NCBI RefSeq assembly: GCF_030684315.1
Contig: NC_081362.1
Coordinates: forward strand, 10,596,589 to 10,660,588
DNA: 64,000 bases
Source of the DNA: Stegostoma tigrinum
Taxonomy: Eukaryota
Direction: 5' to 3'
Shown: in pieces, positions 1-64,000 of the stretch
Layout of the letters: the number at the start of each line of letters is the position of its first letter
How positions within the stretch are numbered: position 1 is the stretch's first letter
Made by a program: the position numbers and the translations under genes
Notes under the pieces: generated by a model
Seen by the model: the letters and a program-made list of their open reading frames with translations, nothing else
Databases searched by the model: none
What the model was told of the DNA's origin: nothing

Positions 1-605
1 GTCTAGAATGGCCTCTCCCCTCATCGGCCTGTCAACGTACTGCGTTAGGAAACCCTCCTGAACACACCTTACAAAAACAGCTCCATTCAAATCTTCTGCT
101 CGAAGGAGGTTCCAATCAATATTAGGAAAGTTAAAGTCACCCATTACAACAACCCTACTGCGTGCACACTTTTCCAAAATCTGTCGACCTATGCTTTCTT
201 CAATCTCCCTGCTGCTATTGGGGGGCCTGTAGTAAACCCCTAACGAGGTGACTGCTCCCTTGCTGTTCCTAATTTCCACCCATACTGACTCAGTAGGCAG
301 ATCTTCCTCGACAATGGAAGCTTCTGTAGCTGTGATACCCTCTCTGATTAGTAGTGCTACACCCCCTCCTCTTTTTCCCCCCTCCCTATTCTTTTTAAAT
401 GTTCTAAACCCTGGAACATCCAGCAACCATTCCTGCCCCTGAGAAACCCATGTCTCTGTTATGGCCACAACATCATAGCACCAGGTACTGATCCATGCTC
501 TGAGTTAATCACTTTTATTCCTGATACTCCTTGCGTTAAAGCAAACACACTTTAACCGATCCCTTGGTTCCTTCCCAGGAAAATCCTTCCCACTAGCTGG
601 TCTAC
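1..605 (-). mobile_element. CR1 LINE ORF2 fragment (APE endonuclease), runs off the window start
   Basis: Minus strand reads ..VQEGFLTQYVDRPMRGEAILD; colinear with the APE region of the CR1 copy at ~51690-52148. Confidence 0.85.
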
Positions 606-614
606 CTCTAATTT

Positions 615-850
615 TGTGATCTTTGTTGTGGAATACTTATTGGCCAGGACATCTCCCATGCACACCATTGAATTGTGCCTCTGAATGTTTAATTAAGCAA
701 GCAGACAGGTTCGTGGTTTTACCTCTCAGCTGAAAGATGTCATCGCTGAGAGTTTGATGCTCCCTCAGGACAGTACTGGAGAGTCATCCTTGAGTTTTCA
801 TGCTTGCAGTCTGAAGTAGGATTTGAACTCACAACTACTGGGACACAGCC
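615..850 (-). mobile_element. Old DeuSINE-like (SacSINE1-type) SINE fragment
   Basis: Degenerate Deu-domain motifs (tattggccaggaca..ctgaaagatg..ctccctcag.acagtactggagagtca) ending in a reverse-strand B-box-like ggatttgaactc. Confidence 0.55.
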
Positions 851-2156
851 CACCTTCCTTAAGGTGTGCCAACTTCATCCACAATTTGTCCGTTGGGTAG
901 CATCAAAATCACTGAGACCAGTTGCTACCTTCTTTTGCAAAGCTGTTCTTAAATCCCACACAGCTCATCCTCCAGCACTATGCTGTCACCAGATATCCAA
1001 CAGGGAGTCTGGGCTCTGTTGTGTTCCAATGAACACCGCCAAGTACCCGTTGCTACCTCCATATTTTCTCTGCCACATACTTCTTCACCCCAAAGGCAGC
1101 AGAAAATGTTAAGAGATCATTTGCTGGAAAGGTTGGAAAGGAATTTGTCCCCACATGCAGCTGCTTACACTTAACTTACCACATCCCTTTAATTTTCACA
1201 CAACCTTTGAAGGCTAATGATATGCCAGATCTGTCAATCCATTCCCTTGTTCTGTGCTCTCAGCTCCAAACTCAATTGAGACTGGGAGTTCACTCTCTGG
1301 ACTTCTTTGCAAATTCTTTTCTGCCTGCAAGACCTGCCCTTTAAAACAGTGCATGTGCTTCATCATCTTTAATCTCCTTTGTCCATCATTTTCATGTTCT
1401 TGAGGATATGAATAGCATTACTGCTTGGGGTAAATGTGTGCAAATGCAATTAACACAATATCTTCAACTCAGTAGATGTTCTAGATACAATAGCACAAGC
1501 TATGCACCTGAACCTGTGCCTGCATACATGAAAGAAAAAAAAGTCAACCATTACGTTTTTATGATCCAAATATCTTAAGAAGTCAGAGAGACTGTTAAAA
1601 GTTTTGCATTCTTTTGTCTTGCTCTTTCAATAACACAACAGATAATGATATCTTATTTCAGAAACCTCACAGTATTTTCAATTCAAAGGCAGGAAGTACA
1701 AGGGCACAACTGAAATGCTGTAATTACTGAGCATGAGATATGAACCACTGGGTTTGAAAATAAATTAGATAGATGAATTATCAGAGGAAGAGGTGGACTG
1801 ATAATCCACATTTATTACACTGATCCTGTGTGTTTATTTTACATTTTTCATGTCTTTTTAAGATGATAACTTATGATGAATTGCTTCCCTTTTCAGAGGA
1901 TAGTATTCTTGCATCAGGTTTCAATTTCTGTTTGATGCTCAGAGCTTTGTATTAATACATAGTCGACTGTACAGACACATAATAGTCACAAAATGAATAA
2001 TTAAATACTGCACAATTCATAATGACATTTTTATAGGAGGTTTGTTGACATATTTACCCTCAAGTTCACATTGCTGAGTATTAATTTACAGCTGCCTTTT
2101 ATTCTTTCCAAACTGCAAGAAGAATTCAAGGTTGTTTGCCAAGCAATGCAGCTAAG

Positions 2157-3475
2157 AGAGATAATGGGAACTGCAGATGCTGGAGAATCCGAGATAACAG
2201 CGTGGAACTGGATGAACACAGCAGGCCCAGCAGCATCTTAGGAGCACAAAAGCTGACATTTCGGGCCTAGACCTTTCATCAGAAAAGGGAGATGGGGAGA
2301 GGGTTCCGAAATAAATAGGGAGAGAGGGGGGAGGCGGATCGAAGGTGGATAGAGGAGAAGATAGGTGGAGAGGAGATAGACAAGTTAAAGGGGCGGGGAT
2401 GGAGCCTGTAGAGGTGAATATAGGTGGAAGGTTGGGAGGGGATAGGTCAGTCTGGGGAGGACGGACAGGTCAAGGGTGCGGGATAAGGTTGGGGGTAGCG
2501 AATGGAGGTGCGGCTTGAGGTGGGAGGAGGGGATAGGTCAAAGGAGGAACAGGTTAGGGAGGTGGGGACAAGCTGGGCTGGTTTTGGGAGGCAGTGGGGG
2601 GAGGGGAGATTTTCAAGCTTGTGAAATCCACATTGATACCATTGGGCTGCAGGGTTCCCAAGCAGAATATGAGTTGCTGTTCCTGCAACCTTCGGGTGGC
2701 ATCGTTGTGGCACTGCAGGAGGCCCAGGATAGACATGTCGTCTAAGGAATGGGAGGGGGAGTTGAAATGGTTCGCGACTGGAAGGTGCAGTTGTTTATTG
2801 CGAACCGAGCATAGGTGTTCTGCAAAGCAGTCCCCAAGCCTCCGCTTGGTTTCCCCGATGTAGAGGGAGCCACAATGGGTACAGCAGATGCAATATACCA
2901 CATTGGCAGATGTGCAGGTGAACATCTGCTTGATGTGGAAAGTCATCCTGGGGCCTGGGATGGGGGTGAGGGAGGAGGTGTGGGGGCAAGTGTAGCACTT
3001 CATGCGGTTCAGGGGATGTGCCGGGTGTGTTGGGGTTGGATGGGAGTGTGGAGCGGACAAGGGGGTCACAGAGAGAGTGTCTTTCTGTAAGGCAGACAAG
3101 GGTGGGGATGGAAAAATGTCTTAGATGGCGTAAGTGTCGGAGGATGATGCATTGTACGCGGAGGTTGGTGGGGCAGGATGTGAGGACAAGGGGGATTCTC
3201 TTTGGGCGGTTATTGCGGGGACGGGGTGTGAGGGATGAGTTACAGGAAATGCGGGAGACACGGTTGAGGGCGTTCTCGACCACTACGGGGAGGAAGTTGC
3301 GGTCCTTGAAGAACGAGGACATCTGGGTTGTGCAGGAGTGGAATGACTCATCCTGGGAGCCAATGCAGCAGAGGTGAAGGAATTGGGAATGGGGATGGAA
3401 TTTTTGCAGGAAAGTGGGTGGGAGGAGGTGTATTCCAGGTGGCTGTGGGAGTCAAAGGGCTTGAAATGGATATTG
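2157..3475 (-). mobile_element. Penelope-like element, 5'-truncated (RT C-terminus, Cys-rich linker, GIY-YIG endonuclease, 3' pLTR); probably Neptune-like
   Basis: ORF 2554-3099 contains KCYTCPH..TCTSANVVYCICCTHCGSLYIGETKRRLGDCFAEH..PVANHFN; upstream frameshifted FKPFDSHSHLEYTSSHP; terminal repeat 2157-2285 with a decayed hammerhead motif. Confidence 0.9.
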
Positions 3476-3855
3476 GTTGTTGCCTGAGTACTTAAATGAG
3501 TATAAATGCCAGTGATGGTTTTCCCTTCCAAATGGACACTGTTGCTCATGATTCTGTATCTGGAACTTAAGTGGTTAAAGTATGTCCCGAGTATACCTAT
3601 ATTTATCCTTCACATCCTTGTACATGAAGGTCGATTGAGACCAAGAGTTATAAAGTGTCTAGCCACATGTTTAGAAACTTCCAATAACAAGGTGAGATGA
3701 TTAAATTATTTAAAGCTGTATGTTCCTTTGGTCTGCATGCCAAATAATACAATTGCCCTTTGAGGGGATTCCCAGTTTACAAATGTCCGACTTACAAATG
3801 CTCATACTTAAGAAAGATATCTCATACAGGTGTGTAATTTTGAAGACCCAACATA

Positions 3856-4175
3856 GGGCGGCACGGTGGCTCAGTGGTTAGCACTGCAGCCTCACAGCGC
3901 CAGGGACACGGGTTCGATTCCAGCCTCGGGCGACTGTCTGTGTGGAGTTTGCACATGCTCCCCATGTCTGCGTGGGCTTCCTCCGGGTGCTCTGGTTTCC
4001 TCCCACAGTCCAAAGATGTGCAGACTAGGTGGATTGGCCATGTTAAATTGCCCGCAGTGTTCAGGGGTATGTGGGTTATATGGGGATGGGTTTGGGTGGG
4101 ATGCGTCAAGGGGCGGTGTTGACTTGTTGGGCCGAAGGGCCTGTTTCCGCACTGTAGGTAATCTAATCTAATCTA
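3856..4175 (+). mobile_element. tRNA-derived V-SINE (HE1-like), full length
   Basis: A box tggctcagtgg (3867), B box ggttcgattcc (3911), V-domain tgtgtggagtttgcac..ggtttcctcccacagtccaaagatgtgca, CR1-like tail ending (aatct)n. Confidence 0.9.
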
Positions 4176-4272
4176 AAGACGAACGTTTCCCACGCTTGTA
4201 AATGGCTGCTTTATTGTCCTGCATTGTGTTCTGGGGACTGATTGTACCTTGCAATAGGTTACAGTGCATGAG

Positions 4273-4375
4273 TTCCGAAGAAGGATCACTGGAACTTAAT
4301 TGTTAACTCTGCTTTCTCTCCACAGATGCTGCCAGACCTACTGAGTTTTTCCCAGCAATTTCTGTTTTTATTTGC
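4273..4375 (+). mobile_element. PLE pLTR fragment, family B
   Basis: gaagaaggatcac..ttaactctg..cacagatgctgccagacc..ccagcaatttctgttttt matches the family B copies at 38922-39057 and 60838-60935. Confidence 0.7.
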
Positions 4376-4766
4376 TGCGATACATTTATTTGATCACATT
4401 GTGGAATGTAGTGACATTTAATAAATATTACATACAAACAAATAATTCACAACCTGTTCCCATAATTTGGAGCTTTAGGTAACAACTATATGGCATGAAT
4501 ACTAGACAGAAAGTAAAAATGCACAGAGAATATTTTTAAGCTTGATTTGGGCAAACATTCTCTTAAAATAGGAGCTATGGAACTTATTGCTTCAGAGATC
4601 AAGCACAATTTTTTTCATAGTGAATGCATAACATCAAACGTTACAGAATGATCTGTCATGCTGTGCCATATTAGTTCTGTTATTATTCAGAAGAATCAAG
4701 AGTTTAGTTCAGAAGGTAGAATAGTTTCTGCCAGCAAGGGAACAGCGTTTTTCTTCCAGTTCACTT

Positions 4767-5075
4767 TAGATAAGATTCCCTACCGTGTGGAAACAGGTCC
4801 TTCGGCCCAACAAATCCACACTGCCCCTTGGGGAGCATCCCACCCGGATCTATCCCCCTACAACCCTGAACACTACAGGCAATTTTGCATGGCCGATCCA
4901 CCTAGCCTGCACATCTTTGGACTATGGGACAAAACCGGAGCACCCAGAGAAAACCCACGCAGACACGGGGAGAATGTGCAAATTCCACACAGACAGTTGC
5001 CCGAGGCTGGAATCGAACCCAGGTCCCTGGCACTGTGAGGCTGCAGTACTAACCACTGAGCCACTGTGCCGCCCC
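4767..5075 (-). mobile_element. V-SINE (HE1-like), full length
   Basis: Reverse-complement match to 3856-4175. Confidence 0.9.
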
Positions 5076-5183
5076 GAACGGTTAGGGGAACAGTCACCTC
5101 AGCAGAAGTGTTTTCTCATCTGTGGAGAACTTGTAAAGAAATCTTCAAGTTGCTAGAACTGAGAATGTTTAGGCTATTAGATT

Positions 5184-6698
5184 TGTGAAAGGTTCGTGCC
5201 AGTCAACTTGTAAAGGAACTGCAATATCACCTCTGCAATCTGTAGGAGTGAGCAAAAATCCCTGTCATTTAGAATACTGGACTAAAACCCCTGGATTTTT
5301 AACAGAACTTTTAAAACAAAAAGAAAAGCAGCTGGGCAATGCTCTGGAAAGCACAATCACGGGGCTGGCTGTCTGGAACCATGCTTCAGTTAGAAATCTT
5401 ATTCATGCCTTCGCCCCAAAAGAACAATGAATCAGACCTAAGGTAACAACTTCAGACATCTTGGAGATACTAGGAACTGCTGCTGCTGGAGAATCTGAGA
5501 TAACAAGGTGTGGAGCTGGATGAACACGGCAGGCCAGGCAGCATCAGAGGAGCAGGAAAGCTGACGTTTCGGAAGAAGGGTCCAGACCTGAAACGTCAGC
5601 TTTCCTGCTCCTCTGATGCTGCCTGGCCTGCTGTGTTCATCCAGCTCCACACTGTTACCTCAGACATCTTGGACTCTTCACAGGTACCAACACATTCAAC
5701 TTTAATTAATATTCATTCACAGAAATACCGGACATCCCACTTAACCAAAACACATTTATACCTACTCTAAACTATCAGGAGGCCAATTCAGCACAAAGGG
5801 AACAACAGAAACACAACGGTTAAGACAGATTTGTGAGATGATATGGAGCACACAGTCTGTATAACTGCTGGCCCTGATCTGGGAGAGAGAGAATGAGAGA
5901 GAAAGGGCCATCCGGTCAGCTACCAACTGAAGAGGGATTCCAGCCAGCTACTTTTCCCAAGAACTGTCTGTACAGCTATCCCCCTGAAACCTACCAAAAC
6001 AGGGCTGTTCTGTACCAGGGGAACCAACGGCAACGAACCACAACAAGCAGATCTGACGACCGATGACCTCCAAAAGCCACTGACATGACTGACAAGGCCT
6101 CAGACACAGCCTGAGGTGAAAACCAGCTCAAAAGAACACACCACAAAGTAAGAAAACCCAAGTTGTCTCACCAGACTGAACATCATCCAAAGTCTTCAAT
6201 GAAGCACTGGCTACAGCAAGTGGAAACAGGTAGCTGTAGTTCACAATCATGTTAATTCCCAGTGGTGAGCCTACTTCCTCAAGACCCAAAAGTATCCAAC
6301 CGAGCTAGCAGAGAGGGAAAGGTGGGTTGGTGACAGTGCAGGGAACCCCCGAGATGTCTGTGTTTGAAACTATTGTTTATCTCTAATAGTAATTAGCCTG
6401 TGTTAAGTTAATAACTGAACATGTCAGTTTCACTATTCTGAATTTGTCTTTGTAACTCTTGTATTTTTATTCATCTTTGTTTTATTTCCCTGTTTGTTAC
6501 TTTTGTCTTTTTTTATTTCTGGTGATGTACTCACCTTTACATTTAATAAACGCAGAGATTCTTTGTCCTGAAACACCTGCCCACTGCCTTCTTAGTTCAC
6601 ATTCTTTAATTGAGTCCAGTGTCAGAAACAGAGATCTGTGGGTGATTCGAACCACCTAAAAATCAGTAGATTACTGATTGCAAACCAGATTCCCTACA
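5184..6698 (+). mobile_element. Possible solo LTR, interrupted by a PLE foldback
   Basis: TG..CA ends (tgtgaaagg..ccctaca), TATA-like tataac ~5860, T-rich tract and AATAAA ~6545; TSD not convincing. Confidence 0.4.
5466..5659. mobile_element. Foldback PLE pLTR insertion, family A
   Basis: Inverted ~90 bp arms; exact 14-bp TSD tcagacatcttgga at 5452-5465 and 5660-5673. Confidence 0.9.
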
Positions 6699-6869
6699 AA
6701 TCCAAGGAAAATAAGCTGCAAAAAGTTAATGAGGTGGAAATTTAAAAAGTTAAATTTGGAGTATAGTTTCTCTGAACATGAGTCTCCGTAACAAATTATG
6801 TTGGAAAACAGGCTGAAATTTTGTTTTGCTATTTATTAATATCTCTTTAAACAGTCTTCTATATTGCTT

Positions 6870-6956
6870 AGAAGGGTCTAGACCCAAAACGTCAGCTTTC
6901 CTGCTCCTCTGAAGCTGCTGGCCTGCTATGTTCATCCAGCTCTACATCTTGTTATC
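6870..6956 (+). mobile_element. Solo PLE pLTR fragment, family A, no tail
   Basis: gaagggtctagacccaaaacgtcagc..ttcatccagctctacatcttgttat. Confidence 0.8.
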
Positions 6957-7143
6957 TTCTGTATCACTTGCCTTGTCTTTTTCCTTCTTTGCACAACAGA
7001 CATACGTTAACAAGGTGGCTTGAGGGTTTTCCACCTCATTGGGATGGAGGGGGAAGAGTGTGTATTGTGTTATGATCCCAGCTGATAAGTCAGATCCCAG
7101 AACGAAACGTGGCTCAATAGATCCTTCTTTTATTAGTTGTCTC

Positions 7144-7590
7144 AGTTAGTTAGTGAAACTTGTTCACATGAGGTGGAAAATGCCCTTTACCGATAGAGTA
7201 TATGTTTATTGCAGAGAAGAGAAAGAAAAAGTTAGTTAGTTAGTGAAACTTGTTCACATGAGGTGGAAAATGCCCTTTACCAATAGAGTATATGTTTATT
7301 GCAGAGAAGAGAAAGAAAAAGTTAGTTAGTTAGTGAAACTTGTTCACATGAGGTGGAAAATGCCCTTTACCAATAGAGTATATGTTTATTGCAGAGAAGA
7401 GAAAGAAAAAGTTAGTTAGTTAGTGAAACTTGTTCACATGAGGTGGAAAATGCCCTTTACTAATAGAGTATATGTTTATTGCAGAGAAGAGAAAGAAAAA
7501 GTTAGTTAGTTAGTGAAACTTGTTCACATGAGGTGGAAAATGCCCTTTACCAATAGAGTATATGTTTATTGCAGAGAAGAGAAAGAAAAA
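7144..7590. repeat. Tandem array, 5 x 90 bp
   Basis: Unit gttagttagttagtgaaacttgttcacatgagg..gagaaagaaaaa; apart from the start of copy 1, copies differ only at unit positions 51-52 (cg, ca, ca, ta, ca). Confidence 0.97.
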
Positions 7591-8717
7591 GCAAACCAGG
7601 CAATAATTATTTATTATGATGAACAAAGCCCATAGTCGTTGTCCTCTTGTTGCGCCATTCCCCGCTGCCTATCATTTTCTCCCGTGTTAGGGCAAAAGTT
7701 CATGGACATTCTTCATCTCTGCAAGTTTAAATTGCTACTTTTCCACACGTCCACCTAAACAAGCAACATCTGCAAGCTACTTCATAGAAGGTTTTTCGGC
7801 TAAGTCAGATTCTCATCTTCACACAAGCACTTTTGTGAAAGGTTTTTGGATAGTTATCAGGCACTTCTGCCAATTACCCTTCTGTAGTCTCTGTGATTCG
7901 TAGCCACATTACAGCTGAACACCTGACAAGCCTAAATTATGCCACAATGAGAGTCAAAAATGGAAACGAGAGCATCTGATTTTATTTGGACCAATTTGCA
8001 TCAGGAGCAAGGCTTTTAATTACAGGGAATATAATGATGTACTACAGAAAGTAGCTCAAAAGGTCTAATTCCTGACTGCACCTGTGAGAGAAAAATTTTG
8101 CCATTTCTTTATTTAACAAATGTCCTTTGGTCTCCAGCCTGATATCTGCTAGTGCATGTATGCAATTATGTTAATTTTCTGAAACACTGTTACGGCATTT
8201 CCAAATACCACAAATGCATTTAACCTAATTTTTAAAAAGCCCTGATAACAGTTGAGGTCAGCTTGCTCCCTAATTTGTTTTGGTACATGCTGTGTTTATT
8301 TTGTTATCTATTAGGTGAATAACAAAATACTGTGTTAAAACAAATTGAAAGATGTATGTGCTGTTAACAACTTTGAAAATCTGAGAGGCTGTGATTTCAG
8401 GTTCCTGCTGCTTCAAATTGGCTTCCTTGTTGAGAGTGCTCTCCGAGAGTACAAGGCAGTTTTGCATATGTCTTGCACAGATTATTACATTCAGCCACAA
8501 CAGAGAATCTCTGGACGACGTGGAAAGTCTGACTTGCCAGAGCTAGATATCAAACCCCCAATGATGGAGCTTGATAAAACTATTGTCTCCCAGGATCATT
8601 AGGCTGTAGGTACCTAATGTGTCCTTTAAGGTCTGATCAAAATGATTACAGGAAGGCACATGCACTGTGGCATAATGAACATGTACTTGTTTAATCTACT
8701 TCATTTATATATAGGCT

Positions 8718-9079
8718 TCTTTTTAATCCATTTACAGGATGTTGGCACCACTGGCTAGGCCAGCATTTATTGCCCATCCCTAAATGCCCAGAGGGAAGTT
8801 AAGAGTCAACCACGTTGCTGTGAATTTGGAGTCATGCGTAGTCTGGACCAGGTGAGGATGGCAGTTTCCTTCCCTAAAGGGCATTAATGAACAAGATGGG
8901 TTTTTCCAACAATTGGCAGTGGATTCAAGGTCATCATTAGACTCTTAATTCCATATTTTTTAACTGAATTCAAATTCCACTATCTGCCATGGCAGGATTC
9001 AAACTCAGGTCTCCAAAACATTACCTGGGTCTCTGGACTAACAATTCAGTGATAATACCACTAGGCCATCGCCTACTCC
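8718..9079 (-). mobile_element. tRNA-derived SINE, second family (SINE-B)
   Basis: Minus strand begins ..ggcgatggcctagtgg (A box), B-box-like gagtttgaatcc, tail ..gggatgggcaataaatgctggcctagccag; matches 56176-56529 and 38320-38667. Confidence 0.85.
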
Positions 9080-9689
9080 TGTTTACAAACTAATGAGTAA
9101 ATCTTTTGTCTTAAATCCCATAATATACATGTATATAAGCTCAATAAGTTATGCGGTCTCAATTAGCACATTTATTAGCAATGAACGTATAATAACAATG
9201 AATCTCACTGCCTTCTGCCCATTGGGTCCCCATGCATTGGCTCATCTGGAGACCTCAGGGGTCCTGGCATCAATCATAATCCTAGTCTGAAGTGAAGACC
9301 AACAAGTGTGACAGAGTCCCTGATAACGAATACTATTCTGGTTACAAGCTGTATCGTCACTTCGTAGGACTTTCAGTACTTTTCCAGATGTTCCATTGTG
9401 CTGACAATAAATTGAAAACATGTGAAACAGGTGGCCCTGTGTCAACTACATCAAAAAGTGGCTCCCATTGACAATCCAGATTATGCAGTTAGCCAACATA
9501 AACTGTTTTTGCACCGGGCCAGTAATCTTCTACTTGTCTCCAATTGCTAATTGTCATGTCCAATTAACCCTTAATGATTAACCCTTAATGATCTGGTTTG
9601 AAGACATATTCTATGCTTACCATGACACTCATTTGATAAGGTTGACGCAGTCACCATGCGCCAGGATAGACAAATGGCAAACACAGCCC

Positions 9690-11240
9690 TGGTGACCCTG
9701 CAAAATCATCCTGATTAACATTCAGGGGGATCAGTGCCAAAATTGGGAGAGCTGTCTCACAAAGTCAAGGAACAGCCTCATACAGTTATAGTCCTTGTAA
9801 TATGCCTTACACATTATGTCCTAGTCGCCACTATCACCATCCCTGGGTATGTGCAGTCCCAGCAGCAGAACAGACACAGCAGAGGTGCTGGAATAGACCT
9901 CATAGCATCAGGTCACATGCAGGCAAGGAAAGGCCCTGCTGGTTATCATGTTACATTCCCACCATCATTACCACCTTCCCGCATTCTCCCAACTAATGAA
10001 GCAGTGCTCTTCCATGTTGGAAACCACTTGAAAGAAGGACTGACGATGGCAAGAGTGCAGAATGTACTCTGGGTTGGGGACTTCAAGGTCTATCACCAAG
10101 AGTAGCTCACTACTGACCAAGCTGGTCGAATCCCAACAGATATAGAACATTGAACATAGAACATAGAACAAAGAACAGTACAGCACAGCACAGGCCCTTC
10201 AGCCCACAGTGTTGTGCCAAACTTTTACCCTAATCCTAAAGTCTATCTAACCTCCACCCCTACCTTATACTATCAGGTATATGGCTGCTAAACTGCATCT
10301 GCAGCTACAGGAGAGGAGAAAGAACCTACAAGAGGGAAAAAGAATACTTGGTCTCTTCATTAACAAGTGCCTGCTGCAGATGCATTTTTCAATGGCAGCC
10401 ACTCAGTTCTTATGGAGATAACGTTCTGTTATCACATGGTTAATTTGGACAATCACCATGCGAATAGATTATGCTGGTATAGATTTCAAGACTGGGCATC
10501 TATGTGGGCCATCAGCAGTGGCAGAATTGTACTCCACCACAATCTACAACCTCACGGACTGGCATATTCCCTCACTCTACCATTGCCATCAAGCCAGCGA
10601 ATTGACCCTGATACAATGAAAGCAGGAGCAGCACCAGGCACACCCAAAAGCTAGATCTTAACCCAGTTAACATACAGTATAGGGCTTCTTGCATGTGAAA
10701 TAGTGTAAGCAGCAAAAAAAGAGAGCCAAACAATTTCACAACCAATCGATCAGATCTAAACTCTGCAGTTCTATGTATCTTGTTGTGAATGGTGATGCAC
10801 TATTAAAGAACACACTGGGGGAGGAGGAGGCGTGACAAAAATCCCCATCCTCAATGACTGGACTCCAGCACATCAGTTGAAAAAATAAAGCTGAAGCATT
10901 TGCAACAATCTTCAGCCAGAAGTGCCAAGTGGATGATCCACCTCAGCTTCCTCCAGTGGTCCCAAGCATCCAGATGCCAGTCTTCAGGCCATTTGATTAA
11001 CTGCACGTGATGTCAAGAAATGGTTGAAGGCACAGATACTCCAAATCCTGACAATATCCCAACAATAGTACTGAAGAATTGTGTTACATTACCTGCTATG
11101 CCCCTAGCCAAGTTGTACAAGTCAGCATCAACACTGGCAATGTCGAACATTTTCCAGCTTGATAAGCAGGACATGTCCACCTGGCCAATTACTGCCCCAT
11201 ATCAATCATCAGTAAAGTGTCAGAAGAGGTCATCAACAGA
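9690..11240 (+). mobile_element. Decayed CR1/L2-group LINE ORF2 (APE to start of RT), with a CR1 3'-end insert at ~10140-10275
   Basis: Translation PKLGELSHKVKEQPHTVIV..IPGYV..NVLWVGDFKV; later KAEAFATIFSQKC and PDNIPTIVLKNC..PLAKL. Confidence 0.75.
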
Positions 11241-11518
11241 TGTGGAGAGGTTGCTTGTTCATGTGGGAAAGTCTAAGATGGGAGGGCATAAATTCAGAGT
11301 AAGGGGTCATTCATTTAAGACAGAGATCAGGGCGAATTTCTTGACCATTAGGGCTGCAGAGCCTAGATCATTAAATATATTAAATGGCAGGACAGGCAGA
11401 TTTCTAACAACAAAGTAATCAAGGGTTACGGGGGAAATGCAGGAAAGTTCAGTTGTGGATCAACCATGATCTCACTGAATGGACCAATTGGCCTACCTCT
11501 GCTCTCATGTGTATGGCT
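11240..11518 (+). mobile_element. CR1 3' end fragment
   Basis: GKSKMGGHKFRVRGHSFKTEIR.NF followed by a CR1-type 3' UTR. Confidence 0.75.
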
Positions 11519-11559
11519 TGTGCGCAGAGTTAGAACAATTTAACGTTCCGGGGGAAACT

Positions 11560-12770
11560 GCATCTTCAGTGGGCAGTCAATGCAGCCTTCTCTTTCTCTG
11601 AAAGTATGTTGGGTAATGGCAGTATGAATGGGCAACATTGGAGTGCTCTGAGATCCATAGTAGGGCCTGGCAGGTGTGTTCTGGCACTGACACTATTTGA
11701 CATATTCTTCTCTCTGCTGTTGTGACTGACAGATGATGGAATCTATTTACGTAACAGAACTGATGGCAAGTTGTCCAGTTTTGCTCAATTGTAATCGAAG
11801 ACAAAGGTGCAGCAAGTTGTTTTCAGAGAGGTGTCCTACGCTGATGTTCCTGCCCAGTGCGGCACATCTTCAGCACAAATGGACCGAGTCTCCCATACTT
11901 GTAAAGGCTTTCATTTGTCCATTAGCATTAGGTAGACAAATCCAGGCTGTTACCATACTGCCATCTATCAACAGGAACAATGTGATGCTGCACATTATTG
12001 ACAGATTCACACGGACAGACTCTGCAATCCTCATAAATCCATCTATTGATGCAGAAATAAACTCACACTTTGCGAAAACTATTGCAGTTACTGCCAAGCT
12101 GAATAAAGACAGCATAAAACAGCAGCTTGGCTAAGAGTGTCAAACTGTGAGTCTGGGAAGCTTGCATCCACAGTCCACTCATCTGCAGCGATGAGACTTG
12201 GCAAAATCTGATTGACAAGAGAAATGACTCAACAGTTTCCATATTTGCTGTCACACAGGTATCTTTGGACAGTCACCAACTCAGGGGTCCTGGAGCATGC
12301 TAATTCCTTCAGCATACACTCCTTCCTAAATCAATGATGTTTGCACTGCCTCAGCCATGGTCATTAGATAAATGATGGTTGCATACCCAAAGATCTTCTA
12401 CACAGTGAACTCACCCCTGAGTCGCAATCTCTTGAGCACCCATTTCTCCACTTTGAAGATACCAGCAAGCAAAATATTAAGATGGTGAATATTGGTACTA
12501 ACAATTGAGAGCTAGTTGTGACATCTGGGGGTTACCTGTTTGGACAGTATTGGAAGAGGCGAGGAGAAAGTGAAAGATCACCTGACTGAGTCGATGGTCC
12601 AGAGAAAATGTAAGCTAGTGACTCACATGCCTTGTCAGCCTGCTGTCTTTCTCTATTGAAATATGGCAGAGAATGGCATGCTGCAGTGGGGCTCCTGAGC
12701 AACTTCAGGAGATGCCTAACATAGAGTTAAACAACTTGAAGCAAACTTTCATCTAATGAGACAGACGGCT
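11560..12770 (+). mobile_element. Ancient RTE-clade LINE 3' fragment
   Basis: Degenerate RT motifs CVLALTLFDIFFS, GIYLRNRTDGKL, REVSYAD (cf. RELLYADD) and LLHSEL..PFLHFEDT near the C-terminus. Confidence 0.7.
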
Positions 12771-15289
12771 GGAATCTTGCAATGAGAAATCTTTATAAGA
12801 CCCCACACACTGTAATGTATTCACAGGACACTGAAGTGTCATCAGAAGTGTCACTCAAGTTCTTGTAATCAATGGAGAAATCTATGATTGATTTAATGAA
12901 TTATAAGCTCTATTGTGATTTGGCATTGTCCCTTGTCTGACTGACCATTGGAAAATGTGATTTTTTTTAATCATGGTCACCTACTGTTTATTTTAAATAT
13001 GCGAGAGGACTGTTAACTTTATTTATAGGAAAGGAAACAAGCAACAGTTGGGCTGAGAATTTGGTGGTCTGTTCTCATAAGCTCTGTAATCTGCCATTCT
13101 CTGATATCTGAACAATCAAAGAGAAGTTTTTTTTGCTCCATGATCACAAACTACGTACAGCATTCATTTTTAAATATTAGAGAGGACTGCTGTTTTAGGT
13201 GTTGCAAGCAAAATCAAACATCACACAATGAATATCTTTCCGACTTCATTTGAAATGACAAGTTGGTGAAATATTGTGTGAGATCATAATATGACTACAC
13301 TTTCAAAAGAACTTTTGATATGGAGAAACAGCGGCTCAGCTACACCACAGAATTATTTTAAACTCCTGGATACCCCATAAATCATTCGTAATAATTATAG
13401 CTTCACACCTGCACAACCCATGGGTTGACTGAACAACACTTCCAACATTTTCAATTCTGAAAAGATCACTCCAGAAATGTATTGCAATTATTGTAACCGA
13501 TTGCATTAGGTTTGCAATTTTATTGCTGAAATCACTGCGGCAACTGATATTTTAAAATTTTGGACTTACCATATTGACTGACTTGTGGTGGTAATATTGA
13601 TCAAAAGCTGTGGTCACTGGCAAGTATTAGTCACCAAAAAATCATAACGCATATGTTTCCATGAAAGAAACGCACAGCGAGCACCCTTCAACCTTTTTGA
13701 AGAAAGTTAGAAACATTATGAAAAATGTAATATCCGTTTTTTCCATTGCCTGTCATTGTTGATTTATTTTTTAGATGTCTTTTACATTTCAAGCAATAAT
13801 GACATTGTCAAGACTCCTCTTTGGTAGAGTTTATTGATCTTGACGAGAATTGGAAACTGAGTTATTACAAGATACTGAAATGATAGGCAAGTTGGATCAA
13901 TGGCTATATAGAATGATGGCAAATGTGTGTATATTGTTCAGCAACTCCTCTCAGCAAATTATTCAGCGATGATATCATTTATTAGCATACATTTCCTATC
14001 CATCATAATCTTGGCATCACAAGATAGCCTCGAAATGTCATCATGTAGCAAATTTCTGAGTCATACTCATAGTTGATTCAAATCAGCCGACCTCAGTTCA
14101 GATTTTGCTCACCTGACCGGCTCACTCATTTATTGTTCCAGAGGTTTAGTTGGGAGGCTGTGCTCCCATGAGAACTGACCCCATTTTAACGCCCCAGCCC
14201 ACGTGTTGCTCTGGGGTGGGTTTAACTCCTGGGGGGGGGTTGGGCAAGGGAATATTGTTGGCTTCCTGACGCTGGGAGGTAAAGTGGTGCTTTAGCCCCC
14301 GTGTGGACATCGAGCCAGGAAGGGGGGGGGGCCTCAAAATTTCTGTCTGTTAAGCCAAGTCCAACATTGGGGAAAATAGGCATCCCAAAGGGTCTTATTG
14401 CTATTAGCATTCAATCTGAACTCATGGCAGCTATTGCTACCTTGGGACCTGCAACTCCAAAATCTCATCTTGTGATCCCACTAATTTCTGGATAGAGTCA
14501 TTATTTAATGTTTCCTCCTTACAGGTTTGCTAGGCTCAAATGATCTTCAGTGATTCTTTTCGTCAGTGTTACCTGTCCTCAAACTTGTCCAGTGAACCTC
14601 ACCAGACTTCTTGAATTTTCCAGCTGAACATGACATATATATCTCCAAACTACTGCGTGTTGCTTAGCAACTTATCTGTTTGCCCTGCGCTTTAAATCCA
14701 TTGCGAAAAAAACTGAACACATACAAGAACAATGATAGCCATGGGGATTAATTGGAGTGAACCAGAGAGTTTGGTTCACAGCACGAGTAATAATCTCACC
14801 ATGCTACATAATAAGTTCCAAATATTAGGGACAATTTTAGAAAATTGTTCTCCTAATGGGAACATTGCGTGCAAATGGATTAAAAAAAAGTAATAGGCAG
14901 ATTCACCATAATTTCACTTTCACTAAAATGAATCATAGTGAGCTTGACAGCAATTTTCCAGGAGCTGTTCTTGGTGGGCGAGGTTCAATGTTGTGAGTAC
15001 GGATTCATAAATCATCACTCTGGCATCAGGACTAATGAACAAAGAACATTATTAATCTGCAGAAACTCAACATGAAACCTTTTGAGAATCTTCAGAATTC
15101 CCTGCATGATAGAACAGAAAGCATACGGCACCATTCTCTCCGCGCGCACACCAAAGTGTTTTGACAAGCTGTACAGCTTCGTGGAGTGAGTGGCAATCAC
15201 TGTGGAATCCCCAAGGGTAGAGACCTCAAATGCTGATATAATTCTGCGCAACAACCCCAATGACTGCAAGTAACGAGACTTTACAGTTC

Positions 15290-15628
15290 GCTTTGTACCA
15301 TCTGCAAGGTGCACTGCATTAACTAAGCTCTTTTGCAAGCAACTTCCAAACCAGAGACATCTATTACCAGGAAGGACAAGGACAGCAGACAAATTGGAAT
15401 ACCACCAGCTGAAAGGTCCATTCCAAGCCACACACCATCCTGAGAAGAGACTGAATCACAATTCCTTTTCAATATTCAAGAACCCTCCCTCTCACAGCAC
15501 TATGGGTGCCCCTGCACCTCCAGGGACTGTCAATGGTTCAAGAAAGCCACCACCTTTTCCAGGGTAATTGGAAATGAGCAATAAATCCTGGCTTAGCCTG
15601 GGACGCCCACATCCCATGAATGAATAAT
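15290..15628 (+). mobile_element. 3' end of a CR1/L2-group LINE sharing its tail with SINE-B
   Basis: Ends ..aataaatcctggcttagcctgggacgcccacatcccatgaatgaa; reverse complement of 58490-58755. Confidence 0.75.
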
Positions 15629-15924
15629 GAGAAAACAAGAATGAGCCAGCAGCTGCAGAAAGCCAAGAATGTATGAGATGAATACAGGCTTTTCCTCTCT
15701 TAGAGAAGCACATGAGATTTCAGGCTGATGTCAATAATGGAGCACTGGGGGTATTTCTGGCTGTCAACATCCACCCATTCTGCTCCTTCCAAGTGTTGCA
15801 ATACAGTTGACTATTAGAAGAAGAAAATAGATTGGCTGCCAAGAATATCACAGTCCCCTGCATTGGTTCCAGTGGTCAAAGACAAAACTAATGTTGATCC
15901 AAATAATTTCCTCTTCACATATAA

Positions 15925-16132
15925 TTTCCTCCCACAGTCCAAAGGTGTGCAGTTTAGGTAGATTGGCCATGTTAAATTGCCCATAGTGTCCAGGGATGTG
16001 TAAGTTAGGTAGTTTGACCATAGGTAATGCAGGTTACAGGGTCAGGGGTTGGTCTGGATGGGTGCTCTTTGGAGAGTCAGTGTGACCTGATGGGCCGAAT
16101 GGTCTGTTCCACCATAGGGATTCTATTGTTCT
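15925..16132 (+). mobile_element. V-SINE, 5'-truncated
   Basis: tttcctcccacagtccaaaggtgtgcag..gggccgaatggtctgttcc. Confidence 0.8.
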
Positions 16133-16529
16133 ATATACTGCAGGGTCATTGGATGGTATCTCAATGCCAACAGGAACGCCATACTCAATGGGCTCAATAC
16201 GTGCTGCACTTCTTGAAGGTAGTCCCTGATGGAAGTACCCAGACCTCCCATCCTATCATTTTGGAAAACAACAAATGGTAAATACCTGGATAAAATGCAA
16301 GTTTATCTGATAAATAATGCCAAGGTGATCTCATTCAGTCAGTGGTGGCTTTAATCACAGGCATAGCTATCTGCCATCTGCTGGATGCTGTTTGCACATC
16401 GTGTTCCAGTTTACGATGCCATCAAATTTGCTGAACCTGCTCTTGTCCAAATTGTACCCTTTTCTTGCTATTCACTCCACACCCGAAAAATCATTGCCTC
16501 ATCATTTAATAAGAAAAATTTCAGAGTAT

Positions 16530-16742
16530 AAAGGCATCATTGGCTAGGCCAGCATTTATTCCCTGTGGCTAATTGCCATTGAGAAGGTGGTGATGAGCTG
16601 CCTTCTTGAACCACTACAATCTTTGGGATAGGCGGGAGTTCCAGGACCTTGGCCCAGTGACATTCAAGGAACGGCCCTATTGTTCCGAGTCAAGGTAGCA
16701 AGTGGCTTGGAGGAAACTTGCAGGAGGTGGTGGTCTGCGTCA
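16530..16742 (-). mobile_element. 3' end of the LINE sharing its tail with SINE-B
   Basis: Matches 58505-58740. Confidence 0.75.
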
Positions 16743-19700
16743 TACTACTTTATTTCTGGGTGCTCACAAATCGACACTAGCCACCTGCCTCTTTGTTCTA
16801 TTAAGGGGTTTCTCTTCCTGCGATAACACAGTGAATGAGCATAACCATTGAAAAATGTGTAGCCAATACCACTTGCAAAGGCAAGGGTAATGATACTGAA
16901 GTACAATGATTGCATCTGGAGATATAGAACTAATTAATGCTGAAATAAAGAAAACAGCAAACAGAAGGGAAAAAAAATCACTAATACACAAAGTTCAATT
17001 GCCTGAGACAAAAACTCCCGTCAGATTGTGAGTGTCTCTCATATAGCAACATCTATAGATGACAGTCAGATAAAATCTCTAGTGAAGTGTAATACAGGGA
17101 AAAGTAGATCAAAGACACCATGTTTCTAGCTCAGTGATACTCTGTTCCAGTGACAACAAACATATAAGTACATCCACCAGAAAGGCTTAGTCCAAAAACA
17201 AGCAGACTTGGATGACTATTGCATGACAATCCAAAACACAGTAAGACTTTGATAGCTAAACTCTTTGTCTTGAATCAGCAGAATTTTTTGTTAAACAATA
17301 GGGACAGGCATGTTTTGTATTTGGCAGACCTGAAGGAGAGTCACCTCAAACCTTTCTCATTAATCTGTCTTCATTGCTTTTTGATAAATTGGACTTGAAG
17401 CACAATAAGTAAACAAAGTGGAGAAGCTCCACACTTGTGGCGCTCCTGTTGCTAGTTCTCCTCAGTAACATGGACCAGATTGGTCAGCCCTTGAACAGTC
17501 CCACCTTTATCCTGGGAATCCTCAGACTTGAGGGTGAGGAAGATTCCATCCTATCCAAAGTGTCCTCCTCGATCATGATCCACTGGAGTTCTACTCCAGT
17601 TGCCCCTCACTTGTTTCCCAGGCCTTCTGCATCTGCCATTCCCTCTGCCACATTTTGGTCCACTGCTCATGCCCTCTGGTTTGGCCACCCACACCCGCAC
17701 ACCTGCGAAGGACACACGCGAGCCAAGGCATTCCCCCTACACCATGCTATCTCCCCTCACTACCACTGACAGGAGATGATCCAGTTGACAGCCAGCATGG
17801 CAACCATGGGTCCCAGTGCAAGTTATGGGGACAGTGCATCTGAACTCGAACACACTAAAGAAGAACTTAAAAGTTGAGATGGGATTTACTCTTGATTGGC
17901 TTTCGGTACGAGGCCCACACGTAATTCCCACGGTGCAGTACCAGCTATCAAGGCTAGAGAATGGAGGGATACAGGAACAGGGTGGGTGCACAGGAATTTC
18001 TTATCTGGATGACAGACACTAACGTGGACAGGTCAGACAGTGAGCTAAGCATGGGGTTAACACTTTATCAGTGTGCTGTACTTCTTAGTTGGCACACTGC
18101 ATTCCATCTGCCATCATTCTATTCCTTTGAAAATTTTGTCGTTCCTTAACTATTTCATCGGCATTACAACCCCAAACTCCCACTTTCCCAGTTTAGTATC
18201 ATGTGTGATTTAAGCCATTGTTTATGGGCTGAATCTTACGATTTTGTTTCACTAAATAATATCAAGGTATTGAGATCATCAAACACTCCACTCCTTACAT
18301 AGTGCTGGCACATTGTTGTGATCCTGAATTGCATGATCGATATCTGCCGTCACTGAAAGGGAGCACCTAGGCAATGAAAATTGATCTATTTTGTCCACTG
18401 ATTGTCACAGGATCTTAATACTTCTGGTGACATGATCCGAAATGCATTGCTCAACAGAGCATCAAAAGCAGGATCAATAGTACTTTCAAAAGTGGTAATT
18501 GTTTTAAAAGGTGAAGGGAACAATGTGTAGAGCAAAGGGAAAACAGCAAGCAAGTCCAACTAATTGGCTACGTCTTGCAGAGCCACAGGCACAGGTAAGA
18601 TGGGCAAAATGGCCTCTTCCGTTCTGCAACACTCTTATTATTCCATGAAGTTGTTTTGGTTTTAGATCTCTTCATTCTCTAAAATTTGGATGTAATTGGA
18701 ATCAGAGAATGGTTACTTCACAGGAGGCCATTCAGCCCATCATAAAGCAGAATGCAAAAATGCGGTTTTAATATTCTGGCTATTGTGTTGTGCTGCTCTC
18801 CCTCTCTTGCTATTACCCGCCTAACATATAATTCAATTTCAAGCTGTGACATGCCCTCAGGATCACCAGCTGTTTGTTCCTCATTAAGTTTTTTTTATTT
18901 ATCTCTCGAGCATTGTTGCCCTGGGATTTAACAGAAAGTGGAGAAACAGCACAAGTGACCCTGGTGCACAGATGGTACTTAATGGATCAAGATGTGGAGA
19001 GAATAATTTTGTACAACTTCGTTCTGTGGAATTCTTGTGTGACAACCTGCTGGTCAATTCACTGTGCATTTAAAAAGAAATTCAATGTTGGCCTTGTTTC
19101 ACATCTCTGTGGTATAGTTTTTAACAGTTCCACAAAAAGCAGAGAAAAAGAAATGAAGTCAGATGTCTTTCTGAAAACTTGCAAAGATGATTAGTCATGA
19201 GGAAGGTGCTGTCACATCCTGGGGCAGAAGACAGTGACAGAATTCATACAATAACACTCACAATCAACCAAATCTATACATTCTTAGGGATAAATTGACT
19301 TTTGCTGTTTTGAATTGCTGTTGGGGTGGGTACAACTGTGCAAATATTGTACTTATTGCCCATCTCCAGCTTCTCTAAGGCCATTGAGAATTGACCACTT
19401 GGCCTGGGACAGAAATCACATAAGTCAGCTCCATACAGGTGTGCAGGTTCCAGTTGTGTGCTTACAGCAATTGTGCAGCTGTTTGGGTCACTATTTAGTG
19501 CTCACCACAGATTGCTACATCTATTAAGTTCAATTTCACAACTTAATATTGAGCTCATGACTTCTGGGTTGGTCAATCAGCACCATAAACACTAAACTAT
19601 TGGTTTTTCTTACAACCTGTATCCTCCTCCTTCTCTCGTTGAACTACTGCTTGTTAAGGCACCATCTAGCCCATCACTGGAGACTGATCTTTCACTTTCT

Positions 19701-19869
19701 TTTGTCCCTTAAAACTCACACCAAATCACCTCAACTTCCACTACCTTCAAAATCCATCTTAACAGGAGAAATTTGGATTCCCTCAACCTCTGGTGTCTGT
19801 GGACTCTTCATGTCAACACATGGTGTGGGGGAAATGATGCTTCCCTGTTGTTATCAGACTTTTGAACAG

Positions 19870-20030
19870 ACCTCTCAGAGAGTTATAGAGATATACAGCA
19901 CATTTGCCAGTATTTGGACCAAATCCCTCTAAACCCTTCCTATTCGTATTCCCATCCAGATGCCTTTTAAACGTTGTAATTGTACCACCCTCCACCATTT
20001 CTCTGGCAGCTCATTCCATACACACACCAT
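19870..20030 (-). mobile_element. CR1 3' end fragment
   Basis: VEGGTITTFKRHLD..NRKGLEGFGPNTGK. Confidence 0.8.
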
Positions 20031-20844
20031 CTTTCTCTACACGTTTTCTGTAGCTGTAACACTGCATTCTGCATTCTTATTCTACTACTCTGATATACTG
20101 AGGTAAGGTATTATTTGTCTGCTTAGCACAGAAAACAATACTTTTCACACGTGACAACATGAAATCAAATCAAATCAATTATGCTTCACTAACTCTTTCC
20201 CTGTCACTTAGTCAGGGAAGGGAATAAGCTCTATAAATCACTTCTGGGTGACAAAGGGTTTCCTTTTGCCATTATTATGGATGGTAACCTTGATCAAAAA
20301 GCAGAACACGAGCCTTACAATGAAGCAAAGCCGACTACCAGGCTGGTTGATTGAGAAGACTTTAAGAAAGATGAAAGTACAGCTCTATCCCTTCTTTAGC
20401 ATCACTGGAGTAGTCTCTGCTTACAGATCATGTGCGACAATCCCATTTGTCTATAGTTCTAAAATGTCACTCTTGAGCAAGCTTTTCAGAGGCACACTGC
20501 AGCTGGTGGAAGAAGGTGAAAGGATTTCTAATCCACCCATTCCCCTGTTTCCTTGTGGGAATGCCTCTATCTACAAAGTAGCATCCCTCGGCAGAATTGT
20601 AAAATTCATACAAATGACAGGTAGTACGTCGCAGACACATTCCCCTACGTTCTCAATACCAGCAGAGTTTATCCATTTTCCTTCCACACTGGTGGAAATT
20701 TCAGCATCCAAGCTGCTTTATGAAACCTTTTACAGGATATTTCTTTACTTAAATGAGTTATTAATTTTTAAACGTTGCAACGAAACAACATTGAAGTAAC
20801 CACGTTCATATACAATGTATTTTAAGGCAGTCACTGAGATTAAC

Positions 20845-21185
20845 ACTATTGCTGAAAAAAAAGACGCTGTTGCAGCATTTCATTTTGCTCTCATCAGGAT
20901 AGAATTGCAAGAATACCAAATTTCAAAGGCAACAACAACTTATACTGCATGAGCGAAGAGTGAAGATTTGTTTACAAATAGACTCTGACTGGTTAAGGCT
21001 TTGTCATGGAAAATGTATCAGGGAATGATTGTTCCCCTAAAGTATTTGTTTAGTTGAAAAAGCTGCAATACGTAGACATATTACTTCCGTTTTCATGGGA
21101 CAGGGCCCTGCAAATGAATATGTATAGCTTCCTGCAAAAGTAAGTGGTGCACAACGTAAGCCCTAATGATAATCTTAAAGCCAGG
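20845..21185 (-). mobile_element. PLE 3' end of another family (GIY-YIG C-terminus plus decayed hammerhead)
   Basis: Minus translation FKIIIRAYVVHHLLLQEAIHIHLQGPV, then a 3' UTR with CTGATGA-gagcaaaat-GAAA at 20897-20878. Confidence 0.6.
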
Positions 21186-21195
21186 CTTGTCCTAT

Positions 21196-21730
21196 TAGAG
21201 TAATAGAGCTGTAGAACTTGGAAACAGACTCTTTGGTCCAACTCATCCATGCCACCCAGATATCCTAAATTAATCTAGTCCTTTTTGCCAGTACTTGGTC
21301 CATTTCCCTCTAAAACCCTCCTATTCACATATCCATCCAAATTATTTTTAAATTCTGTAATTGTACCAGCCTCCACCACTTCATCTGGCAGTTTATTCTA
21401 TACACACGCCACCCCTCTACACGAAAAAGCTGTACCTTAGTTAATTTTTAAATCTTTCCCCCTCACCTTAAACTTATACCCTCTAGTTTTGGACTCCCCT
21501 ACCCTGGGGAAAGGACCTTGACTATTTACCATATTTATGCCCCTCATGATTATATGAGCTTCTATAAGGTCAACCCTCAGCCTCAGAAGCTCCAGGGAAA
21601 ATAGCCTCAGCCTATTCAGCCTCTCCCCATAGTTCAAACCATCCAACCCTGGCATCCTTGTAAATCTTTTCTGAACCCTTTCAAGTTTCACAACATCCTT
21701 CCTACAGCAGGGAGACCAGAACTGATGCAA
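21196..21730 (-). mobile_element. CR1 3' fragment
   Basis: ORF 21437-21736 QFWSPCCRKDVVKLERVQKRFTRM..LRVDLIE. Confidence 0.9.
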
Positions 21731-22019
21731 AATCATATTTCATGTTGATTCTCCTTTATGAGTTTTGCAAGACTGGGCTAGTTGACTATGGTCGGTACAA
21801 TGCTCATTGCCAACAGGGACATGCTGATTGCTATAATACAACCCAGTTACTTGGTGTGCCTAGCATTGAAATTCATGGCTAGATGGCAGCATTCTGTGGC
21901 AGCATAGCCACTTATGTTGCTACTGCATTGTAGCATAGGTGAGCCTCACCTGGTTCTCAACGTTTTGAGGTATTTTCCCAGCCAAGGTAATTTGAGGTAG
22001 CCTGGGAACTTATCAGAAT

Positions 22020-22700
22020 TAATTATGTCAGTTTTAGGCTTATCATGAGTTTTCACAAAGTACAATCAGCCACGATCTATTTGGGGTATTATCCCACAGG
22101 ATATACTCCATTTCAGTATTAAGCTTGCATATTCACCAAATGGTTCGAGACCTATTTACAACTGTTTACGTGCTGCCACAGATTCAAATGTAGCAAATGT
22201 ACCATTTACATATTGGAAGTACGTAAAGGGTGGGGGCTAGGGGTCATTCCAATAACAAGTGTTTCATAGGGGAACTGATGATACTGTTAGTAGGGGCTGG
22301 CCCAAGAGGATCCCAGGGGAACACAATTTATTTTGACATGCATGATTTCATAAAACTGAACTCCACTGTGCAAGTTTCTAAGTTGATAATTCAATGATTA
22401 CAGACTTAGATAATGGTGATACTTTCAAAGTGCCAAGATTTGGTGATATAATGCAAATGTCTATGGTTTCCTGGAGCAACATGTTAATGAACAGGCTTGT
22501 AACATTGAACAAGCACATAGACATGGCATTGCAATTAATAAGTAACTCTTGTATAGTCTTCACAGCCCAGAACTGATTGAAGAAATTCATACAACCATTT
22601 AGCCAATCCATGTTGTGTAAAACTAATCATGAAGAAGGCAGGGCATAAAATACATCATTAATGTAAGTTTGGGCATCTTGCACATACATGGATGCAGTGA
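22020..22700 (+). mobile_element. Possible very old Rex1/Babar-like RT remnant
   Basis: Faint motif order KWFETYL..P.GS..Y.DMHDF..KL(ADD)..ITDL.NGD across frameshifts. Confidence 0.25.
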
Positions 22701-25700
22701 AACATGAACCGTGAAATATTTCACAAAGACCATGAGCAATCCGTCACTCCTCCAAAGCTTTCACAGAAGTTTTTGTAGCCTGCTTTCAACAAGATTGGCT
22801 AAGTTACAATTAGCGGCAGGTCTGCAGCATATCAACTCAGACCATTCTTCAATAATGGTGTGCATTTTATCAATATTATAACACGTGTTGAGAGCTAGCA
22901 TTCCAGACCCATTGTCAGACTTGCACATATGTATGCATGGGTGGACCTTGAAGATTTAGCAGACTTTGCACTGCATGTGAAAATCAGACAAGTTATTGAG
23001 TATTCGGCAATATCTGCTGTAAAGGCCTTGCTTTTTATTTTTGTGTTTTTTATAATTCTGGACTGAAATTGGAAAGAACTGTTCTAAAACCAGTGATTTA
23101 AAGGATTGCCACATGTTTTGAAAAGTAAGTAAACTAATACTTATGGCAAGCATGGTGTAAACTGCTGTTTGAGCTAGTAGTCATTGAAGTGGTTTGCAGA
23201 TGAACTGGGACCAAGGTATTCTGTGTACAGATGCAGCTGGGTGGCAACAAGAAGTTGGTTGGTCTATAGACAAGTGGCCAGTTATTGTTGATAAGGGAAT
23301 TTTGCCCGCCCACAGTCGTCTGGTTGGTAGTCAGGTAACTGAACAGCTAGGAGCTGACAACAATTTCTCGAAAACTGCGCTTTTTATGTCCACCAGTGCA
23401 AAAGCTGTCTGTCTGCACTCTGAATGCGAACCCATTTTAAACCCGAAGAAAATCAGTTCATCTCTCCTTCAGCAATTGTTGTAGGATGTGACTTTTAACT
23501 GGTAACTCAGAGCACTTTTATAAGTGGACGAGCCACCTTGTGTATCTTGCCAACTGGTGGAAGAATCCAACATATTGACCAGCATAGGAATTGTGAGGAT
23601 CGTCACAGCAATTTGTGAATAGGAACCATTGAAATGTTGTCCAGCTTTCCTTTGCTCAAAATCTACTTTTCCCTGTCTATTCACCACCCTGTGTCTGTGT
23701 GTATGTTCAAAAGGTAGTTTATTAGGGGCTTAGATTTTCAATTTGTAGGGTTATATGCCGTTGGTTTATAATCAATTCAAGATTGTTTTGTTGTCACATG
23801 TATCTTGAAAATGCAGTGAAATGTGTTTTGTCACCACAATCTGGTGCCATTCTGAGCTACAGAAACAATAAAAGGAAATAACTTAAATAACAGTTTATCT
23901 CCTACTCAAATTGGGTCTCAATCTTGGCTTCAGGGGTCCTGCAAGGTCTCTGTGCCAGTCCTCAAGGTGTCCCGCTCAGGGAACAGCAAAGATAGCGCCA
24001 ATGCCCCAGGATACCCTGGCTGAGCTGCCATCCAACATCAACAAGAGTCTGGCCTCCGTGCCGATCACTGCCAGGATAACTATTTACCTGCAGCTCAAGT
24101 TTCATTACTTGGTAAGTACAGAAACATTGTCTGTGCTTTCTATCATCCTAGGTCTGAAAATCAGCTAAATTGAACAACTCTGTGTCCTTAGTTTAAGACA
24201 TTTAACTTTTATAACATCTCAAGGAATGGCAGGGCTTGGTGTCCAGCACAGCACCCCAGTGAGTCATGGCTCCATACATTAGATCGGCTCAGCATGCTTT
24301 CCATCTTCATGAACTCACCATCTTCACTGGATGGTTTTCAATTGGATGGCTGGGAATACATGAGTTCGATCTCAACAAATATCTCTTTCCGTTTGCTGTT
24401 GGATAACCAAGGTACACTAACATTGAAATTTTCAAATGGAAAGAACTTGTCCATACATTAAGCCTTTTTAAACAGATGAAAGATTGAAGGACAGACATCC
24501 ACTGTTACATCCTCCATGACAATGCTTCAACCAAACAGAATCGAATTTTCTGGCTTAAAATTAAACAAAAGCTTGGAGATTAACTGTTACTTGGTGCATT
24601 CTACACTGCAATGCTTTGGCTATTCTGTGCCCACTTACCAAACAATCAGCTCCAATTTTCTCATGCAGAATAAATTGTTATTCTGTTCTGATGAATACAG
24701 GACAAAAAAAGCTGCAATAGCATGTTTCTTTTTCCACTAATACTCTATTTATTTTAGTGACTTTCCTATATGATTTTTCACAGTTTCAAAGATCTGAAGA
24801 TGCAATATTATCCAAATGAAATCCAAGTCTAATCCAAGGATTAGAGATGAATCTCTGCTGCAAAGTACTGACATGATCAAAGTCATGAGTCGTATACTAT
24901 TCATTGGGTAGAATCACCAAATCAGTTTCTTAATATGAACTCTTTTGTATTGTCAGTCTGTTAAAATGACTTGCCAGAAAGTCAAAAGTAGTTTTTCTAG
25001 CAAGTATGTAATAAAAATATTTCTCCATTTTCGTCAATCCAGCTATAGCAAAGACAATCCCTCACTCAGCACGGAGTGAAAGTTATACAACACCACATTA
25101 ATAAATCAACAAACTAATGCATGACTTTTCTCCAATTACTGGCAGAAACTGAGTGAACTAGAGCAGTTATTTAAAACTTGCGCCATCTCTTTAGATACTA
25201 ACAATTGAGATACCAACAAATGTTGATTTGCATATCTCTCTACATTATAGGTATTTGTGTATGCTCTTTGATATGAATCCTGATGACTGCAAAGAACATC
25301 TTCAGCTATAATAACTTGTAGTAACAAGATAGTTTGTCAATACCTACTGAAAAATAAATTTCAGATGAAATTTACATTTAAATCACTTAAAATGTGTTCC
25401 AACCAAATCAGATTTATGCAATTCCCATTTGTGATTTTTGGACTTAATGCCAATTTTAAGCATTGCTTTCAATGTTAAGTTTGCAAACAATGCTTTCTAA
25501 AATAATCCCCTAAAAAAATCCCAAGGAAAACCTTGACATGAATAAATTTAAATGCTGACTGAACCAGGAATCCATTTCACGCTTAAAGATTCATTCTGGA
25601 AGAAATCTGTTCAAGAAGTTAACATAATAAAATGTAAATTCTCCTCCTGTATGGTACTATGTTGTAATGCTAGAATTCTGTTAAGATGTAATTAAAGCTC

Positions 25701-25912
25701 TGCCATACTCAAATAGCTGGAATGCATGCATCACATAACTGCATATCTATTTGCAGATTCTTATCTTAGGTCTGGCAGTAAGATACCTTGTTGGATCAAC
25801 CACTACTGAGCGACCAAAGGAGATCTGGAAAGTGGAAAAGTTCTCTCTAGGTCTGCTTCTTGTCTAGTTCCTGCAACTCACACTGTTCTATTCAGAGAAC
25901 ACGATATTTTAT

Positions 25913-26047
25913 AAAAGCCAAAAGAGCCGCGGACGCTATAAATCAGAAACAAAAACAGAAATTCCTGGTAAAGCTCAGCTAGTCTGGCAGCATCAGTGGT
26001 GTGAATTCAGAGTTAACATTTTGGGTTGAGCAATCCTCCCCCAGAAG
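25913..26047 (-). mobile_element. PLE pLTR with tail, family B
   Basis: aaaagccaaaagagccgcggacgctataaatcagaaacaaaaacagaaattcctgg.. matches 58757-58890. Confidence 0.8.
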
Positions 26048-26048
26048 T

Positions 26049-26256
26049 AAGATAACAAAGTGTGAAGCTGGATGAATACAGCAGGCCAAGCAGCATTTTA
26101 GGAGCACAAAAGCTGACGTTTCGGGCCTAGAACCTTAATCAGAAAAGGGGGATGGGGAGATTTTGTGCTCCTAAGATGCTTCTTGGCCTGCTGTGTTCAT
26201 CCAGCATCACACTTTGTTATCTCGGATTCTCCAGCATCCACAGTTCCCATTATCTC
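26049..26256. mobile_element. Foldback PLE pLTR insertion, family A
   Basis: Inverted arms; 15-bp TSD tcctcccccagaagt / tccttccccagaagt (26034-26048, 26257-26271; 1 mismatch). Confidence 0.88.
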
Positions 26257-26759
26257 TCCTTCCCCAGAAGTGTTTTTAAAAATTCTCCCAACAAAAAAAG
26301 AAACCTAACGATTTGTAATGGACAGTAAGTGGAGGATTGATATTGTTTAGCAGAGCTAATGACATAGGATAAACCAACTTGTGAAATCAAGCTTTCTTCT
26401 AAACCAACTTTTGTGAGTTGTCAATAAGTCATCCCAGATTATAAATTCCACAGCAACCGGAAAATCAAGACAAAATTTGAAACTTCATTGTTAAATTACC
26501 CCAAATCTATTGAAGTGGGGTTGAAACAGTCTATAATTCAAGAAGGGGTGAGCAGTTGGTACCAAAATTTGAAGGAATTCAGCAATAATTGAGCCCTAAT
26601 ATTCCTCAATCCAATATAAATATGCAGCTTTCCAATTAAACCACTAAAGTGTCCAATTTGCCTGACTGACTACCATTCAGGACAACAGTGATTAACAACA
26701 GTGTTTGTCATTCATGGAAAAATAACTATTTACTGCACACAAACGTACTACTCAACAAG

Positions 26760-29295
26760 TGGCAAACAGAAATGCAGTGGAAAAGGTGCCAGGGTAAGAC
26801 TGTTAATAGGAAATGAAGTGAGGGCAATTGCGAGAGATGATTAGGCTCGGATGACGTAGAGTCCATTTGGGTGGAGGTTAAATAACAGCAGAGGAAAGTA
26901 AACATTGACAGGGGTGGTGTTCAGACCGCCAAACGGTAGCCACTCCATGGGAAAAGAGTATAATTCAACAAATAACAGAGCACTTAAAAAGAATAGAGCA
27001 ATAATTACCAGCGTCTTTAATCTTCATGTTGATTAGGGTAATCAAATTGAAAAAGGTAGCCACAACAACAAATCTATAGAATGCTTTGGGGATAGTTTCC
27101 CAGACCAATATGTCGTGGAGCCAACAAGGGAGCAAGCTATCTTCAATCCGGCAATGGGTAATAAATGACCTCCCTGAGGAAATGTTGATCATAACATAAC
27201 AGAATTTAATAACCAGTTCGAGTGAGAAACTTGGGTTGGAAAGAATTGTGTTCAACTTAAACAAATGGAATTACAATGAAATGAGGATAGACTTAGCTAA
27301 AGTGAACTCGGCAGATGGGTTAGCAGGAATGACATGAAGCAAGCAGTGTTAGACATTTAAGGAGGTAATTAATGATTATCAGCAAACATACATTTGAGTG
27401 AGTAGGAAAGATTCTAAACATTGGGATAAACCAAGCAGAGCTAACCAAAGAACTAATGAGAGTATTAAGGTGAAACAAAAAAGCATATGTGGAGGCCAAA
27501 GTCAATGATAGCCCTGAAGACTGGGAAAAATTCAAAATCCAGCAAAGGAGGACTAAAGAGATAATACCGACACAGAAAATAAACCATGAAGGCAAGCCAG
27601 CAAGGAATACAAAATCAATAATTAGAGGCGCTTTGAACATATAAAAAGGATGAGACAGGTGAAAGTGGACACAGGCCCCCTAGAAAATGAATCTGGCAAG
27701 ATGGCTTTGGCAAACAAGGAAATGGCAGAAGAGTTAAACAAATACTCTGCATCAGCCTTTATGACAGAAGAACTTCCAACGCTCCATTAATACTAAAGAT
27801 AAAGTGGGAAGAAGAAAAGTACCATCACCATCACTAAAGAGGTAGTATTAGACACACTAATGGGACAAAGCAAGATAAGTCCCATGGCTCTGATGACTTG
27901 CATGCTAGAATCCTAAAAGAAGTAGCTACAGAGACAATGGATAGGTTGTAATTTTCCAAAATTCATCGGATTCTGGAGAAGTACCAGAGGATTGGAAAAC
28001 TGCTAATATGACACACCCAGTTAAAAAGGAGGGGTGGCTGATTAACCTGACATCTTTTGCTGGAATAATACTGGGATCAATTATTAAGAAAGTAATAGCA
28101 AAACATTTGGAAAATTGAAATCTAATCAAGCAGAATAAACATGGCATCATGAAAGGGAAATCATGCCTGACTAATTTATTAGAGTTTTTCAACCAGAGAT
28201 GATAGAGGGGAGCCAGTAAATGTTTTGTTTTTGGACTTTCAGAAGGTGTTCAACAAGGCACTTCACAGAAGGTTTAGTCATATAACAGCCCACAATATTG
28301 GAGGTAGTATATTGGCATGGTTAGAAAATTGGCCTGTGGACAGGAAACAGTGAGTGAGGTTAAGTGGGTCTTTCTCAGGTTGGCAATCTGTAACCAATTG
28401 GGGTTTCACAGGCATCAGTGCTAGGACTGTTCATAAAATTTATTGAGTTGGAGGAAGAAGTGAATATATTATGTAGAAAAGTAGTTTGTGAAAGAGACAA
28501 ACAGCTTATAGACAGATATAGATAGGTTAAGTAAGTGGGCAAAAAACTTGCAAATAGAGTATAATGTGGGAAAATGTGATGTTGTTCGTTTTGGAAGGAT
28601 TAAAAAAGAACAGAAAGGTGCAACACAAAGAGACTTTGGTGGACTTGTGCACAAAACACAGAAAGCTACCATAAGAGGCAGCGAGTATTCAGGAATGTTG
28701 GCACGTATTTCAAAAGGGTTGGAATAAAAGAGTAAAGAGATTTTACTACAAATCGGCAAAGTGCTGGTGAGAACACATCTTTGGTACTGTGCGCAGTTTT
28801 GTTCCTCTTATTTAAGGGAACATTATCATTTTATTGGAGGCAGTTCAGGAAGGCTCATTGGGATGAGGGATTGTCTCATAAGGAAAGGTCAAACAGGTTG
28901 GGACTCTACTCACTGGAATTTAGAAGAATGAGAGGTGATCTCATTGAAAGATATAGGATTCTTGAGTGGCTTGACAGGGTAAATGCTGATTTCCCCTCAT
29001 GGGAAAGTCTAGAACCAGAGTGCACAGACTCAGAATAAAGGGCAGCCAATTTAAGATTGAAATGAGGAGGAATTTGTTTTCTCAGAGGGTTATGAGTCTT
29101 TTGAATTCCTTCAGGGCAGAGTCCTTGTATATATTTAAGGCAGAGATAGTTAGGTTCTTGATCAGGAGGGGAATCAAAGGTTATAAAGATAAGTAGGAAA
29201 GTGGACGTGAGGAACGTCAGATCAGCCTATTCAATGGTGGAGCAGGTTCAATAATTGAGATGGCCTACTCCTGTTCCTACTTCTTGTGGTCTTAA
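26760..29295 (+). mobile_element. Old CR1 LINE ORF2 (APE, RT, 3' UTR), heavily disrupted
   Basis: VESIWVEV, GVVFRPPN, GEVPEDWKTAN, HGIMKGKSCLTNLLEFF, LDFQKVFNK, LGLYSLEFRRMRGDLIE across frames. Confidence 0.9.
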
Positions 29296-29429
29296 TACTC
29301 ATCACTACAATGTAACTGGGACCGGAACTGGACACACTGTTCCAGAAGAGGCCTCACCAACATCTTATACAACCTCAACACAATGTCCCAACTGGTATAC
29401 TCAAAGGTCTGAGCAATGAAGGCAAATAT

Positions 29430-29632
29430 GTAGGCCAGACATTCCTTCCCCAAAGGACATTACAGCATAAATTGGGTTTTTAAGATAGTCTTTACATTCA
29501 GCTAACTTTCAATTGATTCACTGAATTCAAATTTCACCATCTACTGTGATGGGATATGAATCTACATCCCTCGAACATCAGCTTGAATCTCTGGATTAAA
29601 ATCCACTATCAATACCATTACACTATCATACC
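29430..29632 (-). mobile_element. SINE-B, degenerate
   Basis: ttccttcccc.aaggacatt..ctgaattcaaatttcaccatct..tctctggatta. Confidence 0.6.
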
Positions 29633-29827
29633 TTAATCCAGAACTCGTTAGCCATGAACATGTTTATTACCTGCCCAATGAAATTGACAAACAACTTCCA
29701 ATGGTTGATCTTTCTCTGCACCTTCTCTGTAGCTGCAACATTATTCTATTACCCTGATGTGTTTACGTAAGGTATGATTTACCAGGTTAGCATGCAAAAC
29801 AATACTCTTCACTGTACCTCAGTACAC

Positions 29828-30138
29828 AGAATCATAGAATCCCTACAATGTGGAATAGTGACCTTCCAAAAAGCAACCCACCAGATCCACCCCTATAACC
29901 CTGCATTTCCCATGGCTAATCCACCTAGCCTACACACTATGGGGCAATTTAACATGACCAACACATCTAACTTGCACAACTTTGGACTGTGGGAGGAAAC
30001 CGGAGCACCTGAAGGGAAACCATGCAGACATGGGAAGAATGTGCAAGCTCCGCACAGACAGTCACCCAAGGCTGGAAATGAACCTGGGTCCCTGGCGGTG
30101 TGAGGCAGTAGTGTTAACCACTGAGCCACTGTGCTGCC
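29828..30138 (-). mobile_element. V-SINE (HE1-like)
   Basis: Reverse match to 3856-4175 including the A and B boxes. Confidence 0.85.
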
Positions 30139-30454
30139 CTACACAAGGCTGTCAGCTGACAAGTAATACATTTGAAAGAAGTGCACTATAAATACATGTT
30201 TTCACTCAACATGTAAAGTCTCAAAAAACTGCTGCAGAACTTGTCAGTGGAATGCATGGGGCTGGTCTTACATCTGTTATATACCAGCACCTGTGCTCAA
30301 TATGTGATATGTGACAATTATAAATCAAATCAAATCAAACATGTCCATGGGAGTCAGTAACAGCTGGAATGATCTTGTTGAGCCAGGCTTGATGCAAAAA
30401 GGTGCCTTACAAGCTATAAGCAAATGTCTCTTTATAAAACAAGAGTGTCAGAAA

Positions 30455-30692
30455 ATAATAGAGGTTTATAGCACAGAAAAAGTTCCTTTGGTCCACTGAT
30501 TCTGCGTCAGTCAGGAACAAGTACCTGACCATTCTAATCCTACTTTCCAGAACTTGGCCCATAGCCTTGTATGACTTGGCATTACAAGCACACGTCTAAG
30601 TACTTCTTAAATATACTGAGGGTCGCTACCACTGTTAGAGGCAGAGTTCCAGATTGCCACGACCCTCTAGGTGAAAATAAATCCTCTCTTAC
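30455..30692 (-). mobile_element. Old CR1 3' fragment (left part; continues at ~32193-32640)
   Basis: CR1-type 3' UTR and ORF end in reverse; sequence resumes after the + strand CR1. Confidence 0.65.
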
Positions 30693-30694
30693 CC

Positions 30695-32180
30695 CTGGGA
30701 AGTAAGGGAGGAAATTGCAAGAACCCTTGAAGAAATATATGCATCACCTACAATTACAGGTGAGGTGCCTGATGACTGGAGGATGGCAAATGTTGTACCT
30801 TTGTTTAAGAAAGGTTGTAAGGAAAAACCTGTGACCTATAGGCTTGTGAGTCTTACTTCAGTCATGGGTAAATTGTTTGAGGTGATTATAAAAGATAGGA
30901 TTACGGACACATAGAGAAACAGAAATTGATTAGGGATAGTCAGCCTGGTTTTGCGCGAGGAAAACCATGTCTCTTAAACTCGATTGAGTTTTTTTGAGGA
31001 AGTTGCCAAAAAGGTTGATGATGACAAAGCAGTAGACATTGTTTATTTGGATTTTAGTCAGGCCTTCGACAAGATGCCGCATGGTACTCTAATTAGTAAA
31101 ATTAGGTCACATGGGATTCAGGGTGAGCTTGCCAATAAGATACATAATTGGCTTAATGGCAGGAGAGAGAGAGTAATGGTGGAGAGCTGCTGTTCGAGTG
31201 GAAGGCCTGTCACCACCGGTATTTCACAAGGACCCTTTTGGATTGATTTGGATGAGAATACAGAAGGCAGTAAATTTGTAGATGACATCAAAGTCAGTAG
31301 CACAGTAGATAGTGAAGAAGGTTTTCCGAGATTACGAAGGGATTTTGATCAAATAAGTCAATGGGATGAAAAATGGTTAGTGGAGTTCAATTTGGATAAA
31401 TGTGAGGTATTCTACTTTGGTATAACAAACAAGGGTAGGGCTTATGCAATTAATGGTAGGGCCTTGGGTAATGATGTAGAACAGAGGGAGCAAGGCGTGA
31501 AGGTGGATAATTCTTTGAAATTTGCCTCACATATAGACAGGATTGTTAAAAAGGAGTTTGGCACGCTTGCCTTCATTGCTCAATCCTTTGCACATGGGAG
31601 GTGGGAAGTCATGTTGAAGTTGTACAGGATATTGGTGAGGCCTCTTCCGGAATACAGGGTCCAGCTCTGCTCGCTCAGCTTTGGAAGCTGGAGAGGGTTC
31701 AGAAGAGATTTTCCAGGATGTTGCTGGGTATGGATGGTTTTAGTTATACAGAAAAGCTGGACAGACTGGGACCTTTTTCACTGGAGCGTAGGAGATTGAG
31801 AGGTGACCTTATGGAAGTTTACAAAATAATGAGAGGTATAGATAGAATTAATTGTAGTTGTCTTTTCTCTAGGATGGGGGATTTCAAGACTAGGGGGCAT
31901 ATTTTTAAGGCGAGAGAAGAGAGATTTAGAAAAGACATAAGGGTTAATTTTGTTTTTACACAGAGGGTGGTTCATATGTGGAATGAACTTCCTGAGGAAG
32001 TGGTGGATATAGGTAGAATTACATTTAAAAGACATTTGAATAGGTACATGAACAGGAAAAGTTTGGAGGGATATGGGCCAGGAGCAGGCAGGTAGGACTA
32101 GTTTAGTTTGGGATTACATTCAGCATGGACTGGTTGGGCTGAAGTATCTGTTTCCATGCTACATGACTCTACGACTCAAT
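30695..32180 (+). mobile_element. CR1 LINE RT and 3' UTR, 5'-truncated
   Basis: ORF 30984-31799 VDIVYLDFSQAFDKMPH..SKFVDD..FNLDKCEV; ORF 31601-32095 LERVQKRFSRM..LRGDLMEVYKIM; gactcta-type tail. Confidence 0.95.
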
Positions 32181-32352
32181 GACACGAAAACGTCTGCTCC
32201 TTACATTAAATCTACACCCCCGGGCATTGATTTCTCCACCAAGGGAAAAATATTTCTTCTCTGCCTTGCCTATGCCCCTCGTAATTTTATACATCACAAT
32301 CAGGTTCATCGCATAATCTTCTCTGCTCCCAGGAAAACAACCCCAATGTATC

Positions 32353-32567
32353 TAAGATAGTAGGAACTGCAGATGCTGGAGAATCTGAGATAACAAGGTG
32401 TAGAGCTGGATGAACACAGCAGGCCAAGCAGCATCATAGGTGCAGAAAGGCTGATGTTTCGGGCCTAGACCCTTCTTCTCATGAATGGTTTAGGCCCGAA
32501 ACATCAGCCTTCTTGCTCCTATGATGCTGCTTGGCTGCTGTGTTCATCCATCTCTACACCTCGTTAT
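32353..32567. mobile_element. Foldback PLE pLTR insertion, family A
   Basis: Inverted arms; exact 11-bp TSD cccaatgtatc at 32342-32352 and 32568-32578. Confidence 0.9.
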
Positions 32568-33180
32568 CCCAATGTATCATATCTGTCTTCATAAGAAAAA
32601 GTCTCCAGCCCAGGCAACATCCTGGTAAATCTCTTCTGCATGACTACAGAGACTTGTGGACTATGATGATAATTACGGCAGAATTCCTGGTTTCAGGCAT
32701 GCAACCTGGAAGACTGAATGTCTCTTGCGCCAGCTGGGTACTCTTTCAGCGGTGTTCACAATGCAGAAGCCAGAACACTAACACAGAATCTATTTTGGAT
32801 AAATAGGCAGCTGTGAGTTTAATTTGATCTCCATCCTATATATCATCTCAGTGCTGCTAAATTACCAATAAAATCTGACTGTTGGCAGCTTTGAGTTTTC
32901 ATTACAGACAACCAAAAATACACAGAGTGCAAATCATATGCATTTGTGGCATCATGTCAAACATCCAAACCTAAATTGTTACTGTCATTACAGTGTAGAA
33001 ATATCATTGCAGACCAGAAATCCTCAAGTGATTAGTGTCCTGATTCTTGTGGGTGGTTGTTTAGCTGTGCAATTTCATTTAAACAATAATAAATCAGATT
33101 AGACTTACTGTGTTAATTACAGTGAGTAACCAACAATAAGTCAGCAGGGTAATATTAATTCTGAATGACACACCATAAAA

Positions 33181-33500
33181 CGGCACGGTGGCTCAATGGT
33201 TAGTGTTGCTGCCTTACAGTACCAGGGACCCGGGTTTGCTTCCGCCCTCAGACGACTGTCTGTCTGAAGTTTTCATGTTCTCCCCGTGTCTGTGCGGGTT
33301 TCCTCCAGGTGCTCTGGTTTCCTCCCACACTCCAAACATCTGCAGGTTAGGTGGATTGGCCAAGCTAAGTTGCCCATAGTGTTCAGGGGTGTCAAGGCTA
33401 AGTCGATTAGTCATGGGAAATGCAGGGTTACAGGGATGGGGTAAGGGTGTGGGTCTGGGTGGGATGGTTGGTGTGGTCCAAGTGGCCTGTTTCCACACTG
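33181..33500 (+). mobile_element. V-SINE (HE1-like)
   Basis: cggcacggtggctcaatggttag.. with V-domain and CR1-like tail. Confidence 0.85.
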
Positions 33501-33749
33501 GAGTTGGGATTCCCACTAGTTTGGCAAACAGGTTTTGGTGAACTGAAATCTAATTTTTGGCTGGTCATACTTTAGCAAATGTGAATATAAGTGAAAATCC
33601 CTGAAAATTTTACTTGGATTTTCCCGCTGCCTGCTGCTGACTTCAGAAGAAAGTGCCTGCAGAGATGCAGCAATCTCTTGGTTTGTATTTCCCCATTTCC
33701 CTGGTTCAGTCTGAACCTCAAAGCCAAATCAAAGAGGTCATACATTTTT

Positions 33750-33985
33750 CTCAAGAAGGGTCCAGATCCAAAACGTCAGCTTTCCTGCTCGGCCTGCTGC
33801 ATTCATCCAGCTCCACCTCTTATTATCTCATATCAATGCCCCACCTGTTTGTAACAGGTGGGAATAACTCCACCTGGCTGTGTCTTTATGGAAAATCAAT
33901 TGCTGGAATAGCTCCGGAGGTCTGGCAGCATCTGTGGAGAGAAAGCAAAACTAATGCTTTGGGTCCAGTGACCTTTTCTCAGAAT
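33750..33985. mobile_element. Two PLE pLTR fragments (family A, +, 33750-33830; family B, -, 33895-33985)
   Basis: aagaagggtccagatccaaaacgtcagc.. and ttgctggaatagctc..gggtccagtgacc..tcagaa. Confidence 0.7.
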
Positions 33986-36523
33986 TCAAGACCCATGCTC
34001 AAAACTTCATAGAAGGTCTGTCCAAGGTCACCTGGCAGCACTGGCTCTCCTTCCTTTCAAAGGTGCCAGTTAGACCAACATTGGCCAATTTACAGCCTTT
34101 CAAGGAACTTGTAAGTTCATGTGTGTGCCACCCATTTTGCCGCTGCAGTTCTTTCCAACAAAAGGGAAGGGAGGCCTGGATTACTGTCACTCATGGCCCA
34201 TCACTCACCCATTCCCCCCATGTGGTTAAAATCAACCCTGTTTGGAAATGCAATGCGTGATTTAGTGTTGCCATCCTCTTATGGGTTTACCCTGCCCTTA
34301 TGAGTATTTTATTCTGACGTGAAGGTAACGTAAATCTGCAATGTACATCTACCTTAATTCCACTGCAAACGCGATCCTTCAAAACTACTGCTTGTTGAAG
34401 TCATGAACGTGCTTGAATCCTGTAATGGGATTCCCTTTCAACCAACAAGAGTTGTTTGAATTACAGAACATGATCTTTGTTTGAAGAAACAACTTTGTGT
34501 AGCAAATGCATTAGATTGTAACTTACCCTGCCAGGTCATCCAAATTCGGTTAAATATTAAAACTGTGCCAACACTGATGTCTAACCATTACCAAGCTAAT
34601 ATTGTTTACTCCACTGACCAATGGTGTGCATAAATATGAGCTGTACATCAATACAGGCATATAGAAGTGATTTATCCAAATAATTCATAGCTTGTCAGGT
34701 AGTTTTGTGTGAAGCACATCTGGCCAGGATTGATTAACAGGAAATCTAGTCTAAACAGATACTTTGGAATTTGCTTGAAGCCTTGAGGAACGCAGGTTAC
34801 TTCATACCGATCCTTCCCGTAGGATTTCAGAATGATGAAGTAAAACCGATGATGGATCGAGCCTGACTTGAAACTGCAACGTCACTCCGTCACTGTTACT
34901 CGGTCAACGTGCTGAAAGTCCCATCGTCGGTTTAACTTTATCCCTCGGACTGCAGTGATGCAGGAAGTTGACTCACTACCATCTTCTCCAGGGCAATTAG
35001 GGCTGGGTAATAAACACTGGCCCAGCCAACGATACTCACATCCCATGACCACATTTTTAAAAATAATATTGTGCCGTGGATGGAACAGATTAAGTGGAAT
35101 GTTTGCCTCAATTCTATGGGTTCTTTAAGTTTTTACATTGTATATCTCATCCTTTTTGGCAATTGTTCTTTCCATTCCCGACATTCCCAGCTAAGAGGAC
35201 GCTTTCCACTGCAATCCCTTCTTACCTTGCAGTGAAATGTCAAACTGCTGTTCACCTCGATATATCTGGGAAATTCCTGACTTTATGAGAAAGTATATAG
35301 GTTATGGGGAAATAATAACAACACCTCAATGGTCTACAAGTGTACAGCACATTGCTTTGCAATAGCATCTTGTTTGTTAACACAACAAAGTATTAAATAT
35401 TTAACTAACTCGTGATTGTGTAGTTTGAACCCATGCATCTTTGCCACACGTTATGCTGTGTGTACCATGAAACGTTCCTTTGCAGAATTTTACTTCCTGG
35501 CCAGTGGCACCACCTGCTGTTAGTGTCTGCTGCTCTGAGATCCTGCCTGTTCTTTTTAATTCAAAGATTTGAACAGCAACAACAGCCTCATTCATAAATG
35601 GCTAACATGTCTGTACTGCATATTAGGGATGCCCTCATCCCATGAATGAATAAAAACATTCTCGAGCAAACAGACCCTTAATGTTGAGACACTGAACAAA
35701 TTTAAGGAGGAGACAGACACATTTGTAATTAGTAACAGGTTAGAGGGTAAAGGGGTAACAAACTGTGGAGTTGGATGAACACAGCAGGCCAAGCAGCGTC
35801 TCAGAGGGTAAAGGGGAGTGGGCAAGGAAGTAGAGTTGAGGCCTACATGAGATCAGCCATGATCATTATGAATGGTGCAGCAGGCTTGAGGGGGCTGAAT
35901 AGCCTACTCCTGCCCCCAGCTCTTCTGTTCCTATGTAATTGGCCACATGCCACTGGATTCACTGACCTGAAGCAGCCAGGCCTCCTTAAATTGAACTTCC
36001 CTCATCCTGCTGAAAATATTAAATCCATCCCGTCAGACAGTGCCACTAAACAGGGATTTTATTTCTCATTATTCATTGCTGAGATGTGGGAATCGCTGGC
36101 TCAGCCAGCATTGATTGCACATTCCCTAATAGCCAAGAAAGCTACTACGAGTCAAAAAACATTGCTGTGGATCTGGGTCGCCTTGAAAGAGGGACTTTAA
36201 CAGTTTATTATCCATGCAAATCAAACACCATGCATTTAAGGTTCCGCTATCAGGGTTGGTGCTCAAGCCATAAAAGCACATGAAAAGAAACATGAAGGAG
36301 GGTGGTTGTCAGTGAGTTTTCTGCCACACAAAACCCACAAGTGATTGCAATGAAGAAGACTTAGGAGAGACAGTGTATTACGGCTGTCCCTGAAAATGGC
36401 AACTCCCCCTACCTGAACAAATGCGCTGGGCTGAATTTCATGGGCAGCTTTTCAGGAACAGGGTAATAAAATGTGAGGCTGGATGAACACAGCAGGCCAA
36501 GCAGCATCTCAGGAGCACAAATG

Positions 36524-36555
36524 CTGACGTTTCGGGCCTAGACCCTTCATCAGAG
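36524..36555 (-). ncRNA. Minimal type I hammerhead ribozyme motif
   Basis: Reverse complement CTGATGA-A-GGGT-ctag-GCCC-GAAA-CGTC. Confidence 0.7.
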
Positions 36556-37397
36556 AGGGGGATGGGGAGAGGGAACTGGAATAAATAGGGAGAGAGGGGG
36601 AGGCGGATCGAAGATGGAGAGTAAAGAAGATAGGTGGAGAGAGTATAGGTGGGGAGGTAGGGAGGGGATAGGTCAGTCCAGGGAAGACGGACAGGTCAAG
36701 GAGGTGGGATGAGGTTAGTAGGTAGCTGGGGGTGCGGCTTGGGGTGGGAGGAAGGGATGGGTGAGAGGAAGAACCGGTTAGGGAGGCAGAGACAGGTTGG
36801 ACTGGCTTTGGGATGCAGTGGGTGGGGGGGAAGAGCTGGGCTGGTTGTGTGGTGCAGTGGGGGGAGGGGACGAACTGGGCTGGTTTAGGGATGCAGTAGG
36901 GGAAGGGGAGATTTTGAAACTGGTGAAGTCCACATTGATACCATTAGGCTGCAGGGTTCCCAGGCGGAATATGAGTTGCTGTATTCCGCCTGGGAACCCT
37001 GCAGCCTAATGGTATCAATGTGGACTTCACCAGTTTCAAAATCTCCCCTTCCCCTACTGCATCCCTAAACCAGCCCAGTTCGTCCCCTCCCCCCACTGCA
37101 CCACACAACCAGCCCAGCTCTTCCCCCCCACCCACTGCATCCCAAAGCCAGTCCAACCTGTCTCTGCCTCCCTAACCGGTTCTTCCTCTCACCCATCCCT
37201 TCCTCCCACCCCAAGCCGCACCCCCATCTACCTATTAACCTCATCCCACCTCCTTGACCTGTCCGTCTTCCCTGGGCTGACCTATCCCCTCCCTACCTCC
37301 CCACCTATACTCTCTCCACCTATTTTCTTTACTCTCCATCTTCGGTCCGCCTCCCCCTCTCTCCCTATTTATTCCAGTTCCCTCTCCCCATCCCCCT

Positions 37398-37429
37398 CTC
37401 TGATGAAGGGTCTAGGCCCGAAACGTCAG
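37398..37429 (+). ncRNA. Minimal type I hammerhead ribozyme motif
   Basis: CTGATGA (37400-37406), stem II GGGT/GCCC, GAAA (37420-37423), CGTC. Confidence 0.7.
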
Positions 37430-38319
37430 CTTTTGTGCTCCTGAGATGCTGCTTGGCCTGCTGTGTTCATCCAGCCTCACATTTTATTATCTTGGTATTC
37501 TCCAGCATCTGCAGTTCCCATTATCTCTGATACTACTTCAGGAACAGGACTGTTTTTGTGAGTCCTGACCCCATTCTCCAAAACAGCAGCAGACTGAGGT
37601 CCCGTCCTTCTGTGATGTTGACATCAAGGTGACAGCACATGTCATGTCCACAGAGAGAATGTTACCCTTTGAGGATTTTACTAGGATTTGAGAGTCAATG
37701 GACGTCACTTGCTGACATTGAAACTGCACAAAACAAACACTTTGAGAAGCAAACACTGAGCATGAGTACAAGCTAGAAAACAGTATCACAGAACACACAC
37801 CGAACATTTTGGGTCTGACAGTCTTAAAATATTTAGATGTATCCAGCCACATTTAAGAACAATATGAATTAACTGGCACAGAATTACATACTCCTGACTT
37901 ACAGAGGCAGGTGTGCAGGAATCATCCCCCCTCCCAATCATTAGTTTGAATATGTAGGATATAAGACTATAACAGGACCAAGTAAGATTGCCTTTCCCTT
38001 TCGACTAGAATGGAACGGCTGGATTGTCTGCTATCACATTGCAAGAATAGTTACTTGGAATTAGTGCTGGAAGGTAAGAATTAGAACTAGAATTAGGCTT
38101 TATTGTCACGTGTACTCAAGTACAGGGATACAGGAGTGCAGTGAAAAGTGTACAAAGTCGCCATTCCTGGTGCTATCTTGGGTATAGAGTACCTAGGTAT
38201 AAAATCTTAGGCAAAAAGTAGAAAAACAGGTTAAAAGTTCAACATTACAGTTTTTCTCAGTATGAAGTAGTAAATAAGAAATAACATTTAAAGGTTGTCA
38301 GTATCTAACATAAACCCAT

Positions 38320-38667
38320 GGGGAGGCAATGGTCTAGTAGGATTATCATTGGAATATTGATTCAGGAAACTCAGCTATATGTTCTGGGGACCTGGGTTCA
38401 AATCTCGTTCGAGCAGATGGTAGAATTTGAATTCAACAATGAATCTGGAATAAGGAGTGTACTGGCGAACATGAAGCTGTTGCTGATTATCAGGAAAGAT
38501 TCACCTATGCCTTTTAGGGAAGGAAATCTGCTGTCATTACTTGGTCTACATGTGACTGCAGAACCACAGAATTGTGGTTGACTCTTGACTGCCCTCTGGC
38601 CAATTAGAGATGGGCAATAAAGGCTGGCCTAGCTGGAGACACCTTCATTCCATGAATGTTTTTTTTA
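38320..38667 (+). mobile_element. SINE-B
   Basis: ggggaggcaatggtctagtag..gggttcaaatc..gatgggcaataaaggctggcctagc..ccatgaatg. Confidence 0.85.
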
Positions 38668-38699
38668 AGTCTACAGGGCATTAATATTTGATCTGAATA

Positions 38700-39130
38700 T
38701 CACTATTCATATAGTGCCTTTCATAGCCTCAGGTTATCCCAAAGTGCTTCATTGACAATGAAGAGCTGTTCAGAGTATAGTCACTTATGTAATGTGAAGT
38801 TAAAACATACAGGCAGCCAATTTGAACACAGCAAGCACAAAAACAGAAGTTGCTGGAAAAGCTCAGCAGGTCTGGCTGCATCTGTGAAGAAAAAATCAGA
38901 GTTAACATTTTGGGTCTGGTGTTCTGAGGAAGGGTCACCGGACCTGAAACGTTAGCTCTGACATTTTCTTCACAGATGCTGTCAGACCTGCTGAGCTTTT
39001 CCAGCAACTTCTGATTCTGATCCTGACTTACAGTATCCACAGTTCTTTCGATTTTTATTGAACACAGCAAGCTCCCACAAGCAACAATAACATAAATGGT
39101 CAGATAATCAGTTGAGAGACAAGGAATACA
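38700..39130 (-). mobile_element. DeuSINE-like 3' portion, interrupted by a PLE foldback
   Basis: tatagtgcctttca..cccaaagtgcttca..ggcagccaatttg.acacagcaagctcccacaa..cagataatc. Confidence 0.6.
38837..39057. mobile_element. Foldback PLE pLTR insertion, family B
   Basis: Inverted arms; exact 15-bp TSD ttgaacacagcaagc at 38822-38836 and 39058-39072; CTGAGGA-A-GGGTC-accg-GACCT-GAAA-CGTTA at 38924-38954. Confidence 0.9.
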
Positions 39131-39589
39131 AGAATATTTACAGCAGTAATCTAAATCATGGGCTTACTCATCACAATTAGTGCTCTAAAGTTTGTGATTT
39201 CTGAATTTCACAGTGTGTGTTGTAAACTGAATCTGCAACACTGACATCATGGGAACATTTGTATTTACTTAACTCATGGCAGGAAGGGCGCAATTGCACC
39301 ATCTGCTGGAAATACACAACATTGCTGTCAACCGTGAACAGATGGCACTGCCTAAGTTTTGTGATGGTTTTGAGAGGTTTCTATATAACAGATGTTAATA
39401 ATGTATTACAAGTTTTGCATATGGTGCACGCTGCCCACAATTATCACACTTTTCCTACAACAACAAAACACTACTACGTGCACATGTAGCCACCCTCACA
39501 ATGCCCTTCACTTCTCTGTTGAGCTTCACAGGGTCTCTCCAATCCAGGTATAACATTGGCATTTTGTTACATCTCGAATTGATTCTTCA

Positions 39590-40630
39590 GCACCGTGACC
39601 CTCTTTTGGCTTCTTATCCCAAATAACCCTTGATCCCCTTAGTAATCAGGAACCTATCTCTGCCTTAAAGCTTGGCCTCCACATCCTTCTGGAGCAATGA
39701 CTACTCCAGATTAACCACACTCTGGATGCAGAAATTCCTCATTTCAGTTCTAAAGGGTCATTCCATCATTCTGAGGCTGTACCCTTGGATGATAGTCTCT
39801 CTTATTAGTGAAAGTATCTTCTCCACATTCACGCTATCCAGGCCTCTCAGTATTTTGTAAATTTCAGTCAGAACCCCCGTCATCCTTGTAAACTCCATTA
39901 GGTACAGACCCAGAATCCTCAACTGCTCCTCATATTGCAAGCCCGTCATCTCCAGGTTCATTCTTGTGAACCACCTCTGAACCCCTTCAGATGCCAGAAC
40001 ATCCTTCCTTCGATACCGTGCCCAAAACTGCTCACATTATTCCAAATGTTCCAAAAAATTCCAGAGCCTTACACAGCCTTAAAGTGCTCTCTGATGAAGG
40101 GTCTAGGCCTGAAACGTCAGCTTTTGTGCTCCTGAGATGCTGCTTGGCCTGCTGTGTTCATCCAGCCTCACATTTTATTATCTTGGAATTCTCCAGCATC
40201 TGCAGTTCCCATTATCTCTCAAAGTACATCTCTGCTCTTGTATCCTAACCCTGTTGAAATGAACGCTAACATTGCATTTGCCTTCCTAACTGCCAAATGA
40301 ACCTGCATAAGTAACCTCAAGAAAATCCTGTACTAAGGCTCTCAAGTCCCTTCATACTTCAGATTTCTGAAGCCTTTCCCCACTTAGAAAACAGTCTATG
40401 TCTCTATTCTTCCTACCAAAGTGCATAACCCCTCATGCTTTCCTATATTGTATTCCATCTGCCACTTCGTTGCCCACTTTCCTAGCTGTCCAAGTCCTTC
40501 TGTAGCCTCCCACTTCCTCAACACTACCTCTCCCTCCACCTAGCTTTCTGTCATCTGCAAACTTAGCAACAATGCCCTCAGTTCCTTCGATCAGATTGTT
40601 AATGGATAACGTGAATAGTTATGGTCCCAA
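39590..40630 (-). mobile_element. CR1 RT to 3' fragment, with a PLE pLTR inserted at 40087-40220
   Basis: GLQYEEQLRILGLY..EIYKILRGLD; reverse-strand KFADD at ~40550. Confidence 0.85.
40087..40220 (+). mobile_element. Solo PLE pLTR with tail and intact hammerhead core, family A
   Basis: CTGATGA at 40091 to GAAACGTC at 40111-40118; near-identical to 37396-37528. Confidence 0.9.
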
Positions 40631-40889
40631 CGTTGATACCTCTAACCCACACTAACATTGTAACTTTAATTCCTTTTCATGTCATTTCGTGTTTGTGGTA
40701 TCTTCAACTGTGATTTTGTGGACAGTACGAAAGGCAAGTCAAGCACCAGGCCCAATATCTTACGGGAGTGAATCGAAAAGCAAAGATGTTACATTAAAAA
40801 GAGACTGTGGTGGAGTAGGTACAGGTCACTTGGGGTTTTATTCCCCCTGAGAATAGCAAACAGACGGTGGCAGGGAGAGAAATATCAAA

Positions 40890-41145
40890 GATATAGAAAA
40901 ACATGGAAAACACAGAAAATGGGAGCAGGAGTAGGCCCTTTGGAGTCTGCTCCATCATTCATTATGATCATGGCTGATCATCCAAATCTATAGCTTGTTC
41001 CTGCTCTCCCCACATATTCTTTGATCCCTTTAGCCCCGAGTGCTATATCCAACTCCTTCTTGAAATCACACAATGCTTTGGTCTCAGAACTGCTGTCACT
41101 GGTAGCAAATTCTAAAGGCTCACACCCTCTGGGTGAAGAAATTTA
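40890..41145 (-). mobile_element. CR1 3' end
   Basis: Similar to 52165-52480 and 57430-57720. Confidence 0.75.
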
Positions 41146-42194
41146 TCCAGGCAGGTTGTCACCAGGGGAGATAGTTATCCTTCCGCGGCACTTGAGAATT
41201 AGAAATTCCTTCCGGGCAGGAAGACCATCTTTCCACTGACAATGAGGGCTCTTTAATGGTCAATTTACTCAAGCGGCCTTTAATGCCTCCACCCTCATTA
41301 ACTCTGTACCCCTATCAGGCAAGCAGAGTGGCAGCACTCCCAAACAATGATTTGGATTGGTTGGCCTGCCATGTGGAGGGAAGTAACCTATCGATCTGCA
41401 AAGACACGGATTAGAAGAAAGGCAAGGTATTGTAGCTGCTGAAAGCCACTTGCCTGACCTTACTGCAAAACCTCCTGACTCTCTTCTCCCCTTGACCCTG
41501 AACTCCTTGTCTCCACCCCTCTCCCTCCACACTCCCCCAAAAGTCACATGCCTTACCCTGCTGCTCTAGGACTTTAGACATCAATGTGCCACCAGCAGCC
41601 TCACCCCTGAGGTTACACTGATCCTCACAGTGGATCCCAGTCTCTGACTGTCCTGCAGCTTCAAGTCCAAGGTCGGTTGCGGGCGGGGGGGGGAGGATCA
41701 TTGCCGTCATCCACCTAAAAACCCAACAGGCTCATCAAAATCATGGCTGGGCAGAGTAGATGGGGAGGAGCAGCTCCTGCTCATTAAAAAAAAGACCAAC
41801 AGACACAAATTTACAGTGACATGCAAACAAGATGAGGTTCATGTGAGAACTAACTATACACTTCGTGAAAAAGTTTAAGTTCTGGAATGCACTGCCCAAA
41901 AATGCGGTGGAGACAGATTCGATCGCGGCATTCAAGGGGGCACTGGACGCTTATGCAGTGATGTGGGGAAGAGGCAGAAGATTAGGACAAGGCAATAGAA
42001 CCAGTGCAGGCATGATGGACTGAATGGCTCCTTTTGTGCCACAGCAATTCTGTAATTCCAGGTGACCACCTAAGGGGTTGACAGGCCCTAAACTCAAAGT
42101 GGAGTCGAGAATAATGACATCAGCCATGATCACATTGAGGGAGCTCGATGGGCTGAATAACCATCTGCTCCGCCATCCCATGGTCCCTCCTGTT

Positions 42195-42710
42195 ACCCCA
42201 TTCCACAATGACCTGCAATCCTACGGTTGCCTTTAGCACGGCAAACTCTTCCCCCAAGGCTTCACAAGAGTGCTTTATCAAATGAAATTTGACACTGTAA
42301 GCTGTGCAAAGGAGACGTAAGGATAGATGTGCCAAATTTTGGTCAAAGAGATAGTTTCTAAAGGGGCATCTGAAAGAGGAGGGAGAGGTTTACTCAGAAC
42401 CAAGGCAGCTGAGGCATAGCCACCAATAGGGGAGCAATCAGCATTGGTGCAAGAGGCCTAATTTGGAGAAGCTTAGATCTTGCGAGGAGGGTTGGAGGGC
42501 AGCAGTTACTAACAGAAATAGGGTGAAATAAGGGCACAGATGGATTTGACAACAAAGATAATCATTTTAAACTCGCAGTGTTGCCAATGTGAGCTTAGAG
42601 TGAAAACAGGAATGAGTGAGAATATCTGCAGCAGAGTTTTGGATGAGCTAAAGTTTACAAAGACTGGAAGATGGGAGGTGGCTAGGACAGCAGTGGCACA
42701 GTTCCAATGA
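42195..42710 (-). mobile_element. L2-like LINE 3' fragment
   Basis: Reverse L2-type end (cccaaggcttcaca..ttggtcaaagag..ggcagctgaggca..gcagcagagttttggatgagct). Confidence 0.55.
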
Positions 42711-43360
42711 AAACAGCTTTACATTGTTTCCCCTTGACCACCTGGGCGGAATATGCATAATATTAGCATCCTCCTAATGCTACAGGACACTGATTTGCAT
42801 TATTAGCCCAACACAATAATTTTAATTCTGCTACAACCTAATTCCTATCAGGTCTGCCTAGTTGCAATTGGCTCTGATGTACATGAAGAGCCCAGTATGA
42901 GAGCTTGCTGTTTCTTAATAAACTTGGACTTTTAACCCAGTTCCCACAGCTTGTCAAATACCCCATATCCTGTTTGGTTAGTGAAATAAGAAGACAGGAT
43001 CCTATTTAGAAACATCTGTTTCAATTAAATCAAAATAGTTTAGTTGTATTCCCTTGTATTAGAGAGGAAATGAACAGCAGTTAAAGTGGATTATGCATAT
43101 CTGAGATTAAAGAAACCACTGCAATTACTGAGCAGAAAAGTCATAATTGTATCCAAGATTGAACCAAAATGCAAGACATTTAAATAGGCTTCAAAATGGG
43201 GCACAACCATAATTGAATAATTGCCAACATTTTGAACTTACATCCTCGCTTTGATTTTTATTCCAAATGTAATTATTTTCCCTCCAAACTTCTTAGCTTT
43301 CACAAAGCTATAGGCTTTTGCCAACGTACCTTTCCATATCACCAGATATCCTCCAGTACC

Positions 43361-43570
43361 AAAGTATGGAGCTGGATGAACACTGCAGGCCAAGCAGCAT
43401 CTTAGGAGCAAAAAAGCTGACATTTCAGGCCTAGACCCATTCTGATGAAGGGTCTAGGCCCGAAACATCAGCTTTTGTGCTCCTAAGATGCTGCCTGGCC
43501 AGCTGTGTTCATCCAGCCCCATACTTTATTATCTCGAATTCTCCAGCATCTGCAGTTCCCATTATCTCTC
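43361..43570. mobile_element. Foldback PLE pLTR insertion, family A
   Basis: Inverted arms; 13-bp TSD atcctccagtacc / atcctccggtacc (43348-43360, 43571-43583); CTGATGA..GAAACATC at 43442-43469. Confidence 0.9.
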
Positions 43571-43789
43571 ATCCTCCGGTACCTCACTTGTTTCCAGGTG
43601 CCAAGAAACCTGATGCTGTGGCAGTAGCATCTTATTGAACCCGGACACATCTAACATCAGCGAACAGGTGTCCCGTGCAACTGGGGTCTATGAGGTGTCT
43701 CAGCAAATCATTTCATAAGTTCTGTGAAATCCTTACTTGAACACTGCTTTGTATCTGTGAAGATGGGGACCGGGATCTGAATACTGAAT

Positions 43790-44052
43790 AATCTGTGTGG
43801 AGTTTGCACGTTATCTCTGTGTCTGTGTGCGTTTCTGCCAGTTTCCTCTCATAGTCCCGCAGGTTAGGTGGACTAGCTATGCTAAGTTGCCCATAGTATC
43901 CAGGGATGTACAAACAACATGCACAATCCATGGGAAATACAGGGTTACAGGGATAGGGTAGGAGGGGTGAGTCTGGGTGGGATGCTGTTTAGAGGGTCAA
44001 TGTGAATTTGATGGGCCAAATGGTCTGCTTCTACTCTGTAGGGATTCTATTT
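43790..44052 (+). mobile_element. V-SINE, head missing
   Basis: tctgtgtggagtttgcacg..gggccaaatggtctgctt..gggattctat. Confidence 0.8.
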
Positions 44053-45225
44053 CATTCTTCTGCCTCAGTGTCCACCAAGAATCTTTCTGGTGTGCATCTT
44101 CCATCTTTGTCTCTGCCAAATGGGATACGTCTTTATCACTGTTTTTAGGACGTAGGTATAGGACCAGTCAGAAAGCCGAGGAGGTGCATGACACCCAGTT
44201 GTTGGCATCTACTCCAAAAAATAAAGCAATGTCACTTCCGCCTTCATTTGACCCAGCAGTAGTGCCGTCTTAATACTGAGACAATTTGGGCTACTGATTT
44301 TCGAATAACATCAACTTATTTTAATGCTTAGAATTTTCACAGAATGAAATGGCTTTGAAAAGGAAAAATACTGACGTGAAAAGGTCACAGCATCCGTTTG
44401 ACCTGAGCGTGGCTAAATCGTGAAACCAGTGTGAGATAAACATAGGGAATCTGAAGTGAAATTAATAGGCGTTGAATCAAGATGCCCAGTCCGGTGGGAA
44501 GAAACTCTGGTATCCAATTCTGAATTACAAGTTTATGTGAATTTTCTCCCACACTCAACAAACCTGAAGAAATATATTCTCCCCAGACAGAATACATAAA
44601 GTAAGTTCATATTTTAGGGAACTGCTTTTGGCAGAGCGGAGGAGATGGATTTCTGACTGCAAATGCAACTTGCTGGAGAAAGGGTTCTCTCAGCGTCTCA
44701 AGGAAGCAAAGTGCCTGGAGCCAAAACTGATTTAAAAAAAGTATCAAAATGCAGACAACTCAAAAGGACGACCAACATATTCACTACAGTTGTTGACTCA
44801 AGCCACCAATTAAACAACCACAGCCTCGGGTTAAAGCATTATGTGTAAAGGATACCCTAAGAACTTTAAACTGCATGCTCCTTTCAACCTCCTTCTGTAC
44901 TGTACATTATCAGCAGTCTCGGGCTTGCTAGAGGGTTCCATTCTCAAATCGATTTGTACAGTAGTCAAAACACATTTAAGGACAATGTAAAGCAGCTGTT
45001 CATAATTACAGAAAATGTTCATTGGGTTTTTAAAAATTAATGTTCAAATATGCAAGCATTTGTAAGTCAGGCGTTCATAAATCAGGGACCTCCTGCATCC
45101 CCTTATGACTTTGTACTTGCATATGTTTCACATCACATCTTTCTTATTTTCCTCAACAGGTAGCCAAATTGCTCTTTCTTTCACTCAAGAAAACCTTGTA
45201 ATTGCTTTGCTACTGAGACACTAGA

Positions 45226-45375
45226 GATAGAACAGAACATTACAGCACAGTACAGGCCCTTCGGCCCACGATGTTGTGCTGACCTGAAGCCCATCTAACC
45301 TACACTATTCCATGTACATCCATATGCTTATCCAATGACGACTTAAATGTACCTAAAGTTGGCAAATCTACTACT
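45226..45375 (-). mobile_element. Short CR1 3' end, same young subfamily as 49403-52148
   Basis: Near-identical to 49400-49560 apart from a short deletion. Confidence 0.85.
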
Positions 45376-46569
45376 AGAATAACCAATTTTTTTTATTTGC
45401 AAATGATTTAGCCTTGTGCTAGAAAATAATGCTGTGGCCAACTGAGGAGGTTGACAAGGGGGGAGTTAATTCTCCCTTTCTCCACCTGGTGGTAACAGTG
45501 GTTACAGAAGGAAGCAAGCTGACCTGCAGCCCAATATCATGTCTGTCAAGCTCACCACAGCCCGGAAAACACACTGGGTACATCAGTAACATCATTCAAT
45601 CATCTTGGCACCCATGCATAAACAACTCACAGATGTACTGTTGGCTCAAACAAGTTAGTTCATCACTTTCCTCATGGATAACTGACAGCAGCATTAAAGC
45701 ACTGCAATTTTAAAGAAAAATAGGAAACTGCAGTTATGCGGCACCTTTCAGAATATGCCAAAGTACTTCACAGCTCACTAAGTATTTACAAGTAATGTTT
45801 AAAGTGTAGACAACTAAATTACAATGACAGCACTCCACAAAGTGTTCAATCATAGACCTCACCCACAAAGCTTTAAATGTCCCTTCATCAATCCCATAAT
45901 TTAGATCAACAAGAAAAGATTCCATTCACTGAACGTGCAGTTCATTTGCAGACTGTAGCACACATCATGCTAATAAATGCTCACCTGCCCTGGCAACTGT
46001 AATGGTGTCAATGTCTGCCTACTCTATTCCTGAATGTACCTCCTTCACATCACAGGTACTTCTCTCATTCGTTGAACATCTGCTTATGTGCACTGAATCA
46101 AAAAATTCCCAGCCGTGCTACTTTATCACACCAACTTTGAAATTCTACAGCCTGTACCCTACCATGGGTTGGGTTACATAGATTGGGTCACTTTGAGTTT
46201 TACCTGGGGCATTTGCCAGATGCAAATGAACTCCACAACATGCACATTTTCTCCAGGCAAGGATCCCTCCTTGGAATTAAGTCCGAGATGATCAAGTACT
46301 GGAGCAGGCTCAAGGGGGAGTTGCCCACTCATGCTCCTAGTTCTTATGTTTTTCTTAAGTCAGCCCGATAGCACAGGTTTGGCTCCCCGTTGAGCTGAGG
46401 GGACTCAAGAATAGGTTAAGGAGCATCACAGCAATTTCAAAATGAATCAAAACTGCTCACTGTGCAATTGAATTTATAATATATACAGGTTATTACAAAT
46501 AGAACAATGTTTGCTCAAAAGAAACTCTTTAATTTATCATTATTCAGCAACACAATTGTATTTCAACAT

Positions 46570-47172
46570 GCTATGTTATTTCAAGGGGGCTAGAGCATAA
46601 CAGTAGGGAAGCCTTACTGCAGCTGAATAAAGTGCTAGTAAGACCCTATCTGAAGAACTGCAGGCAGAGTTACTCCCCTTTTTCTAGAAAGTACATTCTT
46701 TCAATGGAGGCAGTTCAGGGAATGTTCTCTGGGATGGCCCTCAGTATGGAGGGATTGTCTTAAGAGAAAAGGTTAAATAGGCTGAAACTCCTTGGAAGTT
46801 AGAAGGATGGTCTCATTGAGACATATAGGATTCTTAAGGGGGCTTGTCAGGGTTTCCTCTCATTAGAGAGTTTATAACCGGGGCATTGTCTCAGAAATAA
46901 AAGAGTGCCAATTTAAGACTGAGATTAGGAGGAATTTCTTCTCTCAGAGGGTTGAAAGTGTTTGAAACTCCTTGCCTCAGTTACAGTGGGGGACAAGCCT
47001 TTGTGTATTTTTAAGGCTGAGATGGATAGATTCCTGATCAGTCAAGGAATCAGGGGTTATGTGGAACGGGCAAGATAGTGGACATGAGGAATGTCAGATC
47101 AGCCATGATCCTTTAGAATGGCGTAGCAGGCTCGAGGAGCTGAAAGGCCTACTCCTGTTAGTATTTCTTATG
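46570..47172 (+). mobile_element. CR1 3' fragment, degenerate
   Basis: Colinear with 28710-29295. Confidence 0.8.
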
Positions 47173-47763
47173 GATTTACAGTTAAAATGTGGTATAACAA
47201 CTTTGTAGTACCGCAGGATTCCTCAGCACAATTTCAAACACAGCAATGGAGGATGCTAAATTGAAGCTTGGTGGTTATCCACATTGTAAAAAAGAAAATC
47301 AATGCTTACCTCAGTCTTCATTATATCCCCTTGTGTCTAGACCGGAACATCTGTTGCAAGGAGTAAGGAGAAGGATACCTACCTCCCATTTCAGATCAGG
47401 AATTATTCCAACATGGGCAGATGGTGCTGTTGTGGTAAAGTCATTGGAATAGTCATACCAATGTGCTGGGGACCAGGTTTCAAATCCCACCACAACTCCT
47501 GGTGTAATTTAAATTCAGTTAGCAAGACAGTCACAGTAGTCGTGACTGTGAAATATCATTGCTTGTTGTAAAATTCTACTTGGTCTCTACCAACCTAACA
47601 TCTGCTATTCTTCCCAGGTCTGGCCTACCATGTAATACAAAATATTGCCTCCTGAAATGGTCTGGGGAACCATTGAGTTGAAGGTCAAAATAGACCATTT
47701 CCATCATCACTGGATTTAGTGTGCTTTTGTGCTGTCCTGTATCTCAGGAGTAATGAACTGGAC

Positions 47764-48465
47764 TGTCATGGTAACTTTGGAAAAGCTGAAGTTTTGCTTA
47801 AAACAGACGCAGTGAATCAGATGCGATAATGTGGATTGTTTATGTTTTACAACTTGAGATTGTCATAAAACTGTGCTGTGTGAATATCATATGGTTAATT
47901 GGATGACATGAACCCAGCCATAGCATGAACAACCAGTTCTGAGGTCAAAGAGCTTCATTACAAGAGTTAAGCGTCTTTCCAAGGAGACATGAGCAAGTCC
48001 TAAAGAGTTAATTGATTAAACTGGCCATGGTAGATTATGCATTTGTGATATTTGCCAGTGGTCAAACTGATCTTTCACTGCAGACTGGTTAGTGTCAAGG
48101 TTTGAATGCACAGTTTGTATCTTTGGAAAGAGTATAAAGCAAAGCTTACCACAGAGTACAGATAGTCAGCTCAGGACAGGTCACCTGATCAGTGGGTGGA
48201 GATTGGGACAGGGCAGGCTGATCACACATAAACAGGTTCATTTGTGATTGTCAGCATTGTATGGGTAAAAGTTTTGCAGTAATTTTTGTAGTGTAGTTTG
48301 CTTTCGTAAAGAACATTGGGTATATCCCAGTGACAGAACTGCCTTGGGTTGTTGACTTTGAGAGGAAAACAGAGGGACTAGTGAAAGTGGGAATAAAAGC
48401 CTATAACAGTTACAGAGGTACCTGTACACATCTTTAGTCTAGCATGCTGCTGCTCAGGCTCTTCA
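47764..48465 (+). mobile_element. Possible solo LTR
   Basis: TGTCATGG..CTTCA ends, TATAAA ~48133, AATAAA ~48393; flanks tggac/tggct only partly match. Confidence 0.4.
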
Positions 48466-48504
48466 TGGCTGCTGGTCATGTGGTGTCATCATGGTCCTTG
48501 GCCC

Positions 48505-48630
48505 ATTAGCAAAGGTTTCAACCCAAAACATTGACTTCCCTGCTGCTAGGATGCTGTCTGACCTGCTGTGCTTTTCCAGCCTCACGTTTATTGACTCTAG
48601 CTTCCAGCATCTGCAGTTCTTACAGTCTCC
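48505..48630 (+). mobile_element. PLE pLTR variant (family C)
   Basis: cccaaaacattgact..gatgctgtctgacctgctgtgcttttccagc..ccagcatctgcagtt. Confidence 0.7.
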
Positions 48631-48789
48631 AAAGAGCTGCATCCCATTTTCCAATTATTTGTCTTCAGAACACAACACTGAGTTCAACAACTGCAGACTG
48701 TGAACGCTATCCTCCATTTCAAATTATTTTTTGCCAAGGGCCAGTTTGTATTTTTTTTTTGCTTTCAGTCAAAGCCGTCCTTAATTCAG

Positions 48790-49040
48790 CCATTAACACT
48801 TACCATGTACCAATACTTTGCTTCCTGACCCAATCACTGCCTCTCCCTCTGCTTTTGGTCCATGATGCCTTTGCTATTTAACCACCCATTCACCTATCCT
48901 TGCCCTTTTCTTTTGTTATCACTGACCTCCCACTTCTCTTGACTGCTTACAACAGTGTAACAGATCGACCTCTCTTCGGGCTGAAGAAGTCATATTAGAC
49001 TCAAATCATTATCTCCATTTCTCCTTCCACAGCTCTTGTG
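48790..49040 (+). mobile_element. Old PLE 3' UTR with hammerhead remnant
   Basis: Pyrimidine-rich UTR, then CTGAAGA-AGTC-atatta-GACT-caaa at ~48981-49005. Confidence 0.45.
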
Positions 49041-49402
49041 TTCTTCCAGAACTTTATTCTTGAATAACTTACTTATTAAATCATCTTTTTTTGTATTTTT
49101 ATGTTTTCACTAAAGTTTTAATTTCAAGGCTGATTTACACTTTTGCCCAGATCTGTGATTCTATTCATAGAATTCAGTTTCTTAACGGAGGTGTTTAGAG
49201 GTAATATAATACAGCAAAGTGAAGGGTTAACAGGGGACGGGTGGGAACACACATAGGGCTGGAGTCAAAGGCAAGTGTGGAGAAAATTGTAGACACTGGA
49301 ATGTGCAGGCATAATGATGGAGATGTTAAATTGTGATGCTAGGAATGGGAAGTTGAAGTGAATCAACAAGGACCGGAAATTTTTAACAACATGAGGACTT
49401 AG

Positions 49403-52148
49403 AACATAGAACATTACAGCACAGTACAGGCCCTTCGGTCCTCGATGTTGTGCCGACCTGTCATACCAATTTGAAGCCCAACTAACCTACACTATTCCAT
49501 GTACGTCCATATGCTTATCCAATGACGACTTAAATGTACCTAAAGTTGGCGAATCTACTACCGTTGCAGGCAAAGCGTTCCATACCCATACTACTCTGAG
49601 TAAAGAAACCACCTCTGACATCTGTCCTATATCTTTCACCCCTCAATTTAAAGCTATGCCCCCTCATGCTCACCATCACTATCCTAGGAAAAAGGCTCTC
49701 CCTATCCACTCTATCTAACCCTCTGATTATTTTACATGTTTCAATTAAGTCACCTCTCAACCTTCTTCTCTCTAACAAAAACTGCCTCAAGTCCCTCAGC
49801 CTTTCCTCGTAAGACCTTCCCTCCATACCAGGCAACATCCTAGTAAATCTCCTCTGCACCCCTTCCAAAGCTTCCACATCCTTCTTATAATGCGGTGACC
49901 AGAATTGTACACAATACTCCAAGTGCGGCCGCACCAGAGTTTTGTACAGCTGCAGCATAACTTCTTGGTTCCGGAACTCGATCCCTCTATTAACAAAAGC
50001 TAAAACACTGTACGCCTTCTTAACAGCCCTGTCAACCTGGGTGGCAACTTTCAAGGATCTGTGTACATGTACATGGATCTCTCTGCTCATCTACACTACT
50101 AAGAATCTTACCATTAGCCCAGTACTTTGCCTTCTGGTTACTCCTACCAAAGTGCATCACCTCACACTTGTCTGCATTAAACTCCATTTGCCACTTCTCA
50201 GACCAGCTCTGCAGCTTATCTATGTCTCTCTGCAACCAACAGCATCCTTCGTCACTATCCACAACTCCACCGACCTTAGTGTCGTCTGCAAATTTACTAA
50301 CCCATCCTTCTACGCCCTTATCTAGGTCATTTATAAAAATGACAAACAGCAGTGGACCCAACACCGACCCTTGCAACACACCACTAGTAACTGGTCTCCA
50401 GGATGAACATTTCCCATCAACTACCACCCTCTGTCTTCTTTCGGCAAGCCAATTTCCAATCTAAACTGCTATATCTCCCACAATTCCATTCCTCCGCATT
50501 TTGTACAATAGCCTACTGTGGGGAACCTTATCAAACGCCTTGCTGAAATCCATATACACCACATCAACCGGTTTACTCTCATCTACTTGTTTGGTCACCT
50601 TCTCAAAGAATTCAATAAGGTTTGTGAGCACGACCTTCCCTTCACAAAACCATGCTGACTATCCCTAATCATTATATTCTTTTCTAGATGATTATAAATC
50701 CTATCCCTTATAACCTTTTCCAACACTTTACCAACAACTGAGGTAAGGCTCACTGGTCTATAATTACCAGGGCTGTCTCTACTCCTCTTCTTGAACAGGG
50801 GAACCACATTTGCTAGCCTCCAGTCATCTAGCACAATTCCTGTAGACAATGACGAGTTAAAGATCAATGCCAAAGGCTCTGCAATCTCCTCCCTGGCTTC
50901 CCAGAGGATCCTAGGATAAATCCCATCCGGCCTAGGGGACTTACCTATCTTCACCCTCTGCAGGATTTCTAATACCTCTTCCTTGTGAACCTCAATCCCA
51001 CCTAGTCTAGTAGCCTGTATCTCAGTATTCTCCTCAACAACATTGTCGTTTTCTAGAGCGAATACTGTTGAAAAATATTCATTTAGTGCTTCCCCTAGCT
51101 CCTCTGACTCCACACACAACTTCCCACGACTATCCTTGATTGGCCCTAATCTTACTTTCATCATTCTTTTATTCCTTAAATACCTATAGAAAGCCTTAGG
51201 GTTTACCCTGATCCTATCCGCCAACAACTTCCCATGTCTCCTCTTGGCTCTTCTGAGCTCTCTCTTTAAGTCTTTCCTGGCTACCTCTCAAGTGCCTTAA
51301 CTGAGCCTTCATATCTCATCCTAACATAAGCCTTCTTCCTCCTCTTGACCAGAGATTCCAACTCCTTCGTAAACCACGGCTCCAGCGCTCTACAGCTTCC
51401 TCCCTGCCTGACAGGTACATACTTATTTAGGACACACAGGAGCTTTTCCTTGAATAAGCTCCACATTTCTAATGTGCCCATCCCCTGCAGTTTCTTTCCC
51501 CATCCTATGCTCCCTAAATCTTGCCTAATCTCATCGTAATTGCCTTTTCCCCAGCTATAACTCTTGCCCAGTGGTATACACATATCCCTTTCCATCACTA
51601 AAGTAAACATAACAGAATTGTGATCGCTATCACCAAAGTGCTCACCTACTTCCAAATCTATCACCTGGAGGGACTCATTATCCAGTACCAAATCTAATGT
51701 GGCTTTGCCCCTTGTTGGCCTATCTCCATACTGTGTCAGGAAGCCCTCCTGCACCCACTGGACAAAAACTGACCCATCTATAGTATTTGATCTATAGTGT
51801 TCCCAGTCAATATTTGGAAAGTTGGAGTCACCCATGACAACTACCCTGTCTCTCTCACTCCTATCGAGAATCATCTTTGCTATCCTTTCCTCTACACCTC
51901 TGGAACTATTCGGAGGCCTATAGAAAACTCCCAACAGTGTGACCTCTCCTTTCCTGTTTCTAACCTCAGCCCATACTACCTCAGTTGACGAGTCCCCAAA
52001 CATCCTTTCTGCAACTGTAATACTGTCCTTGACCAACAATGCCACACCTCCCCCTCTTTTACCATCTTCTCTGTTCTTACTGAAACATCTAAATCTCGGA
52101 ACCTGCAACAACCATTTCTGTCCCTGCTCTATCCATGTCTCCGAAATA
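49403..52148 (-). mobile_element. Young CR1 LINE, most of ORF2 (APE + RT) and 3' UTR; 5'-truncated, frameshifted into four ORFs
   Basis: ORFs 51281-52168 (GGGVALLVK, GVFYRPP, GDSDH), 50595-51227 (NYRPVSLTS), 50032-50427 (QGSVLGP, KFADDTK), 49530-50090; (gttctat)n tail; candidate TSD gacttag. Confidence 0.97.
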
Positions 52149-52162
52149 GACTTAGGCAGTTG

Positions 52163-52482
52163 AAACATAGAAACATAGAAAGTAGGTACAGGAGTAGGCC
52201 ATTTGACCGTTCAAGCCTGTTCCACCATTCAATATGATCATGGCTGATCCAGATGTATATCTATCCCACTCTCACTTTCGCTCCATATCCCTTGATCCCT
52301 TTAGCCACAAGGGCCACATCCAGCTTCCTCTTGAACATATCTAACATAGTGGCCCCAACTGCTTTCTGTGGTAAAGAATTCCACAGGTTCACAACTCTCT
52401 GAGGGAAGAAATTGTTCCTAATCTCAGTCCTGAATGGCTTACCCCTTATTCTTAGACTGTCACCCCTAGTTCTGGACTTGCC
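52163..52482 (-). mobile_element. CR1 3' end, different subfamily
   Basis: (gaaacata)n tail in reverse, followed by a CR1 UTR and ORF end. Confidence 0.8.
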
Positions 52483-52499
52483 TAACTTTTTTTCTCAAA

Positions 52500-52843
52500 T
52501 AATAGTCAAAGAATCCCTACAGTGTGGAAGCAAGCCATTTGACCATCAAGTCCACACTGACTCTCTAAAGGGTCCTCCCAGACCATCCCAATAACCCTGC
52601 ATTTCCCATGGCTAACCCACCTAGCCTGCACACCCCTGGACACTATGGGCTAGTTGGCTTGGCCAATTCACCTAATTTCTACATTTTTGGATTGTGAGAA
52701 GAAATCAGAGCACCCAGAGGAAACAAATGCAGACGTGGGGAGAACATGCAAAAACTCCACACAGACAGTCACTTGAGGATGGATTAAATGTGGGTCTCTG
52801 ATACTGTGAGGCAGCAGTGCTAACTACTGAGCCACCATGCCAC
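52500..52843 (-). mobile_element. V-SINE (HE1-like)
   Basis: Reverse match to the other copies. Confidence 0.85.
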
Positions 52844-52864
52844 CACAATTTTGACAATTGGTTG

Positions 52865-53400
52865 ACTGATTTATTGTCACATGTACCAAAATACAGTGAA
52901 AAGCTTTGTTTGTTTACAAGCGGTCCAAGCAGATCATAGTAAGCAAAGGATGTGCAGATCAAAAAAGACTTAGAGGCATACAGGTTACAGTGCATGCGCT
53001 AAGTGAGATCAACATTAGAAAGATCAATCATTATTTGAGTCTAGGCAATGATCGGGAAGAAGCTGTTCCTGAACTTGCTCGATCCTGTGTTCAGATTTCT
53101 ATATCTTCAGCCTGATGAAAGAGGGTGTAGGAGATCATTGTAGGAGGATCTTTGATGATGTTGGCAGGATTTAGCCGTGGAGAATGAGAAGTTGTTAACC
53201 AAATGGAGGTGACAAAAGTATGGAAAAGCAGAGGAGCTGAAGTCAGGGCAAAAGTGAATAAGTGGTAGAAATGAAAGTAAGTATTCACTGTGGTGGAGTC
53301 TAAAATATGTTTCATTGTACAACAGGATAGCCATGTTGTAAACAATATGGTTCAGTCTGAGACCATAGATAGGGAGGAGGATAGGGTGTGTATCCTGGGC
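52865..53400 (-). mobile_element. Probable Rex1/Babar-like LINE 3' fragment
   Basis: Starts tttattgtcacatgtacc..tacagtgaaaag; related termini at ~20150, 23790, 29800, 38100 and 60160; remnant TLFHQAE..ANIIKDP on the minus strand. Confidence 0.5.
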
Positions 53401-53697
53401 AGTGGCCAAAAACCACAGCTAACCTTATTTCCCAGATTAGACAGATGCAAATTCCCATTTCCCTCCTTGGTCATTCCTTATGTCTGGAGCCCTCCTATCC
53501 TTTACAGTCACGTAAGCTCTCTATTCCATAAAAATCATACAAACCTGATTTTAAGCTAACTGGCTCTACAGAAATACTCTGTGTTTGTGGTAGATGCTGT
53601 TTTACACCATGTAAATAAAAACTGATATCTGGCCTGAAGTTGCTGAGCCATTAGAAAAACTTGTTTTCATTCTTGCATAGGATGAGATTGTTGCTGT

Positions 53698-53949
53698 TAA
53701 AGGCATCATTTATTGCCCATCCCTAATTGCCAGAGGGTAGGCAAGAGTCTGCTGTAGGCCAGCAGTTTCCTTCCCTAAAGGGGATTAATGAACCATGTGG
53801 GCTTTCCCCTGATAAATGATAGATGGTCATATTAGACTCTTACTTAATTCAAATTTCACCATCAGCCATCATGTGATTGAACCCTTAAACATTACTTGGA
53901 TGTCTCAATTAACAATGCAGTGATAACACCATTAGGCCATTGCTTCCCT
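53698..53949 (-). mobile_element. SINE-B with internal deletions
   Basis: Matches 8718-9079. Confidence 0.75.
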
Positions 53950-54804
53950 AAAGGTGCATGGGGGCTTTAAAAAGAGACATTTTGAATCACATCGCACTGA
54001 AAAATATAGTTTAAAAGCATAGTTGAAAGGAAAAAAATGGAGAATTAGAATTTTACATTTGTGTTGAATTAATTTGACTAATTACTGGGTTATTACAAAT
54101 ATTCAGCATGAAGGGAAGACAACACCTATTAACTAATGCTGAAGATAAGTTTTTATATTCAGGTGTGGTTTTTTTTCAGTGATTACTTCACCCTTGCTCA
54201 GGATGTATTCTCAGAATGACAAAGAATCCACACTGAAAAACATAAATCATTTGTTTGCTGCATAGATGGTGTCAGTCCTGTTAACAGTTTTAGTATTTTT
54301 CATCAACTTGTTTAAAGTAACACTAGACTTGATCATGAATGAAGTTGGGCTAGGGTGTATTGTGGTAGACTACTAAACTGTTGTTTCCAGGGAAATTATC
54401 TGCTCAGATCCTTTTAGTCAAAAATAATCTTCATCAGGCTTTTACACTCGATTTGATGCCAGCTAATGGTGATACCAGTCGAATCAAGTCTGACAATGAA
54501 ACTTGGCTTGGCGGAACAAATGTTTTATTTTTGTCAATCGGTTATGTAGCAATCAGTCACTAAACAAATTCACATGAGACTGTCAATGTACTTTTAGTGT
54601 ACACAACAAAATTATACGTATCTATTAAAAAAATTAGAAAAATTTTACACATAGCCACAAAATTTCCCAGCACAATCCTTTACAGATACTCAATCACAAT
54701 GAAATATTACTCCTAGTTTCACCTACACTCCCCCGATTTTTTTTTCAGATGCACAGATCTCCATGTTGCATGCATGGCAATGACTTCCACAAACAGGAGT
54801 ATGG

Positions 54805-55443
54805 GTCAGCATGGAAACAGACCCTTTGGTCCAACCAGTCCATGCCGAACATAATCCCAAACTAAAATAGTCATACCTGCCTATTTGTGGTCCTCATCCC
54901 TACAAACCTTTCCCATTCATTTGCTTATCAAAATATATTTTAAACATTGTAAATTACACCCATATCTACCACTTCCTCATTCCACACAAAACCCCACTCT
55001 CTGTAAAAACTTTGTCCCTCATGTCTTTTTTAAATATCTCTCTCCTCTCACCTTAAAAATGTGCCCACTGGTCTTATAATCCCCCATCCTATGGAGAAAA
55101 CAACTATCATTAACCCTATCTATACTGCCCAGTATTTTATAAACTTCTATAAAGTTGCTTCTCAACATCCTGTGCTCCAGCAAAAAAAACCCGGCCTATC
55201 CAGCCTTTCTTAATAACTAAAACATTCCCAGTAATATCCTGGTAAATCTCTTCTGAGTCCTCTTGGGCTTAACAATATCCTTCCTAGTAACTGAGCAACC
55301 AGAATTGGACACAGTATTTCAGAAGAGGCCTCAAAATGTCCTGTACAAGCTCAGCATGACTTCCCAATTCCTATATTCAAAGGACTTAGCAATGAAGGCA
55401 AGCATGCCAAATATCTTTTTAACCACTCTGTCTATATGTGACA
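54805..55443 (-). mobile_element. CR1 3' fragment
   Basis: Reverse match to 31540-32160. Confidence 0.85.
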
Positions 55444-56175
55444 TTCAGCAAGTGCAGGATATCCCAGCAGCTGCACGTCTTAGAGAGAGTGTTGTTCTTC
55501 ATTTCGTTTCTTCTTCAATTGAGGAGATCACAAGCATTTCCTTTCAACAAATGTTTACACTTTCACCAGATGTGATTTTTCCATTTTACCCCAAGACACA
55601 CAGACACAGACTAACTCACTGTCTTCGTTGCTGAACTCTTAGGAAAAAGTCTCAGTACTTTTTACCATTTCCTGACCACTTTTCAGTTTTTAAACAGCGC
55701 ATCTGCCAGAATGGATCTCCTGAACTGAACCTGTTTCTGGTCTCTGGCCTCTCTTTCTCTGGGTTGTAAAATTTTAATTTAGTAAACACTTCAGCAATTA
55801 TCTCACCAGTAGGTAATCTAGTCAGTCAACTCTAATCACATGATTTCCTGGAATTCCTAATTTGACCAGCACTTTCTCTCATACAATATAAAATATCATC
55901 CCTTTTGTAATAATATTATTATAAATTGACCCGATGAATGCAAATCAAAAATCAAATTGTGTCCTTCATTTTGGCAATACTCAACAGATTTAAAGAAGGA
56001 ATGTCCTTGACATTTTGTGTGCATAGCGTATTCACTCCATAGGTACTGAGTAAACTTTACAATGTTTTCTATTTTTATTTCAGATTTCCAGCATCTAAGT
56101 TATTTTATTTTGATAATAAAGGCACAGAATTCACATTGAGAGGAAGCTCAATTCATCTGTGGAAACTGTGATTTT

Positions 56176-56529
56176 CTTTATTCATTCATGGGATAAGGGC
56201 GTCGCTGGCTAAGCAGCATTTATTGCCCATCCTTAATTGCCCAGAGAGCAGTTAAGAGTCAAAAACATTGTAGTGGGTCTGGAGTCACATATAGGCCAGA
56301 CTAACTAAGCATGACAGTTTCTTTCCTTAAAGGAATTAATGAACCAGATGGATTTTTCCAACAATTGGCAATGTATTCATGGTCATCATTAGATTCTTAA
56401 TTCCTGGTCTTTATTGAATTCAAATTCCACCATCTGCTATGGCAGGATTCAAACCCAGGCCCCCAGAATGTTATCCTGGGTCTCTGGATTAATAGTCCAG
56501 CAATAATATCACTAGGCCATCACCTCCCC
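56176..56529 (-). mobile_element. SINE-B, full length
   Basis: Minus strand ggggaggtgatggcctagtga..gggtttgaatcc..gggcaataaatgctgcttagccagcgacgcc..cccatgaatgaa. Confidence 0.88.
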
Positions 56530-57431
56530 ATAGCTACTTATATGAGTAAAAGTGTTAGGAAAAACTGCCAGTCTGTTGGGATATTCTCAGTCCATTTGAA
56601 TTCTAAACTACATTATCATCAAAGTCTGCACTTGAATTTCATCTTCAGTTTAGAAATGTTGCATGCTTGTACAATAATAGGTAAAACCATATGATCAAAT
56701 TGGTGGCTCCGACTTTTAAGATATTATTAAGATGCCTTAGCAATTTGCTTTTAATTATTAACACGTGAGAAGCAATTACTTTCAACAGGCCAAAAGAAGT
56801 CACCGACTGAAATAACAAAAGGGTTGACAAGAATTAATAAATGCTCGCCTTTCAAAGTATCATGCAGTGCTTTTATTTGATCACTTACAGGAAATGAAAA
56901 TAAACTATAAACAATACTGCATGTCAAGGTACTGACAGAAAATAACAAACTTCTGCTCCTGAAAGCAGCAGACTACAAAATCACAAAAGGAGAAGAGATG
57001 TTCATCCTAATTGACTTATTAATGAAGAAAATCTTTGGTCCACTGATGTATACTTTCTATTTCTGAAAGTTGTGTTTAGCAGTCTATCTTGTTACCAAGC
57101 GTCCAACATCAACAGCAGGACTCTGCTAGAAGGAGCTCCATGCAGGTAGCTGGTGAATTCACTGTGGTTAGCTGTGTGCAGTCTAGCGATGGAAACTGAT
57201 GATGCAACTGTGGCTACTTACTTGCATGACTGTCCAGATATATATTCAACTTATAAGTCAAATCCAGACGGTTTCATCACCCCAAAACCAGGTCCATTGT
57301 ACAACTGACTGATACTTGTGAACTACCTGACCGATCTCTACATGGTTCACCCATAAACTTTGTGCCATTCACCAGCAGAGGGAGTTCCATTCAAGTCTCC
57401 TAGAAATCCTTGGTGAAACTCCAGTGTAACT

Positions 57432-57720
57432 TAGAAACCATGAGCAAGAGTAGGCTGTTCAGCCCTTCAAGCCTGCTTTGCCATTCAATAGGATCATGGT
57501 TGATCATCCAACTCAGTCCCCTGTTCCTGCTTTCTCTCCATACCCTGTGATCCCTTTAGCCCTAAGCACAATATCTAACCCCTTCTTCAAACATTCAATG
57601 TTTAAACTTCAACAGCTTTCTGTGGCAGAGATTTCCATAGACTCACCATATTCCCTGGGTGAAGAAATTCCTCCGCATCTCAGTCCTCAATGGCCTAACC
57701 TGCATCCTTGGACTTATCAC
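57432..57720 (-). mobile_element. CR1 3' end
   Basis: RPLRTEMRRNFFTQ plus UTR. Confidence 0.8.
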
Positions 57721-58014
57721 CCTTCTTAAGTGTAAGAAGTGCAGACTGTGCAAATTACAGACAATCACTACCACCGCCAGCCTCCAGGCACCAAGGAAAT
57801 GTTCATATCTCTGGACGAAAAAGTAACAGACTCCCAGCAACAACAGAATACTGTGTAGCGTGATGGCAAGTGGTGCTCTCCATCCAAAGCAAGGATTGAA
57901 CTTTTCACCCATGGCTTCATTCCATGTTGGTATTGTTTTACTCACTTAGGTACTGGCTGTGGTTACTGGGCATTTTGTGAGAAAAGCAAGCAGAGGAAGC
58001 ATCATTTATTACTG

Positions 58015-58360
58015 GGTTCAACAAGGTAGATGCAGTTAGACTATTTCCTCTTGTGAAAGAATCTCAGGCCAGAGGGCAGAATATCAGAGTAAGGGATCAC
58101 CCATTTAAGACTGATATTAGGAAGAATTTCTTCTCTCAACAGATGTCTAGGGAGTTCTTTGTCATAGAGGGCTGTCAGGGCTAGCTCACAAAGTATATTC
58201 AAAGCTGAGACTGTCAGATATTTAGTCAGTTTAGGGAATCAAGGATTATGGGGAAAAGGCAGGAAAGTAGAGTTGAGATTATTGGATCAGCCATCATCTC
58301 ATTGATCGGTAGAGCGGGCTTAATGTGCCAAATGGTTACTTCTGCTTCCTATGGTTTCCC
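58015..58360 (+). mobile_element. CR1 3' end
   Basis: ..ccatttaagactgatattaggaagaatttcttctctca..gatcagccatcatctcattga. Confidence 0.75.
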
Positions 58361-58489
58361 TATGACATCCAAGCATTTCTCCATGAAATATAAGATTTGT
58401 ACTTCAAACTGTTGGGTATTTCTTTCAACATGTTGGGTGTCAACATCATTCATGCCATCTGCAAGGAGCTGACCGCTAGTTTTTTAAAA

Positions 58490-59455
58490 AATTCTTTTGG
58501 GGGACATGGGCATCACTGGCTGGGCTGGCATTTATTATCCATCTCTAGTTGCCCTCAAGAAGGTGGTGGTGAGCTGCCTTCTTGAACCACTGCAGTCCAC
58601 CTGCTGCAGGTGGACCCACAATGCCGTGAGGGAGGGAATTCCAGGATTTTGACCCAGCGACAGTGAAGGAACAACGATATATTTGCAAGTCAGGATGGTG
58701 AGTGTCTTGGAGGGGAGCTAGCAGGTGGTGGTGTTACTATGTGATTGCTGCCCTAATAAAAACCGAAAGAACTGCGAATGCTGTTTAGGAACAAAAACAA
58801 ATTTGCTGGAAAAGGTCAGCAGGTCTGGCAGCATCTGTGAAGGAAAAAACAGAGTTAATGTTTCGGGTCCGGTGACCTTCCCTCAGAACTGATGGTGAAT
58901 TTCTGCAGTGCATCTTGTAAATAGTATACGCTGCTGCTACTGAGCATTGATGATAGAGGGAGTGGGTGTCATTTCAATCAAGTGGGCTGCTTTGTCCTAG
59001 GTGGCATCAAGCTTTTCCAATGTTGTTGGAGCTATATTCATCCAGGTAAGTGGGGAGCATTTCATCATACTCCAACTTGTGCCTTGTAGATGGTGGACAG
59101 GCTTTGAGGAGTCAGAAAGTGAGTTATTCACTGCAGTATTTATAGCTTATGACCTGCTCTTGCAGTCACTGGCAAGTCCATTTGAGTTTCTGGTCAATGG
59201 TAAGCCCCAGGATGTTGATAGTGAAGTAATTCAGTGATGGTAACGCCATTGAATGTAAAGTGACAGTGGTTAGAGTGTCTCTTATTGGACACGGTCATTG
59301 CCTGGCACTTGTGTGATGTGACTGTTACTTGCCACTTGTCAGCCCAATATTGTCCAGGTCTTGTTGCATTTGAACATGAACTGCTTCAGTATCTGAGGAG
59401 TTGTGAATAGCAATGAACAGTGTGCAATCATCAGCAAGAAATCCAACTTATCACC
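58490..59455 (-). mobile_element. 3' part of the LINE sharing its tail with SINE-B, interrupted by a family B pLTR at 58757-58890
   Basis: Tail matches SINE-B; minus strand encodes AVHVQMQQDLDNI..KWQVTV..KCQAMT and WSMMKCSPLTWM. Confidence 0.8.
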
Positions 59456-60715
59456 TTCATACCAAGGCTAAACAACAAGAGAAAGAAGTGAAACCCTTAC
59501 TGGGGGTTACGCTAGCAACCTTTCACACTATGGACCAGAGAAGAAACCAATAAATTCTTTAACGTCACAGCAAAATCCTTACGTACATTATCCCAACCCA
59601 AAATCTTTGCACTCTTCTCACTTAACCTCTCCAATCACAACTTTCATACAGTGCTTACATTCAGGTATTGTCCCCTTACATATCTCAGCTTGCATTGATA
59701 CAAGTATTTATTTTAAATTTGTGAACATTACACTAAGTTAGGAGCCAGACAAATTAGTTCAGATTTCTTCTCTCAGTTGGGGATCCTCTTCAAGGTTGTG
59801 GGAGATCACTTCTGTTGTCCTCTGGCAGAACACTTAGAGAAAGGCAAGGGTGAAGTGCTACCACTGCCGGCCTGGCTCTGATATTCTTTACAGTGGAAGT
59901 TGAGGATATAGCTTGTTTTGCATCGTAAACTATGAGTTCAACTGCTACGGGAGGCAGTATCAGGGGCAAGGAGAGAAACCACCTGCCCCAGTACTGCTCT
60001 TGGCTTAGAAACCTGGATCCATTCCCACCTCCCAGCCCGCTCCAACACATCAGCCTTGACCCCCAACCCAAGCACAGCAAGCCCCCTAGAGCAATATCCT
60101 GGTAATTGGACCTCAGATGATATCTATCCACTGTGAATGTACATGTTAGAATAGCCTTTACTGTCACATGCGCTCGAATGAGTGCACTAAAAAGTTTGCG
60201 ATGTCACCTGTCAGCGCCATCTTACGTACCGGGTACCCAGGTGCAGATATTTTAAGTGTTGTTACAGGTTTGAAATAATGAAACAATAAAGTCTAGCATG
60301 GTAATACAGAGCTTTTAAAAAAAAGTGCAGAAAGAGAATACAAATTTATCTTTAAAGTACTCAAGTTATAGTCCTTTCTCACTGAGTCCATGCCCACCAA
60401 GCTTCAGAGCACAAGGCCTCACTGCCTCAATGCTTTGGCATCACCCCCGGCTACACCTCCCCCCCATCTCCGTCTGTACTGCTCCTGCTCCCGCCCCCAA
60501 CCCCGGCCACAGCACGTCTCCAGCACTGGGGTAGTCTCGGACTCCGTTCTCCATTCCCTCCAGGTAGGGTACATTAAGAAGTTAAAAGTTCGGGGGGGAG
60601 TTGGGTCGTGAGGAAACAAAATTGCAGCAAGAGGGAAAAGGAGGGAAAAAGGAGCTGGCAAGCAGAGGAGCTCTAGCTGGAGTGCCTTACTCTGCCACCA
60701 TCGACAAAAATAGTA

Positions 60716-60938
60716 CAGATGCAGGAAATCAGAAACAAAAAAAGAACTGGCATGCAAGTCTCAGCTGATCTGGCAACATTTGTAGAGGGGAATCAGAGTG
60801 AATGTTTCAAGTCCAGTGACCCTTCTTCAGAGCTCACTTCTGAAGAAGGGTCACCAGATCTGAAACGTTAACTCTGATTTCTCTCCGCAGATGCTGCCAG
60901 GCCTGCTGAGATTTTCCAGCAATTTCTGTTTTTGTCTG
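60716..60938. mobile_element. Head-to-head pair of PLE pLTRs, family B
   Basis: ..gacccttcttcagagctcacttctgaagaagggtc..; right arm CTGAAGA..GAAACGTTA at 60840-60870; no clear TSD. Confidence 0.8.
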
Positions 60939-61019
60939 TGTTTGTAATTGAGCTTGCTGACACTGCCACTCTCCTCCACACTCACCTTCCCTCCCCGCCA
61001 CCTTCCCATTCTGGACTCT

Positions 61020-61335
61020 GAGCAGTGAAATCATCAATGAAACTAGCTATCCAGTACCCCAGACTACATTGGAACATGGGTTCAAATCCCAGCATGGCAC
61101 TTGGTGAAATTTGAACTTGTTAAAAATCTGGATTTAAAAGAACCTAGCCTTATGGCAATTATGTAGCCAGGGTCGATCATTGTAAAAACCCATCTGGTTC
61201 ATTAATATCCTTCGGGGAGGGAAATCTGCCACCTTCACCTGGTCTGGTCTACGTGTGACTCCAGACCCACAGAAGATAATTGTCTCTTAACTGCCCTCTG
61301 GGCCATTAGACCTGGGCAACCTGGCCTAGACAGTA
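61020..61335 (+). mobile_element. SINE-B, degenerate
   Basis: gggttcaaatccc..aaaacccatctggttcattaat..tgtgactccagacccacag. Confidence 0.8.
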
Positions 61336-61559
61336 ACACACAATTTATCACAGAGCAGAGCAGATGTGTAATACAGTACTCATCTGGGGTCAAACCGAAC
61401 ATTGCTTTTTCAAATGGTCAGCTTCACTCTGAATGAACATATTTTTAAAAACGCCAGCCCTGGATTCAGCACAATTTCTTCCAACTTGAAGAGCAAAACC
61501 ATCATCTTTAATTCCCATTCCAAGCAAGTTATTCCATCCTCCTCACCAGTCACTGCCTC

Positions 61560-62110
61560 AGAGTGATGCTGTTTGAAACTGCAACATTCCATTTGACCCA
61601 AGATGAGTGCTCAATCACATATCTGCTTCTTGACAACAGGTTCCTCTGCAGCATCTTCCATCCTCGTCAACTCATATGCTGCTGAAACACAGACCCAATG
61701 CTCCATCAATACTAGAGTCAACTAATGAAAAAAATGCTCCCCTGGTTTGTCTTAACACCTTTCACCCGTTAGCCCATTAATATTACTGCATCTGTATCTT
61801 AATGAGCTCTAAGTCCTGCTCACTTACTACTCACTCTTCCTAGCGACCTATATTAGTTCCTAGACCCACAACACTTCCAAATTAAAATTCACACCATGTC
61901 ATATTTAAATATCTTGCCAGCTATTTCGTCTGCACCTCCTCACCTCACCTCAGCCCCTCAAAAGACTGAAAACTCTGCGACACTCCAACTTTGGTCCTTC
62001 ACGAATCCGTCACTCCTTTTCGGCTTGACAAATCTTTGCAAAGTCGAGAATGGTGGATTACTGCACTGGTGTCAGTCTGTTGTACATTGAGTAGCTCAGA
62101 TGACATTGAA
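61560..62110 (+). mobile_element. L2-like LINE C-terminal remnant
   Basis: Degenerate AAETQTQ..TRVN and DLY*F..FQIKI motifs. Confidence 0.4.
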
Positions 62111-62881
62111 AAATAATGAATGGCCCCAATGTTTACCTGTGTTATCTGACCACATGTCCCATAACATACTTGAAACACACTGCAGCCTGTGTTATCCTTT
62201 TACATAGCTAATGTTTATGGAGTCAGTTTTATTTCAGATTCAGCAAGTTTGCTTTTTTTTGATGATAAGTTTGTGGCAGGCATCTGTGATCAACTCACAT
62301 CAATGAACTGCAGTGCTGTTATTCCTTATAATTTGAACTTCAACGATGTAGGATTTGATTTCTGTAGAAATGACAGGAGAACAGTAGTGCATGTATGGGT
62401 TGTGGAAAACTATTTCTACTCTTTACTGTAACAGCACAAAACCATTTCTTTGCTTCTATTTTTTTTTCCAAAGAATTCTGATTAACCACTAAAAGCACCT
62501 TTATGCACATAGTCCCTCTTCCACATTTTTTTTGTTATTTCTCCATCTCTTTAAGTCCCAGTGCTCATTTAAAACACTCATGAATGTTTCTTTCAAAGTC
62601 AGGTTAGCAATGTACGGGAAGTGGAATTTGGTGATCCTGCCGATAAGGTTAGGAGATTGAAACTGAACTCTAAGTTTGAACAGGGCACCAAGACCATGCA
62701 CTAAATGGGTCAGTTTGAGCAACCAATTAGATAGGGGAATTGATGTGGTCTAAAATAAAATTGTAGAACAGGGATTCAGTTTTGCTGTGCTCAGCGGGAA
62801 AATTTACATTCATCCATGACTGCACACCTGATATGCACTATGCCAACGAGTAACAGTGGACTATGTATTTGGTAAAGTATA

Positions 62882-63030
62882 TTCATTTATATGTTGGCAT
62901 CACTGGCAATACAGCATGCATTGCTGATCCCTAATAGCCTTCATGAAGGTGGTGGGCAGTTGTTTCTTGAACTGCTGTAGTCCTCATCTTCTGGGTACAT
63001 ACAGAGTGTTGTTAGGAAGGGATTTCGACT
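62882..63030 (-). mobile_element. 3' end of the LINE sharing its tail with SINE-B
   Basis: Matches 58500-58650. Confidence 0.6.
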
Positions 63031-64000
63031 CAGCAATAAGTAAAAAAAATGTAACAGGCCCAAATCCATCAGAGATCTGACACACTATGGAAGATACACA
63101 TCAGGACCCTGCAGAGGTCCCGAGATGCAGGCCTAAGTGCGAATTGTCTCGGGAGTTTAAGATTGTGATGGGCTGAATATTGTGTCCCTGGAATCCCATG
63201 TGAATATCTCTTACTCTGAGCAGCATTCAGAGCTTTGGGCTAAATGTGTGTGACTTACTTTAAAAGTAATTCATAAAATGTTAGACGGTTTAAAACCCTG
63301 GATTAATATCTAGGTAACTCCACAACCAACCCACCCAATCAGTGACAACCCAACAACCTTGATGATCCAATCACTTGATTACCCACACCCTAATCACCCC
63401 TAGACAGCACTACTCCCCATTCCTGATCAACCTCCGAAAATCCAACTATCCACAAACCCTTGACTACGCACTAAGCCATTCACTCATCCATTTTTTAACC
63501 CTTAGTCATTCATTAAAGGACTGGACCTTTAATTGCTTGCCTGAATATGGCAATCAAACCTCTTAGAAAAAGAAAGCACCTCCATGCCTCACTCCAAGTC
63601 TGTTGCAATCCACTGAATGAATGAACATATTGAACATTGAACATTGGGAAAATCTTCATGTGCAGCCGCAACACATGAAGCACACTTGCAGGTCAGGAGG
63701 TTGTGCAACTTGGAGGAGAATACGCAGGCTGTGGTCATGACTGTCTACCACTAGTTACAGGTCAAAGGTTTGGAAGATGCTGTTGAAGAAGTCTTGACAA
63801 ATTGTTGAGGGGCAACTTGTTTCAATACATCCTGTTGCTTTGGAATGTTGGTACTGAGTGACTACAACGGTGGTTTGGTTCCTGATCAAAGATATTCACA
63901 GAATCATTCAGTACAGAAGAAGCTCTTTGGCTCACTGAATGTGATTGTGGGAGACCTCATGATCAAGCTTAATGATAACTCCCAATTGTATCCATAAATC

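Follow-up and report, generated by a model that had tools for sequence, protein, structure and literature searches.

Head-to-head Penelope-like 3' ends in a 64-kb shark genome window: probable scars of priming at both nicks of one cut

Results

The window, a 64-kb stretch of the Stegostoma tigrinum genome, holds at least 24 copies of two families (A and B) of Penelope-like element (PLE) ends. Seven of its 17 insertions are foldbacks, in which two PLE 3' ends are joined head-to-head (Table 1). Self-BLAST and inspection of the sequences confirmed all seven at the positions given in the original prediction, and among the 25 longest of the 28 inverted pairs listed these seven were the only pairs of PLE ends. 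No two of them share a junction. All foldback counts below refer to these seven cases in a single 64-kb window. The youngest, foldback 36464, shows six differences between its arms over 508 nt, and both arms include the end of the endonuclease coding sequence. Foldback 26049 inserted into another copy, a family-B solo, at its 5' edge.

Table 1. Foldbacks, solo copies and motifs in the window (TSD, target-site duplication)
Feature	Position	Strand	Family	Arms or remarks	TSD
Foldback 5466	5452..5673		A	tailed 5466-5572 (-), tail-less 5573-5659 (+)	5452-5465 / 5660-5673; 14 bp exact, or 17 bp with 1 mismatch
Foldback 26049	26034..26271		A	tail-less 26049-26160 (-), tailed 26161-26256 (+)	26034-26048 / 26257-26271; 15 bp, 1 mismatch
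Foldback 32353	32342..32578		A	tailed 32353-32478 (-), tail-less 32476-32568 (+)	32342-32352 / 32568-32578; 11 bp
Foldback 36464	36451..37548		A	tail-less 36464-36981 (-) including 10-nt loop, tailed 36982-37533 (+), 3 extra nt	36451-36462 / 37537-37548; 12 bp
Foldback 38837	38822..39072		B	tail-less 38837-38921 (-), tailed 38922-39057 (+)	38822-38836 / 39058-39072; 15 bp
Foldback 43361	43348..43583		A	tail-less 43361-43438 (-), 1 extra nt, tailed 43440-43570 (+)	43348-43360 / 43571-43583; 13 bp, 1 mismatch
Foldback 60716	60705..60935		B	oldest; decayed-tail arm 60705-60834 (-), tail-less arm 60835-60935 (+)	
Long solo copy	2157..3483	-	A	5'-truncated, tailed; broken ORF with RT thumb, linker, GIY-YIG endonuclease	
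Solo copy	6870..6958	+	A	tail-less	degenerate, 10 bp with 1 mismatch (script)
Solo copy	33749..33828	+	A	tail-less	
Solo copy	35742..35816	-	A	tail-less stub	exact, 14 bp
Solo copy	40087..40219	+	A	tailed; begins 4 nt ahead of hammerhead core	
Solo copy	4271-4372	+	B	tail-less	
Solo copy	25911-26048	-	B	tailed	
Solo copy	33892-33984	-	B	tail-less	
Solo copy	58755..58892	-	B	tailed; family-B reference	
Hammerhead-like motif	37400..37427	+	A	pLTR; CTGATGA, A, 5-bp stem II, GAAA, CGTC; descriptor scan	
Tail of youngest arm	37493..37533	+	A	no-tail end TTATCT (37492) to tail end 37525-37533	

Judged from its sequence, family A is an endonuclease-bearing (EN+), probably Neptune-like PLE with a minimal hammerhead motif. 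Its pLTR can be tied to an EN+ PLE because the long solo copy holds an ORF remnant, in the order RT thumb, linker and then VVY..YIGET. The Pfam GIY-YIG match of this copy is weak and under the cutoff (E = 0.0079). The whale-shark protein P0001, which is 91% identical, has YIDD upstream, and relatives at 45-48% (682-894 aa) bear PF00078. A CCHH set is present, with two cysteines within the VVY..YIG stretch and EH and NH downstream; CCHH with two cysteines between GIY and YIG is a canonical EN+ PLE feature (Craig 2021, PMC8557442). The optional 30-40 bp 3' tail, the inverted 5'-truncated copy and the TSD, likewise canonical for EN+ PLEs, are all found in family A. The linker reads CX4CxxC in P0001, which fits the CX2-5CxxC of the Neptune and Nematis clades; the window copy keeps the CxxC half, and its first Cys lies at a frameshift. 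This linker points to Neptune or Nematis, the window itself being without the RT core. Family B has no ORF attached within the window and is assigned to the PLEs, provisionally, by its hammerhead motif and tail, together with an 83-nt match to family A at 72% similarity (E = 5.6e-5).

The hammerhead descriptor found eight family A/B sites and two unrelated one-mismatch sites; in the youngest tailed arm the predicted cut falls after 37427. Like the minimal hammerhead motifs described for metazoan PLEs (Cervera and de la Pena 2014, PMC4209133), the motif has a CUGANGA core, one unpaired base ahead of stem II, GAAA and a palindromic CG, and it lacks a stable helix III. All 14 Rfam matches in 36400-44000 were below threshold, most of them to microRNA hairpin models and none to hammerhead models, and a PDB search gave no match.

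In all seven foldbacks a tailed arm is paired with a tail-less arm, including 60716, with a decayed tail that falls about 6 nt short. This asymmetry, predicted for six foldbacks, is real and holds for seven. The outer ends of the two arms are offset by 30-44 nt (offsets partly read by eye). As anticipated, outer ends are bimodal: each of the 23 mapped 3' ends lies either at +85 to +96 or at +125 to +133, with none in between. Solo copies comprise five tailed and five tail-less cases, and seven mixed pairs out of seven have p = 0.0078 if ends are chosen independently. In read-run contigs, loose ends peak at the no-tail site 37492 (1,025 records in X14 and 808 in X15), and joints at the tail end have coordinates 37525-37533. 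A few outer ends match the template by 5-6 nt (no-tail end of 5466, tail end of 32353), a point against the two-nick priming discussed below.

A single TSD of 11-17 bp brackets the arm pair in six of the seven foldbacks; a scripted search of the flanks of 60716 found none. The six TSDs score 10-15. A score of 10 was reached by none of 1,488 random pairs of positions, and all 42 mismatched pairs of real flanks stayed at 7 or below, so that the six predicted TSDs are borne out and the chance frequency named beforehand as an adverse outcome is not what was found. Among 10 solos, an exact long TSD was present only at 35756.

The true pairing of left and right arms is the closest of 120 possible matchings, with CpG sites in or out. 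Subfamily alleles vary among the foldbacks and are carried in both arms of each; both arms of 36464, for example, have G at 37147, where A makes up 97% of the family depth (X14). The arms also bear different ends and private substitutions. By these alleles, the two arms of each foldback derive from one source subfamily.

Counted from the hammerhead core's first C, inner ends lie at -6 to +8 nt in 8 of 14 arms and 7 of 9 solos; 15 of 23 copies thus end inside a 15-nt window at the hammerhead 5' edge, which was picked after data inspection, and solo 48541, whose 5' end is unmappable, was excluded from the count. The original prediction of variable truncation with random junctions is therefore only partly upheld: all seven junctions differ, but the inner ends cluster. 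We rejected the predicted hammerhead cut as the usual 5' end of the template, as at most one of 23 copies starts near it (right arm of 26049, +28 to +31). Most window copies start at the 5' edge of the motif and not at the predicted cut, unlike the PLE hammerheads of PMC4209133. A shared upstream exon at this edge was also unsupported, as loose letters before 37399 in the read-run contigs agree only at 0.37.

Central microhomology, read by eye, amounts to 1, 0, 3, 1, 1, 0 and 0 nt in the seven foldbacks. The arms of three foldbacks (5466, 26049 and 36464) are not nested: the tail-less arm extends further 5', by 16, 48 and 10 nt, and the tail is on the other arm, so that neither arm is a copy of the other. 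Foldbacks 38837 and 43361 have the opposite polarity. Overall, the loop side is the tail-less arm in five cases and the tailed arm in two, with a difference of just 1 and 4 nt in two of the five. We found no support for a tail-less cDNA that leads on a shared RNA and for that reason extends further 5' (5/7, p = 0.23). In 36464 the inner ends are at -428 and -418, 10 nt apart after more than 500 nt. Non-nested arms argue against a simple cDNA fold-back, and they could stem from later asymmetric deletion at the palindrome centre.

Discussion

The foldbacks are dead insertions of PLEs, EN+ ones in family A and putatively so in family B, and reverse transcription was probably primed at both nicks of a single staggered cut, from two start sites. 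The RT-endonuclease, probably dimeric, would make a cut with an 11-15 nt stagger, and each 3'-OH would be extended on element RNA, both of them probably on a single molecule or within a single RNP. One cDNA would begin at the tail-end start site and the other about 35 nt upstream. Most cDNAs would halt at the hammerhead 5' edge, as the RNA 5' end or a strong RT stop, after which joining of the two cDNA ends, at little or no homology, and fill-in would complete the insertion. A solo copy would record an event from which a single cDNA survived. The anatomy, the TSDs (one around each pair), the bimodal outer ends, the same-subfamily arms and the non-nested arms (3/7) were observed directly and agree with the two-nick priming originally predicted, the mechanism itself being inferred from these scars.

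In vitro TPRT has been reported for PAc, the Poseidon of Anolis carolinensis (Frangieh 2024, PMC11167929). In this system both strands are cut and extended, two internal RT start sites bound the tail with no need for primer homology, and a dimer is predicted. PAc used its start sites alike on both strands and so gives no in vitro sign of obligate pairing. PAc belongs to the Poseidon clade, whereas family A seems Neptune-like (linker CX4CxxC: Neptune or Nematis), and the foldback target sites differ from those of PAc in not being AT-rich. The main text of the PAc study does not derive foldbacks from two-strand priming, does not test the coupling of starts on one target, and leaves steps past first-strand initiation unvalidated.

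Alternatively, antisense-template self-priming or cDNA snap-back could first give a hairpin, which the endonuclease would resolve with a stagger of about 35 nt, its centre being remodelled later. The self-priming route is proposed in PMC3846280, and an origin of the tail by endonuclease-mediated resolution in PMC8557442. An opened hairpin would always have one tailed and one tail-less end, which accounts for the strict asymmetry, and the close arm ends of 36464 are explained as easily as by two run-off cDNAs. Nevertheless we consider this route unlikely: a fixed polarity demands a loop on one arm type, but both types carry it; in the young 36464 the loop extends the tail-less arm; the centres mostly show 0-1 nt of microhomology; solos have either end; and the tail boundaries of PAc were mapped as RT start sites, not as cuts. 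Quite improbable in our judgement is a mixed route in which both nicks prime, one cDNA snaps back, and the copy-back strand anneals to the second, shorter cDNA and is sealed by long homology. Such a route, for which "snap-back" is a term known from papers on R2 insertion, explains non-nested arms together with the near-equal inner ends of 36464, yet the fold requires pairing where six of seven centres offer 0-1 nt, and the constant difference between the two starts is left unexplained by this route alone.

Pre-formed foldbacks might instead be transcribed and retrotransposed whole, as MITE-like non-autonomous masters with inherited junctions. The clustered inner ends would fit, as would a few joints far above single-copy depth (for example 37437 to 37398, 304 against about 19 in X14, orientation not given; we did not take contig depth as copy number). 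We hold this very improbable, since all seven junctions differ, subfamily alleles differ among elements in both arms, and the solos cluster at the same 5' edge, so that clustering needs no master. Two independent adjacent insertions, or palindromes created by assembly, are hardly credible. The family is abundant and foldback 26049 did insert into another copy, but one TSD surrounds both arms, the arms match by subfamily (rank 1 of 120) and they carry different ends and private substitutions; this reading is largely refuted.

The foldback architecture is ordinary for the class. Inverted-pLTR units of canonical EN+ PLEs are described in Arkhipova 2013 (PMC3846280) and Craig 2021 (PMC8557442), with a head-to-head 5'-truncated copy, a TSD that encloses both copies, a 30-40 bp tail that is frequently confined to one end and a pLTR hammerhead motif, as in the window. 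The window units differ from those described there in being minimal, with both arms mostly 75-130 nt, and in TSDs of 11-15 bp against 8-10 bp in the rotifer cases. The portions of these accounts used here give no count of end pairing, whereas the asymmetry in the window is 7/7.

L1 twin and dual priming, the latter proposed from two nicks (Meyer 2010, PMC2837659), are similar in that a staggered cut primes cDNA at both of its nicks and leaves an inverted structure flanked by TSDs. In L1 twin priming the copied segments are two different, non-overlapping stretches of one RNA, reached by internal annealing, and L1 dual priming uses two RNAs at poly(A) (PMC2837659); in the window foldbacks the same 3' segment is present twice, with two fixed starts that are not poly(A), and the form is common (7/17). 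The arms overlap almost fully and are without poly(A), unlike L1-type twin priming, and on this difference the original prediction was right.

MITEs and foldback DNA transposons are short, flanked by TSDs and of inverted-repeat shape. The window foldbacks share these traits but have unequal ends, varying arm lengths, unshared junctions, TSDs of varying length (11-15 bp) and sequence from a retroelement 3' end. That they are not one MITE family, as predicted, holds within the window. The copies are dead and suggest no host function.

The dual-nick mechanism is largely anticipated in print; a possible novelty is that each arm is strictly tied to one start site, a point based on seven foldbacks. 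We tentatively propose, as a possibility we would not yet bet on, that the PLE RNP acts as an asymmetric dimer and that each of its two RT sites is obligately bound to one of the two start sites on a single RNA. Two-nick events would then always yield a tailed and a tail-less cDNA, most of them strong-stop-like run-offs from the 5' pLTR-ORF junction to the transcript 5' end at the hammerhead edge. If true, a single reaction would produce inverted pLTRs, one-sided tails and short foldbacks, and it could be counted at thousands of shark loci and tested in the existing PAc assay. The origin of PLE inverted repeats and of the one-sided tail is still termed undefined in a passage of PMC8557442. Each of the short and numerous shark foldbacks preserves the two ends of one event; therefore, genome-wide end pairing together with loop polarity could decide between two-nick priming and a hairpin.

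Beyond the window, a pattern scan of viral contigs gave no loci, and one of metagenome contigs gave 32 loci, none with the family beyond about 26 nt. Read-run contigs from four runs were aligned to 36972-37900. Among the joints listed (273 more exist), the top opposite-strand ones have the no-tail end (37491/2/5) on one side and the tail end (37525-33) on the other; by definition these are 3' ends facing 3' ends, probably of neighbouring insertions, same-end pairs may have been filtered, and we left this table out as pairing evidence. Contigs from both X14 and X15 contain the right junction of foldback 36464. In organism C, one contig spans the right flank at 37561-37889 and continues for 569 nt, in which no PLE piece is listed; this hints only weakly at an empty site.

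Foldback Insertions and Their Target Sites

Comparison of the window with itself returned palindromes at all seven places where the original prediction had put head-to-head insertions (5466, 26049, 32353, 36464, and 43361 in family A; 38837 and 60716 in family B). By inspection, each consists of two outward-pointing copies of one end of a Penelope-like element (PLE). No further inverted pair built from PLE ends occurs among the best 25 of 28 inverted-repeat pairs, ranked by length. As predicted, direct repeats flank six of the seven insertions (14, 15, 11, 12, 15, and 13 bp; one mismatch in two of them). These target-site duplications (TSDs) score between 10 and 15, whereas none of 1,488 random position pairs scored at least 10 and none of 42 shuffled pairs of real flanks scored above 7. 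A TSD search at foldback 60716 found none. Despite this absence, 60716 also has one arm with a tail, though a decayed one, and one that stops earlier, so that the asymmetry anticipated for six insertions extends to all seven. The foldbacks are real features of this sequence. The TSD of foldback 26049 (26034–26048) is identical to the first 15 nt (the hammerhead edge, −4 to +10) of a solo family-B copy (one not joined head-to-head) at 25911–26048, so the cut made by the family-A element fell on the 5′ boundary of a family-B one.

Identity of the Two Families

The PLE origin of the family-A ends is borne out by the copy at 2157–3483, where the end runs on into a broken open reading frame (ORF). 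In this frame lie a reverse transcriptase (RT) thumb, a linker bearing cysteines, and a GIY-YIG domain, the last by a weak Pfam match (E = 0.0079). A protein search retained 27 relatives out of 59 candidates, with the best hits in whale shark at 91% and in zebra shark at 87%; the longer relatives bear an RT family. These homologues place the host among the cartilaginous fishes. The whale-shark homologue (P0001) contains YIDD, CX4CxxC, and an internal cysteine pair. Under the definitions in PMC8557442, these motifs indicate that family A belongs to the canonical EN+ PLEs and is of either Neptune or Nematis type. Family B, which has no ORF within the window, was assigned to the PLEs as a putative member because it has the motif and a tail and weakly resembles family A. 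A descriptor scan found a minimal hammerhead-like motif, of the class described in PMC4209133, in both families; none of the 14 matches in an Rfam scan of 36400–44000 was to a hammerhead model.

Further repeats of the window
Feature	Coordinates	Strand	Remarks
Dispersed ~330-bp SINE family	3835–4171, 4766–5074, 15924–16127, 29859–30141, 33156–33466, 43792–44051, 52510–52844		Resembles the shark HE1 SINE
Decayed LINE ORF2 fragment	49530–52210	−	Pfam matches to APE endonuclease and RT; taken to be CR1/L2-like
Decayed LINE ORF2 fragment	30978–32095	+	Taken to be CR1/L2-like
Tailed solo	48500–48625		Third pLTR subfamily, resembling A and B alike
39-bp tandem, 2.9 copies	37044–37155		Just past where the PLE coding region ends
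Inverted pair of 56-nt repeats (79%) enclosing 157 nt	61359–61627		Unrelated to PLE ends; may derive from an old DNA transposon

Positions of Outer and Inner Ends

We mapped 14 arms and nine solos with the first C of the hammerhead core as reference point and with offsets partly corrected by eye; solo 48541, whose 5′ end could not be placed, was excluded. The 3′ ends form two groups: 12 copies end at +85 to +96, 11 at +125 to +133, and none in between. Contigs from two sequencing runs labelled with the species of the window (X14 and X15) show a peak of loose ends at the no-tail site, 37492 (1,025 and 808 records, respectively), and their joints put the tail end at 37525–37533. Matches between primer and template at the outer ends, judged by eye, are mostly 0–2 nt, with two cases of 5–6 nt. 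Since the solos, counting 48541, divide into five tailed and five tail-less copies, independent choice of ends by the arms would yield seven mixed pairs with a probability of 0.0078. This coupling rests on seven elements from one window; pattern scans of viral and metagenome contigs found no additional copies of the families.

The seven junctions all differ, as predicted, but they are not random: inner ends fall within −6 to +8 of the core in eight of 14 arms and seven of nine solos. The stop rate in this interval is about 0.07 per nt versus 0.003 before and 0.002 after it, with a p-value that is inflated because the interval was picked post hoc. A peak of loose ends before 37399 in X14 (894 records with unrelated upstream letters) agrees with this clustering. 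The predicted ribozyme cut is some 30 nt downstream of the preferred edge, which therefore more probably marks the 5′ end of the RNA or a stop of the RT than the result of cleavage. A single G often directly precedes this edge (joints from 37437/37430 to 37396/37398; also window position 40086, before solo 40087); it may stem from copying of the RNA cap or may be templated.

Two further joints were observed in the run contigs. One starts at 37495, slightly beyond the no-tail end, and leads to 37428, the base immediately 3′ of the predicted hammerhead cut; its depth is 545 plus 129 in X14 and 131 in X15. If same-strand, it might be a tandem that arose when the RT jumped to the no-tail start from an RNA end cut by the ribozyme; it may also have been inherited from one master. 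The other, on the same strand, returns 125 nt from 37529 to 37405 (11 contigs in X14, two in X15), so that the tail end is followed by a copy from the hammerhead edge, a minimal partial tandem.

How the Two Arms May Arise

If one cDNA had folded back and been copied, one arm should be nested within the other. The tail-less arm reaches further 5′ by 16, 48, and 10 nt in 5466, 26049, and 36464, respectively, while the tail is on the opposite arm; in 38837 and 43361 it is the tailed arm that extends further at each end, and in 32353 and 60716 the arms are nearly even. Central microhomology, read by eye, is 1, 0, 3, 1, 1, 0, and 0 nt. This mixed polarity and the blunt joins favor two separately primed cDNAs, each of which would supply one arm, although later deletions at palindrome centers could mimic non-nested arms. 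Foldback 36464 counts against separate priming: although its arms run for more than 500 nt, their inner ends lie at most 10 nt apart, a closeness that calls for either a hairpin or an RNA end common to both. On balance, we consider two-site, two-strand priming a plausible and moderately probable origin of the foldbacks.

The foldback architecture is already known, and two-site, two-strand chemistry was previously shown for a relative. PMC11167929 describes cutting and extension of both target strands, two internal RT starts flanking the tail, start sites that do not appear to differ from one strand to the other, and a protein predicted to dimerize. PMC3846280 reports inverted head-to-head pLTRs with TSDs, one pLTR being tailed, and proposes self-priming on an antisense template. 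An inverted truncated copy adjoining a PLE, with the tail often at one end, appears in PMC8557442, which ascribes the one-end tail to endonuclease-mediated resolution. Inverted pLTRs and 3′ extensions are among the known PLE peculiarities in PMC8969392, PMC2837659 defines twin priming and proposes dual priming, and snap-back occurs as a term among R2 insertion papers. We found no published count of tail/no-tail pairing in sources, partly excerpts, that exclude most subscription journals and the PLE reviews of 2005 and 2006. To what was known, the present elements add the 7/7 coupling, arms that are not nested, and a preferred 5′ stopping point.

One Source per Insertion

Of the 120 ways to match the five left with the five right family-A arms over 59 shared columns, the true pairing is the closest, also with CpG columns masked. 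The arms of 36464 differ at six of 508 sites; four of these differences recur in the run contigs, and in each case one arm has the minority allele. At 37147, where 97% of the family depth in X14 is A, both arms carry G. Pairing, few differences, and common G together indicate that a single source element was the template for the two arms. Conversion between arms, or the dominance of one source at any given time, could have contributed to this likeness. In another organism with contigs compared (C), the orthologous right flank of 36464 (37561–37889) lies in a single-copy contig that continues without a listed PLE piece and has a 29-nt insertion at 37585, a weak hint that 36464 inserted after the split from this organism.

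Follow-up and report, generated by a model that had tools for sequence, protein, structure and literature searches.

How does a near-perfect palindrome of about 1 kb come to lie in the genome of the zebra shark Stegostoma tigrinum, and does it play any role there? The palindrome is located in the stretch of DNA analysed here (64 kb without Ns, hereafter the window) and carries a hammerhead motif on either strand. Judging from its sequence, we are nearly certain that it would be an ordinary insertion of a 5'-truncated Penelope-like element (PLE). As a whole, we strongly favour the proposal that a single PLE insertion placed a tail-less inverted copy head-to-head with a tailed copy, that both target nicks were likely primed on one RNA with subsequent fold-back, and that the resulting unit is probably inert.

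Architecture of the palindrome

Sequence comparison within the window yielded two arms at 36464-36971 and 36982-37489, which are reverse complements of each other over 508 nt each with six mismatches (36726/37227, 36718/37235, 36677/37276, 36629/37324, 36608/37345 and 36522/37431). The arms are separated by a 10-nt spacer at 36972-36981 (TGAGTTGCTG), and a tail of 47 nt (37490-37536, plus strand) is found next to the right arm but not the left. The unit is enclosed by a target-site duplication (TSD), an exact repeat of 12 bp at 36451-36462 and 37537-37548 in direct orientation (both given on the plus strand); among random pairs of 24-nt windows, a common 12-mer was found in 3 of 20,000 draws. 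A single additional G at 36463 lies between the left TSD and the left arm. The first-pass annotation had claimed 508-bp arms, a 10-nt spacer, about six mismatches, a one-sided 47-nt tail and a 12-bp TSD, all of which were recovered from the sequence.

The spacer letters prolong the reading frame of the left arm (QQLIFRLG, the spacer being in frame with QQLIF), and 271 contigs of the short-read run X1 continue behind 36982 into native element sequence. The spacer is thus the additional 10 nt of the left arm and not foreign DNA; its letters are identical in an older relic in the window, and it overlaps the right arm by 1 nt, at 36982. Counted with the spacer, the inverted, tail-less and 5'-truncated left arm (36464-36981, minus strand) has a length of about 518 nt and comprises the end of the GIY-YIG open reading frame (ORF), the 3' UTR and a hammerhead motif. 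The likewise 5'-truncated right arm (36982-37489, plus strand) contains the ORF stop at 37173-37175 and, near 37044-37172, a 39-nt internal repeat in three units.

Identity of the element

Both arms run from the last codons of the GIY-YIG endonuclease through a pyrimidine-rich 3' region to the hammerhead motif. The claim that both reach the GIY-YIG C-terminus held in tblastn comparisons with protein P0001, which matched the left arm with 94% identity over 34 aa (residues 429-462) and the right arm with 90% identity over 31 aa (residues 432-462). The right arm furthermore matched the C-terminal read-through of the zebra-shark protein P0002 with 94% identity over 119 aa. The palindrome copy lacks the reverse transcriptase (RT) and the 5' end and keeps only the last endonuclease residues. 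The family was identified with the help of the older relic mentioned above, a longer piece of a related PLE at 2157-3480 (minus strand) comprising the RT C-terminus, the linker, the GIY-YIG domain and a tailed 3' end. Its part at 2578-3480 matches residues 155-462 of P0001 as well as the RT-bearing P0009, and its Pfam GIY-YIG match (E=0.008) is below the cutoff. Of 356 candidate proteins, 13 matched the relic; the best of these belong to whale shark, zebra shark, a ray and bamboo shark, the closest being carpet-shark proteins.

The motif VVYCxxCxxCGxLYIG, with two cysteines inside GIY-YIG, was present in all four homologues examined and in the relic, the histidines being judged by eye. GIY-YIG homology, the two-cysteine motif and an inverted 5'-truncated copy with a one-end tail and a TSD together mark the element, on sequence grounds, as an EN+ PLE. 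A CX4CxxC linker was found in three of the four homologues (P0001, P0003 and P0009), is degenerate in P0002 and has left the remnant NRMKCYTC in the relic. According to PMC8557442, a CX2-5CxxC linker between RT and EN marks Neptune and Nematis and is missing in Penelope/Poseidon; by its letters, the endonuclease linker of the closest homologues is hence Neptune-type. With the Neptune clade, the element would have in common the C-terminal GIY-YIG domain with two motif cysteines and the linker of its closest proteins, an assignment made from linker and motif, of which the linker motif also occurs in Nematis, for a palindrome that keeps only the endonuclease end. A metagenome scan for further copies gave no matches and a second scan gave L001 only, which has just a 21-22-nt motif in common with the element at 59% GC and was rejected as a chance match.

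Related loci and family abundance

Eleven loci of the same family lie in the window, five of them two-armed, three with the tailed arm only and three with the tail-less arm only. Besides the 1-kb palindrome, the two-armed loci of this family are 5464-5656, 26049-26257, 32348-32568 and 43361-43570, and two more (38837-39057 and about 60705-60945) belong to a second family. Exactly one arm is tailed in 7/7 two-armed loci, and a clear TSD of 11-17 bp is present in 6/7. The build of the 1-kb palindrome is therefore common to the six shorter palindromes of the window and not special to this locus. The siblings measure about 200 bp, their ends cluster at the hammerhead, and their arms diverge by 3-24%, compared to 1.2% in the 1-kb palindrome.

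Alignment of the short-read contigs of four runs to the right arm and its flank returned 202,874 contigs in X1 and 252,506 in X2. The summed depth on the arm, which is depth and not copy number, exceeds that of the unique flank by about 5-6 orders of magnitude. In read joints, the family ends at 37491-37495 and 37525-37533, matching both ends seen at the 1-kb palindrome.

Origin of the two arms

How was the same stretch of element written twice in opposite directions? After a run of 500 nt, the 5' ends of the arms are no more than 10 nt apart, and both arms carry a G at 37147 whose share of the family depth is at most 1% (X1), 3% (X2) and 0% (X5), shares being summed contig depths at the listed sites, possibly without 37227 and 37345, and not copy counts. 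These two observations favour one template for both arms, which we think probable; the arms also agree at eight further polymorphic sites, i.e. at all eight that were checked. Later gene conversion between the arms could alternatively account for the shared rare letter.

The outer junctions on both strands read as first-strand cDNA, so that both nicks were probably primed on element RNA. The siblings differ in whether the loop belongs to the tailed or the tail-less arm (by eye), indicating that both arms can be primary cDNAs. In vitro, a PLE protein (of a Poseidon element, not of the shark family) cuts and extends both strands and uses two adjacent RNA start sites, the distance between them being the tail, as described in PMC11167929.

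We propose that integration might proceed as follows. The GIY-YIG endonuclease would nick both strands 12 nt apart, as deduced from the TSD. To judge from the two ends, the top-strand nick would prime at an internal start site, leaving no tail, and the bottom-strand nick would prime at the tail end. The left cDNA would then halt about 518 nt in, fold back over a loop formed by the 10 nt of the spacer and be copied into sense DNA, which would anneal to the tail-primed cDNA, with repair closing the gaps. Fold-back copying of this kind would account both for arms stopping so close to each other and for their near-identity. The central overlap amounts to 1 nt only, or to three pairs with two wobbles, and is weak for fold-back priming, and the two-armed examples number just seven; we regard the case for twin priming with cDNA fold-back specifically as evenly balanced. 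We found no fold-back model for Penelope inverted copies in the open-access literature, where nothing was found on shark Penelope/Neptune retrotransposition either, nor any relevant twin-priming text for truncated inverted Penelope-like copies; such a model may be in print elsewhere, and the origin of PLE inverted structures is called undefined in PMC8557442.

Using family reads and P0002, two of the six arm differences turned out to be left-derived and three right-derived, and the last was resolved by the relic only. An idea of two RNAs, which arose since five of the six differences looked right-sided against the old relic, was dropped after this polarity analysis. At 37235, 37276 and 37324, the family seldom has the letter of the right arm (depth shares of 1%, 7% and 1%), so that the arm differences appear to be private rather than subfamily alleles. 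The four transitions are C>T or A>G changes, i.e. of the wobble type, and all of them belong to the right arm, as family reads show for three and only the relic for the fourth; for such a pattern, chance gives about 1 in 64 (four) or 1 in 16 (three), counted post hoc. As a lead only, these transitions may be RT errors of the second-copy step that were fixed at insertion. Extending this idea, shark PLE palindromes in general might record the second half of Penelope integration, with one RNA, one start site per nick, a second strand made by RT fold-back and the right-arm transitions as RT errors, a notion that we offer tentatively and consider rather doubtful.

Could the palindrome have been built before integration instead? 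PMC3846280 proposes self-priming for the same type of head-to-head junction, and such self-priming on an antisense RNA template, the model of Arkhipova et al. 2013, would explain identical arms with a short loop. Taken alone, however, it gives no account of the single tailed arm in all seven two-armed loci nor of the loop on either arm, and in later in vitro work (PMC11167929) sense RNA was the template for target-primed synthesis from two start sites. We therefore judge this route unlikely.

One template and twin priming, the reading that we prefer, also has to be weighed against two independent element RNAs primed at the two nicks with end-joining of their cDNAs, or against arms that are separate insertions. 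Single-armed insertions of both types do exist in the window. The arms differ at six positions, yet none of 18 CpG sites is changed, where 1.1-3.3 changes are expected at 5-15-fold CpG rates (P(0)=0.33-0.04), a shortfall too small to settle the matter; five of the six differences are crowded into 119 nt (post hoc P about 0.05). Against this stand the family-rare letter common to both arms and the private nature of their differences, the single TSD enclosing the whole unit, and the neighbouring 5' ends, which are remote from the hammerhead, where truncations cluster. All in all, two templates strike us as quite improbable.

Transcription and hammerhead motifs

The motif CTGATGA..GAAACGTC is present at 37400-37427 (plus strand) and 36553-36526 (minus strand), in both cases as the core of a minimal type-I hammerhead. 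It has an extra A before stem II, the palindromic ACGT replaces stem III, and stem I comprises 2 bp. Measured against the description in PMC4209133, the core letters, the bulged nucleotide before stem II, G10.1-C11.1 and a palindromic stem III remnant are present, and the stem I of 4-5 bp by which a minimal PLE hammerhead is recognised is absent. Over ten motif copies in the window, stem I has two contiguous pairs in eight, three in one and none in one. Rfam hammerhead covariance models gave no match at gathering score, nor at E up to 10. Of the ‘intact hammerhead core on each strand’ seen at first pass, the conserved core letters thus stand in both arms, and intactness does not extend to a stem I of two pairs without an Rfam match. 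The isolated motif is predicted to prefer the core-pairing fold (-11.4 versus -3.6 kcal/mol). The PLE hammerheads described in PMC4209133 and PMC11167929 are weak cleavers that act as dimers or with the aid of protein.

What would happen if the locus were transcribed? The fold predicted for a read-through transcript is a single hairpin of about 508 bp (-1170.5 kcal/mol), in agreement with the roughly 500-bp hairpin anticipated at first pass. Cruciform formation at such a palindrome is plausible on general grounds. Whichever strand is read, the hammerhead antisense would be transcribed before the hammerhead itself, so that the ribozyme would be paired on emergence; the hammerheads are hence predicted to be unable to fold within the read-through transcript. 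At the centre, 15 of 17 sub-threshold Rfam matches and one more are miRNA models, all below gathering score, which reflects a perfect hairpin and nothing more.

The predicted hairpin might make the locus a working source of siRNA silencing the family, or an ADAR substrate. A study of transgenic D. melanogaster found Penelope siRNAs corresponding to the inverted parts of rearranged copies (PMC3681739), and all four transitions in the shark arms would form G-U pairs in the plus-strand transcript, with a chance of 1 in 8 for either strand. However, the same source reports that the Penelope siRNAs from inverted copies did not silence efficiently, and in a head-to-head unit the sense pLTR promoters would presumably face outwards. 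No sign of transcription emerged: a scan of 121 of the 224 ORFs of at least 65 aa in the window, which would miss short exons, detected no host-gene domain, and the domains seen in these 121 were LINE RT/endonuclease and one sub-cutoff DUF only. The family has many similar palindromes, so the 1-kb locus is not singular. The special silencing role envisaged in the first-pass annotation is therefore unsupported, and we see only a slim chance of it. By analogy, palindromes of this family may plausibly act as siRNA sources in general, but nothing distinguishes this one, which is probably inert.

Age and authenticity of the insertion

Applying the mutation rate of 7e-10 per base per generation from an epaulette-shark pedigree (PMC10587355), which derives from one species and may not apply here, and assuming that the arms did not differ when inserted, the arm difference corresponds to about 8 million generations (95% range 3-18). 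The estimate drops to about 3 million generations if the four transitions arose with the insertion itself. The locus had been called a recent single insertion: ‘single’ is borne out by TSD, tail and PLE homology, and ‘recent’ applies in relative terms: the locus is the least diverged of the seven palindromes in the window, at an estimated age of some 8 million generations, and a C>T change inside the right TSD in contigs of two samples also weakens the term.

Read alignment used the right arm and right flank and thus covers the right junction. In X1 and X2, a contig of single-copy depth starts in the tail at 37511, crosses the TSD and extends to 38117, its single difference being C>T at 37545 within the right TSD; its element part comprises 26 letters, short of the 31 that the alignment rule demands, and the two runs are from one study, X1 possibly being the source of the assembly. 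The insertion appears to be on more than one haplotype. Contigs of X16, another species, did not cover the right unique flank at 88% likeness, a gap that is uninformative; an empty site was not encountered. Long palindromes close to perfection are a recognised kind of artefact, and the centre is not spanned by any of the contigs listed, but an assembly or library fold-back is scarcely credible because of the six mismatches, the one-sided tail, the exact TSD and the same build in older siblings, to which the different unique flanks, the tail-to-flank contig in two runs and the presence of 85-94% of sampled words of 35200-38800 in four runs of one study can be added.

Significance and comparison with known systems

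The locus itself is of little weight, as it adds a further truncated copy to an abundant retroelement family; among PLE insertions of the known kind with inverted copy and tail, it is unusually long and clean. The one useful addition is the combination of arm ends within 10 nt and a rare shared letter, pointing to one template. A long, young palindrome of this kind constrains the mechanism better than its siblings of about 200 bp, which are less informative because their ends cluster at the hammerhead anyway. Should the fold-back reading be true, the family is abundant enough for the model to be provable from assemblies alone. For annotation, a warning follows: palindromic PLE units mimic MITEs and miRNA hairpins.

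In L1 twin priming, both target nicks likewise prime cDNA on one RNA, giving a 5' inversion with TSD. The inverted part of L1 is, however, a different, upstream stretch of the RNA, whereas the palindrome arms represent the same stretch and would need a second copying step.

The minimal type-I hammerheads of metazoan PLEs, as described in PMC4209133, resemble the shark motif in core letters, the extra nucleotide between 9 and 10.1, the G10.1-C11.1 pair, palindromic 15.2-16.2 and the occurrence of opposite-strand pairs, which are reported there 100-700 bp apart. Stem I comprises 2 bp here, as in the D. virilis variant, compared to 4-5 bp in S. mansoni families, and stem II 3-4 bp compared to 7-8 bp. 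With the inverted-repeat Penelope copies that are siRNA sources in Drosophila, the shark palindrome has a long element inverted repeat and a possible dsRNA in common; transcription and siRNAs were measured there (PMC3681739), whereas here the dsRNA is a prediction from the DNA sequence.

Published precedents exist for the inverted copy, the one-sided tail, the TSD, the opposite-strand hammerheads and the siRNA derived from Penelope copies in inverted arrangement. The closest counterparts are the complex EN+ PLE insertions of PMC8557442 and PMC3846280. In both, these feature a tail-less head-to-head inverted copy, a one-end tail and a short TSD, together with a short junction overlap or loop and a hammerhead in the pLTR. 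PMC8557442 gives as typical an inverted 5'-truncated copy with a 30-40-bp tail at one end, to be compared with 47 nt here, and PMC3846280 an inverted pLTR with tail and a 9-10-bp TSD. What sets the shark locus apart is that both copies are cut to their last ~0.5 kb at nearly the same point, leaving an almost pure palindrome.

Results and discussion

The build of the main palindrome (36451-37548), in which two head-to-head arms share a tail on exactly one of them, recurs within the 64-kb window in six further palindromes of Penelope-like elements (PLEs), each about 200 bp long and together representing two families (5464-5656, 26049-26257, 32348-32568, 38837-39057, 43361-43570 and 60705-60945). 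Clear TSDs of 11-17 bp were found at five of the six, and a hammerhead lies at or near the centre of these palindromes. In the family of the main palindrome, tail-less and tailed 3' ends alike fall inside or just past a TTATCT-like hexamer (37484-37492 and 37521-37528), which is also present at the sibling ends. This sequence pattern suggests that a single recognition motif serves both RT start sites.

Short-read contigs aligned to the right arm and its flank revealed many cases in which the tail-less end is fused directly to the tail end in tail-to-tail orientation, joining 37491-37495 to 37525-37533 on opposite strands. Such direct joints suggest either that palindromic units are arranged in arrays or that the PLE has inserted into its own end. 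At 37399-37400, where the hammerhead core starts, family depth in the contigs rises approximately threefold, and loose ends before 37399 occur in about 530 contigs. Either this position is a hot spot for 5' truncation or the step marks the boundary of a subfamily; the truncation point is located upstream of the predicted hammerhead cleavage site (37427/37428).

Other repeats were also observed. A tail-less PLE stub of 47 nt, flanked by 14-bp direct repeats (35742-35816, minus strand), lies 650 bp left of the main palindrome, and self-BLAST detected about five 90-bp units in tandem, 99% identical, at 7144-7591. In an ORF domain scan, RT and APE-type endonuclease domains were detected in two broken LINE copies (30978-32113, plus strand; 49265-52210, minus strand), which we take to be CR1-like.

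Among the proteins retrieved with the PLE relic at 2157-3480 (minus strand), five from sharks and rays that NCBI lists as 'uncharacterized' (P0001, P0002, P0003, P0005 and P0010) are truncated PLE ORFs; in P0002, a frameshift is read through into the 3' UTR and the hammerhead.
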